Notes under the pieces: model-generated | What the model saw: the letters and a program-made list of their open reading frames with translations, nothing else | Database searches by the model: none | What the model was told of the DNA's origin: nothing | Shown: piece by piece, positions 1 through 51,760 of the stretch | How positions within the stretch are numbered: position 1 is the first letter of the stretch | Layout: every line of letters begins with the position of its first letter | Translations under genes and position numbers: made by a program | DNA from: a virus | Taxonomy: Duplodnaviria; Caudoviricetes | Virus record (IMG/VR): IMGVR_UViG_3300024423_000004 | Span: 1-51,760 of that record | DNA length: 51,760 nucleotides | Strand: one strand, 5' to 3'

Positions 1-3
1 AAA

Positions 4-129
4 AAAAATTAATGATGCAATTGAAAGTATTAAATAGATTAGAAGGACATGAAGAATTATTTGAAAATCAAGGTCGAAATTTTCCAAAGGAATCACTTAT
101 ACAAGAAAGGAAACGAATAAAAAAAGAAT
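4..129. repeat. Terminal direct repeat, left copy (126 bp); probable circular-assembly overlap
   Basis: 4-129 is identical to 51635-51760. An ORF starting at 51608 (MKIKNIEKAEKLMMQ...KKELKKL*) reads through the junction and stops at 142. Confidence 0.93.
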
Positions 130-139
130 TAAAAAAATT

Positions 140-298
140 ATGAAACCGATAAAAATTAAAGTTAAAAATAAAATTCGTGAAGGTATTTTATTGGACACTT
201 TTAAAGAAAGTGGTATTATGATGGGTATGTTTCAATATTTTCATGTACATGGTATATTTGTAGTTAAGATAAAAATAGATGATATAATAAAAGATTAA
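140..298 (+). CDS. Small hypothetical protein (MKPIKIKVKNKIREG...)
   Basis: Read by eye; 52 codons; ATG overlaps the TGA of the junction-spanning ORF. Confidence 0.55.
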   Translation: MKPIKIKVKNKIREGILLDTFKESGIMMGMFQYFHVHGIFVVKIKIDDIIKD

Positions 299-310
299 TT
301 TATTTATAAA

Positions 311-919
311 ATGAATATAAATAAATTAGAGGATAATATGGCTAGTTATAATGGCAGAAATATGCCAGATGAGAGAAAAATTGACCTTTCTACAAACAAA
401 AAATCTAAAAAAACAAATTGGGGTGCTTTAAAACAAGAGTGGATATCTACTAATGTTAGTTTAAATGGATTAGCCCAAAAATATGAATTAAATACATATA
501 CAGTATTAAATCATTACAGAAAAGAAAATTGGGCTTGGGAATTAAAAAAATTTAATAAGTTCATTGATGAAAAATATGATGAAGCATTATTGGCAAAGGC
601 GAAGGATTTTGCTGAAAGAGCTTCTCAATTAGATTCTGTTGTACTTAATGCTTCAGAAAAAATAGCTAATATTCTTGAATTTAAAATAGATCAAATAGTA
701 AATAATGAAGATAAATTAGTTCATTCTGAATTAGAAGATTTAGCAAAGACTTTAAAAGCAGCTTCTAAAGCTTTAATGAATACACATCATAATATTAGAT
801 TAGCTTCAAACAGATCAACTGAAATAACAGAAATTAATGATAATACTGATGTTGATAAAAAGATTAAAGCGTATTTAGATGAGGAAGATGTTGATCATTT
901 AATAGAAGAACATGAGTAA
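311..919 (+). CDS. Probable terminase small subunit (likely start 338)
   Basis: N-terminal HTH-like segment (NWGALKQEW...SLNGLAQKY...RKENW) followed by helical region; directly upstream of and overlapping TerL; GAGG precedes ATG 338. Confidence 0.7.
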   Translation: MNINKLEDNMASYNGRNMPDERKIDLSTNKKSKKTNWGALKQEWISTNVSLNGLAQKYELNTYTVLNHYRKENWAWELKKFNKFIDEKYDEALLAKAKDFAERASQLDSVVLNASEKIANILEFKIDQIVNNEDKLVHSELEDLAKTLKAASKALMNTHHNIRLASNRSTEITEINDNTDVDKKIKAYLDEEDVDHLIEEHE

Positions 920-2480
920 ACAAGAATTTAAAAATATAATAGATATTAATGCAAATGAAGCAGATTATTATACATTGGCTGTAGCTCTTCATAAGACACA
1001 TAAAAAGAAAAAGTTAAAATTGCAAGGGACTTTTTTAGAGGCTATTTATAGAGATACAAATAGATATATGGTAATAATGAAGTCTACTCAATGTGGAATA
1101 TCTGAATATCTTATAGTACGTGCTATAGCCAGAACTAGACAAGGTAAAAATATTTTTTATGTTTTACCTACTTTTGATTTGAAGAATCAATTTGTAAAAG
1201 AAAGAATTGATAAATCTATAGCTTTTACTCAATATTACCGATCTTTAATAAACAAGGGAGATAGAAAATTTACAGAAAGTACTTCCCTTAAAATGTTACT
1301 TAATGGTACAATGGCATATGTTGGTTCTAATACAGAAGTAGCTTTTGTTTCTTTTCCGGCAGACGATGCAATTATTGATGAACTTGATCAATGTAATCAA
1401 GATAATTTAACGATGGTCCCCGATAGGCAGGCAGCAAGTGAAGATAAATATACTGTCAAAGTGGCAAATCCAACATTAAACAATTTTGGTATACATGAAG
1501 AATATACAAATTCTGATCAAAAAAAATGGAATACAAAATGTTCAAATTGTGGTAAATATATATATCAAGATTTTTTTGAGCATGTTGTTCGTCAAATAGA
1601 TGATAATGTTTATATTTATAGGGATAAAGATTTTGATCCTTTAGGAGATAAAGACATTTTACCTATTTGTAATCATTGTAATAAACCTTATAATAGAAAA
1701 GCCTCTGGTGAATGGGTGAAAACACAAGAACATAGGCATAGTGGATATCAAATATCAAAGATGTTTTCTACTGCTGTAGAATTGAGGGAATTGACTGATA
1801 AATTACAAAAGGGTCTTGTTAATGATATAGAAATGCAAAGGCTTTATAATAGTGATTTGGGTTTGCCTTATGTGGCAAAAGGAAGTAAAGTTGATGAATT
1901 AATGCTTGATAGTTGTATTGTTCCGGATTTTATTATTCCTAGAAAAAATGAATATAGATGTGTAATGGGTATAGATGTCGGTTCTGTTTTTAATGTAGTA
2001 ATAAGGGAGATTTTACCGGATGGTAGATTGCGTCTTGTTTTTGCTGATGAAATTTATAGTGATGATGGAAAAGAATTGTACGAATTATATAAAAATTATG
2101 AGGTTGTTTGTGCTATCATTGATGGCCTGCCAGAAACTAGATTATCCAAAAAATTTTCTAGAGAATTTTCCGGTGCATTTATATGTTATTATGGAACAGA
2201 AAAGAAAGACAGCGTTAATGCTAAAGATAAAATAGTAACTGTTAATAGAACTCAGACCTTAGATGCAGTTAAAGAATATTTTTTAACACAAACATTTTTA
2301 TTACCTACAAATGCAAAAGATATAAAAAATTATTATGAGCAATTAACAGCTAGTACAAGAGTATTAAATGAAAAAAATAAAAAATATGAATGGCAAGAAG
2401 GAAGTAAAGCTGATCATTATATGCATGCTGAAGGATATTGTTTAACAGCTAAAAGAATATTATCAATGATAGGAGTATGA
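912..2480 (+). CDS. terL: Terminase large subunit, lambda GpA-like
   Basis: KSTQCGISE Walker A variant, IIDELD Walker B, CxxC pairs, C-terminal RNase H-like GIDVG and DHYMHA motifs. Confidence 0.9.
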   Translation: MSKQEFKNIIDINANEADYYTLAVALHKTHKKKKLKLQGTFLEAIYRDTNRYMVIMKSTQCGISEYLIVRAIARTRQGKNIFYVLPTFDLKNQFVKERIDKSIAFTQYYRSLINKGDRKFTESTSLKMLLNGTMAYVGSNTEVAFVSFPADDAIIDELDQCNQDNLTMVPDRQAASEDKYTVKVANPTLNNFGIHEEYTNSDQKKWNTKCSNCGKYIYQDFFEHVVRQIDDNVYIYRDKDFDPLGDKDILPICNHCNKPYNRKASGEWVKTQEHRHSGYQISKMFSTAVELRELTDKLQKGLVNDIEMQRLYNSDLGLPYVAKGSKVDELMLDSCIVPDFIIPRKNEYRCVMGIDVGSVFNVVIREILPDGRLRLVFADEIYSDDGKELYELYKNYEVVCAIIDGLPETRLSKKFSREFSGAFICYYGTEKKDSVNAKDKIVTVNRTQTLDAVKEYFLTQTFLLPTNAKDIKNYYEQLTASTRVLNEKNKKYEWQEGSKADHYMHAEGYCLTAKRILSMIGV

Positions 2481-2481
2481 T

Positions 2482-4029
2482 ATGTTGTATGATGCAAAGG
2501 GAAAGAAAATAGAAAAAGAATTAGTATATAGTAATGAAGTAACTGGATATCGATATAGAGGAAATGAGGAAAAGCCTAGGGGTGTCACAGTTTATAATTT
2601 GTCTGAAATAAGGAATTTTACTGGACGGGATCAACATGGACGTTTGTTATCAGTAGGTACAGAAGATACTTATTTTTCTTTAACAGTACAGCAGAGAATA
2701 GATATATTTAAATCATCTTCTCCTATTTTTGGTGTTGTTTCTTCAAGAATGAATAGATTATCAGGATTAAATTTCAATATAACTACACAGAAAAAAGATG
2801 AAGATAGAATAGCAGAGAAAATGAAAGATTTGAAGATGATTTATACTGAAATTGAGGATTCTGTAGAAATAGTTGATTTAACAAAAAAAGCAACAATAGT
2901 CAGACAATTACATCATTATCTGCCTGATTTGAAGGAAGATTTAAGTAATTTTAATGGTGCTTTATTGAGGTGGAAAAAAAGAATTAGATTTGAAAAACTT
3001 GATAGATGTGAAGAAATATCAGATTGGTTACAGCAACCAAACAATGGTAATACTTGGGAACAATTCATAAAAGAATATGTATTTGATTTAATGGTTCATG
3101 GTACTACTGCTATTTATAAAGACGTAGAAAATAATAAATTAACAAATTTTGGATTACTTCCTGGTGGTACTGTTTATAGAATAAAAGAACCTTATTTTTC
3201 TGGGAAAAATGGATACATACAAGTAATTAATGGTTTAACAGAGCCACAAGTATATTTCGATGATGAAATTGTTTACTCAGAGTATTTATCATCATCTGGA
3301 CGTAATTATGGTTTTATTCCTCTTGAGGCGCTGATTAATAAGATAGCTGAAAGTTTGCTTTTTGATAAATTAATGGCAGAACAAGCAGATGGAACAAAAC
3401 CACCAGAAAAATTAATTATTGTTACTGAAAGTAATCCTTTTGGTAGTTTAGATAATAATATTCATAAAGATATTCCTTTAAATGATGGTGAACAAAGAAG
3501 AGTAGAAGAAAAAATTAATCAGCCTGTAAAAGGTGCAACAATGACAGTTAGTGGCAATGGTGTTGAAGTTGTTGATCTTAGCCGTGAAAGTACAATGGAA
3601 ACACAAAGGCAACGTCAAAAAGATATTAGAGAAGAGGTCGCATTAGTCTTTAATATGTCGAATATGGAAGTCAATTTAACAGGTTCTGAAAATACTAGTG
3701 GTAGAAGTACATCAGAAGCACAAATGGAAATTGAACAAGGAAAAGGTATTGCCCCAATAGCTAAAGATATAGAATCTGTTATAACGAGGGGAATATTACC
3801 CTACCGGTTTGGTTCAGGTTATATGTTTGAGTTCGAGAAAAGCAGAAACGAAAAAGAGGAAAGTGAAATTGATTTACTTGAATTACAGACGGGCAAAATG
3901 ACACAAAACGAAATAAGAGAAAAATATAATAAGACCATTTATGTTGGTGAAGAATTTGATAAACCCAAAGACGCCGTACAAGAGACAGGTGAGAGTGAAA
4001 TGAGTCCCATGTTTACGAGGAATGTATAA
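2482..4029 (+). CDS. Portal protein
   Basis: Follows TerL; QPNN...WEQF...DLMVHG, YGFIPLEAL and EEVALVFN motifs resemble HK97-type portals. Confidence 0.85.
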   Translation: MLYDAKGKKIEKELVYSNEVTGYRYRGNEEKPRGVTVYNLSEIRNFTGRDQHGRLLSVGTEDTYFSLTVQQRIDIFKSSSPIFGVVSSRMNRLSGLNFNITTQKKDEDRIAEKMKDLKMIYTEIEDSVEIVDLTKKATIVRQLHHYLPDLKEDLSNFNGALLRWKKRIRFEKLDRCEEISDWLQQPNNGNTWEQFIKEYVFDLMVHGTTAIYKDVENNKLTNFGLLPGGTVYRIKEPYFSGKNGYIQVINGLTEPQVYFDDEIVYSEYLSSSGRNYGFIPLEALINKIAESLLFDKLMAEQADGTKPPEKLIIVTESNPFGSLDNNIHKDIPLNDGEQRRVEEKINQPVKGATMTVSGNGVEVVDLSRESTMETQRQRQKDIREEVALVFNMSNMEVNLTGSENTSGRSTSEAQMEIEQGKGIAPIAKDIESVITRGILPYRFGSGYMFEFEKSRNEKEESEIDLLELQTGKMTQNEIREKYNKTIYVGEEFDKPKDAVQETGESEMSPMFTRNV

Positions 4030-4214
4030 TGGCAGAAAGGGTAAATAATAATATTACATCAAATCAATTTGATAATTTAAGTAGTTCTTTTGCGTTAGAT
4101 TTAGTTGCAATGTTTAATTTATTACAGGAAGATGTAAATAAAATAATAATGCAGGCACAAAAAAATAATTTGACGCCTGAACAAATGTTAGAAAAAATTG
4201 AGGAATTGATATAA
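4029..4214 (+). CDS. Hypothetical protein
   Basis: 61-aa ORF translationally coupled to the portal gene. Confidence 0.6.
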   Translation: MAERVNNNITSNQFDNLSSSFALDLVAMFNLLQEDVNKIIMQAQKNNLTPEQMLEKIEELI

Positions 4215-4237
4215 TATAATAAAAATAGGAGAAAATT

Positions 4238-4795
4238 ATGCCAACACCAAAGTCAGGAGAAAAAGAGCAGGAATTTGTATCAAGATGTATGGGTGATTCT
4301 GATATGCAAAAATATGATCAAGATCAAAGGGCTGCTATATGTTTTTCAAAATTTAGAAGTAAATCAGAAAAGAAAAGTAGTGAAGCAATTAAAAGAAAAT
4401 CGGTTTTTTTTAATTTAAAAAAATTAGAGAAAATATTATTTACGCTTGTAAATTCTATAGAAAAAAAAGAAATAAGAAAAGGAATTATATTAGAAATTCC
4501 ACAATCGGTTATTGGTTCTTATTCAGAAGAAGGTCAAATTTTGTTTAAATCAATTTATTTTAAAAATCGTTTGTCCGATAAAAATATGGAAAAAAGTTTA
4601 AATTTAGCAAAAAATTTTCTTGATAGAGAAAATAAAGTTAATAAAGGTACTCTATTAAAAATGATTCAAAAAGAATTATCAAAAATAGTAAAAGCTAGAA
4701 AAGAAGATAAGAAAAAAGTATCTGTTGAAAATGATGTTCAATCAGTAGATGCAATTGATAGCATGGATGAAGTAAAACAATTTACAGGTAAATAA
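4238..4795 (+). CDS. Hypothetical head-module protein
   Basis: AGGAG RBS; N-terminal MPTPKSGE..EFVSRCM..QRAAIC motif typical of phage head-region proteins. Confidence 0.65.
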   Translation: MPTPKSGEKEQEFVSRCMGDSDMQKYDQDQRAAICFSKFRSKSEKKSSEAIKRKSVFFNLKKLEKILFTLVNSIEKKEIRKGIILEIPQSVIGSYSEEGQILFKSIYFKNRLSDKNMEKSLNLAKNFLDRENKVNKGTLLKMIQKELSKIVKARKEDKKKVSVENDVQSVDAIDSMDEVKQFTGK

Positions 4796-4798
4796 AAT

Positions 4799-5626
4799 AT
4801 GGCTAAAGTTCATATAAAAAGATTAGAAGAAAAATATGGAAAAGATAATATAAAAGGTAAAAAATATCAAGAAATATTATCAACGGTTATTGATCAAAAT
4901 ACAACAAATATAAATAATAAGGTCGCCAGACTTAATTCTACAGAATGGGAAAAATCATTAAGAAAGATAACCCCCAAAGAAAAGAAATTTGTTATTCCTG
5001 ATATTAGAGATGTTTTGCCTAAAAGAACAATTCACCTTAGAAAAGTGGCAGAACAAGGGAAATTTATTTCAGGTACTTTAAGGGATAAACTTACCCAAAA
5101 TTTACGTTCTATAATGACGGAATTTGAGACAAAAACTGGAGAACCTTCTTTTATTAGAAGGAGAGGTATAACTGCTGGTCGTATAAATCCAAAACTTATT
5201 GGAGTATTTGAAAAACAAACTAAACAAGTATTTGAAAATTATGTAAAAAGAGATAAAAAACTTGGTATGCCTAAAAATATTCATACTATAGCAGTAACTG
5301 AAGTTCGTAGTTCGATAAATGAAATAAAAAATTCTTATACTGATCAATTAATAAAAGAAAATCCAGAAATACAATCACGAAAAAGATGGATTCACAATAC
5401 AATGCTATCTAAAAAACCTAGAAGAGGGCATAAAATGATTGATGGTCAAGTGGTTCCTTTTAATGAAATGTTTAAAGTTCCACGTTATAAACAATTAAAA
5501 GGAAAACAAGTGCGGGTAGGTACAACTCTTATGTCTCACCCCCATGATCCAAATGCTCCAATTGATCAAATTATTGGATGTAATTGTGATTTTGATATTA
5601 TAGTAAGTAGAAAGAGGAAAGGATGA
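4799..5626 (+). CDS. Head morphogenesis / minor head protein (Mu gpF / SPP1 gp7-like)
   Basis: IAVTEV, KRW..R.GH..IDGQ and [15 protein letters not shown] motifs. Confidence 0.75.
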
Positions 5627-5823
5627 TAGCAAAAATAATGCAAGCACAGTGTATTTCTTGCGGACAGTGTGCAGAAATTTGTCCGAGTGATGCAATCAGC
5701 GTTGATTTAAATAATTTGGGTAGAATTGGATATAAAAACTTCATAGTTGATAAAAAAAAGTGTACAGGTTGCGGTGCTTGTTTTGATTGCCCAATGAATG
5801 CTATCCGTACAGAGTTAGAATGA
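5623..5823 (+). CDS. 2[4Fe-4S] dicluster ferredoxin
   Basis: [12 protein letters not shown] and [11 protein letters not shown] cluster-binding motifs. Confidence 0.9.
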
Positions 5824-6008
5824 AGGGATATAAAACAAGTGCAAAGTGGTATAGTGATTTTAATATGATTATTCTTGATCCCGATGGATGGGATAGAAAA
5901 AATTATGATTTCAGTTGGCACGAAGAAGAAGTAACATGGAAAGAATTTAATAAAAGGGTACTATATTCGACAATAAGAGGTGCGAAAAAATGTATATATG
6001 GCAAATAG
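5820..6008 (+). CDS. Hypothetical protein (DPDGWDR motif)
   Basis: ATGA overlap with the ferredoxin stop; the ORF track start of 5787 is probably too long. Confidence 0.6.
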
Positions 6009-6082
6009 TACAAGTGATATTTTACTGTTCGTTTTCAGTAAGTTTAATTTCAGGAGTAATTTTATGGGCGCTAATAAAGTAA
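5990..6082 (+). CDS. 30-aa single-TM peptide
   Basis: GAGGTG RBS; [30 protein letters not shown]; below the ORF track cut-off. Confidence 0.45.
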   Translation: MYIWQIVQVIFYCSFSVSLISGVILWALIK

Positions 6083-6156
6083 AGGCAATATTTTGGAGTT
6101 GTTATTTAACAACGATTGGGCTAGTTATATATTTCGTATATAAGGCCTTTATATAA
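6064..6156 (+). CDS. 30-aa single-TM peptide
   Basis: AGGAG RBS at 6052-6056; MGANKVKAIFWSCYLTTIGLVIYFVYKAFI; TAATG coupling to the next ORF. Confidence 0.5.
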   Translation: MGANKVKAIFWSCYLTTIGLVIYFVYKAFI

Positions 6157-6323
6157 TGTTAGTAGCAACACCAATAAAAGATAAAAATCAAATATATGGT
6201 AATGCCATTGGAGAGGTATATATTTGTGGACATTGTGATAATGCAATATTTGAATGGTTTGATTATTGTTCACGTTGTGGGTGCCAAATAATTTGGGAGG
6301 ATTATGAAATTGAGTATAAATAA
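6156..6323 (+). CDS. Small zinc-ribbon protein (55 aa)
   Basis: YICGHC...DYCSRCG..IIW; read by eye. Confidence 0.65.
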   Translation: MLVATPIKDKNQIYGNAIGEVYICGHCDNAIFEWFDYCSRCGCQIIWEDYEIEYK

Positions 6324-6492
6324 TACATCAAAAAAAGTTCCAGTAGAATGTTATTCAAGGGTAGTAGGATATTTTCGCCCTGTAAACCAGTGGAATGCTG
6401 GCAAACAGGATGAATATATACAAAGAAAAGTGGCTGATATGAAGGAATTGAAGAAGCAATTCTTTAATAAGGACATTGGTAATGAATATTAA
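6304..6492 (+). CDS. Stand-alone C-terminal glycyl-radical segment of class III ribonucleotide reductase (NrdD-like)
   Basis: ECYSRVVGYFRPVNQWNAGKQDEY..RK matches the NrdD C-terminal R-x-x-G-Y...W-N-x-G-K-x-x-E motif; GGAGG RBS. Confidence 0.85.
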   Translation: MKLSINNTSKKVPVECYSRVVGYFRPVNQWNAGKQDEYIQRKVADMKELKKQFFNKDIGNEY

Positions 6493-7045
6493 GATTGAAA
6501 AAAGAATAAGAGAAAAATATCATCAAGGATTTGAACGTGAAATTTCTGATATTAATACTGTAGTTATACATGGAACAGCTGGTGGAAACAGTGCGAAAGG
6601 ACTTATTAAATGGATGCTTTCTGGAGAAAGGGAGGAACAATATAAAAGGGGTATAGCTTTATTCCATTATTTAATTGATAAAAATGGAAAAATATATGAA
6701 ATAATTAATCCTGATAGATGGGTTTATCATAGTTCAAGCGGTAGTCAAGATCAACATACAATAGGCATTGAGCTTATAAATTCAGGCAAAAATAATGAGG
6801 AAGAATATACTACAAAACAATATATAGCATTATGGAAGCTTCTTTTTGGTAAGATAGGGGAAAAATATAATATAAAAAGGATTATTGGACATGGAGCACA
6901 AAAAAGAAAGTGGTCAGGTGGATATAAAAATTGTCCAGGTAATTTTGAATGGTTTTATTTGGGAGCTGCTGTAAAATTATATGATTATAAGATATCAGAT
7001 TTTAATAAGGATGAAGAAAGAATAGATATTGAAAAAAGGAAGTAA
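6482..7045 (+). CDS. N-acetylmuramoyl-L-alanine amidase (Amidase_2), probable endolysin
   Basis: VVIHGTA, HYLIDKNG, YH, IGIEL, IIGH and KNCPG zinc-amidase motifs. Confidence 0.88.
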   Translation: MNIKIEKRIREKYHQGFEREISDINTVVIHGTAGGNSAKGLIKWMLSGEREEQYKRGIALFHYLIDKNGKIYEIINPDRWVYHSSSGSQDQHTIGIELINSGKNNEEEYTTKQYIALWKLLFGKIGEKYNIKRIIGHGAQKRKWSGGYKNCPGNFEWFYLGAAVKLYDYKISDFNKDEERIDIEKRK

Positions 7046-7351
7046 CAATAAATAAAAAATTATCAGATAAAAGACAATGAATAGTTTAGAAAAATTACAT
7101 GAAATGATTGAAGAAAGTGAAAAGAAATTAGGATTATCTAAAAGAGGGGTTATTGCAATTGATATAGAAAACCTTCCAATTGAAAAGGTAGTATTATTGG
7201 GCAAATATATTGATGAAGGACTGTTAACTCTAATAAAATAAAAGATAAATAAGACTTATTTTCTCCCCCCAGAGTACATAAAAGGGCAGTATTATAAGAA
7301 ATTTCAAATTTATTTATAAGGTGTAATATTAACTGAATAAGGTAATTTGTA

Positions 7352-8335
7352 ATGAGTAATGTTGAATTGAATAAACGTCAAATAAAGTTTCATTTTCACC
7401 CTCACCAATACGATGAAAAAAACCACACATTAGAAAAAGCTTTAGATGGAGATAAAAAAAGAAGGTATCTTTGTGGATCATCTTCAGGCTTAAAGATTGA
7501 TGGCCATGGAGAAAGAATGACTCAAAAGGCTATAGATTCTTTTATGAAGCAAGCCAATGCAGGGGATATTTTACTTTATACTGATGTACATGGAATAAAA
7601 GCAACTGAAGATATAGGGATTTTAACAAAAGCTGAGATTTTGTCTAATGGAGATTGGTATACAGAATATAGACTTTATGATGAACAAGATGGTGTTGGTC
7701 AGATAAAGAAAGAAACAATTGATACAATTTGGAAACAAATAAATGGTTTTCCCCCTTATAAAAATCCTAGACAAAAAGGTTTTAGTGTAGAAGGTTTCAT
7801 TCCAGATACAGCAATCCTTAATAATGGACTTGAAAGAAAAGCAATTGATGATGTGGATTTAGATGGTGTATTGTTAGTACCTCGTCCAGCTTATCAAGAT
7901 TCAGTGGCAACGGCAATTATGAAGGCTTTAGGAGAAACAACTCCAGAGAGAACACAATCACTTCAAAAATCATTACAGATTCAAGTAAAAGAAAAAGATA
8001 TTAATGACGCTTATTATAAATATAAGTGGGACTTTACGGATGCTCTTGAAAGAACAATAGAGCAAATTATGGTTAAGAAGAATAATAATAAAAAAGATGA
8101 ATTAAATATTGTATTCAAGGAATATGGACAACTCATGTCGGATTTAGTAATAAAATCTGAATCCGTATTTAGTGTTGATTCTATAGATAACTATTTTCGA
8201 GAAAGCGATTTTTCGGATAAAGAGACACCTGAAGGTGAATCAAAAGAGACTAAAACATCCTCCAGATTGGAAATGTATAAGTCATTATTAAAAGAAATCA
8301 CAATATTAAGAAAATCAATGGAGGAACAAAAGTAA
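7352..8335 (+). CDS. Prohead protease-like protein
   Basis: D.HGERM, H, GFSVEG and LV.RPA motifs; upstream of scaffold and capsid genes. Confidence 0.72.
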   Translation: MSNVELNKRQIKFHFHPHQYDEKNHTLEKALDGDKKRRYLCGSSSGLKIDGHGERMTQKAIDSFMKQANAGDILLYTDVHGIKATEDIGILTKAEILSNGDWYTEYRLYDEQDGVGQIKKETIDTIWKQINGFPPYKNPRQKGFSVEGFIPDTAILNNGLERKAIDDVDLDGVLLVPRPAYQDSVATAIMKALGETTPERTQSLQKSLQIQVKEKDINDAYYKYKWDFTDALERTIEQIMVKKNNNKKDELNIVFKEYGQLMSDLVIKSESVFSVDSIDNYFRESDFSDKETPEGESKETKTSSRLEMYKSLLKEITILRKSMEEQK

Positions 8336-9054
8336 TGGGAAAAAATGTGAACAAGGCATTATCACCAGAAGAGCTAACAGCTCTAAGTAATATTCAGTCT
8401 ATAATTAGTGAATTAGTACAAATGTCCGGAGGAGTAGAAGCTCCAATGGAAGAAGAAGTAATGATGGCGGAGAATGAAGCTCCACCCAAAGAAGTACAAG
8501 AAAAAATTGATGAAGAAGATGAAGATTCAGTAAATAAAGGTATTATTACTACACCTTCTGATTCTGCTACTGCATCGGATGATGCTGTAGAGAGAATGGA
8601 AGAAGTTCAAACGGAACTAACTGAAGAGAATGTAAATGAAGTTGCTAAGGCACTTAACGTACTTGCTTCTCTTCAAACAAAGAAAAAAGCAGTGAAAAAG
8701 TCTGCTAATCAATTGATTTTAGAAGAAATTGGCAAAGTTGCCGGTATTCAAAAATCAAATCAAGAACAAATTCAGGAGGTCCAAAAAGCTCTTTTTAGTG
8801 TAATTGAAGGTATGGGAATTACAAAGCAATTTGAAATAGCTCAAAAATCACAAATTGGTAATCCACAAGTTGGACAAGATGTGCAAAATGAGCAAATGCT
8901 TCAACATATTAAAAAAGCTTTAGGGTCTTCTGATAATATTCAAAAGGAACAAAACAAATTTCTTTCTAATGGGGAAATAGCACGTAAAAATTTAAAAGAT
9001 CGTCAAGTCTTAACTGGTATTTTAGGACAAAGAAATTCAAGAAGATTTGGATAA
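8335..9054 (+). CDS. Probable capsid scaffolding protein
   Basis: Acidic, helical protein between the protease and the major capsid gene. Confidence 0.55.
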   Translation: MGKNVNKALSPEELTALSNIQSIISELVQMSGGVEAPMEEEVMMAENEAPPKEVQEKIDEEDEDSVNKGIITTPSDSATASDDAVERMEEVQTELTEENVNEVAKALNVLASLQTKKKAVKKSANQLILEEIGKVAGIQKSNQEQIQEVQKALFSVIEGMGITKQFEIAQKSQIGNPQVGQDVQNEQMLQHIKKALGSSDNIQKEQNKFLSNGEIARKNLKDRQVLTGILGQRNSRRFG

Positions 9055-9069
9055 AGGAGAATAAAAATT

Positions 9070-10491
9070 ATGAATAATATGAGAGAATTAAATAAATTCA
9101 TGGATCAAAATCAGGATTTAATATCAAAGGCCCTTACTACAGCAAGTGGTGTTGGTGGTGCTTTAATTCCTGAAAATCTTGAGAAAATAATTACTGATAC
9201 GGTTATTAGACTTTCACCAGAATTGGCATTACTTGAAGCTAATGCTGAAAAAATTTCAGGAAAAACACATGAATTTAATAGAAAAACTAAAAATCCCACT
9301 CGTGGGGGAGCTATGGGTGAAAGTGCTACTACTGGTACTAGTAATTCAAAAACAACACGTCATACTGTTGAACTTAAAATAGTAAGACGTAAGGGTAAAG
9401 TAACGAATTTTCTAAATGATACTTCTGAAGAATATATTGATGCAGCAGCATATGAAATAGAGAATCATATACAATCACATGTTTCTGATTTAATCTATTA
9501 TATGCTTTATGGAAATGCCTTGGGTAATACTTGGGAATTTACTGGTCTTGATAACATGATTCTTACAAATAGAAATAATCAAGCAGAGGGTGGAGCTGTA
9601 CCAACAAGTTTATCAGTACTTGATTCTATGATTTCTAAATCTAATAGAAAAGGTGGAGCTAAACATAGACGTGTATTTGGCATGACTCCTGAAATGCTTG
9701 ATAAATTTTCATCCTTACTTACTAATGTAAGACTTAATCAAGGAGTTGGTGGAGATGGTCTTACTCAAGTTGAAGTAGGCGGTGGATGGCGATTAAATGC
9801 ATATCGTGATATTCCAATTATTGAGACTACAGCATGTGGTCCAATTGAGAAACTTACATCAACATTAACAGTAACTGATGTTGACGGAATTACCGGTGGT
9901 GCTTTAAGTGATGGTACTTATTACATACGTGTTGCCCCTATGACTTATGAGGGAGAACAAGAAGCAAGTGATGAAGAAACCGTTGTTGTAAATGGTGGTA
10001 CAGCTACACAATCTATTAGAATTAATCTTGATGCAGTTCACACTACAGATGGCGAGGATTCTCCTTTAGCATATAAAATTTATGCTTCTGATACTTCTGG
10101 AGATACAAAACTTGTAAGATATTATTCAGCATTCACTTATGATAGTGAAGGTGCTGTTACTGGAGACAATGGAACAGGAACTGATTACCTTTATGTTCAT
10201 TCAATGACTGCAGGTTCAGAAATAGCTACTGGATTACAGAATGATAGACCTCTTGTAGCAACTGGTGGTGTGAGACCAGAAGTTATTTATCTTTGGGATC
10301 TTGATCCAATTCAAGGACTTGGAAAGCTTCCCTACACTAATAGAGGTGGTAGTGCATTTGGTGGATTAGTTACTACAAAAGATTTAGCTGAAACTGATGA
10401 CTTTATTAGTTTTTTAATTAAATCTTATACAGCATTAACTCCTTCATTTGAAAAGACTTCAGTTTGGGAACGTGGTTACAGGACTGCTTAA
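9070..10491 (+). CDS. Major capsid protein (HK97 fold) with an internal beta-rich insertion
   Basis: KAL...GGALIPENLEK.I, YGN...EFTGL and YRDIPIIET motifs; strong AAGGAG RBS. Confidence 0.85.
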   Translation: MNNMRELNKFMDQNQDLISKALTTASGVGGALIPENLEKIITDTVIRLSPELALLEANAEKISGKTHEFNRKTKNPTRGGAMGESATTGTSNSKTTRHTVELKIVRRKGKVTNFLNDTSEEYIDAAAYEIENHIQSHVSDLIYYMLYGNALGNTWEFTGLDNMILTNRNNQAEGGAVPTSLSVLDSMISKSNRKGGAKHRRVFGMTPEMLDKFSSLLTNVRLNQGVGGDGLTQVEVGGGWRLNAYRDIPIIETTACGPIEKLTSTLTVTDVDGITGGALSDGTYYIRVAPMTYEGEQEASDEETVVVNGGTATQSIRINLDAVHTTDGEDSPLAYKIYASDTSGDTKLVRYYSAFTYDSEGAVTGDNGTGTDYLYVHSMTAGSEIATGLQNDRPLVATGGVRPEVIYLWDLDPIQGLGKLPYTNRGGSAFGGLVTTKDLAETDDFISFLIKSYTALTPSFEKTSVWERGYRTA

Positions 10492-10814
10492 TGCCAGTTT
10501 TAACCGAAGAAGAATATAAAAAGCTTGAAAAGGAAAAGAAGGGCCAACAGTTAAGCCCTTCCTTTTTAAAGCCCAAAGAAAAAAAACAAGTAGAGAGGAA
10601 ATTTATATATTTCCTATTCCATCCAGAGAACCCAAAAGAAAAATATTTGGAATTTGATGATGAAGTAGAAATAGAAAATAAAAAATACAAAAGACATTGT
10701 AAAAATGGAATTGTAAAAACTAGTGAAAAAGAATTAGTAGATCACCTCATAAAAAGAGGATATGAATTATTGGATAAAATAGAGGAGGATAATCCGAATG
10801 AGAAAATCAACTGA
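10491..10814 (+). CDS. Hypothetical protein
   Basis: TAATG coupling to the capsid gene stop. Confidence 0.6.
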   Translation: MPVLTEEEYKKLEKEKKGQQLSPSFLKPKEKKQVERKFIYFLFHPENPKEKYLEFDDEVEIENKKYKRHCKNGIVKTSEKELVDHLIKRGYELLDKIEEDNPNEKIN

Positions 10815-11724
10815 AGACGCAATAAACAACTTAAGTCCTGGCAATCAAGTCCATAGAATTGGAACTGAAATAAGAAGAGCTGGAGCAGCAAGTACAAGAA
10901 ATCCAGAATATTATTATTATGTAGATTCAAATTCACTTGGTGGAGATGGAACAAGTTGGGACACAGCATTTTCTACAATTACTGAAGGAATTGCAAAACT
11001 TAATACTTTAGATGGAAAAGGGGCAACTTTATTTGTGGCACCTGGATTCTATATCGAATTAGCAGGAATTGAACTTACAGCAGCAGATTGCGCAATAATT
11101 GGGAATGGTTTGAATGAAGACACTGTTTTATTTGGATCAGGGACAGCCGGAGCAGTGGCAGCAGCTACAGCGGATTTGTTGACAATCAAAGGTGGAAATA
11201 ATCTTATAGATGGATTATCTTTTTATAATCATTCAGCTTCTTACTCATCAATTCTTTTTGATGATACAGGTGGTGGTTATGCAGGTAGTTTTAATACAAT
11301 AAAAAATTGTTTTTTTTCACCTCAAGCTCAAGACGGTGTACAGTATTGTATTGAATTTGATGGTGGAAATGCAAATACTATTGAAGGTAATATTTTCTAT
11401 GGTGCAGCTACAGCAGCAATATACCTTGAAGGAAATGAAGGCAATCCTGTAAGAAATATTATCCGCAATAATCATTTTGTCGGAACTAATGTTGGTATTC
11501 AGGTACAATCTGCAAATTATAATACTATAGTTCAAGATAACTGGTTTAGTGCAGGATCACAATCTGGTGAAACTATGACTAATGCGATTGTAATTGATGC
11601 TGCGATGAATGCAGGAAGTATTACTTTTGCAAGGAATTTTTTTGAACAAAGTGCAGCAAATGACATATCCGATTCTAAGACTGGTGGTTCAGTTTTTGAA
11701 ATGGATAATTCAAACGGAGCATAA
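10798..11724 (+). CDS. Right-handed beta-helix (pectin-lyase fold) virion protein
   Basis: YYVDS...GDGTSWDTAFSTI...VAPGFY.E motif and repeated N.I.NN.F rungs. Confidence 0.75.
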   Translation: MRKSTEDAINNLSPGNQVHRIGTEIRRAGAASTRNPEYYYYVDSNSLGGDGTSWDTAFSTITEGIAKLNTLDGKGATLFVAPGFYIELAGIELTAADCAIIGNGLNEDTVLFGSGTAGAVAAATADLLTIKGGNNLIDGLSFYNHSASYSSILFDDTGGGYAGSFNTIKNCFFSPQAQDGVQYCIEFDGGNANTIEGNIFYGAATAAIYLEGNEGNPVRNIIRNNHFVGTNVGIQVQSANYNTIVQDNWFSAGSQSGETMTNAIVIDAAMNAGSITFARNFFEQSAANDISDSKTGGSVFEMDNSNGA

Positions 11725-11727
11725 TAC

Positions 11728-12018
11728 ATGGGTACGGATAATATATTCGGGCATGATTCACAAGGACGACCAGTACCGGCACAAGTTGATTCGGCTGGTC
11801 GTCTTATTCATGTTAATGAGAATTTTATACAAAATATAGAAGAAGTAGATGCTAATAATACTTTTATAGGTAAGGCATTAATTGGAACTGGAGACAATGA
11901 AGCAAAATGGCAGATAATTAAAGTTATTGTCAATGGAGTAAATACAACTATTCGTTATGCTGATGGAAGTGTAGAATTTGACAAAGTATGGAATGATAGG
12001 ACAACTTATACTTATTAA
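11728..12018 (+). CDS. Hypothetical virion-associated protein
   Basis: FIGKA..G......WQI.K...YADG...F..VW.DR motif typical of phage structural regions. Confidence 0.6.
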   Translation: MGTDNIFGHDSQGRPVPAQVDSAGRLIHVNENFIQNIEEVDANNTFIGKALIGTGDNEAKWQIIKVIVNGVNTTIRYADGSVEFDKVWNDRTTYTY

Positions 12019-12027
12019 GGAAAAAAT

Positions 12028-13542
12028 ATGTCTATAAAGTATGATAAAATATTAGGTGTGATAAGGGAGAGTGATGCAGGAGGCACTGGAGCCAGTGTGA
12101 TAACTGGAACCGTTAACACTTACGCAGAACTTCCTGCAGCATCTAGTCAAACAGGTAGGTATTGGGCAGTCTTAACAAGTACGGGATTCCTATGGAATAG
12201 ACGTCGAGGATTATATAGATCAAATGGGACTATATGGGATAGGTTAAGCAATAACGTTTTTGTAGCAAGGACAGATGAAGCTAGTATATTAGATTGGAAC
12301 GATAATACTAAAGTAATAGATTTTGATGCATCTAATATTACTACTAGTAACACTAGAACAATTATAATGTCTGATAATAATGCAGAAATAGGACTGGTTC
12401 AGAAAGTTAGTTCTGATGTTCAACTGGTAACTAATGGAGACAATATAAATCTTAGAAATGGGGGATTAAAAGATACAGACGTAATAGTCCCCATTTCTTT
12501 AGGTGATTCTAATAATACAAATGTTGATTCAGACTTCAATAATAGTTCCTTGTTAGGTGTTATAAATGAAAACAAAACAACTTTTGAAGATACAAGAGAG
12601 CCGACAGGTTTTATTGATATAACTGAATCTACTATAAGTTGGTCAGATAGTACTCCAGATAGAACTTTTACAATAACGCCAGTAGGAATTAGTTTTTCAT
12701 TTTATCAAAAATCTAAAAAGTATACAAAGACAGGTGCAGAATCAATACAACTTACAGACACATTAGGGATGTGGGTAATTTATTATGATAATGGAACATT
12801 GAGTTCTATAAATCAACCAACAAATTCTCAGTTAGAAGACATATACCTAAATAAGATATTAGTTTCATATGTTTATTGGAATTCTACAACTAGCTTAGGA
12901 AAACTTTTTGAAGAGAGACATGGGTGTACAATGGATGGAAACACTCATCTGTACTTACATTTAAGTAAAAATTTAGCATATGCAAATGGGCTAGCTTTAA
13001 ATAATTTTGTAATTAGTTCCGGAGCTTTAGATACACATGCTCAATTTTCTGTAGATTCTGGGTTGGTTTTTGATGAAGATATTTCAATTACCACACCCAC
13101 TGTAGCTTCAACTGTAGGATTAGAAATATGGTATAAGTCAGGGTCCGATTGGACTTGGACTACAAATTCTGGATTTTCAGTGTTGACTACTGGAACTGGA
13201 CGTTTAGCATATAATGATAGTGGATCACAAACGGAAATCTCAAATTTAAATTTTGTTTTATGTCATGTATTTGCATGGAACAGTGAGACAAATAAGATAA
13301 TAGCTATACAAGGTCAGAATCAATATGGAACTGTAGGAAATGCCAGAGATGGTGCAGATACAGAAATCACAAGTTTAGATATGGAAGGTTTGCTTAGTCC
13401 AGAAATGAGACCAATAGGAACGGTCATATTTCAAACAGCAAATGGATATGGAAATGCAGTAAAGGGTCGGGTCAGGGATTATGATTCACCCATACTTTAT
13501 AAAGATTTTAGATTAGTTCCTTCAGGGAAATGGTTTTTATAG
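12028..13542 (+). CDS. Putative beta-rich structural protein (head fibre or decoration)
   Basis: 504 aa, T/S/G/N-rich, located in the structural module. Confidence 0.55.
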   Translation: MSIKYDKILGVIRESDAGGTGASVITGTVNTYAELPAASSQTGRYWAVLTSTGFLWNRRRGLYRSNGTIWDRLSNNVFVARTDEASILDWNDNTKVIDFDASNITTSNTRTIIMSDNNAEIGLVQKVSSDVQLVTNGDNINLRNGGLKDTDVIVPISLGDSNNTNVDSDFNNSSLLGVINENKTTFEDTREPTGFIDITESTISWSDSTPDRTFTITPVGISFSFYQKSKKYTKTGAESIQLTDTLGMWVIYYDNGTLSSINQPTNSQLEDIYLNKILVSYVYWNSTTSLGKLFEERHGCTMDGNTHLYLHLSKNLAYANGLALNNFVISSGALDTHAQFSVDSGLVFDEDISITTPTVASTVGLEIWYKSGSDWTWTTNSGFSVLTTGTGRLAYNDSGSQTEISNLNFVLCHVFAWNSETNKIIAIQGQNQYGTVGNARDGADTEITSLDMEGLLSPEMRPIGTVIFQTANGYGNAVKGRVRDYDSPILYKDFRLVPSGKWFL

Positions 13543-13556
13543 GAGATAGATTAAAG

Positions 13557-14198
13557 ATGGAAATAATAAAGTGGATAAGCCAAACGGGATTAATGGGTGT
13601 AGGTGCTATTGCTGTATTTTTAGCATTTCAATATTTTTATGGAAAAATAAAAAAAATAAAAGTTGCTAATCCTTTAAATCATCCCTTTTTCAATACAATT
13701 TTATATAATAAGAATGTAAAACTTAAATCTATAAAATTGTATTCTAAAGGACATGGACATTGTGAGGGAAGAGATGCAGTATTTAAAGATATGCTCAATA
13801 TTAAATTTCAATTATGGCATGATCATACAAAACATGTGGTATCATTAGTAAGTACAAAATATACATATATATCAGATAGTGATTTTGAAGAGATTTGGAC
13901 TTCTGGGATGATGCAATGTGCAAAAGAATATGAAATGGAATGGATGCAATCTGAAATTCCTGAAATTGTTATAAATAAATTTAATGAATGGCATGGAAGT
14001 CATGCGGATATTTTATTCAATACATTAAAAAATATTTGTCATGGTAATTCGTTTAGCACCAAAGAAGAACAGACTAATGCTATATTGGAGCTTCAAAATG
14101 CACTTATTATTATAACAATGATTGATGCAGAAAAAACTCTTGGTAGTTTGAATGGAGATTTGACAGGAATTAAATATAAAGGAATAGTTTTGAAATAG
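13557..14198 (+). CDS. Membrane-anchored hypothetical protein
   Basis: One N-terminal TM segment (GLMGVGAIAVFLAFQYFY) followed by a basic patch. Confidence 0.6.
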   Translation: MEIIKWISQTGLMGVGAIAVFLAFQYFYGKIKKIKVANPLNHPFFNTILYNKNVKLKSIKLYSKGHGHCEGRDAVFKDMLNIKFQLWHDHTKHVVSLVSTKYTYISDSDFEEIWTSGMMQCAKEYEMEWMQSEIPEIVINKFNEWHGSHADILFNTLKNICHGNSFSTKEEQTNAILELQNALIIITMIDAEKTLGSLNGDLTGIKYKGIVLK

Positions 14199-14207
14199 GG
14201 GACTATT

Positions 14208-14834
14208 ATGGCAATAGCAACGGCATCTGAAGTAAGATCATTTTTAGAAGGTTATGAAGTTACAGATACACAATTATCAGATTCTTGGATACAAGCACGT
14301 ATTGACAATTTTGTACAACCTTGGGTAGAAAAAATTTTAAGAAGACCTTTAGAATCAGAAGAAGAAATAACTGAATATGTATCTGGAACTGGAAGAAATA
14401 CTTTGGTGCTTTCTAATAGAAATATAAATGAATTAATAAGAATAGAGTACGTTACTGGTGGTGATATTGATTCAAGTATTGGTATAACAGGTGTTGAACT
14501 TATTGCAGATGAAGGTGTTTTAAGGTCAATACAGAATATAAGTGAAGGTAGATATAATTCTGTTTTTGCTAAAGGCGAAAGAAATATAAAAGTAACTTAT
14601 AAAGTTGGATATACTTCTGCTCCTGCTGATATTAAAGAAGCTATCATTTATTTGAGTGCTGAACAAATACTTGGATTTATTGGTGCTAGAACGGGTGGAG
14701 GATCTCTTAATGTAGAAGGTTTTGGCCGGAGTTATGGATCACGTGGAAAATATCAGGATATTAGAAATGATTTGACAAGACAAGCTATGGCTATATTAAA
14801 ACAATATATGACTAGTGTGGTAGGTAATATATGA
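14208..14834 (+). CDS. Head-tail adaptor/connector
   Basis: F.KGERNIKVTYKVGY..APADIKEA motif; position in the neck region. Confidence 0.75.
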   Translation: MAIATASEVRSFLEGYEVTDTQLSDSWIQARIDNFVQPWVEKILRRPLESEEEITEYVSGTGRNTLVLSNRNINELIRIEYVTGGDIDSSIGITGVELIADEGVLRSIQNISEGRYNSVFAKGERNIKVTYKVGYTSAPADIKEAIIYLSAEQILGFIGARTGGGSLNVEGFGRSYGSRGKYQDIRNDLTRQAMAILKQYMTSVVGNI

Positions 14835-15253
14835 CAATTCCAATTGGTGTTGAACTTGAAGCTCAAAATGCAATACAAGACGCAAAAGATATCATTGATG
14901 AACGTGGTAATGATATAATTGTACAAACTACAAATGAAGCAAATGTTGAAAGAGATATTTACGGGGCGATAAAAAAAAGAACAACAACAAATTATACATG
15001 GCATGCCTATCCTGTTACGTTTAGTCCGACAAAAGATCAATTAGAAGAAGCAGGAATAAAAGAAAACGTTGACGTTTTAGTTGTAACGGCCATTAAAGAT
15101 TGGACAGACAATAGTTTAGATTATAAATCAGTTGATAATACACGATGGGAAATAATTTTGAATGGAGAAACATATACGATTAGTCATAAAAATCAAATAA
15201 ATATGTTTAGCCATTATTATTTAAATATTGTTTTAGGATTGTTTAAAAAATGA
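14831..15253 (+). CDS. Probable head-closure protein
   Basis: Size and position; D.YG...LNGETYTI pattern. Confidence 0.55.
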   Translation: MTIPIGVELEAQNAIQDAKDIIDERGNDIIVQTTNEANVERDIYGAIKKRTTTNYTWHAYPVTFSPTKDQLEEAGIKENVDVLVVTAIKDWTDNSLDYKSVDNTRWEIILNGETYTISHKNQINMFSHYYLNIVLGLFKK

Positions 15254-15855
15254 CAATAAAGGCGAAATTTTCTAATTCATATAAAGCAAAACAAATGAGA
15301 ATTAAGAGATTGCCTAAATTATTAAAAAGTGTTGTATCAGGAGCGACAAAAAAAGATTTACTCGGAATGAAAAAAATATTCCATGATGGGATTAAAGATA
15401 ATAGATTAGGATTGGATGCTTTAGCAGAAAGCACAATAAGATCAAAAAAGGCAAAAGGATATCCAAAAGCAAAGTCACCTTTATATGGAGCAGGAGACAC
15501 GGAAGGTGATAGAAGTTACGCAAATATGCTATTAATTGCAAAAGTTAAAAATGGGTGGAAATTAAGGCCTAGTACACGAAAACATCATTCAGGTAATGTG
15601 ACATTAAAAGATTTATTTATGATACATGAGCATGGTGCTTTGATAAAGAAAAAGACAAAAAATGGAAAGGCAAGTTTAATAAGAATACCGCCTAGACCGG
15701 CTTTTTTAATAGCATATAAAAGATGGTTAGGTCAGAGAAAGAAAAGCCAAAAAGAAACATCTTTAGAGGTTAAGGCAGCAATAAGAGAATTTATCAATAC
15801 TGGTAGTAAAAAGAAATTGAAAGTTTTACAGGATTACGAGAAAAGGGAAAAATGA
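15250..15855 (+). CDS. Neck / virion morphogenesis protein
   Basis: Basic; LAESTI..K, IHEHG and IPPRP motifs. Confidence 0.7.
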   Translation: MTIKAKFSNSYKAKQMRIKRLPKLLKSVVSGATKKDLLGMKKIFHDGIKDNRLGLDALAESTIRSKKAKGYPKAKSPLYGAGDTEGDRSYANMLLIAKVKNGWKLRPSTRKHHSGNVTLKDLFMIHEHGALIKKKTKNGKASLIRIPPRPAFLIAYKRWLGQRKKSQKETSLEVKAAIREFINTGSKKKLKVLQDYEKREK

Positions 15856-17024
15856 AAAGTGTAATTGACAATATAACTGAGGTAACAGGTTGGTCAGGGA
15901 TTAATGGGGCAACTGTTCATGGATTAAATTCTGTATCTAATTATATTGCAGGCAATAATCTTGCTTCTGTTATATTTTCATTTAATGCTGCTGATGCTTA
16001 TATCGAAAAAACTTATGGGACGGATGTTACAGATTATGATGAATTAACTTTTTGGATAACTTCTTTTAAGAAAGGCAAAAAGGATTATCAAAAGACAACT
16101 GATTATTTATATAAAATTGATTTGGGTGTGGGAAAAGAATATTATTTAAAAGCATTTGATGATTTTTTTTATGTTACAATAGATATCTCTGATGTAACAA
16201 CGATAGATAGAATACGAATTACTGCATTACAAGCAGGTTTGGACTACATAATATTATCTTATTGTGTAGCATTTACTACTGTATTGCCATTAGACGTATA
16301 TATAGGGATTAAAGAACAACTAGAATATCATATTGACCAAAATACAACACTAAAAAATGTGGGGTTAATAAATGGAACTATTGGAGATGACAATATTAAT
16401 TTTGGCGCTAGCGTTCCTTTTCTTGATAGATACACCACCATTAAGATAGATGACGGAGTTAATTCAGAAATTCATCACGTAGATAGGAAAGACGGTAATC
16501 AATTTTATTTTTCTGATTTATATGATGGAAGTATTCTGCTTAATGATTATACAAATGCAGATGTATATTTATATTATCCTATTCATTTTGGAACAACACA
16601 AAGAGAAATATCGTTGCCGTCAATAACTTTATGGGGTTTTGCACCAGAGAGGTTATTTTTAGCTACTGAATTTGATAATATTATAGATACCGTTAAGACA
16701 GATGATACTTTCGGAGAAAGAAGGGTTGGTCAATATTTACAATGGTCATTTTTGATTGATTGCGAGGCAAAAGAAGAGTGGGAATTATTGGGAGAATTAT
16801 CAAACATTGTGCGTACTGTTATCGGACAAAGAACAATTTGGGTAAATGGACGCAAGGCAAATATTGAATTTGATACACCGCCAACAGAATTGTATCCGAC
16901 AGAGGCATTTGATATAATGCCAAAAATACAATACCCAACGACGATAATTATAAGAGAAGAATTATATGAAAGATCAAGAATACCAAAGACAACAACAATA
17001 AATTTTGAGGCAACAATAATATAA
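15852..17024 (+). CDS. Putative tail completion/terminator protein
   Basis: Directly before the sheath; C-terminal LPSITL motif. Confidence 0.45.
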   Translation: MKSVIDNITEVTGWSGINGATVHGLNSVSNYIAGNNLASVIFSFNAADAYIEKTYGTDVTDYDELTFWITSFKKGKKDYQKTTDYLYKIDLGVGKEYYLKAFDDFFYVTIDISDVTTIDRIRITALQAGLDYIILSYCVAFTTVLPLDVYIGIKEQLEYHIDQNTTLKNVGLINGTIGDDNINFGASVPFLDRYTTIKIDDGVNSEIHHVDRKDGNQFYFSDLYDGSILLNDYTNADVYLYYPIHFGTTQREISLPSITLWGFAPERLFLATEFDNIIDTVKTDDTFGERRVGQYLQWSFLIDCEAKEEWELLGELSNIVRTVIGQRTIWVNGRKANIEFDTPPTELYPTEAFDIMPKIQYPTTIIIREELYERSRIPKTTTINFEATII

Positions 17025-17037
17025 GGAGGCTTATAAG

Positions 17038-17286
17038 ATGGGTGAAAAATTTGAGCAATCAAAAAGTAAAGATGAATTAAAAGTTGGAAAAGAAAAGAAA
17101 ACTTTTAAACAAAGTGTTGAAGTTCTTTTGACTTTTAGAGAAAATAGAACTTTTGAGCTACATGTTAATCGACAACTAATTAGATTTGAAGGAAGACAAA
17201 CAATTAAACTTCCAAAAGCAATCACAGAACATGCAGATTTTACAGTAAATATTGCTAAAAACTTTATTATTAAAGAGGTGAAATAA
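17038..17286 (+). CDS. Hypothetical protein
   Basis: AAGGAGG RBS; 82 aa. Confidence 0.65.
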   Translation: MGEKFEQSKSKDELKVGKEKKTFKQSVEVLLTFRENRTFELHVNRQLIRFEGRQTIKLPKAITEHADFTVNIAKNFIIKEVK

Positions 17287-17287
17287 T

Positions 17288-19108
17288 ATGGCGGGATTAA
17301 GACGACAAGGAATTTATGGAGAAAATTTACCAACTAAAAAATCTAAAACGGTTGAGCCATCAGATTTTTTGATTGGTGGATTAGTTGGTTTTTTTGAAAG
17401 ACGATATAAGAAAACTTTTGTTGTGAGAAACACAGAGGAGTTAAGACAGATATATGGTAGTAATACAATTTCTACGTACTATGGTTGGGATGCGGCACAG
17501 GGATTTTTTGACAATGTTGTTGGTGTAGATGCTAAACTATTTGTAAAAGGACATGTGGGAAACGATGGAGCTGCGTATGATGCAGTAGCCGCAACTGTAA
17601 ACGCAGTAGACGGAAGTGCAGCAGATGTTTTACAGTTGGATTCTGCTTATGAAGAAGAACTAGACTTTTCTACATACGGAAACAATACGGGATATACAAT
17701 AGTACAAGGTAGTAGGTTTAACACAGCTGGTCGAGTTGCTAACACTGCATCAGACAGTTTTGTTGATCTTGATAGTGTTGCGGGTATAAGTGTAGGAGAC
17801 TACATCAAGGTTGTGGCAACTGGAGGCGGTGGCGCAACTGTTCATCACACGATTACAGCAATTGATGAAAGCGCAAGGCGTGTTTCTTTTACAGGCGCAT
17901 TTGATGGAGCAGCAAATATGGAAATTGGAGATGTTGTTACACTACCGAGTTTTCAGCTCAAAACATGGAGAAAGTCTACAACTGGAATTGTAGAAGAAGT
18001 GGATGTAGAGAATGGTAAAGTCTGGTGTACAACTGAAAGTGATGTTACTGATTATTTTGTAGATAATGTTTTTGCAACTTCTAAATATTTAAAAGTTACA
18101 GACTTGGCTCCTGCTACTGCGTTGGCAACTAGATTACCTGCAGCTGTTTCAACTGTTACATATTTGGCATCAGGCGCAAATGGTACAAGTCCAACAACAA
18201 CAGCAAATTGGGATTTTGATTTACAATTGTTTAATGATGATCCAATCAGAATGATTTGTAATCCAGAGACTACAGATGAAGCAATTCAGAAAGCAATTGA
18301 AACATATTGCCGAAGTAGAAACGATACTCCAAAGGTTATCTATAATATTTCAGAAGACCAAACAAAAAGTCAATTGATAACGATAGGTAATAAATTTCAA
18401 CGAAGTGATGACGTGTTAGGTGTTATTATTGCAAATTGGTTAAAGAAAACCGATCCTTTCGCAACGTCGCCAACTGCTCCTAAAAGAACTATTCCAAACG
18501 TTGGTCATGTTATGGGTCTATGGATTAGATCAATTGGTACACTAGGAATACATTATATTCCAGCAGTAACAACATTGCCACTTTTTGGTATAACAGGAAT
18601 TAAAGGTGATCAAATATTAAATGATTTAGATCGGACGGATGTTTGCGAGGCTGGTGTTAATGTTATACAGGAAGTAACTGGAAGCGGAATAATTGTTAAA
18701 AGTTTTTATACACCTTCAACAACAAAAGAGTTTCAATTTGCAAATGGAATTTTAATGAGAGAGTTTATAAAAATCTCAATCATTGATTCTCTAAGGGACA
18801 CGGTAAATGAGCCTAACAATTTTGCTAGAATACAAGGGAGTAGGGATGCAGTAGTGGCTTTCTTTTATTCATTGTGGTTAACTGGTAGTACTGGAAACGT
18901 ACCGGCAGGTGAAACATTCGGACAAACAATCGATCCCGATACGGGAACAGGAACAGAACCGAGTGACCACTTTCAAGTGCAAGCGGATTTAATAAATAAT
19001 CCACAAGCAAGTATTGAGGCAGGAGAACGAAATATTTCATCATGGTTCAGTTACCCTGCGCCAGCAGGATCAATTAAAATCGGTGTGGGTCTTATGTTGT
19101 TAGGATAA
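17288..19108 (+). CDS. Contractile tail sheath protein
   Basis: GIY.E N-terminus, P.VGHVMG, G.H..PA, GVNVI, EPN and YPAPA sheath motifs; 606 aa. Confidence 0.88.
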   Translation: MAGLRRQGIYGENLPTKKSKTVEPSDFLIGGLVGFFERRYKKTFVVRNTEELRQIYGSNTISTYYGWDAAQGFFDNVVGVDAKLFVKGHVGNDGAAYDAVAATVNAVDGSAADVLQLDSAYEEELDFSTYGNNTGYTIVQGSRFNTAGRVANTASDSFVDLDSVAGISVGDYIKVVATGGGGATVHHTITAIDESARRVSFTGAFDGAANMEIGDVVTLPSFQLKTWRKSTTGIVEEVDVENGKVWCTTESDVTDYFVDNVFATSKYLKVTDLAPATALATRLPAAVSTVTYLASGANGTSPTTTANWDFDLQLFNDDPIRMICNPETTDEAIQKAIETYCRSRNDTPKVIYNISEDQTKSQLITIGNKFQRSDDVLGVIIANWLKKTDPFATSPTAPKRTIPNVGHVMGLWIRSIGTLGIHYIPAVTTLPLFGITGIKGDQILNDLDRTDVCEAGVNVIQEVTGSGIIVKSFYTPSTTKEFQFANGILMREFIKISIIDSLRDTVNEPNNFARIQGSRDAVVAFFYSLWLTGSTGNVPAGETFGQTIDPDTGTGTEPSDHFQVQADLINNPQASIEAGERNISSWFSYPAPAGSIKIGVGLMLLG

Positions 19109-19144
19109 AACAAATAAAATAATAAAAAAGTAAGGAGGTTTATC

Positions 19145-19555
19145 TTGCAAGTGAATGAAATGGTTGAAAAAAAGCAAGTTTACTTTGACCGGACAGAAAT
19201 TCCCGGTCTTGTAAATGTGAGTGAAATAGTAGAGGAGAAAAGATCGGTAGAAGTGCCAGGATTTAATGTTATACGTGATGTCCAAAGCGGTATAACCAAA
19301 CAACCGCAAATAACATTAACATATAAGTTAGAACGTGGAACTAATACATTAAGGTTTTTTGAAGACTTTTTTACTAATAATGAAACTAAAGATATGACTA
19401 TTGTAAGGACAGATGCACACGGAATGGAGTTTGACAGAAAAACTTACACACAATGTGAGGTTTTGTCGAAAACTGCACCAGAATATAATGCAGAAAGTCC
19501 AAACTTTGCGAGTATAGCAGTAGTTATTTTAATACATGATATAATACCAGTGTAG
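19145..19555 (+). CDS. Tail tube protein (TTG start)
   Basis: Follows the sheath; AAGGAGG RBS; ITLTY..RG..FFEDFF..KDMTI pattern resembles T4 gp19-like tubes. Confidence 0.78.
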   Translation: MQVNEMVEKKQVYFDRTEIPGLVNVSEIVEEKRSVEVPGFNVIRDVQSGITKQPQITLTYKLERGTNTLRFFEDFFTNNETKDMTIVRTDAHGMEFDRKTYTQCEVLSKTAPEYNAESPNFASIAVVILIHDIIPV

Positions 19556-19563
19556 GAGGAAAT

Positions 19564-20391
19564 ATGATAAAACGGTTGCCAGTACTTTTGAAACTGAATG
19601 AGGCGGTTTTTAAAGAAATTGAATTAAAAAAACCATCGGGGAGAGTAATCTCTGATACACAAGAAGAGGTCCAGCGGACTAACTTTCTTATAGCAAATAG
19701 AAATTTTATTGCCGGTTGTACAATGCGCATAACTGGAGAAGAAAAAGAAATTGTCGACATGGTGGCAATAAAAAGTGCATTAGGGAAAATGAGTAATAAG
19801 ACTATCGATTATCTATCACAAGAAATTATGGTTGATTATTTTGATGATGAAGATCTTGTTGAAGGTGTTTATCCATGTCCGAGATGTGGCGAAAAGATTA
19901 TTAACGAAATAACAAAAAATGATGGGATTGTAATTGATACAAGAGATAGTATCAAAAGTCTACAAGTCAATTTTATGGACGATGTAAATGAGCTTGAATT
20001 TGATATCGAGATGACTAAACCAGTTACAATTATTTCTGCACAAAATGAAGAACAAGTGCAAAATATAACAATGACATACCCAACAATAGAACATTATGTA
20101 AAAGCTCATGCAATTGTTAGTGACAAAAACTTAACAAAACTACAATATCATGCTTTTGCAAATGCAATCATTAAAGTTAATGGAGTTGATGTTGATGATT
20201 CTTGGCGTAGGACTTTTGGTGTTCAATTGTTTAACAACACAACAGAAGTAAAAAAAGATATTGGAAGAATTAAAGAGATAATAAATAAGTATGGAGTTGA
20301 TGCAAGATTAGACAAAACTTGTTTAGGATGTGGGAAGGTCTGGCGACCTTTTATCAATACCTCAAATTTTTTCGATTTCGCTCTCCAGTAA
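19564..20391 (+). CDS. Tail assembly chaperone / T4 gp26-like protein
   Basis: Between tube and tape measure; CPRCG and CLGCG zinc pairs; ends with N..NFF. Confidence 0.65.
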   Translation: MIKRLPVLLKLNEAVFKEIELKKPSGRVISDTQEEVQRTNFLIANRNFIAGCTMRITGEEKEIVDMVAIKSALGKMSNKTIDYLSQEIMVDYFDDEDLVEGVYPCPRCGEKIINEITKNDGIVIDTRDSIKSLQVNFMDDVNELEFDIEMTKPVTIISAQNEEQVQNITMTYPTIEHYVKAHAIVSDKNLTKLQYHAFANAIIKVNGVDVDDSWRRTFGVQLFNNTTEVKKDIGRIKEIINKYGVDARLDKTCLGCGKVWRPFINTSNFFDFALQ

Positions 20392-20630
20392 ACGTTTTTG
20401 ATGGTTATATTGGAGGGCGAAGTCACGAGGTAACTTGGTTACTGGAAGCCATTAAGTTTATAGATTTTACAAAAGAGAATTTTATTAAAGAAAGTTTTTT
20501 GATTATGTATTACACAAAAGGCGGTATTAACAAAAAAGAATTGGATGGTATGCCTTTTGACGAATATGAAATCTGGTTAAAAGAAGCGATAATAGTACAA
20601 GAAAATTTGACTGAAAAGGAAAAAAAGTAG
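20367..20630 (+). CDS. Probable -1 frameshift extension of the tail assembly chaperone
   Basis: In-frame slippery heptamer T TTT TTC at 20367-20373; the -1 frame stays open to 20630. Confidence 0.6.
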   Translation, partial: FFRFRSPVNVFDGYIGGRSHEVTWLLEAIKFIDFTKENFIKESFLIMYYTKGGINKKELDGMPFDEYEIWLKEAIIVQENLTEKEKK

Positions 20631-20641
20631 AGGAGGCCAAC

Positions 20642-22042
20642 ATGGAAGATTTAACATTAACTCTCAATCCAGCGATGTTTATGAAAGGTCTTGATACTAT
20701 TGGTAATGGTATTGGAAAATTAAATCAAAATTTTAGTCAAATGGGAAAAACCGGCGATCAGAAAATCCAAAAAATTGGAATGTCTGCAATGAGCCTAGTC
20801 AAAACTCTTGCGCCTATTGCTATCGCTGGTGGTGCTATAAGAAAAGCCTTTAGTCAAATCCCTGAACTAGGCAGAGCTTTTTCTATTGCTGGGGATATCT
20901 TTTCAAGAAACTTACTCTGGCCTTTACGGAAAGAACTAATGCCGATGCTACAATCCATGTTAAGTTGGGTAAGAGATAATAGAGCAATGTTTTTACGATG
21001 GGGTAACGTTTTAGCTAATATATTTAGAACGGTTGTCTCTCTTGTTAAGAGTGTATTTAGTTTATTAAAAAGATTATGGGATCGTATAACTTCCGGAATA
21101 GAAAGGGTTTTCGGGAAGACCGTTCGGTCTATGTCGGATTTAGTTAATATTGCATTATTTAAATTAGCAGCGATTGGCCAATTTATAATGGCAATGCTAG
21201 AACCAGTATTTGATTTTATTGCTGATTTATTCGTGAGTGCACTTGAAAATGTAAAAGCGTTTATTGGTGGATTCATGGATGGACTAGGTGAATTATCACC
21301 TGAATTAAATGATATGTGGGAATCTTTAAAACGTATTGGAGAGTCTTTAGGATTATTGGGAGACAAAGTGGGAAGTTTGAGGGGATTATTTAGCGCATTA
21401 GGCAGTACAATCGGCACATTAGTGGGGGGAGTTTTACGTGCGGTAAAAGTTGCAATTGATGGGATCGCAACTGCAATCGAAGGATTACAAACAAGATTTG
21501 CACAGTTCAAGGCTTGGAGAGCTGGAGACATGAAAGAAGTTGTTCGATTAGAACGTGAAGGTGTTATTAAAAGTCAAAAATTTCTTAAAAGAACAGCCGA
21601 GACTGGTAAACGTCAATGGGAATCAATAAAAGGCACAGGTGCAGCATATAAAGAATTATTTGTTGGAGACAGAGAAGAAGAAAAAAAACAACCGCAAGTT
21701 TTAAGAAATAATGTTGTAAAGAATACAAAAAATGTTAATCAAATTGACAATAGAAAGAATACACCACTTAAAAATAATATTACTAATGTGACTAACAATC
21801 AGAACAGAAATAATGTTACTAATGTTACTAAAAACCAGAATAGGAAAAATGTTACAAATATTACGAAAGGTTCTATAAAAAGAACTAACAATGTGACACA
21901 CAATAAGGCAGAAACAAAAGTAAATGCTCCAATAACAATAAATATAAATGAAAGTAACGCGCCTAAAGATATAGCTAAGGCCGTTAAAAGTCATTTAAGA
22001 GATTCTTTGCAAGAAGCACGTTTTAGAAGTGGAGGCAAATAA
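20642..22042 (+). CDS. Tape measure protein (short, 466 aa)
   Basis: Amphipathic helical periodicity; position; GAGGAGG RBS. Confidence 0.8.
   Translation: MEDLTLTLNPAMFMKGLDTIGNGIGKLNQNFSQMGKTGDQKIQKIGMSAMSLVKTLAPIAIAGGAIRKAFSQIPELGRAFSIAGDIFSRNLLWPLRKELMPMLQSMLSWVRDNRAMFLRWGNVLANIFRTVVSLVKSVFSLLKRLWDRITSGIERVFGKTVRSMSDLVNIALFKLAAIGQFIMAMLEPVFDFIADLFVSALENVKAFIGGFMDGLGELSPELNDMWESLKRIGESLGLLGDKVGSLRGLFSALGSTIGTLVGGVLRAVKVAIDGIATAIEGLQTRFAQFKAWRAGDMKEVVRLEREGVIKSQKFLKRTAETGKRQWESIKGTGAAYKELFVGDREEEKKQPQVLRNNVVKNTKNVNQIDNRKNTPLKNNITNVTNNQNRNNVTNVTKNQNRKNVTNITKGSIKRTNNVTHNKAETKVNAPITININESNAPKDIAKAVKSHLRDSLQEARFRSGGK
21773..21868 (+). repeat. Degenerate 36-bp tandem repeat (about 2.7 copies) in the tape measure gene
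   Basis: Encodes NNITNVTNNQNR / NNVTNVTKNQNR / KNVTNITK. Confidence 0.75.
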
Positions 22043-22629
22043 TGAATTTTAATATACCTAAGTTTGCTTATAACATGCCGTGGTTCATTTTTGATATTGA
22101 TAATAAACAGTTAATTACTAGTGTTACAATTCCAGGAAATATTAAGGATTCAAAGGATATTGTTTTAGCAGAAACTCCAATCCCAGGTCAAAATTTCCAG
22201 CCTATCACATACGGAGGTGGCGGGAATAGAAAAATATCTTTTTCATTGCCGATTATTAAACGCAACAATACAGTTGGGGATGTTTTATTATTAAAACAAT
22301 TTGATAATTTGCGTAATAGGGCGGTTGGCCTAACAAATATATTTTCCAACCAATTCACCCCAAACCCTAAAGTTTTATATTATTGGGGTTCAGGGTCCAT
22401 CCCCCTCATATATTGGGTAAAGAAATGTGATTTTACACATACGGAAGGATGGACTAATCAAATGGGGCAACCACAACATACAGTTATAGAAATGGAATTG
22501 TGGTTAGACGAAACAAGTATATTATATAAAGCAGAAGAAGTTTTCAGAAAGCTTGCAAGTCTTACAGGGATGGTAACGAATGCATATGATATTATACAAA
22601 GTCAGAGAATTGGTCAAAAAGCTTATTAG
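22042..22629 (+). CDS. Tail tube initiator-like baseplate protein
   Basis: IPG..FQPI.YGGGG.RKISF and P.P.VL..WG motifs; follows the tape measure. Confidence 0.65.
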   Translation: MNFNIPKFAYNMPWFIFDIDNKQLITSVTIPGNIKDSKDIVLAETPIPGQNFQPITYGGGGNRKISFSLPIIKRNNTVGDVLLLKQFDNLRNRAVGLTNIFSNQFTPNPKVLYYWGSGSIPLIYWVKKCDFTHTEGWTNQMGQPQHTVIEMELWLDETSILYKAEEVFRKLASLTGMVTNAYDIIQSQRIGQKAY

Positions 22630-22639
22630 GAGTTAATCA

Positions 22640-22912
22640 ATGAGATATGAAGCAATAGATTCTATAATTTTTACAGATATAAACGGAATAGCAACAACTA
22701 TTAAGGACATGAGAGAATATCCAGATTATCAAACTTTTGTAAAAATTAATTTAAAAAATGGTGATGAAATAGATGAAATTGCATCAAGACAAGATATTTA
22801 TGGCAATGAAGGAGAGGGGGAGAGTTTTAAAATTGTAGACAATAATATTATTAAATTATTTGAAGCGGATTTTAATTTAGAAGAATTAAATAAATTGGAT
22901 ATTCCATTATGA
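22640..22912 (+). CDS. LysM-like / P2 gpX-like tail protein
   Basis: GDEIDEIA...YG...FKIVDNN...LDIP pattern. Confidence 0.6.
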   Translation: MRYEAIDSIIFTDINGIATTIKDMREYPDYQTFVKINLKNGDEIDEIASRQDIYGNEGEGESFKIVDNNIIKLFEADFNLEELNKLDIPL

Positions 22913-24156
22913 TTGCCGGATTATATAATCAAGATAGTTCTTTTTTTGAAATTGACAGTCCAGATATTAAAGCTGGTCGTGTTTTGACAGAGGATATTAT
23001 GTCCTTTACGTATGAAGAAGAACTTTATAAATATAATACTGGGTCAATACAAGTCAATGATCCCGACAATTATTATTCAAAAGTTTTGCGGGTTGGTGCA
23101 AAACTAAATATTCGTTTTGGATATATGGATAGTGATTTGTCTACAAATGCCTTGTTAATGCAAAAAGAAAATCCAACACAAGTAATTGGTAGTAGTGTTA
23201 GAGAGGGAATTACAGCCTATATTCAAAACCCTACTGGCAGCGCAAGCGCAAATGGTACTGTTTCATTCACATGTAATTTTTATGGCAAAGAATGGTTGGC
23301 CAAAAAGGAACATCGTATTCATACAGGAATTACTAAGGGAGCTTTAATTGGTCAATTATTGTTAGAACTTGGTTGTGTAACCACTATGGTAAACTTTACA
23401 CGTCAAACTGAATTATTAGATCAAGATACGCAAATTTTACAGAGGGAAACTAATTATAGATTTTTATTAAAAATGGCTTATGAATGGAGGGCAGTTTTTA
23501 GAATTAGTACAGATGGTGCTGGAAATTTAAGTGCAGTTTTTATTTCTCCCTCACAAATTGGATCGGTACAGTTGCCATTTTTATTAAGTGGTGCACTTGG
23601 TGGGGATTCCATGTATTTAGAATGGAAAGAAGGTGTTGCAAATGTAATTGAATATAAATGGAAAAACCATCAAGGACAAAATGGAACTGGAGATAACGCC
23701 CGTCTTGTTATGGGGGCAGATGGTAAAATGACAACTATCAGATATGTTACAAAAGGCGATAAAGTGCAAGCATATACTTTGCGACCAGAACGGATTAGAG
23801 AGAGACTAGACAAGACGGACAGTTTTAGCGAAAAGTTTAAGCAAATGCAAGACTGGTTGAACGTGGCGGACTTCGAGGAAGTGGCGTGGGCTTTTGATCC
23901 TATAGAAATAAAAACAGCCCCGCAAGGTTTAGGCTATAGTATGAACGCAAAAATATTAGGCAATCCATTATTAAGTGCTCCATTAAAAGTATTTTTTGGC
24001 AAAGGTTTCCCTACATGGTTTACTCCAAAAAGTTCGGCAACTCATGTTTCAAATTTCTATGCAAGAAAAGTAACGCACAACATAGATCAAAACGGATATA
24101 AAATTGACTTGGACATCATGGATTCGTTTTCGTTAACAGGAGGCTCGCTGATATGA
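22909..24156 (+). CDS. Baseplate hub (P2 gpD / Mu gp44-like)
   Basis: IRFGY, Q.ETNYRFL..MA, LGNP.L and VTHNI..GY motifs. Confidence 0.78.
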   Translation: MIAGLYNQDSSFFEIDSPDIKAGRVLTEDIMSFTYEEELYKYNTGSIQVNDPDNYYSKVLRVGAKLNIRFGYMDSDLSTNALLMQKENPTQVIGSSVREGITAYIQNPTGSASANGTVSFTCNFYGKEWLAKKEHRIHTGITKGALIGQLLLELGCVTTMVNFTRQTELLDQDTQILQRETNYRFLLKMAYEWRAVFRISTDGAGNLSAVFISPSQIGSVQLPFLLSGALGGDSMYLEWKEGVANVIEYKWKNHQGQNGTGDNARLVMGADGKMTTIRYVTKGDKVQAYTLRPERIRERLDKTDSFSEKFKQMQDWLNVADFEEVAWAFDPIEIKTAPQGLGYSMNAKILGNPLLSAPLKVFFGKGFPTWFTPKSSATHVSNFYARKVTHNIDQNGYKIDLDIMDSFSLTGGSLI

Positions 24157-24812
24157 GCAGTCCAATAAATGATGACATATACGGAATGATTAAAGAAATT
24201 ATTCAAGATGAAACAATCTTCATGCGACACTATATTGGAAAGGTTGTTGAAAATGAAGATATTCTTAAAAAGGGAAGAGTAAAGATTACAATACCAGAGC
24301 TTGGAATGGACACCCCAGATTTAGCTTTGTGGTGTAACGCAAGACAAGGCAATGGAATATCTATTCCTGCAATTGGAAGTTATGCAGAAATATATTTTAT
24401 AAATGGAGAAAGGGAAAAGCCAGTTTATTTGTTTCCAGCAAGTGAAATTATTGAGAATATTCCTAAAAATTATACCGGAATAGTAACTGAACATGTTTTG
24501 TTTGAAGATCCTGAAAATAAAGATCAAGTTATTAAATATGATTCAGCCACAAAGTTGTTGCAATTATTTAGCGATCCCGATAATATTAAAATAGACGGTC
24601 AAAATGGGACAGTAATGATATTAAATGGTACGGAGTCTTATGTTTTGGGAGACGCTTTTTTAACTTGGTTAAATAATTTTATAACAACGGTGTTTAACGC
24701 TCATACGCATTTATATAATCCAGGTCCAGGTGGTCCGATACCAACAGCAGCACCGTTGCCTGTAGGAGTACAGCCTACAAATATATTAAGTACTGTTATA
24801 AAGGGGAAGTGA
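24153..24812 (+). CDS. Baseplate spike (gpV / gp5 OB-fold)
   Basis: GKVV.NED..KKGRVKI.IP, P.IG...F.NG..EKPV and metal-binding FNAHTH tip motif. Confidence 0.85.
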   Translation: MSSPINDDIYGMIKEIIQDETIFMRHYIGKVVENEDILKKGRVKITIPELGMDTPDLALWCNARQGNGISIPAIGSYAEIYFINGEREKPVYLFPASEIIENIPKNYTGIVTEHVLFEDPENKDQVIKYDSATKLLQLFSDPDNIKIDGQNGTVMILNGTESYVLGDAFLTWLNNFITTVFNAHTHLYNPGPGGPIPTAAPLPVGVQPTNILSTVIKGK

Positions 24813-24813
24813 A

Positions 24814-25218
24814 ATGGCAGATGCAATAAAAAATATAGCTGATTTTAATTTAGGATTTTTCTATTATGGAAAAAATAGCCTAGATGATGAAAGCAGATTT
24901 GATTTATTTCAATTATTATTACAACCTAAAAGATCATTATTTTATGATAGGCGAGAATCTGCCGGAATAAGTGATTATGAGAATAGACCAAACACAATTG
25001 AATTACAAGTTTTAGGGCGCTTTGAGATTGCTAATGCAGTTGCATATAGAAACTCTTTAGTTACAAATGGGGCAGACAATACAATAGATCGCCGTATAGC
25101 AGTTAGTCAAAATAGTATTGGATTTTCTGCTAGGGGAGAAGAGTTAGACGTTAATGTTTTATATTTCTTATATGGGGATTATGAAACTCCCCGAAATAAT
25201 ATTTTTACACTAGGATAG
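24814..25218 (+). CDS. Probable baseplate wedge protein (gp25/gpW-like)
   Basis: Size and position between spike and J protein. Confidence 0.55.
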   Translation: MADAIKNIADFNLGFFYYGKNSLDDESRFDLFQLLLQPKRSLFYDRRESAGISDYENRPNTIELQVLGRFEIANAVAYRNSLVTNGADNTIDRRIAVSQNSIGFSARGEELDVNVLYFLYGDYETPRNNIFTLG

Positions 25219-25230
25219 AGAGAGGGAAAA

Positions 25231-26988
25231 ATGAGCAATCCAATTTCATATACAAGTAGAACATATAATACTATACTAAATGACATTAACACCGATGTAG
25301 AGCTTGCTGATAAACCGAACTGGTTTAAAAGACTTATTGCAGGATTGGGCGATGTGTTAAGCATGTATGAAAATGCAATTGCCAATCAATCATTCTTAAG
25401 AACGGCTTTCACTCGACAAAGTGTAGCCGATTTATGCGCATTGTTAGATTACTATTTAGCCGGACAAACTACATCAAACGGGACATTATTATTTTATTTA
25501 AATCCTGATACGGTGGCTTTTCCTAAAACAATATTGTTAGCAGACCTTGCAGCACGATCTGAAGGCACAACTGATATTTCATCAAAGAAGTTTGAGGCCA
25601 GAAGTCAAGTTATTGCTGCTTCTACAAGTGAAACTTTTACAACAAATTTTGCAGCTGACAATAATTTAGATGTTGCCCGTGTATATATGACAGGTGAAAA
25701 AGTAAGAGTTTCAACAACTGGAACTTTGCCCGATCCTCTCCAAACGGGGACAGATTATTATGTAATTAAAATTTCTGATACTGAAATAAGATTAGCGAAT
25801 AATATAGTAAATGCCTATAATGGGGCTGAAATTACTTTGACGGATGATGGTTCAGGCACTCATACAATTAGCTTATATAGTGTGCAAGTGACAGCATATC
25901 AACAAGAAACAAGAGACACCGCAGCGTTGGGAGAAAGTGATGGATCAACTGCATGGCAGAAATTTGATTTAAATGATTTAAGTGTTTTAAAAGAAACATT
26001 ATCAATCACGATAAATAGTGTACCGTGGACACGAATGGATACGCTGGTGGATTCAACTTCAATTGATACCCATTATTTATTAAGAAATAATACTTTAGAT
26101 AATTCAGCCAAAATAATGTTTGGCGATGGGACGTATGGAGAAATTCCAGGCAACTTTGAAATTGAAGCTGATTTTGCAGTGGGTGGCGGATTAGATGCAA
26201 ATGTATCTATATTAAATCGTATCAATGTTTATGCCGGCTCGGATTCTGATGTAGTTGGTGTTTCAAATGCAACTACATTCACAGGAGCATCTAACGTTGA
26301 AGATTTAGACACAGCTAAAGAATTAGCACCATTGTTATTAAAAGCCAGAGATAGATTTGTAACAAGTGCAGATGGCGAAGCGTTAGCACTAGCATATGGT
26401 GGTATTTCAAAAGTGACAGTTATAAAAAATGCTTATGGAGTATTAAGTGCAAAAGTACCAATAGTACCGACAGGCGGGGGCACTCCTGGGGCTACTTTAA
26501 AAAGTAACTTACAAACGTATTTAATTGATAGGACTATATTAGAGAGTATTGATGTCCGAGTAGTTGATCCCACATTCATAACCGTTACGATAGTTGCAAC
26601 TGTTAAGGTTTTATCTGGATATACTTTTGCCGGTATAAAGCCATATATAATGTTAGCTTTAAGACTATTGGTATATGAGTCAGCAAGCGAGATTGTTTCT
26701 GATTATCAACAAAATGGCATTGCTAGTGCAATTGCAATAATAAATGCAAAATGGAGTACATCTTTTAATGATTCTGATTATACTCAAATAATTAAACTGC
26801 TTGAAAATGTAGCAACCACAGACTTTGACAAAGATTTTCAAGAATCGGACATTTTGGGATTTATAGATGTGTTTGTTGACGGTGTAGACTATATGATTAT
26901 ATCTTCTCCAGCTTTTCCAATCACATGCGCAGATGATGAAATAACAACTGATAATATTTTGACTGGGAATATTACTGAGATTCCATAG
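25231..26988 (+). CDS. Baseplate J-like wedge protein
   Basis: YTSR.Y, NQSFL.TA..RQSV, FGDG.YG.IP, GGG..AN and RFVT..D motifs. Confidence 0.85.
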   Translation: MSNPISYTSRTYNTILNDINTDVELADKPNWFKRLIAGLGDVLSMYENAIANQSFLRTAFTRQSVADLCALLDYYLAGQTTSNGTLLFYLNPDTVAFPKTILLADLAARSEGTTDISSKKFEARSQVIAASTSETFTTNFAADNNLDVARVYMTGEKVRVSTTGTLPDPLQTGTDYYVIKISDTEIRLANNIVNAYNGAEITLTDDGSGTHTISLYSVQVTAYQQETRDTAALGESDGSTAWQKFDLNDLSVLKETLSITINSVPWTRMDTLVDSTSIDTHYLLRNNTLDNSAKIMFGDGTYGEIPGNFEIEADFAVGGGLDANVSILNRINVYAGSDSDVVGVSNATTFTGASNVEDLDTAKELAPLLLKARDRFVTSADGEALALAYGGISKVTVIKNAYGVLSAKVPIVPTGGGTPGATLKSNLQTYLIDRTILESIDVRVVDPTFITVTIVATVKVLSGYTFAGIKPYIMLALRLLVYESASEIVSDYQQNGIASAIAIINAKWSTSFNDSDYTQIIKLLENVATTDFDKDFQESDILGFIDVFVDGVDYMIISSPAFPITCADDEITTDNILTGNITEIP

Positions 26989-27000
26989 AGAGGTTAGAGA

Positions 27001-27651
27001 ATGTTACCATATCCTGTAAGCGATCACGTGCCTAAAATTTTAAGGGATGTCTTGTCTTCAAGTCCAGATGGTCAGGCACTTGTTGACAAATTAGATGAAT
27101 ATATACTTGAGTGGTCTGATGAAATTCTTGAGATGCAATATTTTAAATTGCCTGAACGATGTCCAGCAAAGCTATTAAATGAATTGGGATACATGGTTGG
27201 TGCAAATATTTTGTCTGATGATTCTGAACGAACTAAAAGAATTAAAATTTATTCTGCTATTGCTGGACATAAGTTAAGAGGATCATGGACACAAGACGCA
27301 AAGAAAAAAATTGATGCAATCGCACTCGGAGACAGTCAAATCTTTTCACCAACAACAACGGCAGATTGGGTATTGTTAGGGGGAGAATCATCCGAACCTG
27401 ACAATTATTGGAGCTCGATGGGTGTTGACGGAATAGATGATTTGCTTGGAATTGATTTATTAGGTGGATTTGATGAAGCCACAGAGCCAGGAAATATTTA
27501 TATAGATGTAGATAATGATTCTTTAACAGCAGCAGAAGTTGATAAATTAGTATTGGAACTTGAAGAAGATGTAGTACCTTCATATTTCAGGGTGGTTCTG
27601 GGCTACCTTGATGGTGGTGGTAATTTTATTGAATATGTTACAATGGATTAA
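27001..27651 (+). CDS. Baseplate gpI-like protein
   Basis: PERCP..LLNELG...KR...HKLRGS motif; follows J. Confidence 0.7.
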   Translation: MLPYPVSDHVPKILRDVLSSSPDGQALVDKLDEYILEWSDEILEMQYFKLPERCPAKLLNELGYMVGANILSDDSERTKRIKIYSAIAGHKLRGSWTQDAKKKIDAIALGDSQIFSPTTTADWVLLGGESSEPDNYWSSMGVDGIDDLLGIDLLGGFDEATEPGNIYIDVDNDSLTAAEVDKLVLELEEDVVPSYFRVVLGYLDGGGNFIEYVTMD

Positions 27652-27665
27652 AAAGGAGAAAGAAC

Positions 27666-29711
27666 ATGGCAATTTTGAAGCATCATAATTGGAAATACGA
27701 TGGCGGCTCGCCTGATATTCCTTTAGCAGTAGGCGATAAACTTTACAGTCAGGATATTGGTAGGGACTTTAACTATTTACTTGATCGGGCCGGTTTAACA
27801 TTAAGAGACATGCTGGGAAGTTTTCCTGCATATTTGTCTGGCGGAGTTGTAACAAAAGGCGCAGGCGACACTTTAGATATAACAGCCGGTAAAGGTTATG
27901 CAGAATTTGAGGTTGACTTGCCAGATGACTTCGATGTAGTTACGCCACCAACCGTAATACAACAAGACATGGACGCCATAAGAATTGAGTGGACACAACA
28001 GACAAACATGGCAATCCCTAGCGCAACATTGGACGGTGGTACTGTCAATTATGTCAAAGTAGCCTTTAACGATGCAGACTTGAACGACCGGACACGCAAG
28101 AAAAAAGCAGGAACTTACTATTACGAACTTACGCCATCTTTTACAATCACAGTTGATTCTACACCTAATACAGACAAAGAAGTATTGCTTGCTACTTTTA
28201 CAGGGACAGGTGGCGGTGCTTTTACTATAACGGATATTGATCCATTACTTGATATAATTCCATTAAAAGGCCCAATAGGAATTGGAATTACTACTCCTCA
28301 ACAAAACATACATGTACATCAATCTGATAGTTCTGGTAATAGAATACAGTTTACTAATTCAACAACTGGAACAACTACAGCTGATGGATGTTTAGTTGGA
28401 ATTAGTGATGATGAACATGCTTTTATTTGGAATTATGAAAATACAAACTTATTATTTGCAACTAATAATGATACGAAAATGACAATTTTACCTAATGGAA
28501 GTGTTGGAATTGGTACAAGTGCTCCACAATCTCTTGTACATGTCAATCGTTCTGATTCTAGTGGGCTTGCTATTCAATTTACAAATAATGATTCAGGTGT
28601 AACGAATACCGATGGGACTGTTGTAGGAATGGATTCCTCCGAAAGAACTGTTATAAGAAATTATGAAAATACAGATATGTTATTTTACACTAACAATCAA
28701 ACAAGAATGACTATTTTAGCTGACGGCAAAGTTGGGATGGGAACAAGTTCACCGGATAACGAATTGCATGTCCATAAGTCTACAGCTGCTTTTACTGGGT
28801 TTCGATTGTCAAATTCATTTACCGGAGAAACTGGTGGACTTCTTATAGGAGAAGGTGCAACTGGAGCAGCTATTATTAATAATATAGCAAATGTTCAAAT
28901 GGAATTTAAAACAAATAACACGGAAAGATTTAGAATAACAAATGATGGCAGATTGTCAACAGGTATTGAATCTGCCCCTGATGTTGATCCTGGTGGATTA
29001 TGTCTGCGAGGGAATGGTGGTACAAAACTAACATTTAAAAGTGCAAATGTTGCACATGGAATAACAGGTTATGCCGAAACCGATACTTATTTTTCCTCAA
29101 TTATGTATAATACTGTATTTGGAGGAGTTATTCAACAAGGATTCTCCGAGGGCCTTCCAGCTTATACAATAGAAGCTTATTCAACGGGTGCTAGTACAGA
29201 TACAAATACTTCTGCATTTGGAACATTGCTATTAAGATCTCAAAAAAAATCGGGAACAGGTGCAACCTCTTTAGCGAATACAGAAAATTTACTTGTGCTT
29301 AAGAATTATTTAACTACACGGTATATTTTTAAAGGTGATGGTACAGCCTATGCAGATGTTTCTTGGACTACATTTTCAGATGTAAGATTAAAAACTGATA
29401 TTAAAGAGATTGAATATGGTCTTAATGAAATTATGCAATTAAAGCCTAAAAAATATATTCGTTTTTCTGGTGGATTAAAAGATGGTAAAGTGAAAAAAGA
29501 AAATAATGACCGACATGATATTGGATTTATTGCACAAGAGATGTATGAGATAATGCCAGAAGTAACCTGCCCTCCAAAAAATGACAAGGAAAGCTTTTGG
29601 GGTATAACAGAGACAAAATTAATAGCTCCGATGGTTAAAGCAATACAAGAGTTGAAAAATGAACTTGACGATTTAAAAAAAGATATTACAAAAATAGCAG
29701 TTAAAACATAA
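27666..29711 (+). CDS. Tail fibre with C-terminal peptidase S74 intramolecular chaperone
   Basis: Repeated VGIGT..P...LHV shaft units; SDVRLKTDI...GFIAQEM..PE...KAIQEL chaperone motif. Confidence 0.88.
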   Translation: MAILKHHNWKYDGGSPDIPLAVGDKLYSQDIGRDFNYLLDRAGLTLRDMLGSFPAYLSGGVVTKGAGDTLDITAGKGYAEFEVDLPDDFDVVTPPTVIQQDMDAIRIEWTQQTNMAIPSATLDGGTVNYVKVAFNDADLNDRTRKKKAGTYYYELTPSFTITVDSTPNTDKEVLLATFTGTGGGAFTITDIDPLLDIIPLKGPIGIGITTPQQNIHVHQSDSSGNRIQFTNSTTGTTTADGCLVGISDDEHAFIWNYENTNLLFATNNDTKMTILPNGSVGIGTSAPQSLVHVNRSDSSGLAIQFTNNDSGVTNTDGTVVGMDSSERTVIRNYENTDMLFYTNNQTRMTILADGKVGMGTSSPDNELHVHKSTAAFTGFRLSNSFTGETGGLLIGEGATGAAIINNIANVQMEFKTNNTERFRITNDGRLSTGIESAPDVDPGGLCLRGNGGTKLTFKSANVAHGITGYAETDTYFSSIMYNTVFGGVIQQGFSEGLPAYTIEAYSTGASTDTNTSAFGTLLLRSQKKSGTGATSLANTENLLVLKNYLTTRYIFKGDGTAYADVSWTTFSDVRLKTDIKEIEYGLNEIMQLKPKKYIRFSGGLKDGKVKKENNDRHDIGFIAQEMYEIMPEVTCPPKNDKESFWGITETKLIAPMVKAIQELKNELDDLKKDITKIAVKT

Positions 29712-29733
29712 TAAAATATACGAGGTATTTGAT

Positions 29734-29928
29734 ATGGAAAAACAAGTAGACAGAAAATTCATAATTTCAGAACAGATTATATCTGCAATTATGAACGGAT
29801 TCGAGACAGGAGTTTTCAAAGGTAACTATGTAGATGTAAAGCAATTACAGGCAGCCTTACAAAATGACCTTAAAGAATACAAAAAAGAAGAAACTGAAGT
29901 TAAAGAAAAAATAACGGAGGATGAGTGA
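29734..29928 (+). CDS. Hypothetical protein
   Basis: GAGGT RBS; last gene of the late operon. Confidence 0.6.
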   Translation: MEKQVDRKFIISEQIISAIMNGFETGVFKGNYVDVKQLQAALQNDLKEYKKEETEVKEKITEDE

Positions 29929-29989
29929 AGTTTTTTATAATGGAAAAATGATTAAACGAAAAACTCACTATAGACTATGCTGAAAATTT

Positions 29990-30013
29990 AGCCGGATATT
30001 AATCCGGCTTTTT
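29990..30013 (+). terminator. Intrinsic terminator ending the late operon
   Basis: AGCCGGAT-ATTA-ATCCGGCT followed by a T-run, between convergent genes. Confidence 0.85.
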
Positions 30014-30014
30014 A

Positions 30015-30671
30015 TTATTCATAAATTAAATTTACTTTAGCATAATCAATATCAGCTGGTCTTTTTTTATTCCAATGTATAATATAAGGCAAGTCTTCAT
30101 TAGTTGTTATTATAACTGGATTACCATTTTTAGAACCGTTGAAACTAGTATAGTGCATAATAGAATTGTAGTTATAAGGCAAACTTTCTTCTTCATATAG
30201 AGGATTATCAAATAATTCAAAATTGTGTTCAAAATTAACTATCATATTTTCTGGATAAATCTCAACATATTCGTCTCTGTCAGGTCGTTGATGTTCATGT
30301 ATAAGACCTAGAACATGACCGAGTTCATGCAAGATTACGCTGAAATATCCCACTTCGATAAAAGTCATTTCGGAGTCTTTGTGTTGTCCGAGTATAGCAT
30401 GTGGTCGATACAAATCATCAATAAGGGGCGCTTTTCCTATTTTACAGATATACTGTTCAATTCCACTTGCCTCTATAAATTCAACTATAGTACCGTCTTC
30501 CCAGATATCCATAGCTTTACGGACAACATCTTGTTCGCTATCTGAAACTTCATCACGAAATTGATAATAAACAATTCCATTCTCCCATTTTTGTATAATA
30601 CTATCATCTTCTTGTTCAAAATTACAGCCAATAAGAAAAAAAATTAAAAATAAAATACTTAATTTTTTCAT
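30015..30671 (-). CDS. Astacin-family (M12A) zinc metalloprotease, predicted lipoprotein
   Basis: HELGHVLGLIHEHQRPDRD zinc motif, SIMHY Met-turn, signal peptide MKKLSILFLIFFLIG-C. Confidence 0.9.
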   Translation of the reverse strand: MKKLSILFLIFFLIGCNFEQEDDSIIQKWENGIVYYQFRDEVSDSEQDVVRKAMDIWEDGTIVEFIEASGIEQYICKIGKAPLIDDLYRPHAILGQHKDSEMTFIEVGYFSVILHELGHVLGLIHEHQRPDRDEYVEIYPENMIVNFEHNFELFDNPLYEEESLPYNYNSIMHYTSFNGSKNGNPVIITTNEDLPYIIHWNKKRPADIDYAKVNLIYE

Positions 30672-30910
30672 TTTGTGTACCTCTTTTTATAAATTATAAA
30701 ATACGTATGTCCTTCTTCACAAATTTCTTTTATTGCATGTTTTTCATTTAATAAAAAATCAGTAATTATTTTTTCTTTTGCTTTTATCAAATTACCATAA
30801 TATTTTACTGCCATAAGAGTTAGTCTATTATGAAGGTAAGGGAAATTTATCCAAAAATCACTAATTTTTTTACCATTTTTTATTGTTAATAAAATATTTT
30901 TGATTTCCAT
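30668..30910 (-). CDS. Hypothetical protein
   Basis: GAGG RBS; coupled to the astacin gene. Confidence 0.6.
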   Translation of the reverse strand: MEIKNILLTIKNGKKISDFWINFPYLHNRLTLMAVKYYGNLIKAKEKIITDFLLNEKHAIKEICEEGHTYFIIYKKRYTK

Positions 30911-30921
30911 TTTATTTCCTC

Positions 30922-31599
30922 CTATTCAAGATTAAGTATTAATTTTTCTTTGATAGGTATTATTAATTCAATTATTTTATCTTTAAATGAATTTGCATAT
31001 TTGTGGCTTTTGCCTTGTTGCCTTGCATGATCATAAAAGCAAATTTTATTTTTAAGGGCCTCTATAGCAAGCTGTTTATAATGTAAATCTATTTCTTCAA
31101 AAGATTCAACGAATTTAATTATTTCAGAAAATAAATATTCCAGTTGTTCAAATTTTATAAATTTTTCTTCTTCAGAAATTTCTTCTTTAATTTGTTTATA
31201 TAGATTCATAATTTGTTCTTTTTCACATGAGCTATATTCGGTATTGCATTGTTTGCATTGTTTATTTCTTCTGTCATATGCAACAACAACATTACACTCT
31301 GGACAGTATTTTATTAATCTTTGAGAACAAATTGATCTATAATAATCAAGTATTGCCCCTTTTCCTCTTCTAACACAAAAAGCAACGGGATCTCCTATAT
31401 CTATTTTAGCCCTAAAAATAGCATTAAAGCAAGCGAACATATATTCTGCTTTAAGTTCATCCTGTGAAAAAAGATAATTTTCAATTTTGTGAGGTACATA
31501 CCTTCTTTCAAATTCAGAAAGGATTATCTTTTCTTCCATTAATTTGGAATTGCCTTCCTGGATTTTTTTGATAATTGAATTGAATTGATTGTTTGACAT
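30922..31599 (-). CDS. Sigma-factor-like protein (region 2) with a zinc ribbon
   Basis: IKKIQEGN, QDELKAEYM.A.FNAI and F..RRGKGAILDYYR resemble sigma regions 1.2-2.4; CPEC..CKQC follows. Confidence 0.62.
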   Translation of the reverse strand: MSNNQFNSIIKKIQEGNSKLMEEKIILSEFERRYVPHKIENYLFSQDELKAEYMFACFNAIFRAKIDIGDPVAFCVRRGKGAILDYYRSICSQRLIKYCPECNVVVAYDRRNKQCKQCNTEYSSCEKEQIMNLYKQIKEEISEEEKFIKFEQLEYLFSEIIKFVESFEEIDLHYKQLAIEALKNKICFYDHARQQGKSHKYANSFKDKIIELIIPIKEKLILNLE

Positions 31600-31848
31600 T
31601 TATTTGTCACTCCTTTTTAATAAATTATTTTTAAATATTATAAGATTATTAGGTGTTATTAAATGCACTTTATATTTATATTTTTGTACAATATCACATA
31701 TTATAGAATAGGGTAATTCTAAAGTATCCTTTTTAAGGTAAAAATTAATTAACCCAGATGATATATTAGAATTATTTTCTTTTTTCTTTAGAAAAAATTT
31801 CACTTCATCACGTAAGACTAAATTTAATTCTTCTATTATGTTTATCAT
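31600..31848 (-). CDS. Hypothetical protein
   Basis: GGGGAG RBS; 82 aa. Confidence 0.6.
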   Translation of the reverse strand: MINIIEELNLVLRDEVKFFLKKKENNSNISSGLINFYLKKDTLELPYSIICDIVQKYKYKVHLITPNNLIIFKNNLLKRSDK

Positions 31849-31866
31849 GTTTTATACTCCCCTTTT

Positions 31867-31896
31867 AAAAAACAGGGCACAATTATTTGTGCCTCT
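31867..31896 (-). terminator. Intrinsic terminator/attenuator within the leftward operon
   Basis: Minus strand reads GGCACAA-ATAA-TTGTGCC then CTGTTTTTT. Confidence 0.65.
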
Positions 31897-31901
31897 TTAT
31901 T

Positions 31902-32180
31902 TTAGTGTTGAAATTTTAATCCCTTAGCAGTTAGAATAATAGGTTTTCCAATTACCCTCTTGATAAGTTTACATTTTTCAAGGAAAGTTAAATCTTTCCG
32001 GATATTTCTAAATTGATTTTCTTCATTTTCACCTGCATAAGATTTACATTTAGTACCAAATAAATGTGCAAGTGAATTTTTAGTAAATTCTCCGGAGTGT
32101 TCTTTTAAAAAATCAAGAAGTTCATACCTTCTTGCCTGACAATTTTTATTCAGGGTTTTAAATCTATCTATCTTTTCCAT
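31902..32180 (-). CDS. Winged-helix DNA-binding protein
   Basis: RRYELLDFL...T..SLA..F...IRKDL..LE...LI...LT.KG pattern; AAGGAGG RBS. Confidence 0.65.
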   Translation of the reverse strand: MEKIDRFKTLNKNCQARRYELLDFLKEHSGEFTKNSLAHLFGTKCKSYAGENEENQFRNIRKDLTFLEKCKLIKRVIGKPIILTAKGLKFQH

Positions 32181-32212
32181 TGTGGGACCTCCTTAGGTCG
32201 TATAATTTTTTT

Positions 32213-32270
32213 GGCTTATCTCATCAGCGCCAGTAAGCCATTTCTGACGGAAGCCCGAAGGCTTTTCGAT
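32213..32270 (-). ncRNA. Type II hammerhead ribozyme with a loop I / 3' tail pseudoknot
   Basis: Minus strand: AUC GAAA AGCC UUCG GGCU UC^ CGUCAG AAAUGGCUUA CUGGCG CUGAUGA GAU AAGCC; complete catalytic core and stems I-III. Confidence 0.9.
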
Positions 32271-32422
32271 TATTCTTCTTCTCTTCCAAATAGAATTTGA
32301 TATTGAGATATTATTTCTTTATCTGTCATATATTCTAAATCTTCTTGAGTAAAAGCACTCTCTTCTATTAATGCACTTCCTTTTAAAATTACGTCTTCAT
32401 TAACATGATTTTCAAATTTCAT
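32270..32422 (-). CDS. 50-aa acidic hypothetical protein (MKFENHVNED...GREEE)
   Basis: TGATG coupling with the upstream ORF; stop codon abuts the ribozyme. Confidence 0.6.
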   Translation of the reverse strand: MKFENHVNEDVILKGSALIEESAFTQEDLEYMTDKEIISQYQILFGREEE

Positions 32423-32604
32423 CATATTATTAACCAATATAATTCGTATCTTGCTTGTCTAATTTCTTTTAATTCTTCTTCTAAAGAATCCACTTGAAAA
32501 GTATTTGCTTTGTATAATTTGCAAAGGATTGCTTTTTCTAAAAGTGCAAGGGGTTTATCTTTTGCTTGATATATTTTTTGTTGTATTCTACTTAATTTTC
32601 TCAT
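32422..32604 (-). CDS. Hypothetical protein, first gene of the leftward operon
   Basis: GGAGG RBS, just downstream of the consensus promoter. Confidence 0.7.
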   Translation of the reverse strand: MRKLSRIQQKIYQAKDKPLALLEKAILCKLYKANTFQVDSLEEELKEIRQARYELYWLII

Positions 32605-32644
32605 TTTTGTCCTCCATAAGACATCTTAAATTTATTCTATAACC

Positions 32645-32673
32645 ATTATATCACACCTTGTCAATTTTGTCAA
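32645..32673 (-). promoter_or_regulatory. Consensus sigma70 promoter (probable early promoter)
   Basis: TTGACA (32673-32668), 17-bp spacer, TATAAT (32650-32645) with extended TGn; a second TTGACA lies at 32664-32659. Confidence 0.88.
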
Positions 32674-32698
32674 GATAAACGTGTGTTAAGTAAACAAA

Positions 32699-33094
32699 AA
32701 TTCTGTTTCCTTTATTTTTCCTTGCATTTTAGAAATTTTGGCCCCTTTAATATTCTAAAATTACTTAAAGGCCAAAGAAAATACCAGAAAAACAGAAGGA
32801 AGTATTATTTTGATAAATACATGATTGTATAGCATTGTAAAGGAATTATTTTGTTTAGTGATTTTTAATTTTCTTTACTATACATTTGTTTACCGACATA
32901 AATGCATGTCCATGTTTATTAAACTTTGAATAATTTCAAGTAAGTTTGAATAAATTTATTATATAATACAAATGTATAGTATATATATCTTGTTCTGTTT
33001 CTCTGATATCTTCTTTAGCTTCTAGTGGTTTTTTAGCTGTTTCAATATTCTAAAAATTTTTAAAACGCAAGGAAGATATTAAGGAGACAGAATT
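32699..33094. repeat. Nested long inverted repeats; candidate origin or structured ncRNA
   Basis: Arms 32699-32739/33053-33094, 32774-32797/32993-33016 and 32876-32889/32968-32981, plus internal hairpins. Confidence 0.8.
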
Positions 33095-33363
33095 AATTTG
33101 ATATCAAATAATAAATTCCTAAACAAATGTGTAGTAAATTCATGAAAGGATATTCTTTGTCCGATAATACATTAAAAACAATAACAAAAACAATAAAGAC
33201 TAAATCAAGTACATAATAATCAATTTTTAATCTATTATGGAAAGAGGGATAAAAGTATTTTCTGACAAAAATAATGTCTTGCGGGACGCTTTCATTTAAA
33301 ATTAAAAAAAGAAGAATACGAAAGAAATATGGGAAGAAAGAAATCTTTTGGTCGTACACGACC

Positions 33364-33390
33364 TAAGATATAAATAATTTTGTCCGATAT
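33364..33390 (+). promoter_or_regulatory. Sigma28-like promoter candidate
   Basis: TAAG-N15-TCCGATAT, about 22 nt upstream of ATG 33413. Confidence 0.45.
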
Positions 33391-33412
33391 AAAAATAAAT
33401 GTTGAGGTAAAC

Positions 33413-33586
33413 ATGGAAAAATCAAAAAATTATAAAAAAAGTAAATGCGTTGTTTGTGGAATTAAATTTAAACCTTGGAGATATGACCAAATTTGTTGTA
33501 AATATGAATGTTCAAGGAAGAAATCTCAAAAAGAAGCTTATGATAAAAGGAAACTTAAAGCAAATTTAAAATGTCCGATAAAATAA
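33413..33586 (+). CDS. Small Cys-rich zinc-finger protein
   Basis: CVVCG.KF.P....Q.CC..EC; GAGGT RBS before ATG 33413. Confidence 0.7.
   Translation: MEKSKNYKKSKCVVCGIKFKPWRYDQICCKYECSRKKSQKEAYDKRKLKANLKCPIK
33556..33581 (+). promoter_or_regulatory. Sigma28-like promoter candidate
   Basis: TAAA-N14-TCCGATAA, ending 7 nt before the tRNA-like 5' end. Confidence 0.5.
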
Positions 33587-33588
33587 TA

Positions 33589-34117
33589 GGCAAAGTGGTG
33601 GAATTGGTAAATGCACTGTCGTGGTTATCTTGGAGATATCATGTCCAAAAGATGGTTAGAAAAAGAAAAAATATTTGTGAAAGAAAATTATAAAATAATG
33701 GATTATAAAGATATTGCTAAAATATTAGGAAGAACTTGTAATTCAATTTATAAATATGTTTCAAGAAATTTAGAAGCACTGTCTAAAATGGAAATTGGCA
33801 AAAGAGGTTATAAAAATTCATCTATAAGCAGTAGAAATATGAAAAAAGAAAATAATCCATATTGGAAAGGTAATATTTCTAAAAATCATTATCACTATAA
33901 AAAATTACAAAAAGAAAGATATCCAGAAAGAATAAGAGCAAGAGAAAAAGTTTTTTATGCAATAAAATCAGGAAAACTTATAAAAAAACCTTGTGAAGAG
34001 TGTGGGGACCAGAATAGCCATGCTCATCATGAAAATTATTTAAATCCACTTGATGTAATATGGCTTTGTCCATTACATCATAGGCAAAGACACTGTTCAT
34101 GAATCCTGCCTTTGCCA
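33589..34117 (+). pseudogene. Interrupted tRNA (Leu-like): 5' part and 3' end flank an HNH ORF
   Basis: 5' GGCAAAG-TG-GTGGAATTGGTAAATGCAC (acceptor and D arm); 3' GAATCCTGC-CTTTGCC-A (T-loop end, T-stem strand, acceptor, discriminator). Anticodon not identifiable. Confidence 0.7.
33641..34102 (+). CDS. HNH-like endonuclease with N-terminal HTH and NUMOD-like motif
   Basis: W...E...IAKILGRT, ENNPYWKG and CEECG...HAHHENY.NPLDVIWLCPLHH motifs; GGAG RBS before ATG 33641. Confidence 0.78.
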   Translation: MSKRWLEKEKIFVKENYKIMDYKDIAKILGRTCNSIYKYVSRNLEALSKMEIGKRGYKNSSISSRNMKKENNPYWKGNISKNHYHYKKLQKERYPERIRAREKVFYAIKSGKLIKKPCEECGDQNSHAHHENYLNPLDVIWLCPLHHRQRHCS

Positions 34118-34119
34118 AT

Positions 34120-34205
34120 GGGGAAACTAGAAATTAAAGTTATGAAAGGTTTTATTGTATTCGGTGATTAAATATAATAGACAAATTGGAGTTTCTAGTT
34201 TCCTC
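34120..34205 (+). promoter_or_regulatory. Branched stem-loop upstream of purZ
   Basis: 16-bp stem 34120-34135/34190-34205 and inner 11-bp stem 34151-34161/34171-34181; deviations are G-U pairs. Confidence 0.6.
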
Positions 34206-34231
34206 TATTTTAAAATAAAAAAGGAAAGATT

Positions 34232-35314
34232 ATGGAAAAAGAAAAAAAAATTATTGATGTGATTGTAGGTTGTCAATTTGGGAGTGAAGCAAAAGGATTA
34301 GTTGCTTCTTATGTTGCTTCTATAGAAAAATATGATTGGCTAATTTCTGTAAATTCTGCACAAGCAGGTCATACAGCTCCTTATTGGAAAGAAGGGGAAA
34401 AAGAACCGGAGATGATAGTAACTAGACAATTGCCTAGTTCATGTATAACGGATTTTGAAGCAAAAATTTTTATTGGTCCAGGTGCTGTTATTAATCCTGA
34501 AGTTTTAGTAGAAGAAATTATTATGTTGGAAGAAAAGGGAATTCCTATTTGTGACAGGCTTTTCATTTCAGAGAATGCTACAATTGTTACAGAAGAAGAT
34601 ATAATAGCAGAATCTGTAAATAATTTAACTAATAGGTTAGGTAGTACAAATGAAGGTATTGGGTCAGCTCTTGCTATGAGGGCAATGAGAAAATCTCTTC
34701 AGATTAAAAATTCTTTTATTGATATTATAAAAAATTTGAAGTCTAAAGGATTAGAAAAATCTTTTACTTTAGTATCTGATTATTTTTCTGTTGATCATAT
34801 TTCAGGGAAGATTTTAATTGAAGGAAGTCAAGGTTATGGTCTTTCTATAATGAGTGGTTATTATCCATTTTGTACAAGTAGAGATACAACAACTGCAGCA
34901 TTTTTATCTTATGCACAATTATCACCTCTTGATGTAAGGGATGTTTATGGAGTCTATAGGACTTATCCCATTAGAGTAGGAGGCAATAGTGGACCAATGC
35001 ATGAAGAGATTGATTGGCCGATAATAGAAGGAAGATCAGGTTATAAAGATTTGGCTGAATTTACTACTGTAACAAAAAGAATGCGCAGAATAGGTGAATG
35101 GGATAACAATTTAGCCAAAAAGGCTACTATTGTAAATGGAGTGACAAAACCGATTCTTTGTTTTGCTAATTATTTAGACAAAAATGTAGAAAATGCATTA
35201 TGTTTGGATGAATTTCCCGAAGAAATATTACAAGAAATTGCAAAAAGAGCAGAATCAATTGGCCAGCCTTGGTTTGCTATTTCAACGAATAAACATGGAA
35301 ATTTTTTAACTTAA
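34232..35314 (+). CDS. purZ: PurZ/PurZ0-type succinylamino-deoxyadenylate synthetase (PurA paralogue)
   Basis: GCQFGSEAKG has Ser in place of the PurA catalytic Asp (GDEGKG); AGHT, GST..G.G, EGSQG, YPFCTSRD, RTYPIRVGGNSGP and TTVTKRMRR motifs. Confidence 0.85.
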   Translation: MEKEKKIIDVIVGCQFGSEAKGLVASYVASIEKYDWLISVNSAQAGHTAPYWKEGEKEPEMIVTRQLPSSCITDFEAKIFIGPGAVINPEVLVEEIIMLEEKGIPICDRLFISENATIVTEEDIIAESVNNLTNRLGSTNEGIGSALAMRAMRKSLQIKNSFIDIIKNLKSKGLEKSFTLVSDYFSVDHISGKILIEGSQGYGLSIMSGYYPFCTSRDTTTAAFLSYAQLSPLDVRDVYGVYRTYPIRVGGNSGPMHEEIDWPIIEGRSGYKDLAEFTTVTKRMRRIGEWDNNLAKKATIVNGVTKPILCFANYLDKNVENALCLDEFPEEILQEIAKRAESIGQPWFAISTNKHGNFLT

Positions 35315-35364
35315 TAAAATAATTTGAACAAAATATTAAATTTAAATAAAAAGAGGTACTAATT

Positions 35365-36372
35365 ATGTCGTGGATGCCACAAGATAATAAAGGAGACTCA
35401 AAATTGAAGTCTACTTGGGAATATAGGGATGGCATGGAATTTGTAACTATATTACCTAACACAACAAGAGATTTTATCCTTCTTCAAGGAGATAATGATC
35501 CAACAAAAACTTGGAATAGTCCAAAAATTGCTTGGGTACATGAATTTAAAAATCATAAAGGAAGTTTTTCAACTATAATTTGTAATAAATGGAAACAAGC
35601 ATGTCCATGTTGTTATGAAAATGAACGATATAAACAAAAAAATCCTAATTATAGAAATGCTGGTGGAAGATTGCCTTATGGTTTAAGCAAAAAGGCTTTA
35701 ATTCAAGTATATGATTTTCAAGAACAAAGAGTACTTTGGATTTTAGCAGGTAAACAAATTCAAGATGGAATAGAATTTGTCTTTACTAAAGATACTTTTG
35801 ATAATCGTATTTCTATAACTAGAATAGGTGAAAAACTTAATACGAATTATAGAGTAGATATAAATAAAGTTCCAATTACACAAGAAATTCAAGAAGCAAT
35901 CAATCAATCAATGGTATCTTGGGAAGATACAGATATAATGATATATCCTTCAGATCAAGAATTTTATGAAAAGAGTGGGATGAATCCTTATATTTTTTTT
36001 CAAAAGGCATCATATCAAGTAGATGGTATAGATATTAGTAGTTGGGGACCTATTCCTAGTAAAGATCAAGTGAATATAGAACAAACGCAAAGCAATGTTG
36101 TGCAAGAAAATAAAACAACAATTGTAAATTCCGATCATAATATATCAACAACTGTAAATTTACCAATAGATATTAGGGAGGCTTTAGATACTAAATGTCA
36201 ATCTGGTATTTATGTCAATCAATCTTTAGAGGAAATTATTATTCAAACTGGTAAAACTTATTTGATGTTTTTGTCTGCAAAGGGACAAGAAGCGGAATCT
36301 ATACAATCTAAATTATTAATTGATAATTGGGAATTAATTCAATCTTATATTGATAATAAAGCAAGTTTTTAA
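35365..36372 (+). CDS. Putative single-stranded DNA-binding protein (T4 gp32-like)
   Basis: WVHEF..C...CPCC zinc site and ISITRIG..LNT.Y motif; directly upstream of recA. Confidence 0.6.
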   Translation: MSWMPQDNKGDSKLKSTWEYRDGMEFVTILPNTTRDFILLQGDNDPTKTWNSPKIAWVHEFKNHKGSFSTIICNKWKQACPCCYENERYKQKNPNYRNAGGRLPYGLSKKALIQVYDFQEQRVLWILAGKQIQDGIEFVFTKDTFDNRISITRIGEKLNTNYRVDINKVPITQEIQEAINQSMVSWEDTDIMIYPSDQEFYEKSGMNPYIFFQKASYQVDGIDISSWGPIPSKDQVNIEQTQSNVVQENKTTIVNSDHNISTTVNLPIDIREALDTKCQSGIYVNQSLEEIIIQTGKTYLMFLSAKGQEAESIQSKLLIDNWELIQSYIDNKASF

Positions 36373-36380
36373 GAGGAAAT

Positions 36381-38420
36381 ATGTCGAAAGAAATAGATAA
36401 TCTAAAGAATCTTGCGAAGCAAATAAATAAAGATTTTGGAGGTGGATCACTCATGCATTTGGGTGATTCTCCTAAAATTCTTGAAAATGAGGCAAAGAGG
36501 CAATCTTTTGGTTATAAATTGCTTGATGATGCTTCTGCAGGTGGTCTTTGTTATGGTAAAATTCATGAAATATTTGGCAATGAGGGAGATGGTAAAACTA
36601 CTTTAGCTTTATCTATTTTAGCAGAATGTCAAAGAAATGGAATGCAGGGTTATTATGTAGATGCAGAACATAAATTAAATTTGGAATATGCTAAGACTTT
36701 AGGGGTTGATGTTAGTAAATTATTAATTACACAACCTTCTCATGGAGAACATGCTTTAGATGTTATGAAGGATGTTTTTAATTCAAATTTAGTGAATATA
36801 TGTGTTGTTGATTCAGTGTCTTCTTTAACTCCTCTATCTATGATAAATGGAGAATTTACTGATGCTAATATGGGTGCACATGCAAGACTTATGTCTACAA
36901 TGTGTAGGGTATTAGTACCTATTTTAAATCAGAAGAATATTATTTTAATATTGATTAACCAAATTCGTTATAAATTGGGTGTAATGTTTGGTTGTTTTCA
37001 TTATAATACTCTTGTTAATTTTGCTGATGGTAAAAATATTCCTATTGGAAAAGTTGTAGATGAAAAAATTCAAGGTGATGTTTATTGCTTAAATGAAAAA
37101 ACTAATGAAATTGAAATAAAATCTATAGTAGATTGGCATGATAATGGGAAAATAGAAAATAAAGAAGATTTTATTCATATTCAAACAAATTCAATAGATG
37201 GTGGAAGTAGATTTGGTTTTACATGCACTCCTAATCATAAAATTTTAACTAATAAAGGATGGAAACAAGCAAAAAATATTAATTATGAAGATAAGCTTAT
37301 TTCTAAATATTTAGAAACTATTAATGGTACTTATGGTGATTTTTTAAGGGGAATATTAATTGGAGATAGTCATATATCTATTCGTGATCAAAACACAGGC
37401 TGTTTAAGATTTCAGGAGAATAAACAAGTTGAATATCTTAATTGGAAATTAAAAAAATTAAATCCATTTTTAAAATTTAAAAAAATTGATATTAATAATA
37501 GAGGGTATAGATATATTTCTAAATATACTTTTGAATGGTCAAAAATAAAAAAAATAATTGGTAATCGCAATCCGGAATATATGTTACAAAAATATTCTGA
37601 TTTATCTTTAGCAATTTGGATTATGGATGATGGACATTTTGATCAAAAAGGTGGTCATAGAAGATATAATATTTCTATAAAAAGATTTAAGAATGATGAT
37701 TTAAATTTACAAAATGTTGTAGATTTATTTCAAAAAAATGGATTAGATTGTAATTATAGAATATCAGATGGAAATATTAATTTTTCTACTGAAATGACAG
37801 ATATAATTGCTAAAAGAATTTGTAAATTTGTTCCAATTTGTATGCAATATAAACTTCCTGTAGAATATCATGAGAAATATCAAGAATTTAATTTAAGAAA
37901 TAAACCTATAGAAATAACTGAATTTGTAGAAATTAAGGAGATTCGGGGGGCTTCGAATAAGCAAATAAAAAATAAGCGTAAATTTGATATTTCTGTTCAA
38001 GATAATGAAAATTATATGGTTGGTGGAAAATATAATGGAATTATTGTACATAATTCGCCAGAGACAACTACTGGAGGACAAGCTATAAAATTTCACTCGA
38101 TAATGAGGATGAAGTTAACATCTACCAAATATTCAGACTCAGATAAATTGAAGAGGATGGTAAATGTTAATTTTATAAAACAGCAATCTGGTGGATTACC
38201 CTATACAAAAACGGGTTTACTCCTCAATATAGGAGAAGGTTTTGATAAGGGGTATGATTTAATTGAACATGGTATAAAAAAAGGAATACTTAAATTAAAT
38301 GGTTCTCAAGTAAAGATGGGTGATATTAGTATTGGACAAGGAAAATTAAAAGCTAGTCAAAATCTTCTAGAAGATAAGAAGTTGTTCGATAAATATGAGA
38401 AGTTATTAAAAGGAGTATAA
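36381..38420 (+). CDS. recA: RecA recombinase containing an intein
   Basis: EIFGNEGDGKTTL, DAEH, VVDSV, ARLMS, INQIR.K.GVMFG|intein|SPETTTGG.A.KF. Confidence 0.95.
   Translation: MSKEIDNLKNLAKQINKDFGGGSLMHLGDSPKILENEAKRQSFGYKLLDDASAGGLCYGKIHEIFGNEGDGKTTLALSILAECQRNGMQGYYVDAEHKLNLEYAKTLGVDVSKLLITQPSHGEHALDVMKDVFNSNLVNICVVDSVSSLTPLSMINGEFTDANMGAHARLMSTMCRVLVPILNQKNIILILINQIRYKLGVMFGCFHYNTLVNFADGKNIPIGKVVDEKIQGDVYCLNEKTNEIEIKSIVDWHDNGKIENKEDFIHIQTNSIDGGSRFGFTCTPNHKILTNKGWKQAKNINYEDKLISKYLETINGTYGDFLRGILIGDSHISIRDQNTGCLRFQENKQVEYLNWKLKKLNPFLKFKKIDINNRGYRYISKYTFEWSKIKKIIGNRNPEYMLQKYSDLSLAIWIMDDGHFDQKGGHRRYNISIKRFKNDDLNLQNVVDLFQKNGLDCNYRISDGNINFSTEMTDIIAKRICKFVPICMQYKLPVEYHEKYQEFNLRNKPIEITEFVEIKEIRGASNKQIKNKRKFDISVQDNENYMVGGKYNGIIVHNSPETTTGGQAIKFHSIMRMKLTSTKYSDSDKLKRMVNVNFIKQQSGGLPYTKTGLLLNIGEGFDKGYDLIEHGIKKGILKLNGSQVKMGDISIGQGKLKASQNLLEDKKLFDKYEKLLKGV
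36993..38054 (+). mobile_element. Intein (354 aa) with LAGLIDADG homing endonuclease
   Basis: Begins CFHYNT, block B CTPNH, LRGILIGD and LAIWIMDDG motifs, ends IVHN followed by Ser. Confidence 0.95.
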
Positions 38421-38423
38421 AAA

Positions 38424-38672
38424 ATGTTTGGTGAATGGAAAGATGCTATTAATGATCCTCCTAAAGATAAAGGTAATGTATTGGTAACAGATGGCAATGA
38501 TTTTACTATTGCATATTACAATGGTGGAGAGTGGCTTTTTGATGAAGTTAATTCAATGTTAGAAGCTGAAAATTGGGATGGAAGGGCGCATATTAGTTTG
38601 GATTCCAATCCTCAATATTGGATGGATTTACCATCAATTCCCATAATAAAAGAGGAATATGAAAATGTCTAG
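38424..38672 (+). CDS. DUF551-like phage protein
   Basis: W.....PP....VLVTDG....AYY...W...YWMDLP..P pattern. Confidence 0.7.
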   Translation: MFGEWKDAINDPPKDKGNVLVTDGNDFTIAYYNGGEWLFDEVNSMLEAENWDGRAHISLDSNPQYWMDLPSIPIIKEEYENV

Positions 38673-39051
38673 TATTTATAATAAAGAGTCTGCTGTTATT
38701 TCAATTGATAAATTCTTTGAAGCAATTAGTGATAAACCAGAGCAATATGATATTAATGAATTAGTAACAATAGTAGAGTCTATTATTCCAGTTCATTCTA
38801 CTCTTGAAATTAGTGATTTTGGTGAAGTTGATACTCTATTGGCTATATATCCTTATCTTTTTCAAAAATTAGTAAAAATGCATGCTTATTTTGCACACAA
38901 AGTTCGTATTTATGTTCAAAAGAAGAAATCTCAAGAAGCTAATTTAATGAGGGCACATAGGGACTCTTTTGAACAATTAATGAGGGCAGTAAAATTACAA
39001 TATGAATCTTTATCAAGAAGGATAACTTTAATGACAGAAAGGAGAATATAA
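38659..39051 (+). CDS. Hypothetical helical protein (possible recombination mediator)
   Basis: Coiled-coil C-terminus ending LSRRIT; close to recA. Confidence 0.5.
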   Translation: MKMSSIYNKESAVISIDKFFEAISDKPEQYDINELVTIVESIIPVHSTLEISDFGEVDTLLAIYPYLFQKLVKMHAYFAHKVRIYVQKKKSQEANLMRAHRDSFEQLMRAVKLQYESLSRRITLMTERRI

Positions 39052-39326
39052 TGAAAATTGAATTTATAGTTGATGATAATTTAGATAGAGCTGATTATGC
39101 AAATGATGCAAAAGATTTTGATTTTGTTGAAAAAGAATTAGAAGAATTAAGGGAAATAAATCTTGAGATTTATAACCATCCTGATGGGGATTTTATTTTT
39201 AAATTTGGATGGGATATATATAAAATTTCTGGAGATAGATTAGCAGCATCTTTATCTGCTTTAAATCAAGTAAAACATTCTTGTGCTAAGATAAAAAAAG
39301 CAATACTTAAAGAAAAAGATGAATAA
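39051..39326 (+). CDS. Hypothetical protein
   Basis: Coupled ORF in the operon. Confidence 0.6.
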   Translation: MKIEFIVDDNLDRADYANDAKDFDFVEKELEELREINLEIYNHPDGDFIFKFGWDIYKISGDRLAASLSALNQVKHSCAKIKKAILKEKDE

Positions 39327-39855
39327 TAAAATTGTTGTTTCTTCTTTAACAAGAAAAGTATTTGATCAGATATCATGTCCGCAAAATGTTGATTGGGCTT
39401 GGTGGATAGAACAAAAATTGCAAAAAATGCAAATAAACGGTCTTGTAAAAATGATTCAACAATCAAAAAAAATGGATATGAAATATATTGAAGGATATTT
39501 ACCTAAATTCAAGTGGGCCTTTAGGAAAAATTCAATTAATATTTCTCATTGCGATTGGTTATTTTGTTTTATACAATCTTTAGATGTTGATTTTAATTGG
39601 AATATTTGGGAACAATTAGTACAGATAAAAACAGATGATATGAAAATTTTTCAAGAATCTATGAATATAGCATTTAGTAGAAATAATTCAAATTTGAATT
39701 ACATATTAGCAATTTTTTTTGATAAAAGATATGAATTTTATCAGAAGATAGAAGAATTAAGGAATAATATAACTTCTTTTGAAGAAGAAGAGAAAAAAGA
39801 AATTACAGATAAATCAATACAAAAATGGAATAATTTAAAGGATTTATTATGTTAA
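39319..39855 (+). CDS. Hypothetical protein
   Basis: Coupled ORF upstream of the primase-helicase. Confidence 0.6.
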   Translation: MNNKIVVSSLTRKVFDQISCPQNVDWAWWIEQKLQKMQINGLVKMIQQSKKMDMKYIEGYLPKFKWAFRKNSINISHCDWLFCFIQSLDVDFNWNIWEQLVQIKTDDMKIFQESMNIAFSRNNSNLNYILAIFFDKRYEFYQKIEELRNNITSFEEEEKKEITDKSIQKWNNLKDLLC

Positions 39856-42284
39856 GACTTTCAAAAGCTACAAGTTTTATTTTAAATGAAGTAAATATTG
39901 TAGAATTTCTAGAATCCTTTGAAGGATTAGAATTTAAAAAGATAGGGAATAACATGAGGGCAATATGTCCCCTGCATGGAGATACTGATCCTTCTTTTAC
40001 TGTTTCTTTAGATAAAAATGTATGGCATTGTTTTGGATGTAAGGGTGGGGGATCTTTAATTTCTTTTGTAGAACAATTTCATTCTTTAAATAGAATTAAA
40101 GCTATTCATTATATTTTTGATCAATTAGAACTTAATGTAAATGATTATGTTGAATATACAGAATCAGAAAATATTCAAAATATTTTGGAATCAGCAACGC
40201 AATATTTTATACAAAAATCAACAAATAAAAAATTTAAAGATTATTTTCAGAAAAAAGAATTTAAAGACTTTAAATATTTAGAACAAGAGAAAATTGGTTA
40301 TTGTGATTCTGAAGCAAATTTACATGCATACTTATTAAGTAAGAATTATTCAAAAGAAGAAATATGGAATAGTAATTTATATGGAACTAAATTTAATAGT
40401 TCAATTGTTTTTCCTATTCGAAATATATATGGAATAATAAGATACTTCCAATGCAGGCAATTAGATAATAAGGATGCAAAATATATTTCAGATAAGGAAG
40501 ATGCTTTATTAGTTGGTGCTCATTCTCTTAAAAAAGATGATTATGTTATTCTTGTAGAAGGATATGCAGATTATTTGGCTTTGAATCATAAAAATTATAA
40601 TGTTTTATGCATGAGGGGTCTAAAGGTAACTCAAGATTTAATAGACTTAATAAAATCTCATGAAATCAATAATGTTTATGTTTGGGTAGATGGAGATATT
40701 GCTGGATTTGATTATATCAAAACTTTGACGTATAATTATGTTGAATTATTTTCTAGTAATCATATGAATGGTTATACAATTTTTGTTGAAAATAGTGATC
40801 CAGATATTTTAGTTAATACTAATATTAATGTAGAATTTTTATTGGAAGGTAGTTTGTTGCTTCCTCTGCATTTTTTAGAAAATAAATATAAAGGGATAAA
40901 TGAAGATGATAAGTATAAATTTATAGATTTTGCTAGGGATTTATGTAAGGGTTATGATTATTTTACTATTAGTCAAATTATCAAATATTTATCAAACTTA
41001 ACGGAAATTGATAAAATTATTATTGAAGATAGGTTTTTATCCCTTAGTAAATCTAAATTTGCAAATTTTGAACTTGAAAAAGATATAATTGCTTCTATAT
41101 TATATGATAATAATTTAATATATCAATATAAAATTGATGAAGAATGGTTTGCATTCAAATCTTCAAGATATTTATTTAAATTAATTCAACTAGAAAAAGT
41201 TAATATTGTTAACATAAAAACTATTGCAGATCAGTGGTGTCATGGATTTATTGATTCATTACCTTCTTATAATTCGAATTTATTAGAGGAAAAATTTAAT
41301 CTATTAAAAGAAATTAGAGATAAAAGGTATTTACATGATATAGGTAAAAAAGTCATGCTCATGAGTGATTCACACGATGAATGTTTATCATATATTAATG
41401 AGTCTTTAATTAATATCTATCAGAATAAAAATGAAAATGTAGAAGATTTCTATGATTCGATGAAATCAGTAATTAATAAATTAGTTGATGGTCACAAGTA
41501 CATAGGCTATGATATAAGTAATAGATTTCCGATAATGAATCAAACATTATTTGGAATAGTTCCAGGTAAATTGATTCTTTTAATGGGTTGTACAGGACAT
41601 GGGAAGACTAATGTAGCTTTGAATTTGGCATCTACTCTTTCATATGATCAATCTTATAAAGGATTGTATTTTTGTGGAGAAATGCAAATAGATGAATTGA
41701 CAAAAAGATTTATTTCAATAAATTCTGGTGTATCGAATACTAAATTAAATACTAATAATTTAGATGATGATGACATGACTAAAATTTTTGATGTTGCTTC
41801 TTCATTTAATAGTGATAAATTAAAATTTCATTCAACTATGAAATTTGATAAAATCATAAATCTTATAAAATATTCTAAAATAAAATATGATATTAATTAT
41901 GTTATTATTGATTATATGCAATTATTAGAACCTTCAAGGTCTATGCCTAGAATGGAAAAAACTTATCAATTAAAAGAAATGACTAGAATTTTAAAAACTA
42001 ATATCTGTCAAGAGTTAGATTTACCAGTTATAGTATTAGGTCAACTGAATGATGATGCTCTAAATGAAAGTATACCCTCTGCTAGAAATTCATCACAGTC
42101 TAAATTAATTCAAACTGATGCAGATATTACAATTGCATTGAGAATGAAGAATAAAAAAGAAAAGGATTTAGAACCAAATGGAGATATTATTTTTCATATT
42201 GATAAGGTCCGATATAATAGAGGGAAGAGGGTTTTACTTTTAGATTTTGATGATAATTCGCTTGTCATGAAAGAATCAATATAA
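39849..42284 (+). CDS. DnaG-type primase / DnaB-type helicase fusion
   Basis: CPLH..DPSF..HCFGC zinc finger, VEGYAD and DGD.AG TOPRIM motifs, GCTGHGKT Walker A, IIDYMQL and QLN. Confidence 0.92.
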   Translation: MLRLSKATSFILNEVNIVEFLESFEGLEFKKIGNNMRAICPLHGDTDPSFTVSLDKNVWHCFGCKGGGSLISFVEQFHSLNRIKAIHYIFDQLELNVNDYVEYTESENIQNILESATQYFIQKSTNKKFKDYFQKKEFKDFKYLEQEKIGYCDSEANLHAYLLSKNYSKEEIWNSNLYGTKFNSSIVFPIRNIYGIIRYFQCRQLDNKDAKYISDKEDALLVGAHSLKKDDYVILVEGYADYLALNHKNYNVLCMRGLKVTQDLIDLIKSHEINNVYVWVDGDIAGFDYIKTLTYNYVELFSSNHMNGYTIFVENSDPDILVNTNINVEFLLEGSLLLPLHFLENKYKGINEDDKYKFIDFARDLCKGYDYFTISQIIKYLSNLTEIDKIIIEDRFLSLSKSKFANFELEKDIIASILYDNNLIYQYKIDEEWFAFKSSRYLFKLIQLEKVNIVNIKTIADQWCHGFIDSLPSYNSNLLEEKFNLLKEIRDKRYLHDIGKKVMLMSDSHDECLSYINESLINIYQNKNENVEDFYDSMKSVINKLVDGHKYIGYDISNRFPIMNQTLFGIVPGKLILLMGCTGHGKTNVALNLASTLSYDQSYKGLYFCGEMQIDELTKRFISINSGVSNTKLNTNNLDDDDMTKIFDVASSFNSDKLKFHSTMKFDKIINLIKYSKIKYDINYVIIDYMQLLEPSRSMPRMEKTYQLKEMTRILKTNICQELDLPVIVLGQLNDDALNESIPSARNSSQSKLIQTDADITIALRMKNKKEKDLEPNGDIIFHIDKVRYNRGKRVLLLDFDDNSLVMKESI

Positions 42285-42293
42285 AGAGGAAAA

Positions 42294-42779
42294 ATGTTAA
42301 AGAAAATAAATAATAAATTGAAAAAAGTCATTCATTCTTGGTTATTTACATATGATTATCATTTTATGATAGAGGAGAATGGAAGATTACCAATTAGAGC
42401 ATATAAAAATGATGCTGGATATGATCTTTTTATTTCGGAATCAATAAAAATAAAATCTAAACAAATGTCTAATATTGCAACGGGTGTTTCTTGTTTGGGG
42501 CATAGACCAGCTTGGATTCTCTTAACTGGAAGATCATCTACATTAATAAATCATGGTTTGATAGTCAATGAGGGTGTAATAGATGCAGATTATACAGGAG
42601 AATTATTTGTAAAAATTTATAATCCAACAGAACATGATGTATTTTTAAATAAGGGAATGAGAGTAGCACAAATAATTGTTATACCTCATACAAGTATAAA
42701 AATGGAAAAAGTAAAAAATCTAAATAATAAAAAGAAGAGTATTAGAGGGTCTAAGGGATTTGGGTCGTCTGGAAAATAA
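42294..42779 (+). CDS. dut: Trimeric dUTPase
   Basis: DAGYDL, GRSS, GVIDADYTGE, RVAQ and RG.KGFGSSG motifs. Confidence 0.95.
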   Translation: MLKKINNKLKKVIHSWLFTYDYHFMIEENGRLPIRAYKNDAGYDLFISESIKIKSKQMSNIATGVSCLGHRPAWILLTGRSSTLINHGLIVNEGVIDADYTGELFVKIYNPTEHDVFLNKGMRVAQIIVIPHTSIKMEKVKNLNNKKKSIRGSKGFGSSGK

Positions 42780-42780
42780 C

Positions 42781-43227
42781 ATGTTGAAATACAGATTAAA
42801 TGTACATATAAGAAGTAATAAATTAATAGTAAATAATTATATTTCTTTTATAGAAGAATATTATAAAAAACATAAACGGACTTCAGAAATTCATGTTGAT
42901 TCTTTAATATTAATATATAATCTTACTAAAAATGAAAAAATTTTTAATTGGATTTTAAAAGTTCATAGGGGTCTTTTAATAAAAATTACAAGATTTACAT
43001 ATAATAAATATAAAACTTTCTTATATAAAGAAGATTATAATGAAATGCTTTCCATGGTTATGGGTGAATTTTATAGAAGGATATTATTTTATGAAATTCC
43101 TCCTCGTGCACCTTTTTCTAAATATGTTAAATTATATATACGTAGATGGTTAAATTCATATACAAAATTGATAGTAAAGAAAAATAATCGATTTGTCCTT
43201 GAATGTGATAAAGAGGAAATGCAATGA
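42781..43227 (+). CDS. Second sigma-region-2-like protein, without region 4
   Basis: NEKIFNWILK....L, ED..E.......F......YE.....PFSKYV..YIR..L pattern. Confidence 0.5.
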   Translation: MLKYRLNVHIRSNKLIVNNYISFIEEYYKKHKRTSEIHVDSLILIYNLTKNEKIFNWILKVHRGLLIKITRFTYNKYKTFLYKEDYNEMLSMVMGEFYRRILFYEIPPRAPFSKYVKLYIRRWLNSYTKLIVKKNNRFVLECDKEEMQ

Positions 43228-46214
43228 TAAATTTACATACAAAATCTGCAGGCGGTAATTTTGATTCTATATTAACTAATTCTGATCTCATATCAGAAGA
43301 TAAAATAATTACTGTTGTAGATTCAACTATGTTTAATGTTGTTTCTTTATACAAAAATTGTAAAGCAGCAAGTAAGAAGTTGGTATTTGGGTTAGATATT
43401 TGTACGGCTTTTGGTAATGTAGAATCATTAATTTCTATGTATGGGAAATTTTATGGTAAATTGACTTTAATTGCTAAAAATTATCAAGGATATCAGAATT
43501 TAGTAAAATTATCTACATATTCTTATTTGAAGGGTTTTTATCAAAAGCCTAGAATAGATTTAGAATTTTTATTAGAAAATAATGAAGGTTTAATTTGTTT
43601 GATTGATTCATTAAATTCTAATCTTGCCATGCATATTGAAAATGATAGTAAATTTGAAATGATGAAAGAATATAAAACTTTAAAGGGTATTTTTAAAGAA
43701 AAGTTACATTGGGTTTATTTTCTGAATGCAGAACCTACTGAAAAAGTAAAAACTTTTATACAAAATAATAATGAAAAAGTAATTGCTTCTAATATAGTAA
43801 AATATCAAAATCCAAATAATTTTGATTATTGGAAATATTTGATGTGTATTAACAACAATATTAATACAGGGGAATTTGATAATAATAATAAATCTTCTTA
43901 TTGTAAAAAAGAATTTAATGATTTTTATTATTGTATATGGTTATCAGAACATGCCATTATGAACTTATTTGATCTACTAGAAGAAGTAGAAGATTATAAT
44001 TTAGATCAAAAAGAATTGAAATTGCCAGATATGGGTATTCCAGATGAGGACTTTATAGAAAATTTATTTCGTAAATTAGAAGAATTTGGTTTAAATACAG
44101 AAAAATATATAGAAAGATTGAGTTATGAATTAGATACTATAATGAAATTTGGATATAAGGATTATTTTCTTTTAGTAAAAGATGTAGTTGATTATGCAAA
44201 TAGAGAATTATCTGGTTATCTTTCTGCAGGTCGAGGTAGTGTAGGTGGATGTTTAATAGCTTATCTTTTAGGAATTACAAGAATAAATCCAGTCAATCCT
44301 AAAGGTTTTGATATGGAAATACCTTTTGATAGATTTTTAAATTCTGGTAGAAAAGTAATGCCGGATATAGATTTGGATTTTTTACCTAGAGATCGTCCTT
44401 TAGTTATTCAATATTTGAAGGATAAATTTGGAAATGATTCTTGTAAAAATATGATGACTAAAGTTACATTTGGTGCACGGTCTTCTATAAGGGAAATTTG
44501 TAGAATATCTGGTAATTTAACATCAGAAATAGAAAGTATAATAAAGTCTTTTCCTTCAGACCAACATCTTAATTTAGATATATTAAAAGATACGGATATT
44601 TATAAGCAAAATGAAGATAATAAAATATTTATGGATATGTATAAAATAGCTGAAAAATTAGAGGGAATGCCACGTTCAATTGGTGTACATGCTTCAGGGA
44701 TCGCATTATCTGCATGTGATATGAAAGATAATGTACCTTTTTTCATTCATAATGGAAGAGAAGTCACCCAATATGATCAAAATTCATTAGATTATATGGG
44801 AGTTATAAAATTAGATATATTAGGTTTAAATGTTTTGCAGATAATGAGTGATTGCTTAGAATTAATTGAGCCTAACATGGACAAATTTGAATGGTTATCT
44901 GAAATATCATTAAATGATGATGGAGTTTTTAAATTTATCAATGATGGATTGATATCTGGAGTTTTTCAATGGGACACTTTTAACTATAAAAAAGTTATTG
45001 AAAATGTAAAACCAAATAGTTTTAAAGAATTAGTTGATCTAAATACATTAGGCAGAAGTGCTGCCTTATTATCAGGTTTAACGGACAAATATATAGCTAG
45101 AAAGAATGGATTAGAGAAAATTGAACCATTACATCCTAATTTGGATAATCTGATGAGTCAGACTTATGAATTACCTTTATATCAAGAACAGATTATGAAG
45201 ATTTTTATTGAATTGGCTGGTTTTAGTTTTTCTGAAGCAGATGATGTAAGGAAAGCAATAGGTAAAAAAATTCCAGAACTTATGAATCAGCAAATGAAAA
45301 AATTTAATGAAGGTTGTATTAAGAATAATATAACAACAAAAGAATCGGCAAAGATATGGTATATTATTGATAAATTTTCTAAATATACTTGGAATTTAGG
45401 TCATGCAATAGCTTATACAAGGATTTGTTATGAAACTGCGTATTTAGCATATCATTATCCAAAGGAATTTTATTGTGCCTGTATTAATAATTCAGGAGAT
45501 AAGAATGAAATTGGTAATTTTATATCTACTCTAAAAAAGAGAAAAATAAAAATAGATAGTTGTCATATAAATGTATCTCAAAAACGATATATTATAAAAG
45601 ATCAAATTGTTTATTCTGGTTTTACTGGATTAAAATTTTTTGGAGAAAAATCAATAGATAATTTTTTGAATATGAGGAGTACTGGATATGATTCTATAGA
45701 AGAATTATTTGAAAAAGTACCCAAAAAAACATTAAATGCAAGGGCAATAAAAGCATTATATTGTGGTGGTGCTTTTGATTCTTTGATAAAAATTGAAGAA
45801 GATTTAGAATTATTAGCAAAAAGGGCAAATCTAACTATAAGGGAATTAAGGTTATTGAATTTAAATCAATATAATATATGTGGTAGAATTACTGTAAATC
45901 CAGTACAAAAAATTGGAATTTTATTTTCTGACCATAAAACAAAATATAATAATTTAATTGATTTAAAAGATAATTTGACTGTTTTTACCATGGCATATAT
46001 AGTTGGATTAAGGGAGATATATACTAAAAATGGAAATAAAATGGCTTTTGGAACTTTAGAAGATCACACTGGTCGATATGAAATTGTTATATTTCCTTCA
46101 GTTTGGAAAAATACAAAAATTAAAATTGGGGATTTATGTGAAACTAAATTAAGATATGATAAAGGAATTATATGTGATTATATAAGGAAATTTGATATAG
46201 AAGAGGTAGAATGA
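43224..46214 (+). CDS. dnaE: DNA polymerase III alpha subunit (family C)
   Basis: AKN..GY.NL, GRGS, FDRFLN, PDIDLDF, HASG, KLDILGL, GVFQ, YQEQIM and C-terminal OB fold (TKNG.KMAF..LED). Confidence 0.95.
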   Translation: MINLHTKSAGGNFDSILTNSDLISEDKIITVVDSTMFNVVSLYKNCKAASKKLVFGLDICTAFGNVESLISMYGKFYGKLTLIAKNYQGYQNLVKLSTYSYLKGFYQKPRIDLEFLLENNEGLICLIDSLNSNLAMHIENDSKFEMMKEYKTLKGIFKEKLHWVYFLNAEPTEKVKTFIQNNNEKVIASNIVKYQNPNNFDYWKYLMCINNNINTGEFDNNNKSSYCKKEFNDFYYCIWLSEHAIMNLFDLLEEVEDYNLDQKELKLPDMGIPDEDFIENLFRKLEEFGLNTEKYIERLSYELDTIMKFGYKDYFLLVKDVVDYANRELSGYLSAGRGSVGGCLIAYLLGITRINPVNPKGFDMEIPFDRFLNSGRKVMPDIDLDFLPRDRPLVIQYLKDKFGNDSCKNMMTKVTFGARSSIREICRISGNLTSEIESIIKSFPSDQHLNLDILKDTDIYKQNEDNKIFMDMYKIAEKLEGMPRSIGVHASGIALSACDMKDNVPFFIHNGREVTQYDQNSLDYMGVIKLDILGLNVLQIMSDCLELIEPNMDKFEWLSEISLNDDGVFKFINDGLISGVFQWDTFNYKKVIENVKPNSFKELVDLNTLGRSAALLSGLTDKYIARKNGLEKIEPLHPNLDNLMSQTYELPLYQEQIMKIFIELAGFSFSEADDVRKAIGKKIPELMNQQMKKFNEGCIKNNITTKESAKIWYIIDKFSKYTWNLGHAIAYTRICYETAYLAYHYPKEFYCACINNSGDKNEIGNFISTLKKRKIKIDSCHINVSQKRYIIKDQIVYSGFTGLKFFGEKSIDNFLNMRSTGYDSIEELFEKVPKKTLNARAIKALYCGGAFDSLIKIEEDLELLAKRANLTIRELRLLNLNQYNICGRITVNPVQKIGILFSDHKTKYNNLIDLKDNLTVFTMAYIVGLREIYTKNGNKMAFGTLEDHTGRYEIVIFPSVWKNTKIKIGDLCETKLRYDKGIICDYIRKFDIEEVE

Positions 46215-46215
46215 T

Positions 46216-47121
46216 ATGTTAGAGCGATTTGTCTGTCCTGATATGAAAGAAATTAATATGAAAGATTGTTTAGAGAAATGCAGATTAAATAAGAGATGTT
46301 TAACAAAACCTACATTAATGGTATTGGCTAGAGTTAGACCTTGGAAAGGTATTCCATCAGTAACGCAATTATTGAATGGAACATATGAATCTTTTTTAAA
46401 GATAAAAGTAGCTTATGCAGAATCACCAGATCAGATGGCTTTTAGATTATATGGTACAGTTACACATGCCAATTTAGAAGAAGTAGAAGTAGATGAATCA
46501 TTGATGATAGAAATTTCTAATGTGGGATCAGATGGAATTTCTGGTACTTCTGATTTGGTAGAAAAGGAAGATAATTGGCATATTTTAACTGATTATAAAA
46601 CATCAGGTTCATTTAAAGTTGCTAAAGCATTAGGGGCATATGAAACATGGGGGGAGTCTAAAGATGAAGTTTATAAACAAAAAACTTATGTAACTTTTGA
46701 TGGAATGAAAGTGGCTAGAGAGAAAGGAAGTCCCAAAATAAAGAAGAAAATTAAATTTGATATAAAAAATCAAGATTGTAAAGATTGGATTTATCAATTA
46801 AATAAATATCGAATTGATCTTGAAGAAAATGGAACAAAGATTGACGAAATAAGAATACAGGCTATTGTTAGAGATGGTGGGACTATGATAGCTAGAAATC
46901 GTGGTTTAGATAGAAATATATATTTGATTCCTATACCTCATATAAAAGATGAAGAAATAAAAAGTTATTTTAAAAAGAAAAAAGAAAATCTTCTTAAAGC
47001 TTTAGAAATGGGGGATTGGAATGAAGAATGTTCTGAAGAAGAGACTTGGAATGGACTTAAATGTGAAAGGTATTGTTCAGTAAGTAAATTCTGTAAATTT
47101 AAGGAAAATATAAATGGATAA
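46216..47121 (+). CDS. PD-(D/E)XK exonuclease (Cas4/AddB-like)
   Basis: PSVTQL, GT.TH, SGTSD, DYKTS, QL..Y and C-terminal C..C..YC...FC motifs. Confidence 0.82.
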   Translation: MLERFVCPDMKEINMKDCLEKCRLNKRCLTKPTLMVLARVRPWKGIPSVTQLLNGTYESFLKIKVAYAESPDQMAFRLYGTVTHANLEEVEVDESLMIEISNVGSDGISGTSDLVEKEDNWHILTDYKTSGSFKVAKALGAYETWGESKDEVYKQKTYVTFDGMKVAREKGSPKIKKKIKFDIKNQDCKDWIYQLNKYRIDLEENGTKIDEIRIQAIVRDGGTMIARNRGLDRNIYLIPIPHIKDEEIKSYFKKKKENLLKALEMGDWNEECSEEETWNGLKCERYCSVSKFCKFKENING

Positions 47122-47515
47122 AGAAAAACTTAAGAAAATTTTTGGAATAGATCAAAAAGAACAGATTATAATAAAAAAAGTGTCCAATGGATTTAACATT
47201 AGATTAAAAAAACGGATTTTTTTAAAGAAAAAAGAAAAGGACAATTTTACTAAAATATTAATTGATGCAGGACAAGATCAATTTATATGTAAAAAGTGTG
47301 GAAAAGTAGGAAAATGCCATCCTCATCATATTATTTACAAATCAAAATGTATAAAAAATAGAGACCACTCAATGAATGGTATTTTCATTTGCTTTGACTG
47401 TCATATTGGAAATAATGGAATCCATTCTCATAAATGGAAAATTGAAGAAATTATTGATGGGAATGTTATAAAAAAAATAAAGAATATTGTAGGAATATAT
47501 GTAGATGAAGAATAG
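47114..47515 (+). CDS. HNH endonuclease
   Basis: CKKCG...HHI..KS...N...IC..CH.....H motif. Confidence 0.78.
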   Translation: MDKEKLKKIFGIDQKEQIIIKKVSNGFNIRLKKRIFLKKKEKDNFTKILIDAGQDQFICKKCGKVGKCHPHHIIYKSKCIKNRDHSMNGIFICFDCHIGNNGIHSHKWKIEEIIDGNVIKKIKNIVGIYVDEE

Positions 47516-47623
47516 AATTTGTAGTAAATGTAAATTAGAAAAGGAAATAGTAGAATTCACAAAGATAAAAGAAGAAGTCAAGGTACACGTGGTGTTTGTA
47601 AAAATGTTCAAATGGAATTTCTA
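47505..47623 (+). pseudogene. Frameshifted zinc-finger (HNH N-terminal-like) remnant
   Basis: MKNRICSKCKLEK...EF continues as KDKRRSQGTRGVCK only in another frame. Confidence 0.45.
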
Positions 47624-47746
47624 AAATAAGATATATAAATGCAAGTGATGATATTTTGGAGGGTAGAAGAAAAAAAGTAAGAGAACTTTTGAAAAAATAG
47701 ATTTTGCAGAAGTTCTAATGGATGTTTTTGATGGTGTGAGGGTTAA

Positions 47747-48130
47747 ATGAAAACACTTTATTATGGAAAAAAGCACGACGAAATAAAGTATAAAGATTAT
47801 GAGATTATACAAGATGAAGCCAGGGACAAAGGTGAGAATATACTATGTTACGAATACGAAATTGATCATAAACATGGAAGTCCTTGGTGTTCAGAGAATT
47901 TAGAAATTGATCCCGAATGTAGCCGTGAATGTAATGATTATAATCCTTGTAATGGTAAAAGCGGAAAATGTAGGAAACTCAAAAAAACTCTAAAAGAAAA
48001 TGGAAAGAAATTTGTAATAAAATATGATAATGAATATTTTTATGCGCTACTAAAAAAGAACAAAAAAGTCAAATATGGAAAACAAACGAAAAAAAGGCAC
48101 AATAAAAAGGAAAAATATAAGGGGGAATAA
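47747..48130 (+). CDS. Cys-rich hypothetical protein
   Basis: WC...C..EC.DY.P.NGKSGKC pattern. Confidence 0.6.
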   Translation: MKTLYYGKKHDEIKYKDYEIIQDEARDKGENILCYEYEIDHKHGSPWCSENLEIDPECSRECNDYNPCNGKSGKCRKLKKTLKENGKKFVIKYDNEYFYALLKKNKKVKYGKQTKKRHNKKEKYKGE

Positions 48131-48661
48131 ATGAAAAGAAAAGATAACTATCCAACATTACCACATATAATATTTGGTCTGCTTGAAGAGGGTGGATTTT
48201 TTGTAACTTTACCTTTTAAGGGGATTTCATTAAATCAATATAGAAGGATGCATCATGGTCAAATTAAAAAAGAAAAATCATTATATAAGTCAATTTTAGA
48301 TGTAATTTTGATTTCTTCAATTAAGAAGAATTTTATTGGAGAATTTAATGAAGAAGGAGTAAAATTAAATTCATCACTTTTTAAAAATGAAATTGAAATT
48401 GAGTGGATTTTAAATTTTAAAGAAAAAAATACTCGTGATGTTTCAAATTATACACAAAAAATTGTACTCGATGCTATTGTAAAAACAAACATAATTGAAG
48501 ATGATAATTCTAAATATGTCTTGTCCGATAAAACAGTATTTGGTACTAAACAAATTGATAGTATTACTTGTATATTAATGGGTGAAATTGAAAATCATAA
48601 ATTTTTAAAGTATTTACCTAAAATTAAATATGAATATTTAAAAAAATCCTTGGAGGATTAA
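48131..48661 (+). CDS. RusA-like Holliday junction resolvase
   Basis: SLNQY and RDVSNY..K..LDA....IIEDDN motifs. Confidence 0.75.
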   Translation: MKRKDNYPTLPHIIFGLLEEGGFFVTLPFKGISLNQYRRMHHGQIKKEKSLYKSILDVILISSIKKNFIGEFNEEGVKLNSSLFKNEIEIEWILNFKEKNTRDVSNYTQKIVLDAIVKTNIIEDDNSKYVLSDKTVFGTKQIDSITCILMGEIENHKFLKYLPKIKYEYLKKSLED

Positions 48662-49087
48662 GTGTTAGATAAAATAGTATATGTAGCAGGTGCCTTGAGG
48701 GGTAATTTTATAAGAAAATGGTTAAATTTTAAAAAGATACATAAAATTTGTAAAAAATTGTGGTCTAACAATATTATCAATTATTCTCCTCATAAAAATT
48801 CAGGGTGGTTTGATAATAAGAAAACAGATGAATTTATGTTAGCATCTAATATTGAATTATTAAAGCGGTGTGATATTTTATTTGTAGTGGATAATTGGAA
48901 AAAAAGTAGTGGCACTATGGGAGAACTCATTGAGGCTATTCGATCTGGTAAAAAAATATATTTTGATATTGATGATTTAATAGAAGACCTTAAATATAGG
49001 AGATTTGATAGATCATTAACAATTATAGAACAAGAAGAATTGTTAATAAAAATAAGGAAAATAAAAAATCATAGAAACATATATTAA
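48662..49087 (+). CDS. DUF4406/DUF1937-like protein (nucleoside deoxyribosyltransferase-like fold)
   Basis: VYVAG, SPH, LL.RCD and W..SSG..GE..EA motifs. Confidence 0.75.
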   Translation: MLDKIVYVAGALRGNFIRKWLNFKKIHKICKKLWSNNIINYSPHKNSGWFDNKKTDEFMLASNIELLKRCDILFVVDNWKKSSGTMGELIEAIRSGKKIYFDIDDLIEDLKYRRFDRSLTIIEQEELLIKIRKIKNHRNIY

Positions 49088-49091
49088 TAAT

Positions 49092-49733
49092 ATGGATAGG
49101 AGTATAGTAATGATTGTTTTTGATTGTGAGACAGTAAGACCTATTTTAAAGAAGAATGAAAAACCAAAAGATCAATATGAATATGCTGAAAGTTGGACAG
49201 ATTATAAGGGCATGGGAATATCTGTTGTGTGTTTTTATAATTATCAAACTGGATGCATATTTGATCTTTTAGAGGATCATATTAAAGAAAAATCTGATGA
49301 ATTTTTATATGCTCAAAATTTAATAAAAGAAAATGAACTTATTGCAGGTTTTAATATAAAAAAATTTGATAATAATTTGATAAGAGAATTTGGAATAAAC
49401 ATTCCAGATATAAAAACTTATGATATATTAGAATTATTTTGGTTAGCAATTGGTTTGGACCCTAAAAATTTTAATCCGAGAACACATGGTGGATATAATT
49501 TAGAAAAATTTTTAAAGATTAATTTTCCTGATGGAGATATTCAAAAGACAATGAATGGAGTAAATGCCCCTTATATGTGGCAAGATGGTAAAAAAGATGA
49601 AGTAGTAGAATATTGTAGAAATGATGTAAAAGTAGAAAAGGCTTTATTTAATAAAATTTTTGAAACTGGTGGTTTGATAAATCCTAAGACTAAAAAATTT
49701 GTAAAAATGCCACTTCCTAGGGCATTTAATTAG
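49092..49733 (+). CDS. DEDD / RNase H-like 3'-5' exonuclease
   Basis: VFDCET, GFN..KFD and EYC.NDV exonuclease I-III motifs. Confidence 0.85.
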   Translation: MDRSIVMIVFDCETVRPILKKNEKPKDQYEYAESWTDYKGMGISVVCFYNYQTGCIFDLLEDHIKEKSDEFLYAQNLIKENELIAGFNIKKFDNNLIREFGINIPDIKTYDILELFWLAIGLDPKNFNPRTHGGYNLEKFLKINFPDGDIQKTMNGVNAPYMWQDGKKDEVVEYCRNDVKVEKALFNKIFETGGLINPKTKKFVKMPLPRAFN

Positions 49734-49741
49734 AGGGAAAT

Positions 49742-50266
49742 ATGAATAAAAAAGAAGAAATATATGAAAAGATAGGTAATTTGCGGAAAGATTTTGAATT
49801 AGAAATTGATAAGATTCTTATTGCTATAGATGAGAATGAAGTAATACAGAAGAAAAAAAAAGAAAGGTGGAAGCCTAAAGAAGATGAAATTTATTGGTTT
49901 GTTGATGCAGATGGTGATATAACAGATGTACCATGGTACAATAGGCATTATCATGAATGGTGCTACAATCAAAGAAATTGTTTTAAAACAAGACAAGAGG
50001 TAGGGGAATATAAAAGATATTTAGAGATAGAAGCACAGATAAGGTATATTGCAGATGATTTGAATGAGGGGAGAAAAGTAAAGTGGGGAGAAAATCAGTG
50101 GCATTATAAAATATGGTATGATCATGAAGATGGAGAAATTAGTGATGTTAAAACTAAAGATGTGCAGACTCCAGAGATTTATTGTTTGAATGAAAAATTT
50201 AGAAATATATGTGTAGAGAGAATAGGCAAAGAAGACCTTAAATTTTATTTAACTTATGAGAGATAA
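49742..50266 (+). CDS. Hypothetical phage protein
   Basis: RWKP...E.YW...NCFKT..E pattern. Confidence 0.65.
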   Translation: MNKKEEIYEKIGNLRKDFELEIDKILIAIDENEVIQKKKKERWKPKEDEIYWFVDADGDITDVPWYNRHYHEWCYNQRNCFKTRQEVGEYKRYLEIEAQIRYIADDLNEGRKVKWGENQWHYKIWYDHEDGEISDVKTKDVQTPEIYCLNEKFRNICVERIGKEDLKFYLTYER

Positions 50267-50268
50267 TA

Positions 50269-50487
50269 ATGAAAATCGATAAAATGATAAAAGAATATGA
50301 AAAATATAAGGAAGATATACCAGAAAAAAAAGTAAAAAAGGATTTAAGTAGTGATATATTTGCCGAAATAGATATAGAAGAGAAATCTTTGTTTATTAGA
50401 AATAAACATGGCAGTTATACAATTATTAGCCTAGAAGAAAGTAAAAAGTTATATGAGTTTTTAAAAGAATATTTCGGAGAAGAATAA
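50269..50487 (+). CDS. Hypothetical protein
   Basis: Coupled ORF. Confidence 0.6.
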   Translation: MKIDKMIKEYEKYKEDIPEKKVKKDLSSDIFAEIDIEEKSLFIRNKHGSYTIISLEESKKLYEFLKEYFGEE

Positions 50488-50849
50488 TGGAAAAAGAAGG
50501 GATAAAACACGATAAAGGGAAAACACGTTGGTCATTACTCCCTTTTGAAATTATAGAAGAAATAGTTAAAGTTATGGAGTTTGGTGCTGATACTTATGGA
50601 ATTGATAATTGGAAACAATTAAAAAATTTTAATGACAGATTTTTTTCAGCTTGTATTAGGCATCTTGTAAAATGGAAGCAAGGTAATAAAATAGATGATG
50701 AAACTAATTTAAGTCATCTTGCACATGCAGCAACGTGTATTATTTTTTTACTCTGGAAACAAAGTCAAGTTTCTGAAGAAAAAATATTGGATACATTTCA
50801 AACAATACCAAAAGAGATGATATTTCAAGAAGATGATGGAGAATATTAA
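50487..50849 (+). CDS. DUF5664-type dATP/dGTP diphosphohydrolase
   Basis: G.KHDKGK.RW.LLP, V.EFGA..YG..NW, A..RHL and D.ET.L.HLAHA motifs. Confidence 0.82.
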   Translation: MEKEGIKHDKGKTRWSLLPFEIIEEIVKVMEFGADTYGIDNWKQLKNFNDRFFSACIRHLVKWKQGNKIDDETNLSHLAHAATCIIFLLWKQSQVSEEKILDTFQTIPKEMIFQEDDGEY

Positions 50850-51610
50850 TGAAAAAAGAAGAAAAAGAAGCATTATTCTGTATGAAACTTGCTCAAATTG
50901 CATATCATGGAGAATATGGTAAGAATGATATTAATAAAAAAATTCATAATTATAAAGAATATCGTATAAAAAATACTGAATTTTTTACATGTAAAGATTC
51001 AAAAAATGATTTTTATATAGTTTTTCAAGGTTCTAATAATTTAAAAGATTGGATCGCTAATTTAAAATTTTTAAGTGAGACTGATTCACAATTGGATATG
51101 GAAAGTTTAGAAAGAATTGGTACTGATTTTAAATTTCATAAAGGACATTTAAAACAATGGCATGATGTAGAAGATTTTATCTTTAAAAAATTAATTGAAA
51201 ATGGATTTATTCAAAATATTAATAAGATTTACTTTACAGGACATAGTTTAGGTGGAAGTTTAGCTGAAATAGGTTCTTGTATTACTGCTAAATGTTTCCC
51301 TTTTTTAAAAGAAAAATTAGTAGTTAGGTCTTTTGGTGCTAATAGAAATATGGGTTGGAAAACAAAACATTGGTTTAATAAAAATGTAATGGATTGTTAT
51401 CGTTATGTTAATGGTGATGATATTGTGCCTAAGATGCCACCTAATTTAATTGATCGAATTGGATTATGTCACCCAGCTACAAAAAGAAAGATAGGCAGAA
51501 AGGAACCTTGGTGGAAATTTCTTTTACCTATTCATAATATTAAACATGACATTGAAGACCATTATCCACAGGCATATATTAAATCATTAGAAAATGAGGT
51601 TATTAAATGA
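50849..51610 (+). CDS. Class 3 lipase (alpha/beta hydrolase)
   Basis: F.GS...DW..N, H.G, TGHSLGG nucleophile elbow, D.VP.MP and terminal DH. Confidence 0.88.
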   Translation: MKKEEKEALFCMKLAQIAYHGEYGKNDINKKIHNYKEYRIKNTEFFTCKDSKNDFYIVFQGSNNLKDWIANLKFLSETDSQLDMESLERIGTDFKFHKGHLKQWHDVEDFIFKKLIENGFIQNINKIYFTGHSLGGSLAEIGSCITAKCFPFLKEKLVVRSFGANRNMGWKTKHWFNKNVMDCYRYVNGDDIVPKMPPNLIDRIGLCHPATKRKIGRKEPWWKFLLPIHNIKHDIEDHYPQAYIKSLENEVIK

Positions 51611-51634
51611 AAATAAAGAATATAGAAAAAGCAG

Positions 51635-51760
51635 AAAAATTAATGATGCAATTGAAAGTATTAAATAGATTAGAAGGACATGAAGAATTATTTGAAAATC
51701 AAGGTCGAAATTTTCCAAAGGAATCACTTATACAAGAAAGGAAACGAATAAAAAAAGAAT
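51635..51760. repeat. Terminal direct repeat, right copy
   Basis: Identical to 4-129. Confidence 0.93.

Follow-up and report, generated by a model that had tools for sequence, protein, structure and literature searches.

An HNH endonuclease gene between the two ends of a tRNA-Leu-type gene in a deep-sea vent phage, a probable case of invasion

In the genome of a deep-sea vent phage, the whole 51,760 nt of which were analysed as the window, an intact HNH endonuclease gene is enclosed by the two ends of a tRNA-Leu-type gene. This arrangement was probably produced when a free-standing homing endonuclease gene invaded the phage tRNA-Leu-type gene and left it as a pseudogene. No tRNA can be rebuilt from the enclosing ends, and the arrangement is absent from the nearest relatives. 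The ancestor would have been a leucine-type (class II) tRNA gene, or alternatively a tRNA-shaped stable-RNA gene of the phage T5 kind, with a small zinc-ribbon gene upstream and purZ downstream. The middle of this gene may then have been taken over by a free-standing homing endonuclease gene, encoding an N-terminal helix-turn-helix (HTH) and a C-terminal HNH nuclease, and the insertion or the accompanying repair could have deleted the anticodon arm, the variable arm, and the 5' strand of the T stem, leaving flanks that would now be a pseudogene. The flanks look pristine, with a perfect 7-bp acceptor complement, either because little time has passed since the event or because the flanks are copied along with the endonuclease gene during homing. 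As a rule, homing endonuclease genes leave the host gene unharmed by residing in introns, in inteins, or between genes. A homing endonuclease gene directly within a tRNA-type gene, with both halves visible, would represent a clean natural footprint of the entry of such genes into phage tRNA regions, and the locus offers a candidate target site for the enzyme. A literature search, confined largely to main texts outside subscription journals, found no homing endonuclease gene nested in an intron-less tRNA gene.

Anatomy of the locus

The features of the locus are as follows.

33380..33586, + strand, zinc-ribbon ORF, 68 aa; its stop TAA (33584-33586) is separated by 2 nt from the tRNA-like 5' part
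33586..33595, + strand, direct repeat copy 1, ATAGGCAAAG; spans the 5' acceptor strand and 3 nt of flank
33589..33617, + strand, tRNA-Leu-type 5' part; tRNA positions 1-26 (acceptor strand, U8 G9, D arm)
33633..33636, + strand, ribosome-binding site GGAG, 4 nt before ATG 33641
33641..34102, + strand, HTH-HNH endonuclease gene, 153 aa; stop TGA 34100-34102
34080..34089, + strand, direct repeat copy 2, ATAGGCAAAG; inside the stretch that encodes HRQR in the HNH motif
34096..34109, + strand, T-loop remnant TTCATGAAT (2 extra bases) and 3' strand of the T stem, CCTGC
34110..34117, + strand, 3' acceptor strand CTTTGCC and discriminator A; no CCA encoded
34232..35314, + strand, purZ-type adenylosuccinate synthetase homologue; next gene downstream

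Reading of the sequence confirmed the earlier description of Leu-like halves with perfectly complementary 7-bp acceptor strands, GGCAAAG (33589-33595) and CTTTGCC (34110-34116), which match at 7/7 positions with 514 nt between them. Such a perfect complement would also be expected of a functional stem, which counts against a pseudogene. The 5' acceptor strand is followed by T8 and G9 and then, at 33598-33616, by a D arm composed of GTGG, AATTGGTAAAT, and GCAC, the stem of which has three Watson-Crick pairs and a 13-22 G/G mismatch. The 3-bp stem and the long loop containing GG are those of a class II D arm. The earlier note had placed the 5' part at 33589-33620; the Leu-type start is real, but the tRNA likeness already ends at 33616/33617. 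On the 3' side, GTTCATGAATCC occupies 34095-34106 and CCTGC occupies 34105-34109. The T-loop remnant has two bases more than TTCGAATCC, giving a loop of nine bases versus seven, and CCTGC takes its place in the canonical 7/5 tRNA layout. The A at 34117, directly after the 7-bp acceptor stem, corresponds to A73; a discriminator A73 is typical of tRNA-Leu as an identity rule. The class II D arm, the 3' strand of the T stem, and A73 share one strand and follow each other as they would in a tRNA.

After 33617 or before 34096, no stems were found for an anticodon arm, a long variable arm, or a complete T arm. The parts missing from the tRNA-type gene are the anticodon arm, the variable arm, and the 5' strand of the T stem, the last of which had already been reported absent, and the remaining flanks correspond to tRNA positions 1-26 and 54-73. 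TGTC (33617-33620) and GACA (34089-34092), once proposed to pair as a stem closing the insert, are both present, but a 4-nt complement is uninformative.

The HNH gene likely starts at ATG 33641, which is preceded by GGAG, and not at ATG 33611. Its ORF occupies the gap except for about 24 nt, as had been noticed before, and the insert of ~480 nt is coding. The overlap of its TGA stop (34100-34102) with the T-loop remnant was likewise borne out: TGT TCA TGA, the two final sense codons with the stop, runs into the old T loop. The encoded protein matches PHROG 2340 "endonuclease" (E = 6e-18) and is one of a very large family of phage endonucleases, with 19,474 homologues at E <= 0.001; its N-terminal region gives HTH-type matches to PHROG 323, PHROG 14101, and, weakly, Pfam Sigma70_r4_2. 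The protein retains all 13 residues that are invariant across the family alignment, and the gene thus combines an intact HNH nuclease motif with a DNA-binding module. The protein is presumably a homing enzyme, the gene of which would have entered a gene that was then intact, and the surrounding remnant is probably without function. No paralogue of the HNH gene and no terminal repeat were found in the genome, a search for sequence relatives in the PDB at E up to 1 returned chance matches only, and a single-protein search of IMG/VR for HNH or PurZ relatives returned two distant ones and none that was close.

The C-terminal sequence HHRQRHCS is present in only 3/166 homologues, namely the window protein, P0123, and P0136, which are only 53-63% identical overall. 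This common end hints at a nucleotide-level constraint at the 3' junction, which would fit co-conversion by homing and also a functional RNA or DNA element. The direct repeat reported at 33586 and 34080 was recovered, lengthens to 12/13 matching bases when counted from 33583 and 34077, and has a third copy at 50222, absent from the earlier note, giving three copies in the genome versus 0.1 expected. With a second GGCAAAG at 34083, copy 2 places a second 5' acceptor strand within the HNH motif, which is essential, and only 20 nt separate it from the 3' acceptor strand; the local pairing with 34110-34116 suggested earlier is possible. Simple insertion does not explain the second copy of ATAGGCAAAG in the HNH motif, an observation that counts against the pseudogene interpretation.

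Detection of the tRNA-like parts and comparison with relatives

In the 51,760-nt genome, the + strand contains CTTTGCC at just two sites (expected 0.009 per kb), and a Leu-type 5' motif with its complement within 1 kb was found in none of 300 first-order Markov copies of the window, which rules out chance for the composite of both halves. A profile built from the 5' ends of 14 phage class II tRNA-Leu ranked 33589-33616 first in the genome (E = 0.14, 9.4 bits), and the matching 3' profile did not find 34096-34117. Because each half alone is weak, the evidence lies in their combination and not in a single half. In the covariance models each half alone scored at Rfam background; the composite is non-random in view of the simulated windows.

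A tRNA was defined as an ARAGORN cloverleaf or a match to Rfam RF00005 of at least 29 bits, and the locus yielded neither. ARAGORN called no tRNA in the whole window with or without intron mode, nor with introns of up to 700 or 1000 nt allowed. When the halves were joined in silico, 0/2379 joins were called, and therefore no tRNA can be rebuilt from the flanks. Rfam gave nothing at gathering thresholds, no tRNA or intron family in 33200-34500 at E up to 10, and still no match when the 5' part was placed flush at the end of the stretch. A group I intron in a tRNA gene was considered and rejected, as Intron_gpI gave no match at E up to 10 and the intron mode of ARAGORN found nothing; the earlier remark that the gap is too small for the core of a group I or II intron is a reasonable one. 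ARAGORN detected no other tRNA in the genome, so that a tRNA gene at the purZ locus would be an isolated case, a point against the invasion reading.

The purZ homologue downstream (Pfam PF00709, E = 6.7e-45) has relatives in phages that are annotated PurZ or PurA-like. The upstream zinc-ribbon ORF weakly matches NinG/Rap N-termini (Pfam E = 0.0019; PHROG 171 E = 0.00068), and no homologue of it was found in 78 purZ loci. In the full records of the four nearest purZ phages, the HNH gene is absent (0/4), no tRNA is found in the purZ neighbourhood, and no tRNA-like element lies at the purZ locus, where the earlier note had proposed to look for an intact tRNA. In locus L002, a different gene precedes purZ with no HNH gene between them. 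Because the nearest relatives are distant (PurZ 51-59% identical), absence from them is weak evidence for a recent gain. The idea that a tRNA was destroyed by a homing endonuclease fits these results, with the HNH gene intact, its absence from the four relatives, and parts that cannot be joined.

No uninterrupted allele was found in any of the searches carried out, which also weighs against the invasion reading. Both tRNA-like parts gave only 14-nt chance matches by blastn-short against 79 loci, 33300-34400 had no blastn match in GenBank phages, and the exact 28-nt 5' part was not found in IMG/VR. The acceptor-plus-T-stem pattern matched once in 185,579 species genomes, at a site that is not a tRNA, and the single match of a 21-nt 5' part in JGI metagenomes is attributed to chance because it lies inside a GTPase ORF. 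DNA contigs from four sequencing runs, three of which may be the source of the contig, carry the identical sequence with no joints and no HNH-less form.

One relative with a PurZ 53% identical (G002) carries, elsewhere in its genome, a 94-nt Leu-like element that has no anticodon. Its T arm, GCAGG-TTCGAAT-CCTGC, contains exactly the T-stem strand that is absent from the window. The 3' remnant of the window is identical to this T arm at 13/15 bases, versus at most 10/15 for the 14 phage tRNA-Leu, and 20 of the 29 bases of the 5' part are identical to the element, in which a variable insert starts directly after the D stem (position 26).

Alternative readings of the enclosing ends

The earlier note had also envisaged a retained tRNA mimic, that is, a functional shell cut by host tRNA-processing enzymes, RNase P at 33589 and a 3' nuclease at 34117, which would release or stabilise the HNH mRNA and set the start of the purZ message. 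If functional, such a shell would be a new phage route of mRNA processing, and nothing found supports it; we consider it unlikely. In its favor are the 7-bp acceptor complement, perfect across 514 nt, the intact D arm with GG in the loop, the HHRQRHCS end common to 3/166 homologues, and the many tRNA-shaped RNAs with non-tRNA inserts in phage tRNA arrays. When the RNA was folded as if cut exactly at 33589 and 34117, the long-range stem reached pairing probabilities of 0.55-0.99 and was 3.2 kcal/mol better than the local-hairpin fold, but presetting the ends favors the long-range stem, which would face local competition from the second GGCAAAG at 34083. The acceptor/T-arm stack, the feature read by RNase P and RNase Z, cannot form at the locus because the T stem lacks its 5' strand and the T loop is nine bases long. 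Moreover, no such element is present at purZ in the four relatives, no terminator-like site was found around the element, and the promoter search there gave no strong candidate and only a weak promoter-like site at 34112-34140.

Alternatively, the locus could be an insert-bearing tRNA-shaped RNA gene, of the T5 RNA1 type or like the "enigmatic" phage tRNA introns, in which a mobile insert with its own endonuclease sits between the D and T arms; the probability of this is low. This reading would tie the locus to a large family of Leu-like, anticodon-less, tRNA-shaped scaffold RNAs that are very common in the phage tRNA arrays of IMG/VR contigs. The family has no Rfam entry and, to our knowledge, no known job; among described RNAs, phage T5 RNA1 is the nearest to it. 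Its inserts are non-coding, measure 85-145 nt, and start after the D arm, with the full T arm retained. In 3/96 of these RNAs the insert contains a whole tRNA, and ARAGORN in intron mode made four calls on the 96, three of which are nested tRNAs. Two scaffold RNAs had no blastn match in GenBank phages, and the literature, covered to the extent given above, held no description of the family. A link between HNH genes and scaffold RNAs was examined and rejected, as only 2/96 have an HNH gene within 500 nt and both are the loci that led to the family; close relatives of the HNH proteins of L092 and L161 were found in IMG/VR only on the same contigs.

The window locus and the G002 element may be degenerate members of this family. 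The tRNA likeness in the window stops at position 26, and the insert of the G002 element, like that of 85 scaffold RNAs in an alignment, starts at this position. Mobile introns usually occur with and without endonuclease ORFs, a pattern that would suit an insert of this kind, as would the unexplained introns of Lak megaphage tRNAs, one of which possibly encodes a tRNA (PMC6784885). However, the 3' boundary differs, since the complete T arm of the scaffold RNAs is not retained in the window; the 5' profile of the family scores the window at only E = 6.7, and its 3' profile finds nothing at 34096-34117. The T-stem strand of the window follows the canonical 7/5 layout and not the 6-bp T stem with a TGCAAAT loop of the family, the genome has no tRNA array, and no ribozyme or intron family was matched in Rfam at E up to 10. 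We also know of no splicing mechanism for such inserts. On a further and rather improbable proposal, the HNH gene would be carried by a mobile insert that resides in phage Leu-type tRNA-shaped RNA genes, the paired ends of which could allow host tRNA-processing enzymes to free the insert or could serve the element in target recognition. Such an insert would be an endonuclease-bearing version of the Lak tRNA "introns" or of the T5-RNA1-like scaffold inserts and, if this were true, an orphan phage RNA class would be linked to a homing mechanism.

Rearrangement of a tandem unit is very unlikely. It supposes an HNH gene upstream of, and overlapping, the start of a Leu-like gene, with a duplication and internal deletions yielding the order 5' part, HNH gene, truncated second copy; the second ATAGGCAAAG would then be the start of the second copy. 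In L092 and L161 a Leu-like element does directly follow an HNH-type gene, at distances of 22 nt and about 20 nt, respectively, the stop codon of such a gene abuts the element in L166, T5 hegC is annotated as overlapping tRNA-Ser2 by 14 nt, and the repeat contains 3 nt of 5' flank and matches at 12/13 bases. However, the codon for the last histidine of the HNH motif lies beyond the repeat, so that this essential codon would have to have been restored fortuitously at the deletion junction, the duplication spans only 10-13 nt, and the adjacency of HNH genes in the scaffold family is limited to the two discovery loci among 96. Chance resemblance, or a phage attachment site with tRNA fragments, can be practically dismissed, for even though each half alone is at Rfam background and the 3' profile misses its half, the composite arose in 0/300 simulated windows, no tyrosine integrase (PF00589) was matched in the genome, which makes an attachment-site origin unlikely, and the 5' part is present too, where an attachment site would carry the tRNA 3' part only.

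Comparison with known systems

Taken as an invaded tRNA-Leu-type gene, the locus can be set beside several known arrangements. T5 RNA1 (NC_005859 30501-30644), annotated "tRNA-like stable RNA with unknown functions", and the scaffold RNAs share with the window a Leu-type 5' module (acceptor strand, TG, and a D arm with a AATTGGTAGAC-like loop), a complementary 3' acceptor strand, and a non-tRNA insert beginning after the D arm. They possess a full T arm and a non-coding insert of 85-145 nt and reside in a tRNA array, whereas the window has no complete T arm, a coding insert of 480 nt, and no tRNA array, and its score against the family profile is poor. The T5 genes hegC and hegD (NC_005859) are HNH endonuclease genes annotated among phage tRNA and tRNA-like genes, and the coding sequence of hegC enters tRNA-Ser2 by the 14 nt mentioned above, giving the same order of a nuclease gene touching a class II tRNA gene. 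The comparison was made by annotation; the T5 tRNAs are whole with the nuclease genes between them, whereas in the window the nuclease gene lies inside and the middle of the tRNA is lost. T5 heg enzymes cut tRNA genes of related phages.

Bacterial tRNA-Leu genes can contain group I introns, with or without homing endonuclease ORFs, and likewise present a tRNA-Leu-type gene interrupted by a sequence able to carry an endonuclease gene. The window differs from them in that it has no Intron_gpI match, its ORF fills the gap but for about 24 nt, and its flanks are incomplete. T4 SegB is described as a free-standing GIY-YIG homing endonuclease in a phage tRNA cluster that drives the inheritance of the region (PMC2330249). 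It thus resembles the window, where the free-standing homing endonuclease in a phage tRNA region is a predicted one, but it belongs to another nuclease family and is intergenic, with the T4 tRNA genes intact. In the accessible text on Lak megaphages, tRNA genes are described with "enigmatic" introns of no known class, one insert of which may hold a tRNA, and no endonuclease ORF is reported there for these inserts (PMC6784885). The Lak flanks, as described in that text, give a complete tRNA once the insert is removed, in contrast to the flanks in the window, which do not.

Structure and setting of the split tRNA-type gene

Two parts of a Leu-type tRNA sequence enclose an HNH endonuclease gene; this observation is real, and all of the bases named in the earlier note were confirmed in the sequence. 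The features of the region and its operon are listed below.

33380-33586, + strand: 68-aa ORF whose sole resemblance is to the N-terminal zinc-ribbon part of NinG/Rap
33589-33617, + strand: class II tRNA positions 1-26, with acceptor strand GGCAAAG, U8, G9 and D arm
34096-34117, + strand: T loop, T-stem 3' strand CCTGC, acceptor strand CTTTGCC and A73
34232-35314, + strand: purZ-type adenylosuccinate synthetase homologue, the next gene downstream
36381-38420: RecA gene containing an intein that has a LAGLIDADG endonuclease domain

The D arm of the 5' part possesses a 3-bp stem, a G/G mismatch (13-22) and an 11-nt loop containing GG. The T loop carries two extra bases (TTCATGAAT), and the TGA of the HNH frame (34100-34102) falls within it. 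About 24 nt including a GGAG ribosome-binding site, followed by the 153-aa ORF from the ATG at 33641, separate the two tRNA parts, which have 45% G+C compared with 26% in the HNH ORF and 30% in the genome. Anticodon arm, variable arm and T-stem 5' strand are missing altogether, which rules out an ordinary anticodon-loop intron, and the Rfam group I intron model gave no match at E up to 10.

Each half is weak when taken alone. ARAGORN called no tRNA in the window with intron mode on or off, and Rfam gave no match at gathering thresholds. With E values up to 10 allowed, Rfam still returned nothing relevant, and setting the 5' part flush to the end of the searched stretch did not yield a tRNA either. 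With profiles built from the ends of 14 class II tRNA-Leu genes (ARAGORN calls in the fetched phage loci), 33589-33616 was the top match genome-wide for the 5' profile, yet with E = 0.14, and the 3' profile missed the 3' half. The joining of the halves proposed in the earlier note was carried out over 39 x 61 = 2379 cut-point pairs without a single ARAGORN call, relaxed threshold included; a tRNA cannot be rebuilt from the two parts. On the other hand, CTTTGCC occurs in only two + strand copies (expectation 0.009 per kb), one of them immediately after GAATCCTGC, 514 nt downstream of its complement, and the 5' motif with its complement within 1 kb was found in 0/300 Markov copies of the window. 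The combination of both halves is decisive against chance. Judged by the refuting condition of the earlier note, a background score of the halves in covariance models, the single halves fall short and the composite holds.

The genome of 51,760 bp (30% G+C) was rated complete by CheckV, and letter-identical DNA is contained in four hydrothermal vent metagenome runs, three of which may be its source. A rightward structural block (311 to 29711) is followed by a leftward block of small unknown genes (30015 to 32604), toward which a perfect sigma-70-type promoter drives (32673-32645, - strand; TTGACA-17-TATAAT with extended TG); the promoter scan found no rightward promoter of similar quality for the HNH/purZ operon. 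The rightward replication block begins at 33380 with the zinc-ribbon ORF, followed by the split gene, the purZ-type gene and later the RecA gene, the intein of which is a second selfish endonuclease within the operon of the HNH gene. The 68-aa ORF, which has no homologue among the 78 purZ loci, may represent either a gene that has been truncated or a zinc ribbon that stands alone. The presence of the purZ-type gene suggests that the genome contains 2-aminoadenine (Z); about 45 relatives of this gene, 45-59% identical, are encoded on contigs of about 50 kb. Immediately ahead of the purZ start codon, 34174-34234 weakly matches the Rfam DUF2815 RNA motif (E = 0.54; 20.8 bits, where the gathering score is 41.2), which is probably due to chance or merely the ribosome-binding region.

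The HNH ORF matches PHROG 2340 "endonuclease" (E = 6e-18); the PHROG search also gave matches of its N-terminal part to helix-turn-helix regulators. It contains 13/13 invariant columns in an alignment of 17 relatives. A search of 1.84 billion representative proteins gave 19,474 relatives at E <= 0.001, and the genome has no paralogue elsewhere. HNH genes of the same family lie just upstream of purZ in other, distant purZ phages (L051:3786-3983 and 1023-1436; L071:419-598), in L051 stopping a few bases short of purZ, and HNH genes may repeatedly have landed in the 5' flank of purZ.

Origin of the split gene

No close relative was found among GenBank phages, and 78 IMG/VR loci were fetched through PurZ-homologue alignment. 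The earlier note had proposed looking for an intact tRNA in related phages; in all four nearest loci (L002, L003, L004 and L015; PurZ 51-59% identical, gene after purZ in common) none was present near purZ, no trace of either tRNA part was found, and their records contain no HNH homologue anywhere. The record of L003, G002, has a single Rfam tRNA match, which ARAGORN rejects, 24 kb away from purZ, near thyX, with a lipase-like gene on one side and an unknown gene on the other.

L163:1501-1594 (record G002), - strand: Leu-like element, 94 nt, 30.3 bits

In the Infernal alignment, this element shows the start of a Leu-type D arm and is missing the anticodon arm, whereas its acceptor stem and its T arm (GCAGG-TTCGAAT-CCTGC) are both perfect. 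Its T arm is identical to the 3' remnant of the window at 13/15 bases, the two extra bases being the sole differences, compared with 10/15 for the best of the 14 phage tRNA-Leu genes; therefore, the phage group does have a Leu-type element with the strand missing in the window.

Of the two readings offered in the earlier note, a tRNA destroyed by a homing endonuclease is the likely one. A free-standing homing endonuclease gene would have destroyed a Leu-type tRNA or tRNA-shaped RNA gene by inserting into it, leaving the flanks as a pseudogene, and we regard this as reasonably probable; a dispensable tRNA-type gene would be a target needing no intron. The 10-nt repeat ATAGGCAAAG at 33586 and 34080 (12/13 bases when extended) is left unaccounted for by this explanation. 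The copy at 34080 places a second 5' acceptor strand within the HRQR codons of the HNH motif and only 20 nt away from the 3' strand, which is unlikely to be due to chance despite the genome-wide over-representation of GGCAAAG (10 copies against about 2 expected, mainly in coding frames). Also unaccounted for is the ending HHRQRHCS, shared by only 3/166 homologues, which are otherwise 53-63% identical. The repeat placement and this rare shared ending suggest that the 3' junction is kept as nucleotide sequence, as either co-conversion during homing or a functional hairpin or shell would do.

The other reading of the earlier note, a working processing shell, is unlikely: the acceptor stem is perfect and the fold is predicted to be favorable when the ends are supplied, but the T arm read by processing enzymes is missing and the four nearest relatives give no sign of conservation. 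The boldest reading that the data allow, an endonuclease-bearing insert within a scaffold RNA (a Leu-like tRNA-shaped RNA without anticodon and with a variable insert, found in phage contigs), is similarly unlikely. The window shares with these RNAs the 5' boundary, its tRNA likeness ending after the D stem; unlike them, it is without a complete T arm, the special T loop, a short non-coding insert and a tRNA-array setting. Because of these differences and a 5' profile match of only E = 6.7, it is not classed as a member of the family. A rearranged HNH-tRNA tandem unit would account for the repeat but requires a lucky junction, and is improbable. Chance or an attachment site is highly improbable, being disfavored by the Markov copies, by the rarity of CTTTGCC and by the lack of a tyrosine integrase (no PF00589 match in the genome). 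The locus shows a known phenomenon in an unusual arrangement and is only modestly interesting by itself.

Leu-type RNAs without an anticodon in phage contigs

The more interesting lead is the scaffold RNAs. Among 82 loci with HNH relatives, L092 and L161 have a Leu-type 5' part just past the HNH stop codon, with a perfectly complementary strand following 166-176 nt later; L166, a third such locus, turned up later. Neither ARAGORN nor Rfam calls elements of this type, and Rfam matched the element in 0/15 loci scanned. A pattern built from them matched at least 118 IMG/VR contigs (L171-L288), and in 96/118 of the matches listed the 7-base stretch preceding the D arm pairs 7/7 with the seven bases starting 4 nt after GCAAATCC, where chance would give about one such case. 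Covariation is strong: among 85 distinct aligned RNAs, pre-selected for 7/7 pairing (the unselected figure being that 96/118), many double changes occur at 6/7 acceptor pairs and 4/4 predicted T-stem pairs. The RNAs span 159-188 nt and consist of the acceptor stem, the Leu D arm, a highly variable insert of about 90-145 nt beginning directly after it, and then ATG and a T stem of 6 bp with the loop TGCAAAT. Examples are as follows.

L179:10145-10303, - strand: scaffold RNA
L180:2894-3072, + strand: scaffold RNA
L092:2741-2927, + strand: scaffold RNA
L166:2207-2376, + strand: scaffold RNA

Among the matches listed, 25/96 lie within 300 nt of a same-strand tRNA, and 3/96 hold a whole tRNA inside the insert (L260:401-583, L266:2945-3127 and L283:1681-1853), called tRNA-Ile GAT by ARAGORN in two of the three. 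An HNH gene lies within 500 nt in 2/96 of the matches listed; since both are the loci through which the family was found, the HNH link is an artefact of the discovery route. Other elements in these contigs include a type II hammerhead ribozyme (L179:13915-13980, 61.2 bits) and a drum RNA within a tRNA array (L180:2574-2692, 46 bits). In L161, a tyrosine integrase (524-1567) lies 1.2 kb upstream of the HNH gene, and the N-terminal part of the HNH ORF (about 2100-2200) resembles translated tRNA sequence, hinting at a tRNA fragment derived from an integration site; ARAGORN and Rfam make no call there.

Comparison with known systems

Phage tRNA regions are known haunts of homing endonuclease genes, as in T5 and in the T4 tRNA region harboring the homing endonuclease gene SegB (PMC2330249). 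In T5, RNA1 (NC_005859, 30501-30644), annotated as "tRNA-like stable RNA with unknown functions", combines a Leu-type D arm and a canonical T arm with an insert of about 85 nt, and sits among tRNA genes and HNH endonuclease genes. According to the T5 annotation, RNA1, RNAI and RNAIII are arranged head to tail next to tRNA-His, and the HNH gene hegC extends into tRNA-Ser2, with which it shares the first 14 nt of the tRNA gene (31022-31035). The window element is possibly derived from a T5-RNA1-like or G002-like element. For the scaffold family, the closest published parallel found is the Lak megaphage tRNAs, for which PMC6784885 describes "enigmatic introns", one possibly containing a tRNA; the scaffold RNAs with a nested tRNA recall this case.

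What the first reader, a model, noticed from the sequence alone, without database searches (positions are those of the whole stretch)
34232..50849. Candidate Z-base (2-aminoadenine) genome system built on a family C polymerase, without DpoZ or DatZ
Seen: the first large gene of the replication arm is a PurA paralogue with the Asp-to-Ser P-loop change (GSEAKG). The same arm encodes a DUF5664-type dATP/dGTP diphosphohydrolase (50487-50849), a deoxyribosyltransferase-fold protein (48662-49087) and dUTPase. The only polymerase is DnaE-like (43224-46214). I see no family A polymerase and no HD-domain dATPase. Known: the Asp-to-Ser change marks PurZ/PurZ0, which convert dGMP toward dZTP; the Z-phages I know use DpoZ (family A) and/or DatZ plus MazZ. 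Inference: this may be a Z pathway where A is excluded by a Pol III alpha, or by the diphosphohydrolase alone, which could both supply dGMP and remove dATP. The genome is strongly AT-rich by eye, so full substitution would turn most base pairs into three-H-bond pairs.
Basis: partly seen in the sequence, partly recalled or inferred. Interest (0 to 1): 0.88.

Follow-up and report, generated by a model that had tools for sequence, protein, structure and literature searches.

The report
PurZ phage that replicates with DnaE
This complete AT-rich phage genome carries the genes known to replace adenine with 2-aminoadenine (Z) in phage DNA, but pairs them with a Pol III alpha (DnaE) replicase instead of the Pol I-type enzyme of nearly all described Z-phages, and a group of uncultured relatives does the same.

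Summary
The window is a whole 51.8 kb tailed-phage record. Its replication arm encodes:
- a PurA paralogue with the Asp-to-Ser P-loop (GSEAKG);
- a dUTPase;
- an NDT-fold protein;
- a DUF5664 diphosphohydrolase;
- DnaE as the only recognisable DNA polymerase.

Six-frame HMM searches find no PolA, PolB, Prim-Pol, HD/DatZ, DUF550/MazZ or PurB.

Lacking DatZ is not unusual. A 2026 paper shows that PurZ0-type Z-phages control their nucleotide pools with DutZ, DmtZ (NDT-like) and DUF5664. The window's dUTPase groups with DutZ. Its NDT-like protein is only a distant relative of DmtZ.

Two things appear unreported.
- The PurZ belongs to a third lineage, separate from both classical PurZ and PurZ0.
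- In this lineage, all 11 contigs that cover the region, the window included, carry a syntenic PurZ, Dut and DnaE module and no PolA.

Among 49 IMG/VR PurZ records, 5 have DnaE, 34 have PolA and none has both. The lineage's DnaE has lost the PHP metal-ligand motifs, and a DnaQ-like exonuclease is conserved alongside it.

Whether the DNA really contains Z, and whether DnaE discriminates Z from A, is untested. I call this a new variant of a known kind.

The parts
34232..35314 (+). PurZ-family succino-aminodeoxyadenylate synthase candidate (360 aa). P-loop reads GSEAKG. It belongs to a third lineage, outside both classical PurZ and PurZ0.
   Evidence: PF00709. phrog_1211 E 2.7e-70. The best NCBIfam model is NF038379 PurZ at 246 bits, under its 300-bit cut-off. 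Best PDB match is 7VF6, a PurZ0, at 129 bits. Trees. Motifs.
35365..36372 (+). Conserved 335-aa protein directly after PurZ. Possibly a gp32-like ssDNA-binding protein; this is a lead only.
   Evidence: No Pfam or PHROG hit. Conserved at 28-48% identity in G001, G002, G003 and G010. The Atlas search gives a weak lead to PF08804 gp32.
36381..38420 (+). RecA/UvsX-like recombinase interrupted by an intein that carries a LAGLIDADG endonuclease.
   Evidence: PF00154, Intein_splicing and LAGLIDADG_2. phrog_97.
39849..42284 (+). Fused DnaG-type primase and DnaB-type helicase.
   Evidence: Zn_ribbon_DnaG, DNAG_N, Toprim and DnaB_C.
42294..42779 (+). DutZ-like trimeric dUTPase-fold enzyme. Predicted to hydrolyse dATP, dGTP and dUTP to the monophosphates.
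   Evidence: PF00692. 38-43% identical to the Dut proteins of the PurZ0 phages Wayne (its Dut domain is assayed in PMC12884076), Archimedes and Hiyaa. The top 40 of 324 phage-database hits are all from PurZ0 phages. Tree.
42760..43227 (+). Conserved 155-aa protein of unknown function between Dut and DnaE.
   Evidence: 44-59% identical in 5 of 5 close relatives and in L091, L093, L096, L098, L099 and L171. No family hit above a curated cut-off.
43224..46214 (+). DnaE (Pol III alpha), the only recognisable DNA polymerase. The metal-ligand motifs of its PHP domain are lost.
   Evidence: Pfam domain set. TIGR00594 570.7 bits against a cut-off of 434. Tree. PHP alignment.
46216..47121 (+). Exonuclease-like protein (phrog_2139).
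   Evidence: phrog_2139 E 1.9e-13. 48-50% identical in G002, G003, G010 and G049.
48662..49087 (+). Protein of the nucleoside 2-deoxyribosyltransferase superfamily (DUF4406 type). Predicted dNMP N-glycosidase or transferase, a possible functional counterpart of DmtZ.
   Evidence: Pfam and PHROG hits. AF2 model with pLDDT 86.2. Foldseek top hits are NDTs, DNPH1 and MilB. Invariant Y7, D71 and E88. hhalign against DmtZ gives 82% probability. Present in 4 of 4 relatives that cover the region.
49092..49733 (+). DnaQ-like (RNase H fold) 3'-5' exonuclease, a candidate trans-acting proofreader for DnaE.
   Evidence: PF13482 at 21.6 bits, just under its 22-bit cut-off. phrog_403 'DNA polymerase exonuclease subunit'. 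31-52% identical in G002, G003, G010 and G049.
50487..50849 (+). DUF5664-type dATP/dGTP diphosphohydrolase. This is an accessory gene, not conserved across the lineage.
   Evidence: PF18909 100.7 bits. phrog_801. 32% identical to the C-terminal part of Wayne gp50. Found only in G003 among 5 relatives.

Best explanation
The window is a complete tailed phage of about 52 kb. Its left arm holds terminase, portal, capsid, tape-measure, baseplate and tail-fibre genes. Its replication arm most likely makes and uses dZTP, so that 2-aminoadenine replaces adenine in the DNA.

Proposed mechanism (every step below is inferred from homology; none was assayed):
1. The DutZ-like dUTPase, helped in this phage by the DUF5664 hydrolase, converts dATP and dGTP to dAMP and dGMP. 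This removes the competitor and supplies the substrate.
2. The PurZ-family enzyme condenses dGMP with aspartate. Its F-x-N-Y motif predicts ATP as the phosphate donor.
3. Host PurB and host kinases finish dZTP. No phage PurB is present.
4. The NDT-superfamily protein destroys or recycles dAMP, so it cannot be re-phosphorylated.
5. The phage's own replisome copies the genome with Z opposite T. That replisome is DnaE with a dead PHP domain, a DnaQ-like exonuclease, a DnaG-DnaB fusion, RecA and a possible gp32-like SSB.

Pool control alone could enforce the substitution, as it does for the non-selective PrimPol of S-2L. DnaE need not be selective.

The PurZ, Dut and DnaE core is inherited as a syntenic block in a lineage of uncultured phages. 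The NDT-like and DnaQ-like genes are seen in the four relatives where that part could be read.
For: - PurZ identity. The P-loop Ser is present and is found in 47 of 48 lineage members. The best-scoring PHROG and NCBIfam models are the PurZ ones. In the IQ-TREE analysis, 59 sequences that include every characterised PurZ and PurZ0 reference, and whose checked P-loops read Ser, separate from E. coli PurA at 100*.
- ATP-type motif. F311 and N313 align with the F306 and Q308/N297 residues that contact adenine in S-2L and phiVC8 PurZ (passages of PMC8342488).
- Dut. The 40 best of 324 phage-database hits are all Duts of PurZ0 actinophages, at 90-112 bits. Canonical phage Duts score 76 bits or less. 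In the tree, 20 Duts from PurZ phages group together (88/87), and the window's group is sister to the group that holds the assayed Wayne DutZ (87/87).
- The Dut and DatZ strategies exclude each other. Of 49 IMG/VR PurZ records, 18 have Dut, 16 have HD_3 and none has both. All 5 DnaE records have Dut.
- NDT fold and catalytic residues.
- Biochemistry of the homologous module is published: DutZ and DUF5664 hydrolyse dATP and dGTP, and DmtZ degrades dAMP (PMC12884076, sections 20-23).
- Conservation. The window-lineage contigs that cover the region are G002, G003, G010 and G049 (whole records), L091 (=G001), L093, L096, L098, L099 and L171. All 10 carry PurZ, Dut and DnaE. None shows PolA.
Against: - There are no chemical data on the DNA and no enzyme assay.
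- The PurZ NCBIfam score (246 bits) is below the curated 300-bit cut-off.
- The lineage is as far from characterised PurZ and PurZ0 (about 30-37% identity) as from archaeal PurA (120.6 bits against 129 for PurZ0).
- Ser-type PurA-like genes also sit in large cellular chromosomes with no Z-module genes within 10 kb. The Ser alone therefore may not prove dGMP use.
- Support for the DutZ grouping is moderate and not starred.
- The NDT-like protein is not a DmtZ orthologue. BLAST finds no hit, and hhalign aligns only 68 columns.
- DUF5664 is absent from 4 of 5 close relatives.
- No family C polymerase has been shown to use dZTP.
Confidence: 0.6

Rival explanations
1. The DNA is ordinary ATGC. The PurA paralogue is an auxiliary purine-metabolism gene, for example boosting adenylate supply for an AT-rich genome or acting on another substrate. 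The dUTPase is a normal dUTPase. The NDT-like and DUF5664 proteins are general nucleotide-pool sanitisers.
For: - No assay exists.
- The NCBIfam PurZ score is under its cut-off.
- Archaeal PurA scores almost as well as PurZ0 in the PDB search.
- Ser-type PurA-like genes occur in cellular chromosomes without neighbouring Dut or polymerase genes. One sampled locus, L191, has cellular-looking neighbours.
- DnaE phages with normal DNA are common: 1350 phage records.
Against: - The catalytic Asp that PMC12884076 reports as 99% conserved in PurA (section 24) is replaced by Ser in 47 of 48 lineage members.
- The Dut is closest to DutZ, not to canonical phage Duts.
- The gene set reproduces the published PurZ0-type module.
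- Dut and DatZ-type genes exclude each other among PurZ records, which fits both serving one pathway.
Confidence: 0.17
2. Z is made but substitution is only partial, or Z is an intermediate toward a different purine modification. This would be because a non-selective DnaE competes with residual dATP and no DatZ-type triphosphohydrolase is present.
For: - Pool control here rests on diphosphohydrolases only.
- DUF5664 is not conserved.
- In E. coli transplants, polymerase choice changes Z incorporation levels (bioRxiv 10.1101/2025.10.22.683976, passages).
Against: - PurZ0 phages also lack DatZ. PMC12884076 treats them as Z-genome phages and describes complete substitution for Z-phages in general (abstract).
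- The conserved NDT-like gene offers a second sink for dAMP.
- No further modification enzyme was recognised among the window's ORFs.
Confidence: 0.13
3. DnaE, working with the DnaQ-like exonuclease, is itself Z-selective. It would be a family C counterpart of DpoZ, and the main barrier against adenine.
For: - The lineage's DnaE forms a clade at 100* on a long stem of 1.17.
- 14 of 15 PurZ-linked DnaEs group at 96*, apart from 4 phage DnaEs taken from outside the PurZ data set and from E. coli DnaE.
- The PHP domain is degenerate and a separate exonuclease is conserved with it.
- DpoZ selectivity is proposed to come from proofreading and backtracking (PMC8599892, passages).
Against: - Only 5 non-PurZ reference DnaEs were used, in a quick tree search.
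- G034's DnaE falls elsewhere.
- S-2L shows that a non-selective polymerase is enough when dATP is removed (PMC8342488).
- No residue-level rationale exists.
Confidence: 0.1

Closest known systems
PurZ0-type Z-genome module of actinophages (Arthrobacter phage Wayne, Gordonia phages Ghobes and Archimedes): PurZ0 + DutZ + DmtZ (+ DUF5664-1) + DpoZ-1
   Same: - A Ser-type PurA paralogue with the GSE[AG]KG P-loop.
- A Dut-fold enzyme of the same lineage.
- An NDT-superfamily protein.
- A DUF5664 hydrolase.
- No DatZ and no DUF550/MazZ.
   Different: - The polymerase is DnaE (family C), not PolA.
- The PurZ is outside the PurZ0 core clade. It has F-x-N-Y where PurZ0 has T-M-x-D.
- The NDT-like protein is of the DUF4406 type and only remotely related to DmtZ.
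- G+C is about 30%, against high-GC hosts for the actinophages.
- The primase-helicase is a DnaG-DnaB fusion rather than a primase-polymerase.
Classical PurZ Z-cluster (cyanophage S-2L, vibriophage phiVC8, Acinetobacter phage SH-Ab 15497): PurZ + DatZ + MazZ, with DpoZ-2 or, in S-2L, PrimPol
   Same: - The same predicted chemistry, dGMP to dSMP.
- The same ATP-type F-x-N/Q-Y motif.
- S-2L sets the precedent for a Z-genome without a PolA.
   Different: - No DatZ or MazZ.
- The P-loop is GSEAKG, not GSTGKG.
- A separate clade in the trees.
- A different polymerase family.
DnaE-encoding phages with canonical DNA (for example the Bacillus phage 268TH004 group and Streptomyces phage Dwayne)
   Same: A phage-encoded Pol III alpha with the same domain order.
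   Different: - At most 29% identity.
- Four sampled non-PurZ phage DnaEs fall outside the window clade, and the two that were aligned (Dwayne, Moorella) keep the PHP ligand motifs that the window lineage has lost.
- I did not check these phages for PurZ.

Membership tests
PurZ family in the broad sense (2-aminoadenylosuccinate synthetase) | Adenylosuccinate synthetase fold | tested here: met
   PF00709 at 154 bits against a cut-off of 27. 27 PDB matches to PurA or PurZ chains.
PurZ family in the broad sense | Catalytic Asp13 (E. coli numbering) replaced by Ser in the P-loop | tested here: met
   GSEAKG in the translation. Ser in 47 of 48 lineage members. PMC12884076 reports Ser in 100% of 147 phage PurZ sequences (section 24).
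PurZ family in the broad sense | Falls with PurZ and PurZ0, and away from PurA, in a phylogeny | tested here: met
   The 59 rows that hold all PurZ and PurZ0 references separate from E. coli PurA plus a D-type viral PurA at 100*.
PurZ family in the broad sense | Score above NCBI's curated cut-off for NF038379 (PurZ) | tested here: not met
   It is the best-scoring model, but at 246.2 bits against a 300-bit cut-off.
PurZ family in the broad sense | Uses dGMP rather than IMP | not testable with these tools
   Needs an enzyme assay.
PurZ0 subgroup | Member of the PurZ0 clade, which keeps the Asp aligned with E. coli PurA's T-K-L-D | tested here: not met
   The window clade (22 rows, 98*) is separate from the PurZ0 core (9 rows, 99*). 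All 48 lineage members have Asn at that position.
PurZ subgroup in the strict sense (S-2L and phiVC8 type) | Member of the PurZ clade with the GSTGKG P-loop | tested here: not met
   The window is outside the 17-row PurZ group (99*), and its P-loop is GSEAKG. It does share the F-x-N-Y motif of the ATP pocket.
DutZ | Trimeric dUTPase fold | tested here: met
   PF00692 at 97.6 bits against a cut-off of 22.
DutZ | Belongs to the monophyletic Dut lineage of PurZ phages | tested here: met
   The top 40 phage-database hits are all PurZ0-phage Duts. The tree groups 20 PurZ-phage Duts at 88/87 and places the window group as sister to the Wayne DutZ group at 87/87. Support is moderate and not starred.
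DutZ | Hydrolyses dATP and dGTP | not testable with these tools
   Needs an assay. I identified no diagnostic specificity residue.
DmtZ | NDT-superfamily fold with a catalytic Tyr, Asn or Asp, and Glu | tested here: met
   Model with pLDDT 86.2. Top structural matches are NDTs, DNPH1 and MilB. Y7, D71 and E88 are invariant in 5 of 5 family members. The Glu aligns with the DmtZ Glu.
DmtZ | Sequence membership of the DmtZ clade, with its own residues (Asp12, Pro57 and Trp124 of Ghobes DmtZ) | tested here: not met
   No BLAST hit to the Archimedes, Wayne or Hiyaa DmtZ. hhalign gives 82% probability over only 68 C-terminal columns. The N-terminal motif is Y-V-A-G-x-x-R-G, against Y-x-A-x-P-I-D in DmtZ.
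DUF5664 dATP/dGTP diphosphohydrolase | Match to PF18909 above the cut-off | tested here: met
   100.7 bits against a cut-off of 27. I did not place it in DUF5664-1 or DUF5664-2.
DatZ | An HD, HD_3 or YfbR-like domain protein in the genome | tested here: not met
   0 six-frame matches.
DpoZ | A family A polymerase in the genome | tested here: not met
   0 six-frame matches to PF00476.
DnaE (Pol III alpha) | PHP, NTPase (palm), finger, HHH and OB domains in that order | tested here: met
   TIGR00594 scores above its cut-off. The PHP metal-ligand motifs are lost.

The most novel reading that the evidence does not exclude
This lineage's DnaE, acting with its co-conserved DnaQ-like exonuclease, has evolved its own preference for Z:T over A:T. 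That would be a further independent origin of a Z-dedicated replicase, and the first in family C. It would show that whole-genome A-to-Z substitution works with the bacterial-type replicative polymerase.
Probability: 0.2. Interest if true: 0.85.

Novelty: new variant of a known kind. Interest (0 to 1): 0.68.

Why it matters
Published accounts say that every aminoadenine phage except S-2L has a PolA-type DpoZ (passages of PMC8342488 and PMC8775771).

A recurrent PurZ-DnaE lineage would add a third polymerase family to Z-genome replication. It would add a third PurZ lineage to the PurZ and PurZ0 picture. It would also extend the DutZ-type pool-control strategy from high-GC actinophages to AT-rich uncultured phages.

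The finding gives concrete proteins for a direct test: can a Pol III alpha-type replicase copy ZTGC DNA, and does it discriminate Z from A? In a genome of about 30% G+C, full substitution would turn roughly 70% of base pairs into three-hydrogen-bond pairs.

Tried and rejected
- The single-sequence scan of viral contigs with the PurZ found no relative. It worked only with alignment A1.
- A PDB profile search with the NDT-like alignment gave only weak hits: E 0.43-0.99 to NDTs, plus a spurious DNase gamma hit. The fold search was used instead.
- I looked for PurB in the window and found none.
- I hoped to find raw nanopore reads in which A-specific miscalls might betray Z. The look-up of sequencing runs listed 5 runs, all kept only as contigs. 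All are labelled hydrothermal vent metagenome, and 3 are flagged as possible sources of this DNA. No read-level test was possible, and read laying was not used.
- Host assignment failed. The window has no tRNA. The only named relative contig is binned in a Fibrobacter MAG (L171), which may be a binning artefact.
- I considered filing the enzyme as PurZ0 because of the shared GSEAKG P-loop and the best PDB hit. I rejected this on the trees and on the motif aligned with PurA's T-K-L-D.
I rejected it as the core because 4 of 5 close relatives lack it.
- The supplements of PMC12884076 (its Table S3 and Figures S8 and S9) could not be opened. They may list polymerases of PurZ phages that I could not see.
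- Zhou 2021, Pezo 2021, Sleiman 2021 (all Science) and Tong 2023 (Nature Microbiology) were not read. What I say of them is recalled.

Full report
WHAT IS THERE

The window is an entire IMG/VR virus record of 51,760 bases, rated 100% complete by CheckV. Its G+C is 0.24-0.37.

The left arm encodes virion and lysis genes:
- terminase large subunit (912-2480);
- portal (2482-4029);
- an amidase endolysin (6476-7045);
- major capsid protein (9070-10491);
- head-tail adaptor;
- tape-measure protein;
- baseplate wedge (25231-26988);
- tail fibre (27666-29711).

After a short minus-strand block, the replication arm runs from 34232 to the end on the + strand.
- PurA paralogue at 34232-35314, reading GCQFGSEAKG;
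- dUTPase at 42294-42779;
- DnaE at 43224-46214, with PHP, NTPase, finger, HHH and OB domains;
- NDT-like protein at 48662-49087;
- DUF5664 (PF18909) at 50487-50849.

The arm also holds:
- a RecA split by a LAGLIDADG intein;
- a DnaG-DnaB primase-helicase;
- a phrog_2139 exonuclease;
- two HNH endonucleases and a RusA-like resolvase;
- a DnaQ-like exonuclease at 49092-49733.

THE ABSENCES ARE REAL

Six-frame profile searches of the whole record gave no match at E <= 1 for any of these families, each run beside positive control genomes:
- PolA;
- PolB;
- Prim-Pol;
- HD;
- YfbR-like;
- HD_3;
- DUF550/MazZ;
- the PurB-type lyase.

DnaE is therefore the only recognisable DNA polymerase. There is no DatZ or classical MazZ.

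WHAT THE LITERATURE ALREADY EXPLAINS

I read the abstract and sections 19, 20 and 22-25 of PMC12884076 (Nucleic Acids Res. 2026), plus passages found by term search that included section 21. It shows that PurZ0-type Z-phages do not use DatZ and MazZ.
- Their Dut-like enzyme, DutZ, hydrolyses dATP and dGTP to the monophosphates.
- The DUF5664 protein of phage Wayne does the same.
- An NDT-like enzyme, DmtZ, hydrolyses dAMP to adenine and can transfer deoxyribose 5-phosphate to the Z base.
- All 98 PurZ0 genomes in that study have dutZ, and 85 have dmtZ.

The window's four nucleotide genes reproduce that strategy.

A preprint (10.1101/2025.10.22.683976, passages only) independently links NDT and dUTPase domains to dZ contigs.

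THE PURZ ENZYME

The best profile hits are the PurZ models.
- phrog_1211 scores E 2.7e-70.
- NF038379 scores 246 bits, ahead of archaeal-type PurA at 202 bits, but under NCBI's 300-bit cut-off.

Among solved structures, the scores run as follows:

| Structure | Bits |
|---|---|
| PurZ0 of Gordonia phage Archimedes (7VF6) | 129 |
| Pyrococcus PurA | 120.6 |
| phiVC8 PurZ | 118 |
| S-2L PurZ | 110 |

In the isolated-phage collection, 217 records match, all below 38% identity.

A search of the large protein collection found 3032 relatives at E <= 1e-10. About 45 of them are 41-59% identical, many on contigs of about 50 kb.

I built two trees.
- A FastTree of 168 sequences.
- An IQ-TREE (quick search, LG+C20 PMSF) of 61 sequences.

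Both place the window in its own well-supported clade (48 rows at 98*, and 22 rows at 98*). It is separate from the classical PurZ group (S-2L, Vibrio J2, DMU1, PMBT28, Bm1; 99*). It is also separate from the PurZ0 core (Wayne, Archimedes, Goodman, Hiyaa; 99-100*). All of these split from E. coli PurA at 100*. The order of the deep branches is unresolved.

Motifs show a mixed character.
- The P-loop is the GSE[AG]KG of PurZ0.
- E. coli PurA has T-K-L-D and PurZ0 has T-M-x-D. At the same place the window lineage has F-x-N-Y, with Asn in 48 of 48 members, like the N-F-x-N/Q-Y of PurZ.
- The S-2L paper (passages) identifies F306 and Q308 (N297 in phiVC8) as the residues that hold the adenine of ATP or dATP.

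I therefore predict ATP as the donor.

The sentence in PMC12884076 that assigns ATP to PurZ0 and GTP to PurZ seems to have the order swapped. This is judged against and against my recollection of Tong et al. 2023, which I did not read here.

THE POOL-CONTROL GENES

dUTPase.
- It is 38-43% identical to the Dut domain of Wayne (the assayed DutZ) and to the Dut proteins of Archimedes gp55 and Hiyaa.
- Against 50,697 phage records, 324 match at E <= 1e-10.
- The best 40 are all Duts of PurZ0 actinophages, at 36-45% identity and 90-112 bits. This holds despite the large difference in base composition.
- Canonical Duts of Staphylococcus, Campylobacter, Enterococcus and Vibrio phages reach at most 35% identity and 76 bits.
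- A careful IQ-TREE of 26 Duts puts all 20 Duts from PurZ-encoding phages in one group (88/87). The window's six-member group (100/99*) is sister to the group with Wayne DutZ (87/87). The six canonical Duts lie outside. Support for the deeper nodes is moderate.

NDT-like protein.
- It folds confidently (pLDDT 86.2).
- It matches nucleoside deoxyribosyltransferases, DNPH1 and MilB. These are the same structural neighbours reported for DmtZ.
- Y7, D71 and E88 are invariant in 5 of 5 family members, as is a Ser-x-Gly just before the Glu.
- From recalled knowledge of the NDT and DNPH1 families, a Ser where NDTs have an Asp suggests a 5'-phosphorylated substrate.
- It is not a DmtZ orthologue. BLAST finds nothing, and profile-profile comparison gives 82% probability over 68 columns.

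DUF5664. The protein is 32% identical to the C-terminal part of Wayne gp50.

THE PAIRING WITH DnaE RECURS

Scanning IMG/VR with alignment A1 gave 53 PurZ loci. Counts among those 49:

| Family | Records |
|---|---|
| DnaE NTPase domain | 5 (G002, G003, G010, G034, G049) |
| PolA | 34 |
| Both DnaE and PolA | 0 |
| Neither | 10 |
| dUTPase | 18 |
| HD_3 (DatZ type) | 16 |
| Both dUTPase and HD_3 | 0 |

Of the 10 with neither polymerase, 9 are fragments, and G008 is rated complete. All 5 DnaE records have Dut and none has HD_3.

I fetched six whole records and compared all 73 window ORFs with them by tblastn. G001, G002, G003, G010 and G049 share a syntenic replication arm:

PurZ, 335-aa ORF, RecA, primase-helicase, Dut, 155-aa ORF, DnaE, exonuclease, HNH, RusA, NDT-like, DnaQ-like exonuclease.

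- Dut is present in 5 of 5.
- NDT-like and DnaQ-like genes are present in 4 of 4 that reach that far.
- DUF5664 is present only in G003.
- G001 ends inside DnaE.
- G003 shares this arm but none of the structural arm, so the module moves between phage backbones.

The metagenome scan kept 80 of 556 loci.
- 11 belong to the window lineage.
- The 5 that extend 10 kb downstream (L091, L093, L096, L098, L099) all carry Dut, the 155-aa ORF and DnaE.
- The 6 short ones cannot tell.
- L091 is the same phage as G001 (99.7% PurZ identity).

One contig binned in a Fibrobacter MAG (L171) has the full module.

In total the window plus 10 contigs of the lineage carry PurZ, Dut and DnaE. Their G+C ranges from 0.32 to 0.48.

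DnaE also accompanies more distant PurZ genes in G034, L103, L162 and L170. G034's Dut is again DutZ-like.

THE DnaE ITSELF

It is at most 29% identical to any of the 1350 DnaE-bearing records in the phage collection.

A quick IQ-TREE of 20 DnaEs gives these results.
- The lineage's 11 DnaEs form a clade at 100* on a long stem (1.17).
- L162 and L170, and then L103, branch next (97*, 96*).
- So 14 of 15 PurZ-linked DnaEs group apart from four phage DnaEs taken from outside the PurZ data set and from E. coli DnaE.
- G034 falls with a Bacillus phage on a long branch.

With so few references this is suggestive only.

An alignment of the first 330 residues shows that the window lineage has lost the PHP metal-ligand motifs. 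I name these motifs from recalled knowledge of PHP domains: H-x-H, D-H-G, the H of H-L, the Cys and D-x-H. They are kept in L103, L162, L170 and in the Streptomyces, Moorella and faecal phage enzymes. E. coli DnaE, which relies on a separate epsilon subunit, has also lost part of them.

This fits the conserved DnaQ-like exonuclease acting as a trans proofreader.

IS THE PAIRING IN PRINT?

In the searched library, no paper holds both terms in any of these pairs:
- 'PurZ' (whole word) with 'polymerase III';
- 'aminoadenine' with 'DnaE';
- 'PurZ' with 'DnaE' gave one paper, and it was a surname hit.

The two 2025-2026 studies never mention DnaE or Pol III in their main text.

Subscription papers and all supplements were outside reach. 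The claim 'unreported' is limited to those searches.

MECHANISM AND CAVEATS

The best reading is a DutZ-type Z pathway feeding a DnaE replisome.
1. Dut, plus DUF5664 in this phage, turns dATP and dGTP into monophosphates.
2. PurZ converts dGMP.
3. Host PurB and kinases complete dZTP.
4. The NDT-like enzyme removes dAMP.
5. DnaE incorporates Z because dATP is scarce.

Every step is inferred by homology.

Weaknesses:
- There is no chemistry on the DNA.
- The PurZ lineage is distant from the characterised enzymes.
- Ser-type PurA-like genes also lie in large bacterial and archaeal chromosomes with no Z-module genes within 10 kb. This was seen in 45 genome loci. One sampled locus, L191, has cellular-looking neighbours. 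Another, L172, looks viral.
- The Dut grouping has only moderate support.
- The NDT-like protein is not DmtZ.

I put about 0.6 on a Z-substituted genome. The remainder is split between ordinary DNA, partial or other modification, and a selective DnaE.

VERDICT

This is a new variant of a known kind: a third PurZ lineage tied to a family C replicase. Interest is 0.68.

Noticed in passing
window:36381-38420: The RecA/UvsX-like recombinase is interrupted by an intein that carries a LAGLIDADG homing endonuclease (PF00154, Intein_splicing and LAGLIDADG_2). tblastn to relatives aligned only about 200 residues of it. I did not check whether relatives lack the intein.
   Followed up: partly
window:30015-30671 (-): An astacin-family (M12A) metallopeptidase sits in the minus-strand block between the structural and replication arms (117 bits against a cut-off of 22.5). 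This seems an unusual gene for a phage. tblastn found no homologue in the six related records.
   Followed up: no
window:50849-51610: A class 3 lipase (PF01764, E 1.2e-21; phrog_21992 esterase/lipase) lies at the right end of the genome. It was not found in relatives.
   Followed up: no
window:30922-31599 (-): A 225-aa protein of unknown function is conserved in all five close relatives. There it lies directly upstream of PurZ on the same strand. In the window it is 2.6 kb away on the opposite strand, which points to a local inversion. It has no family hit.
   Followed up: partly
window:42760-43227 and window:35365-36372: Two conserved proteins with no family assignment sit inside the module. 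A 155-aa ORF is always found between Dut and DnaE. A 335-aa ORF is always found right after PurZ, with a weak Atlas lead to gp32-type SSB.
   Followed up: partly
L171-L204 (genome contigs), e.g. L191:9980-11023: PurA-like genes with GSEGKG, GSEAKG or, in two loci, GGEGKG P-loops occur in many bacterial and archaeal assemblies, including chromosomes of 2-5.7 Mb. Most show no Dut, PolA or DnaE within 10 kb. In L191 the upstream neighbour is an RNase_H_2 plus AAA_18 fusion. Some metagenomic homologues are fused to AAA kinase-like domains (P0079, P0107, P0111). Their function is unknown. They are a caveat for reading Ser as proof of PurZ activity.
   Followed up: partly
L172 (contig binned in a Nitrosotalea MAG): A PurZ-like gene 44% identical to the window's lies beside a class II ribonucleotide reductase with an intein, a 5'-3' exonuclease and an SbcCD-like fusion. 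The region looks like part of a large virus rather than archaeal chromosome. No DnaE or Dut was seen within 10 kb.
   Followed up: partly
G008 (record of L008), G032, G037, G042: G008, a PurZ record rated 100% complete, has Dut but neither PolA nor DnaE. Several complete PolA-type PurZ records have neither Dut nor HD_3. Further replicase and pool-control combinations may exist.
   Followed up: no
G003 (L057-L060) versus the window: G003 shares the whole replication arm with the window (PurZ 51% and DnaE 48% identity, and it has DUF5664). It shares essentially none of the structural arm. The Z and DnaE module is exchanged between different virion backbones.
   Followed up: partly
window:34232-44231: Public runs that hold this stretch are all labelled hydrothermal vent metagenome. 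There are 5 runs in 4 studies, and 3 are flagged as possible sources of this DNA. This is context only.
   Followed up: no
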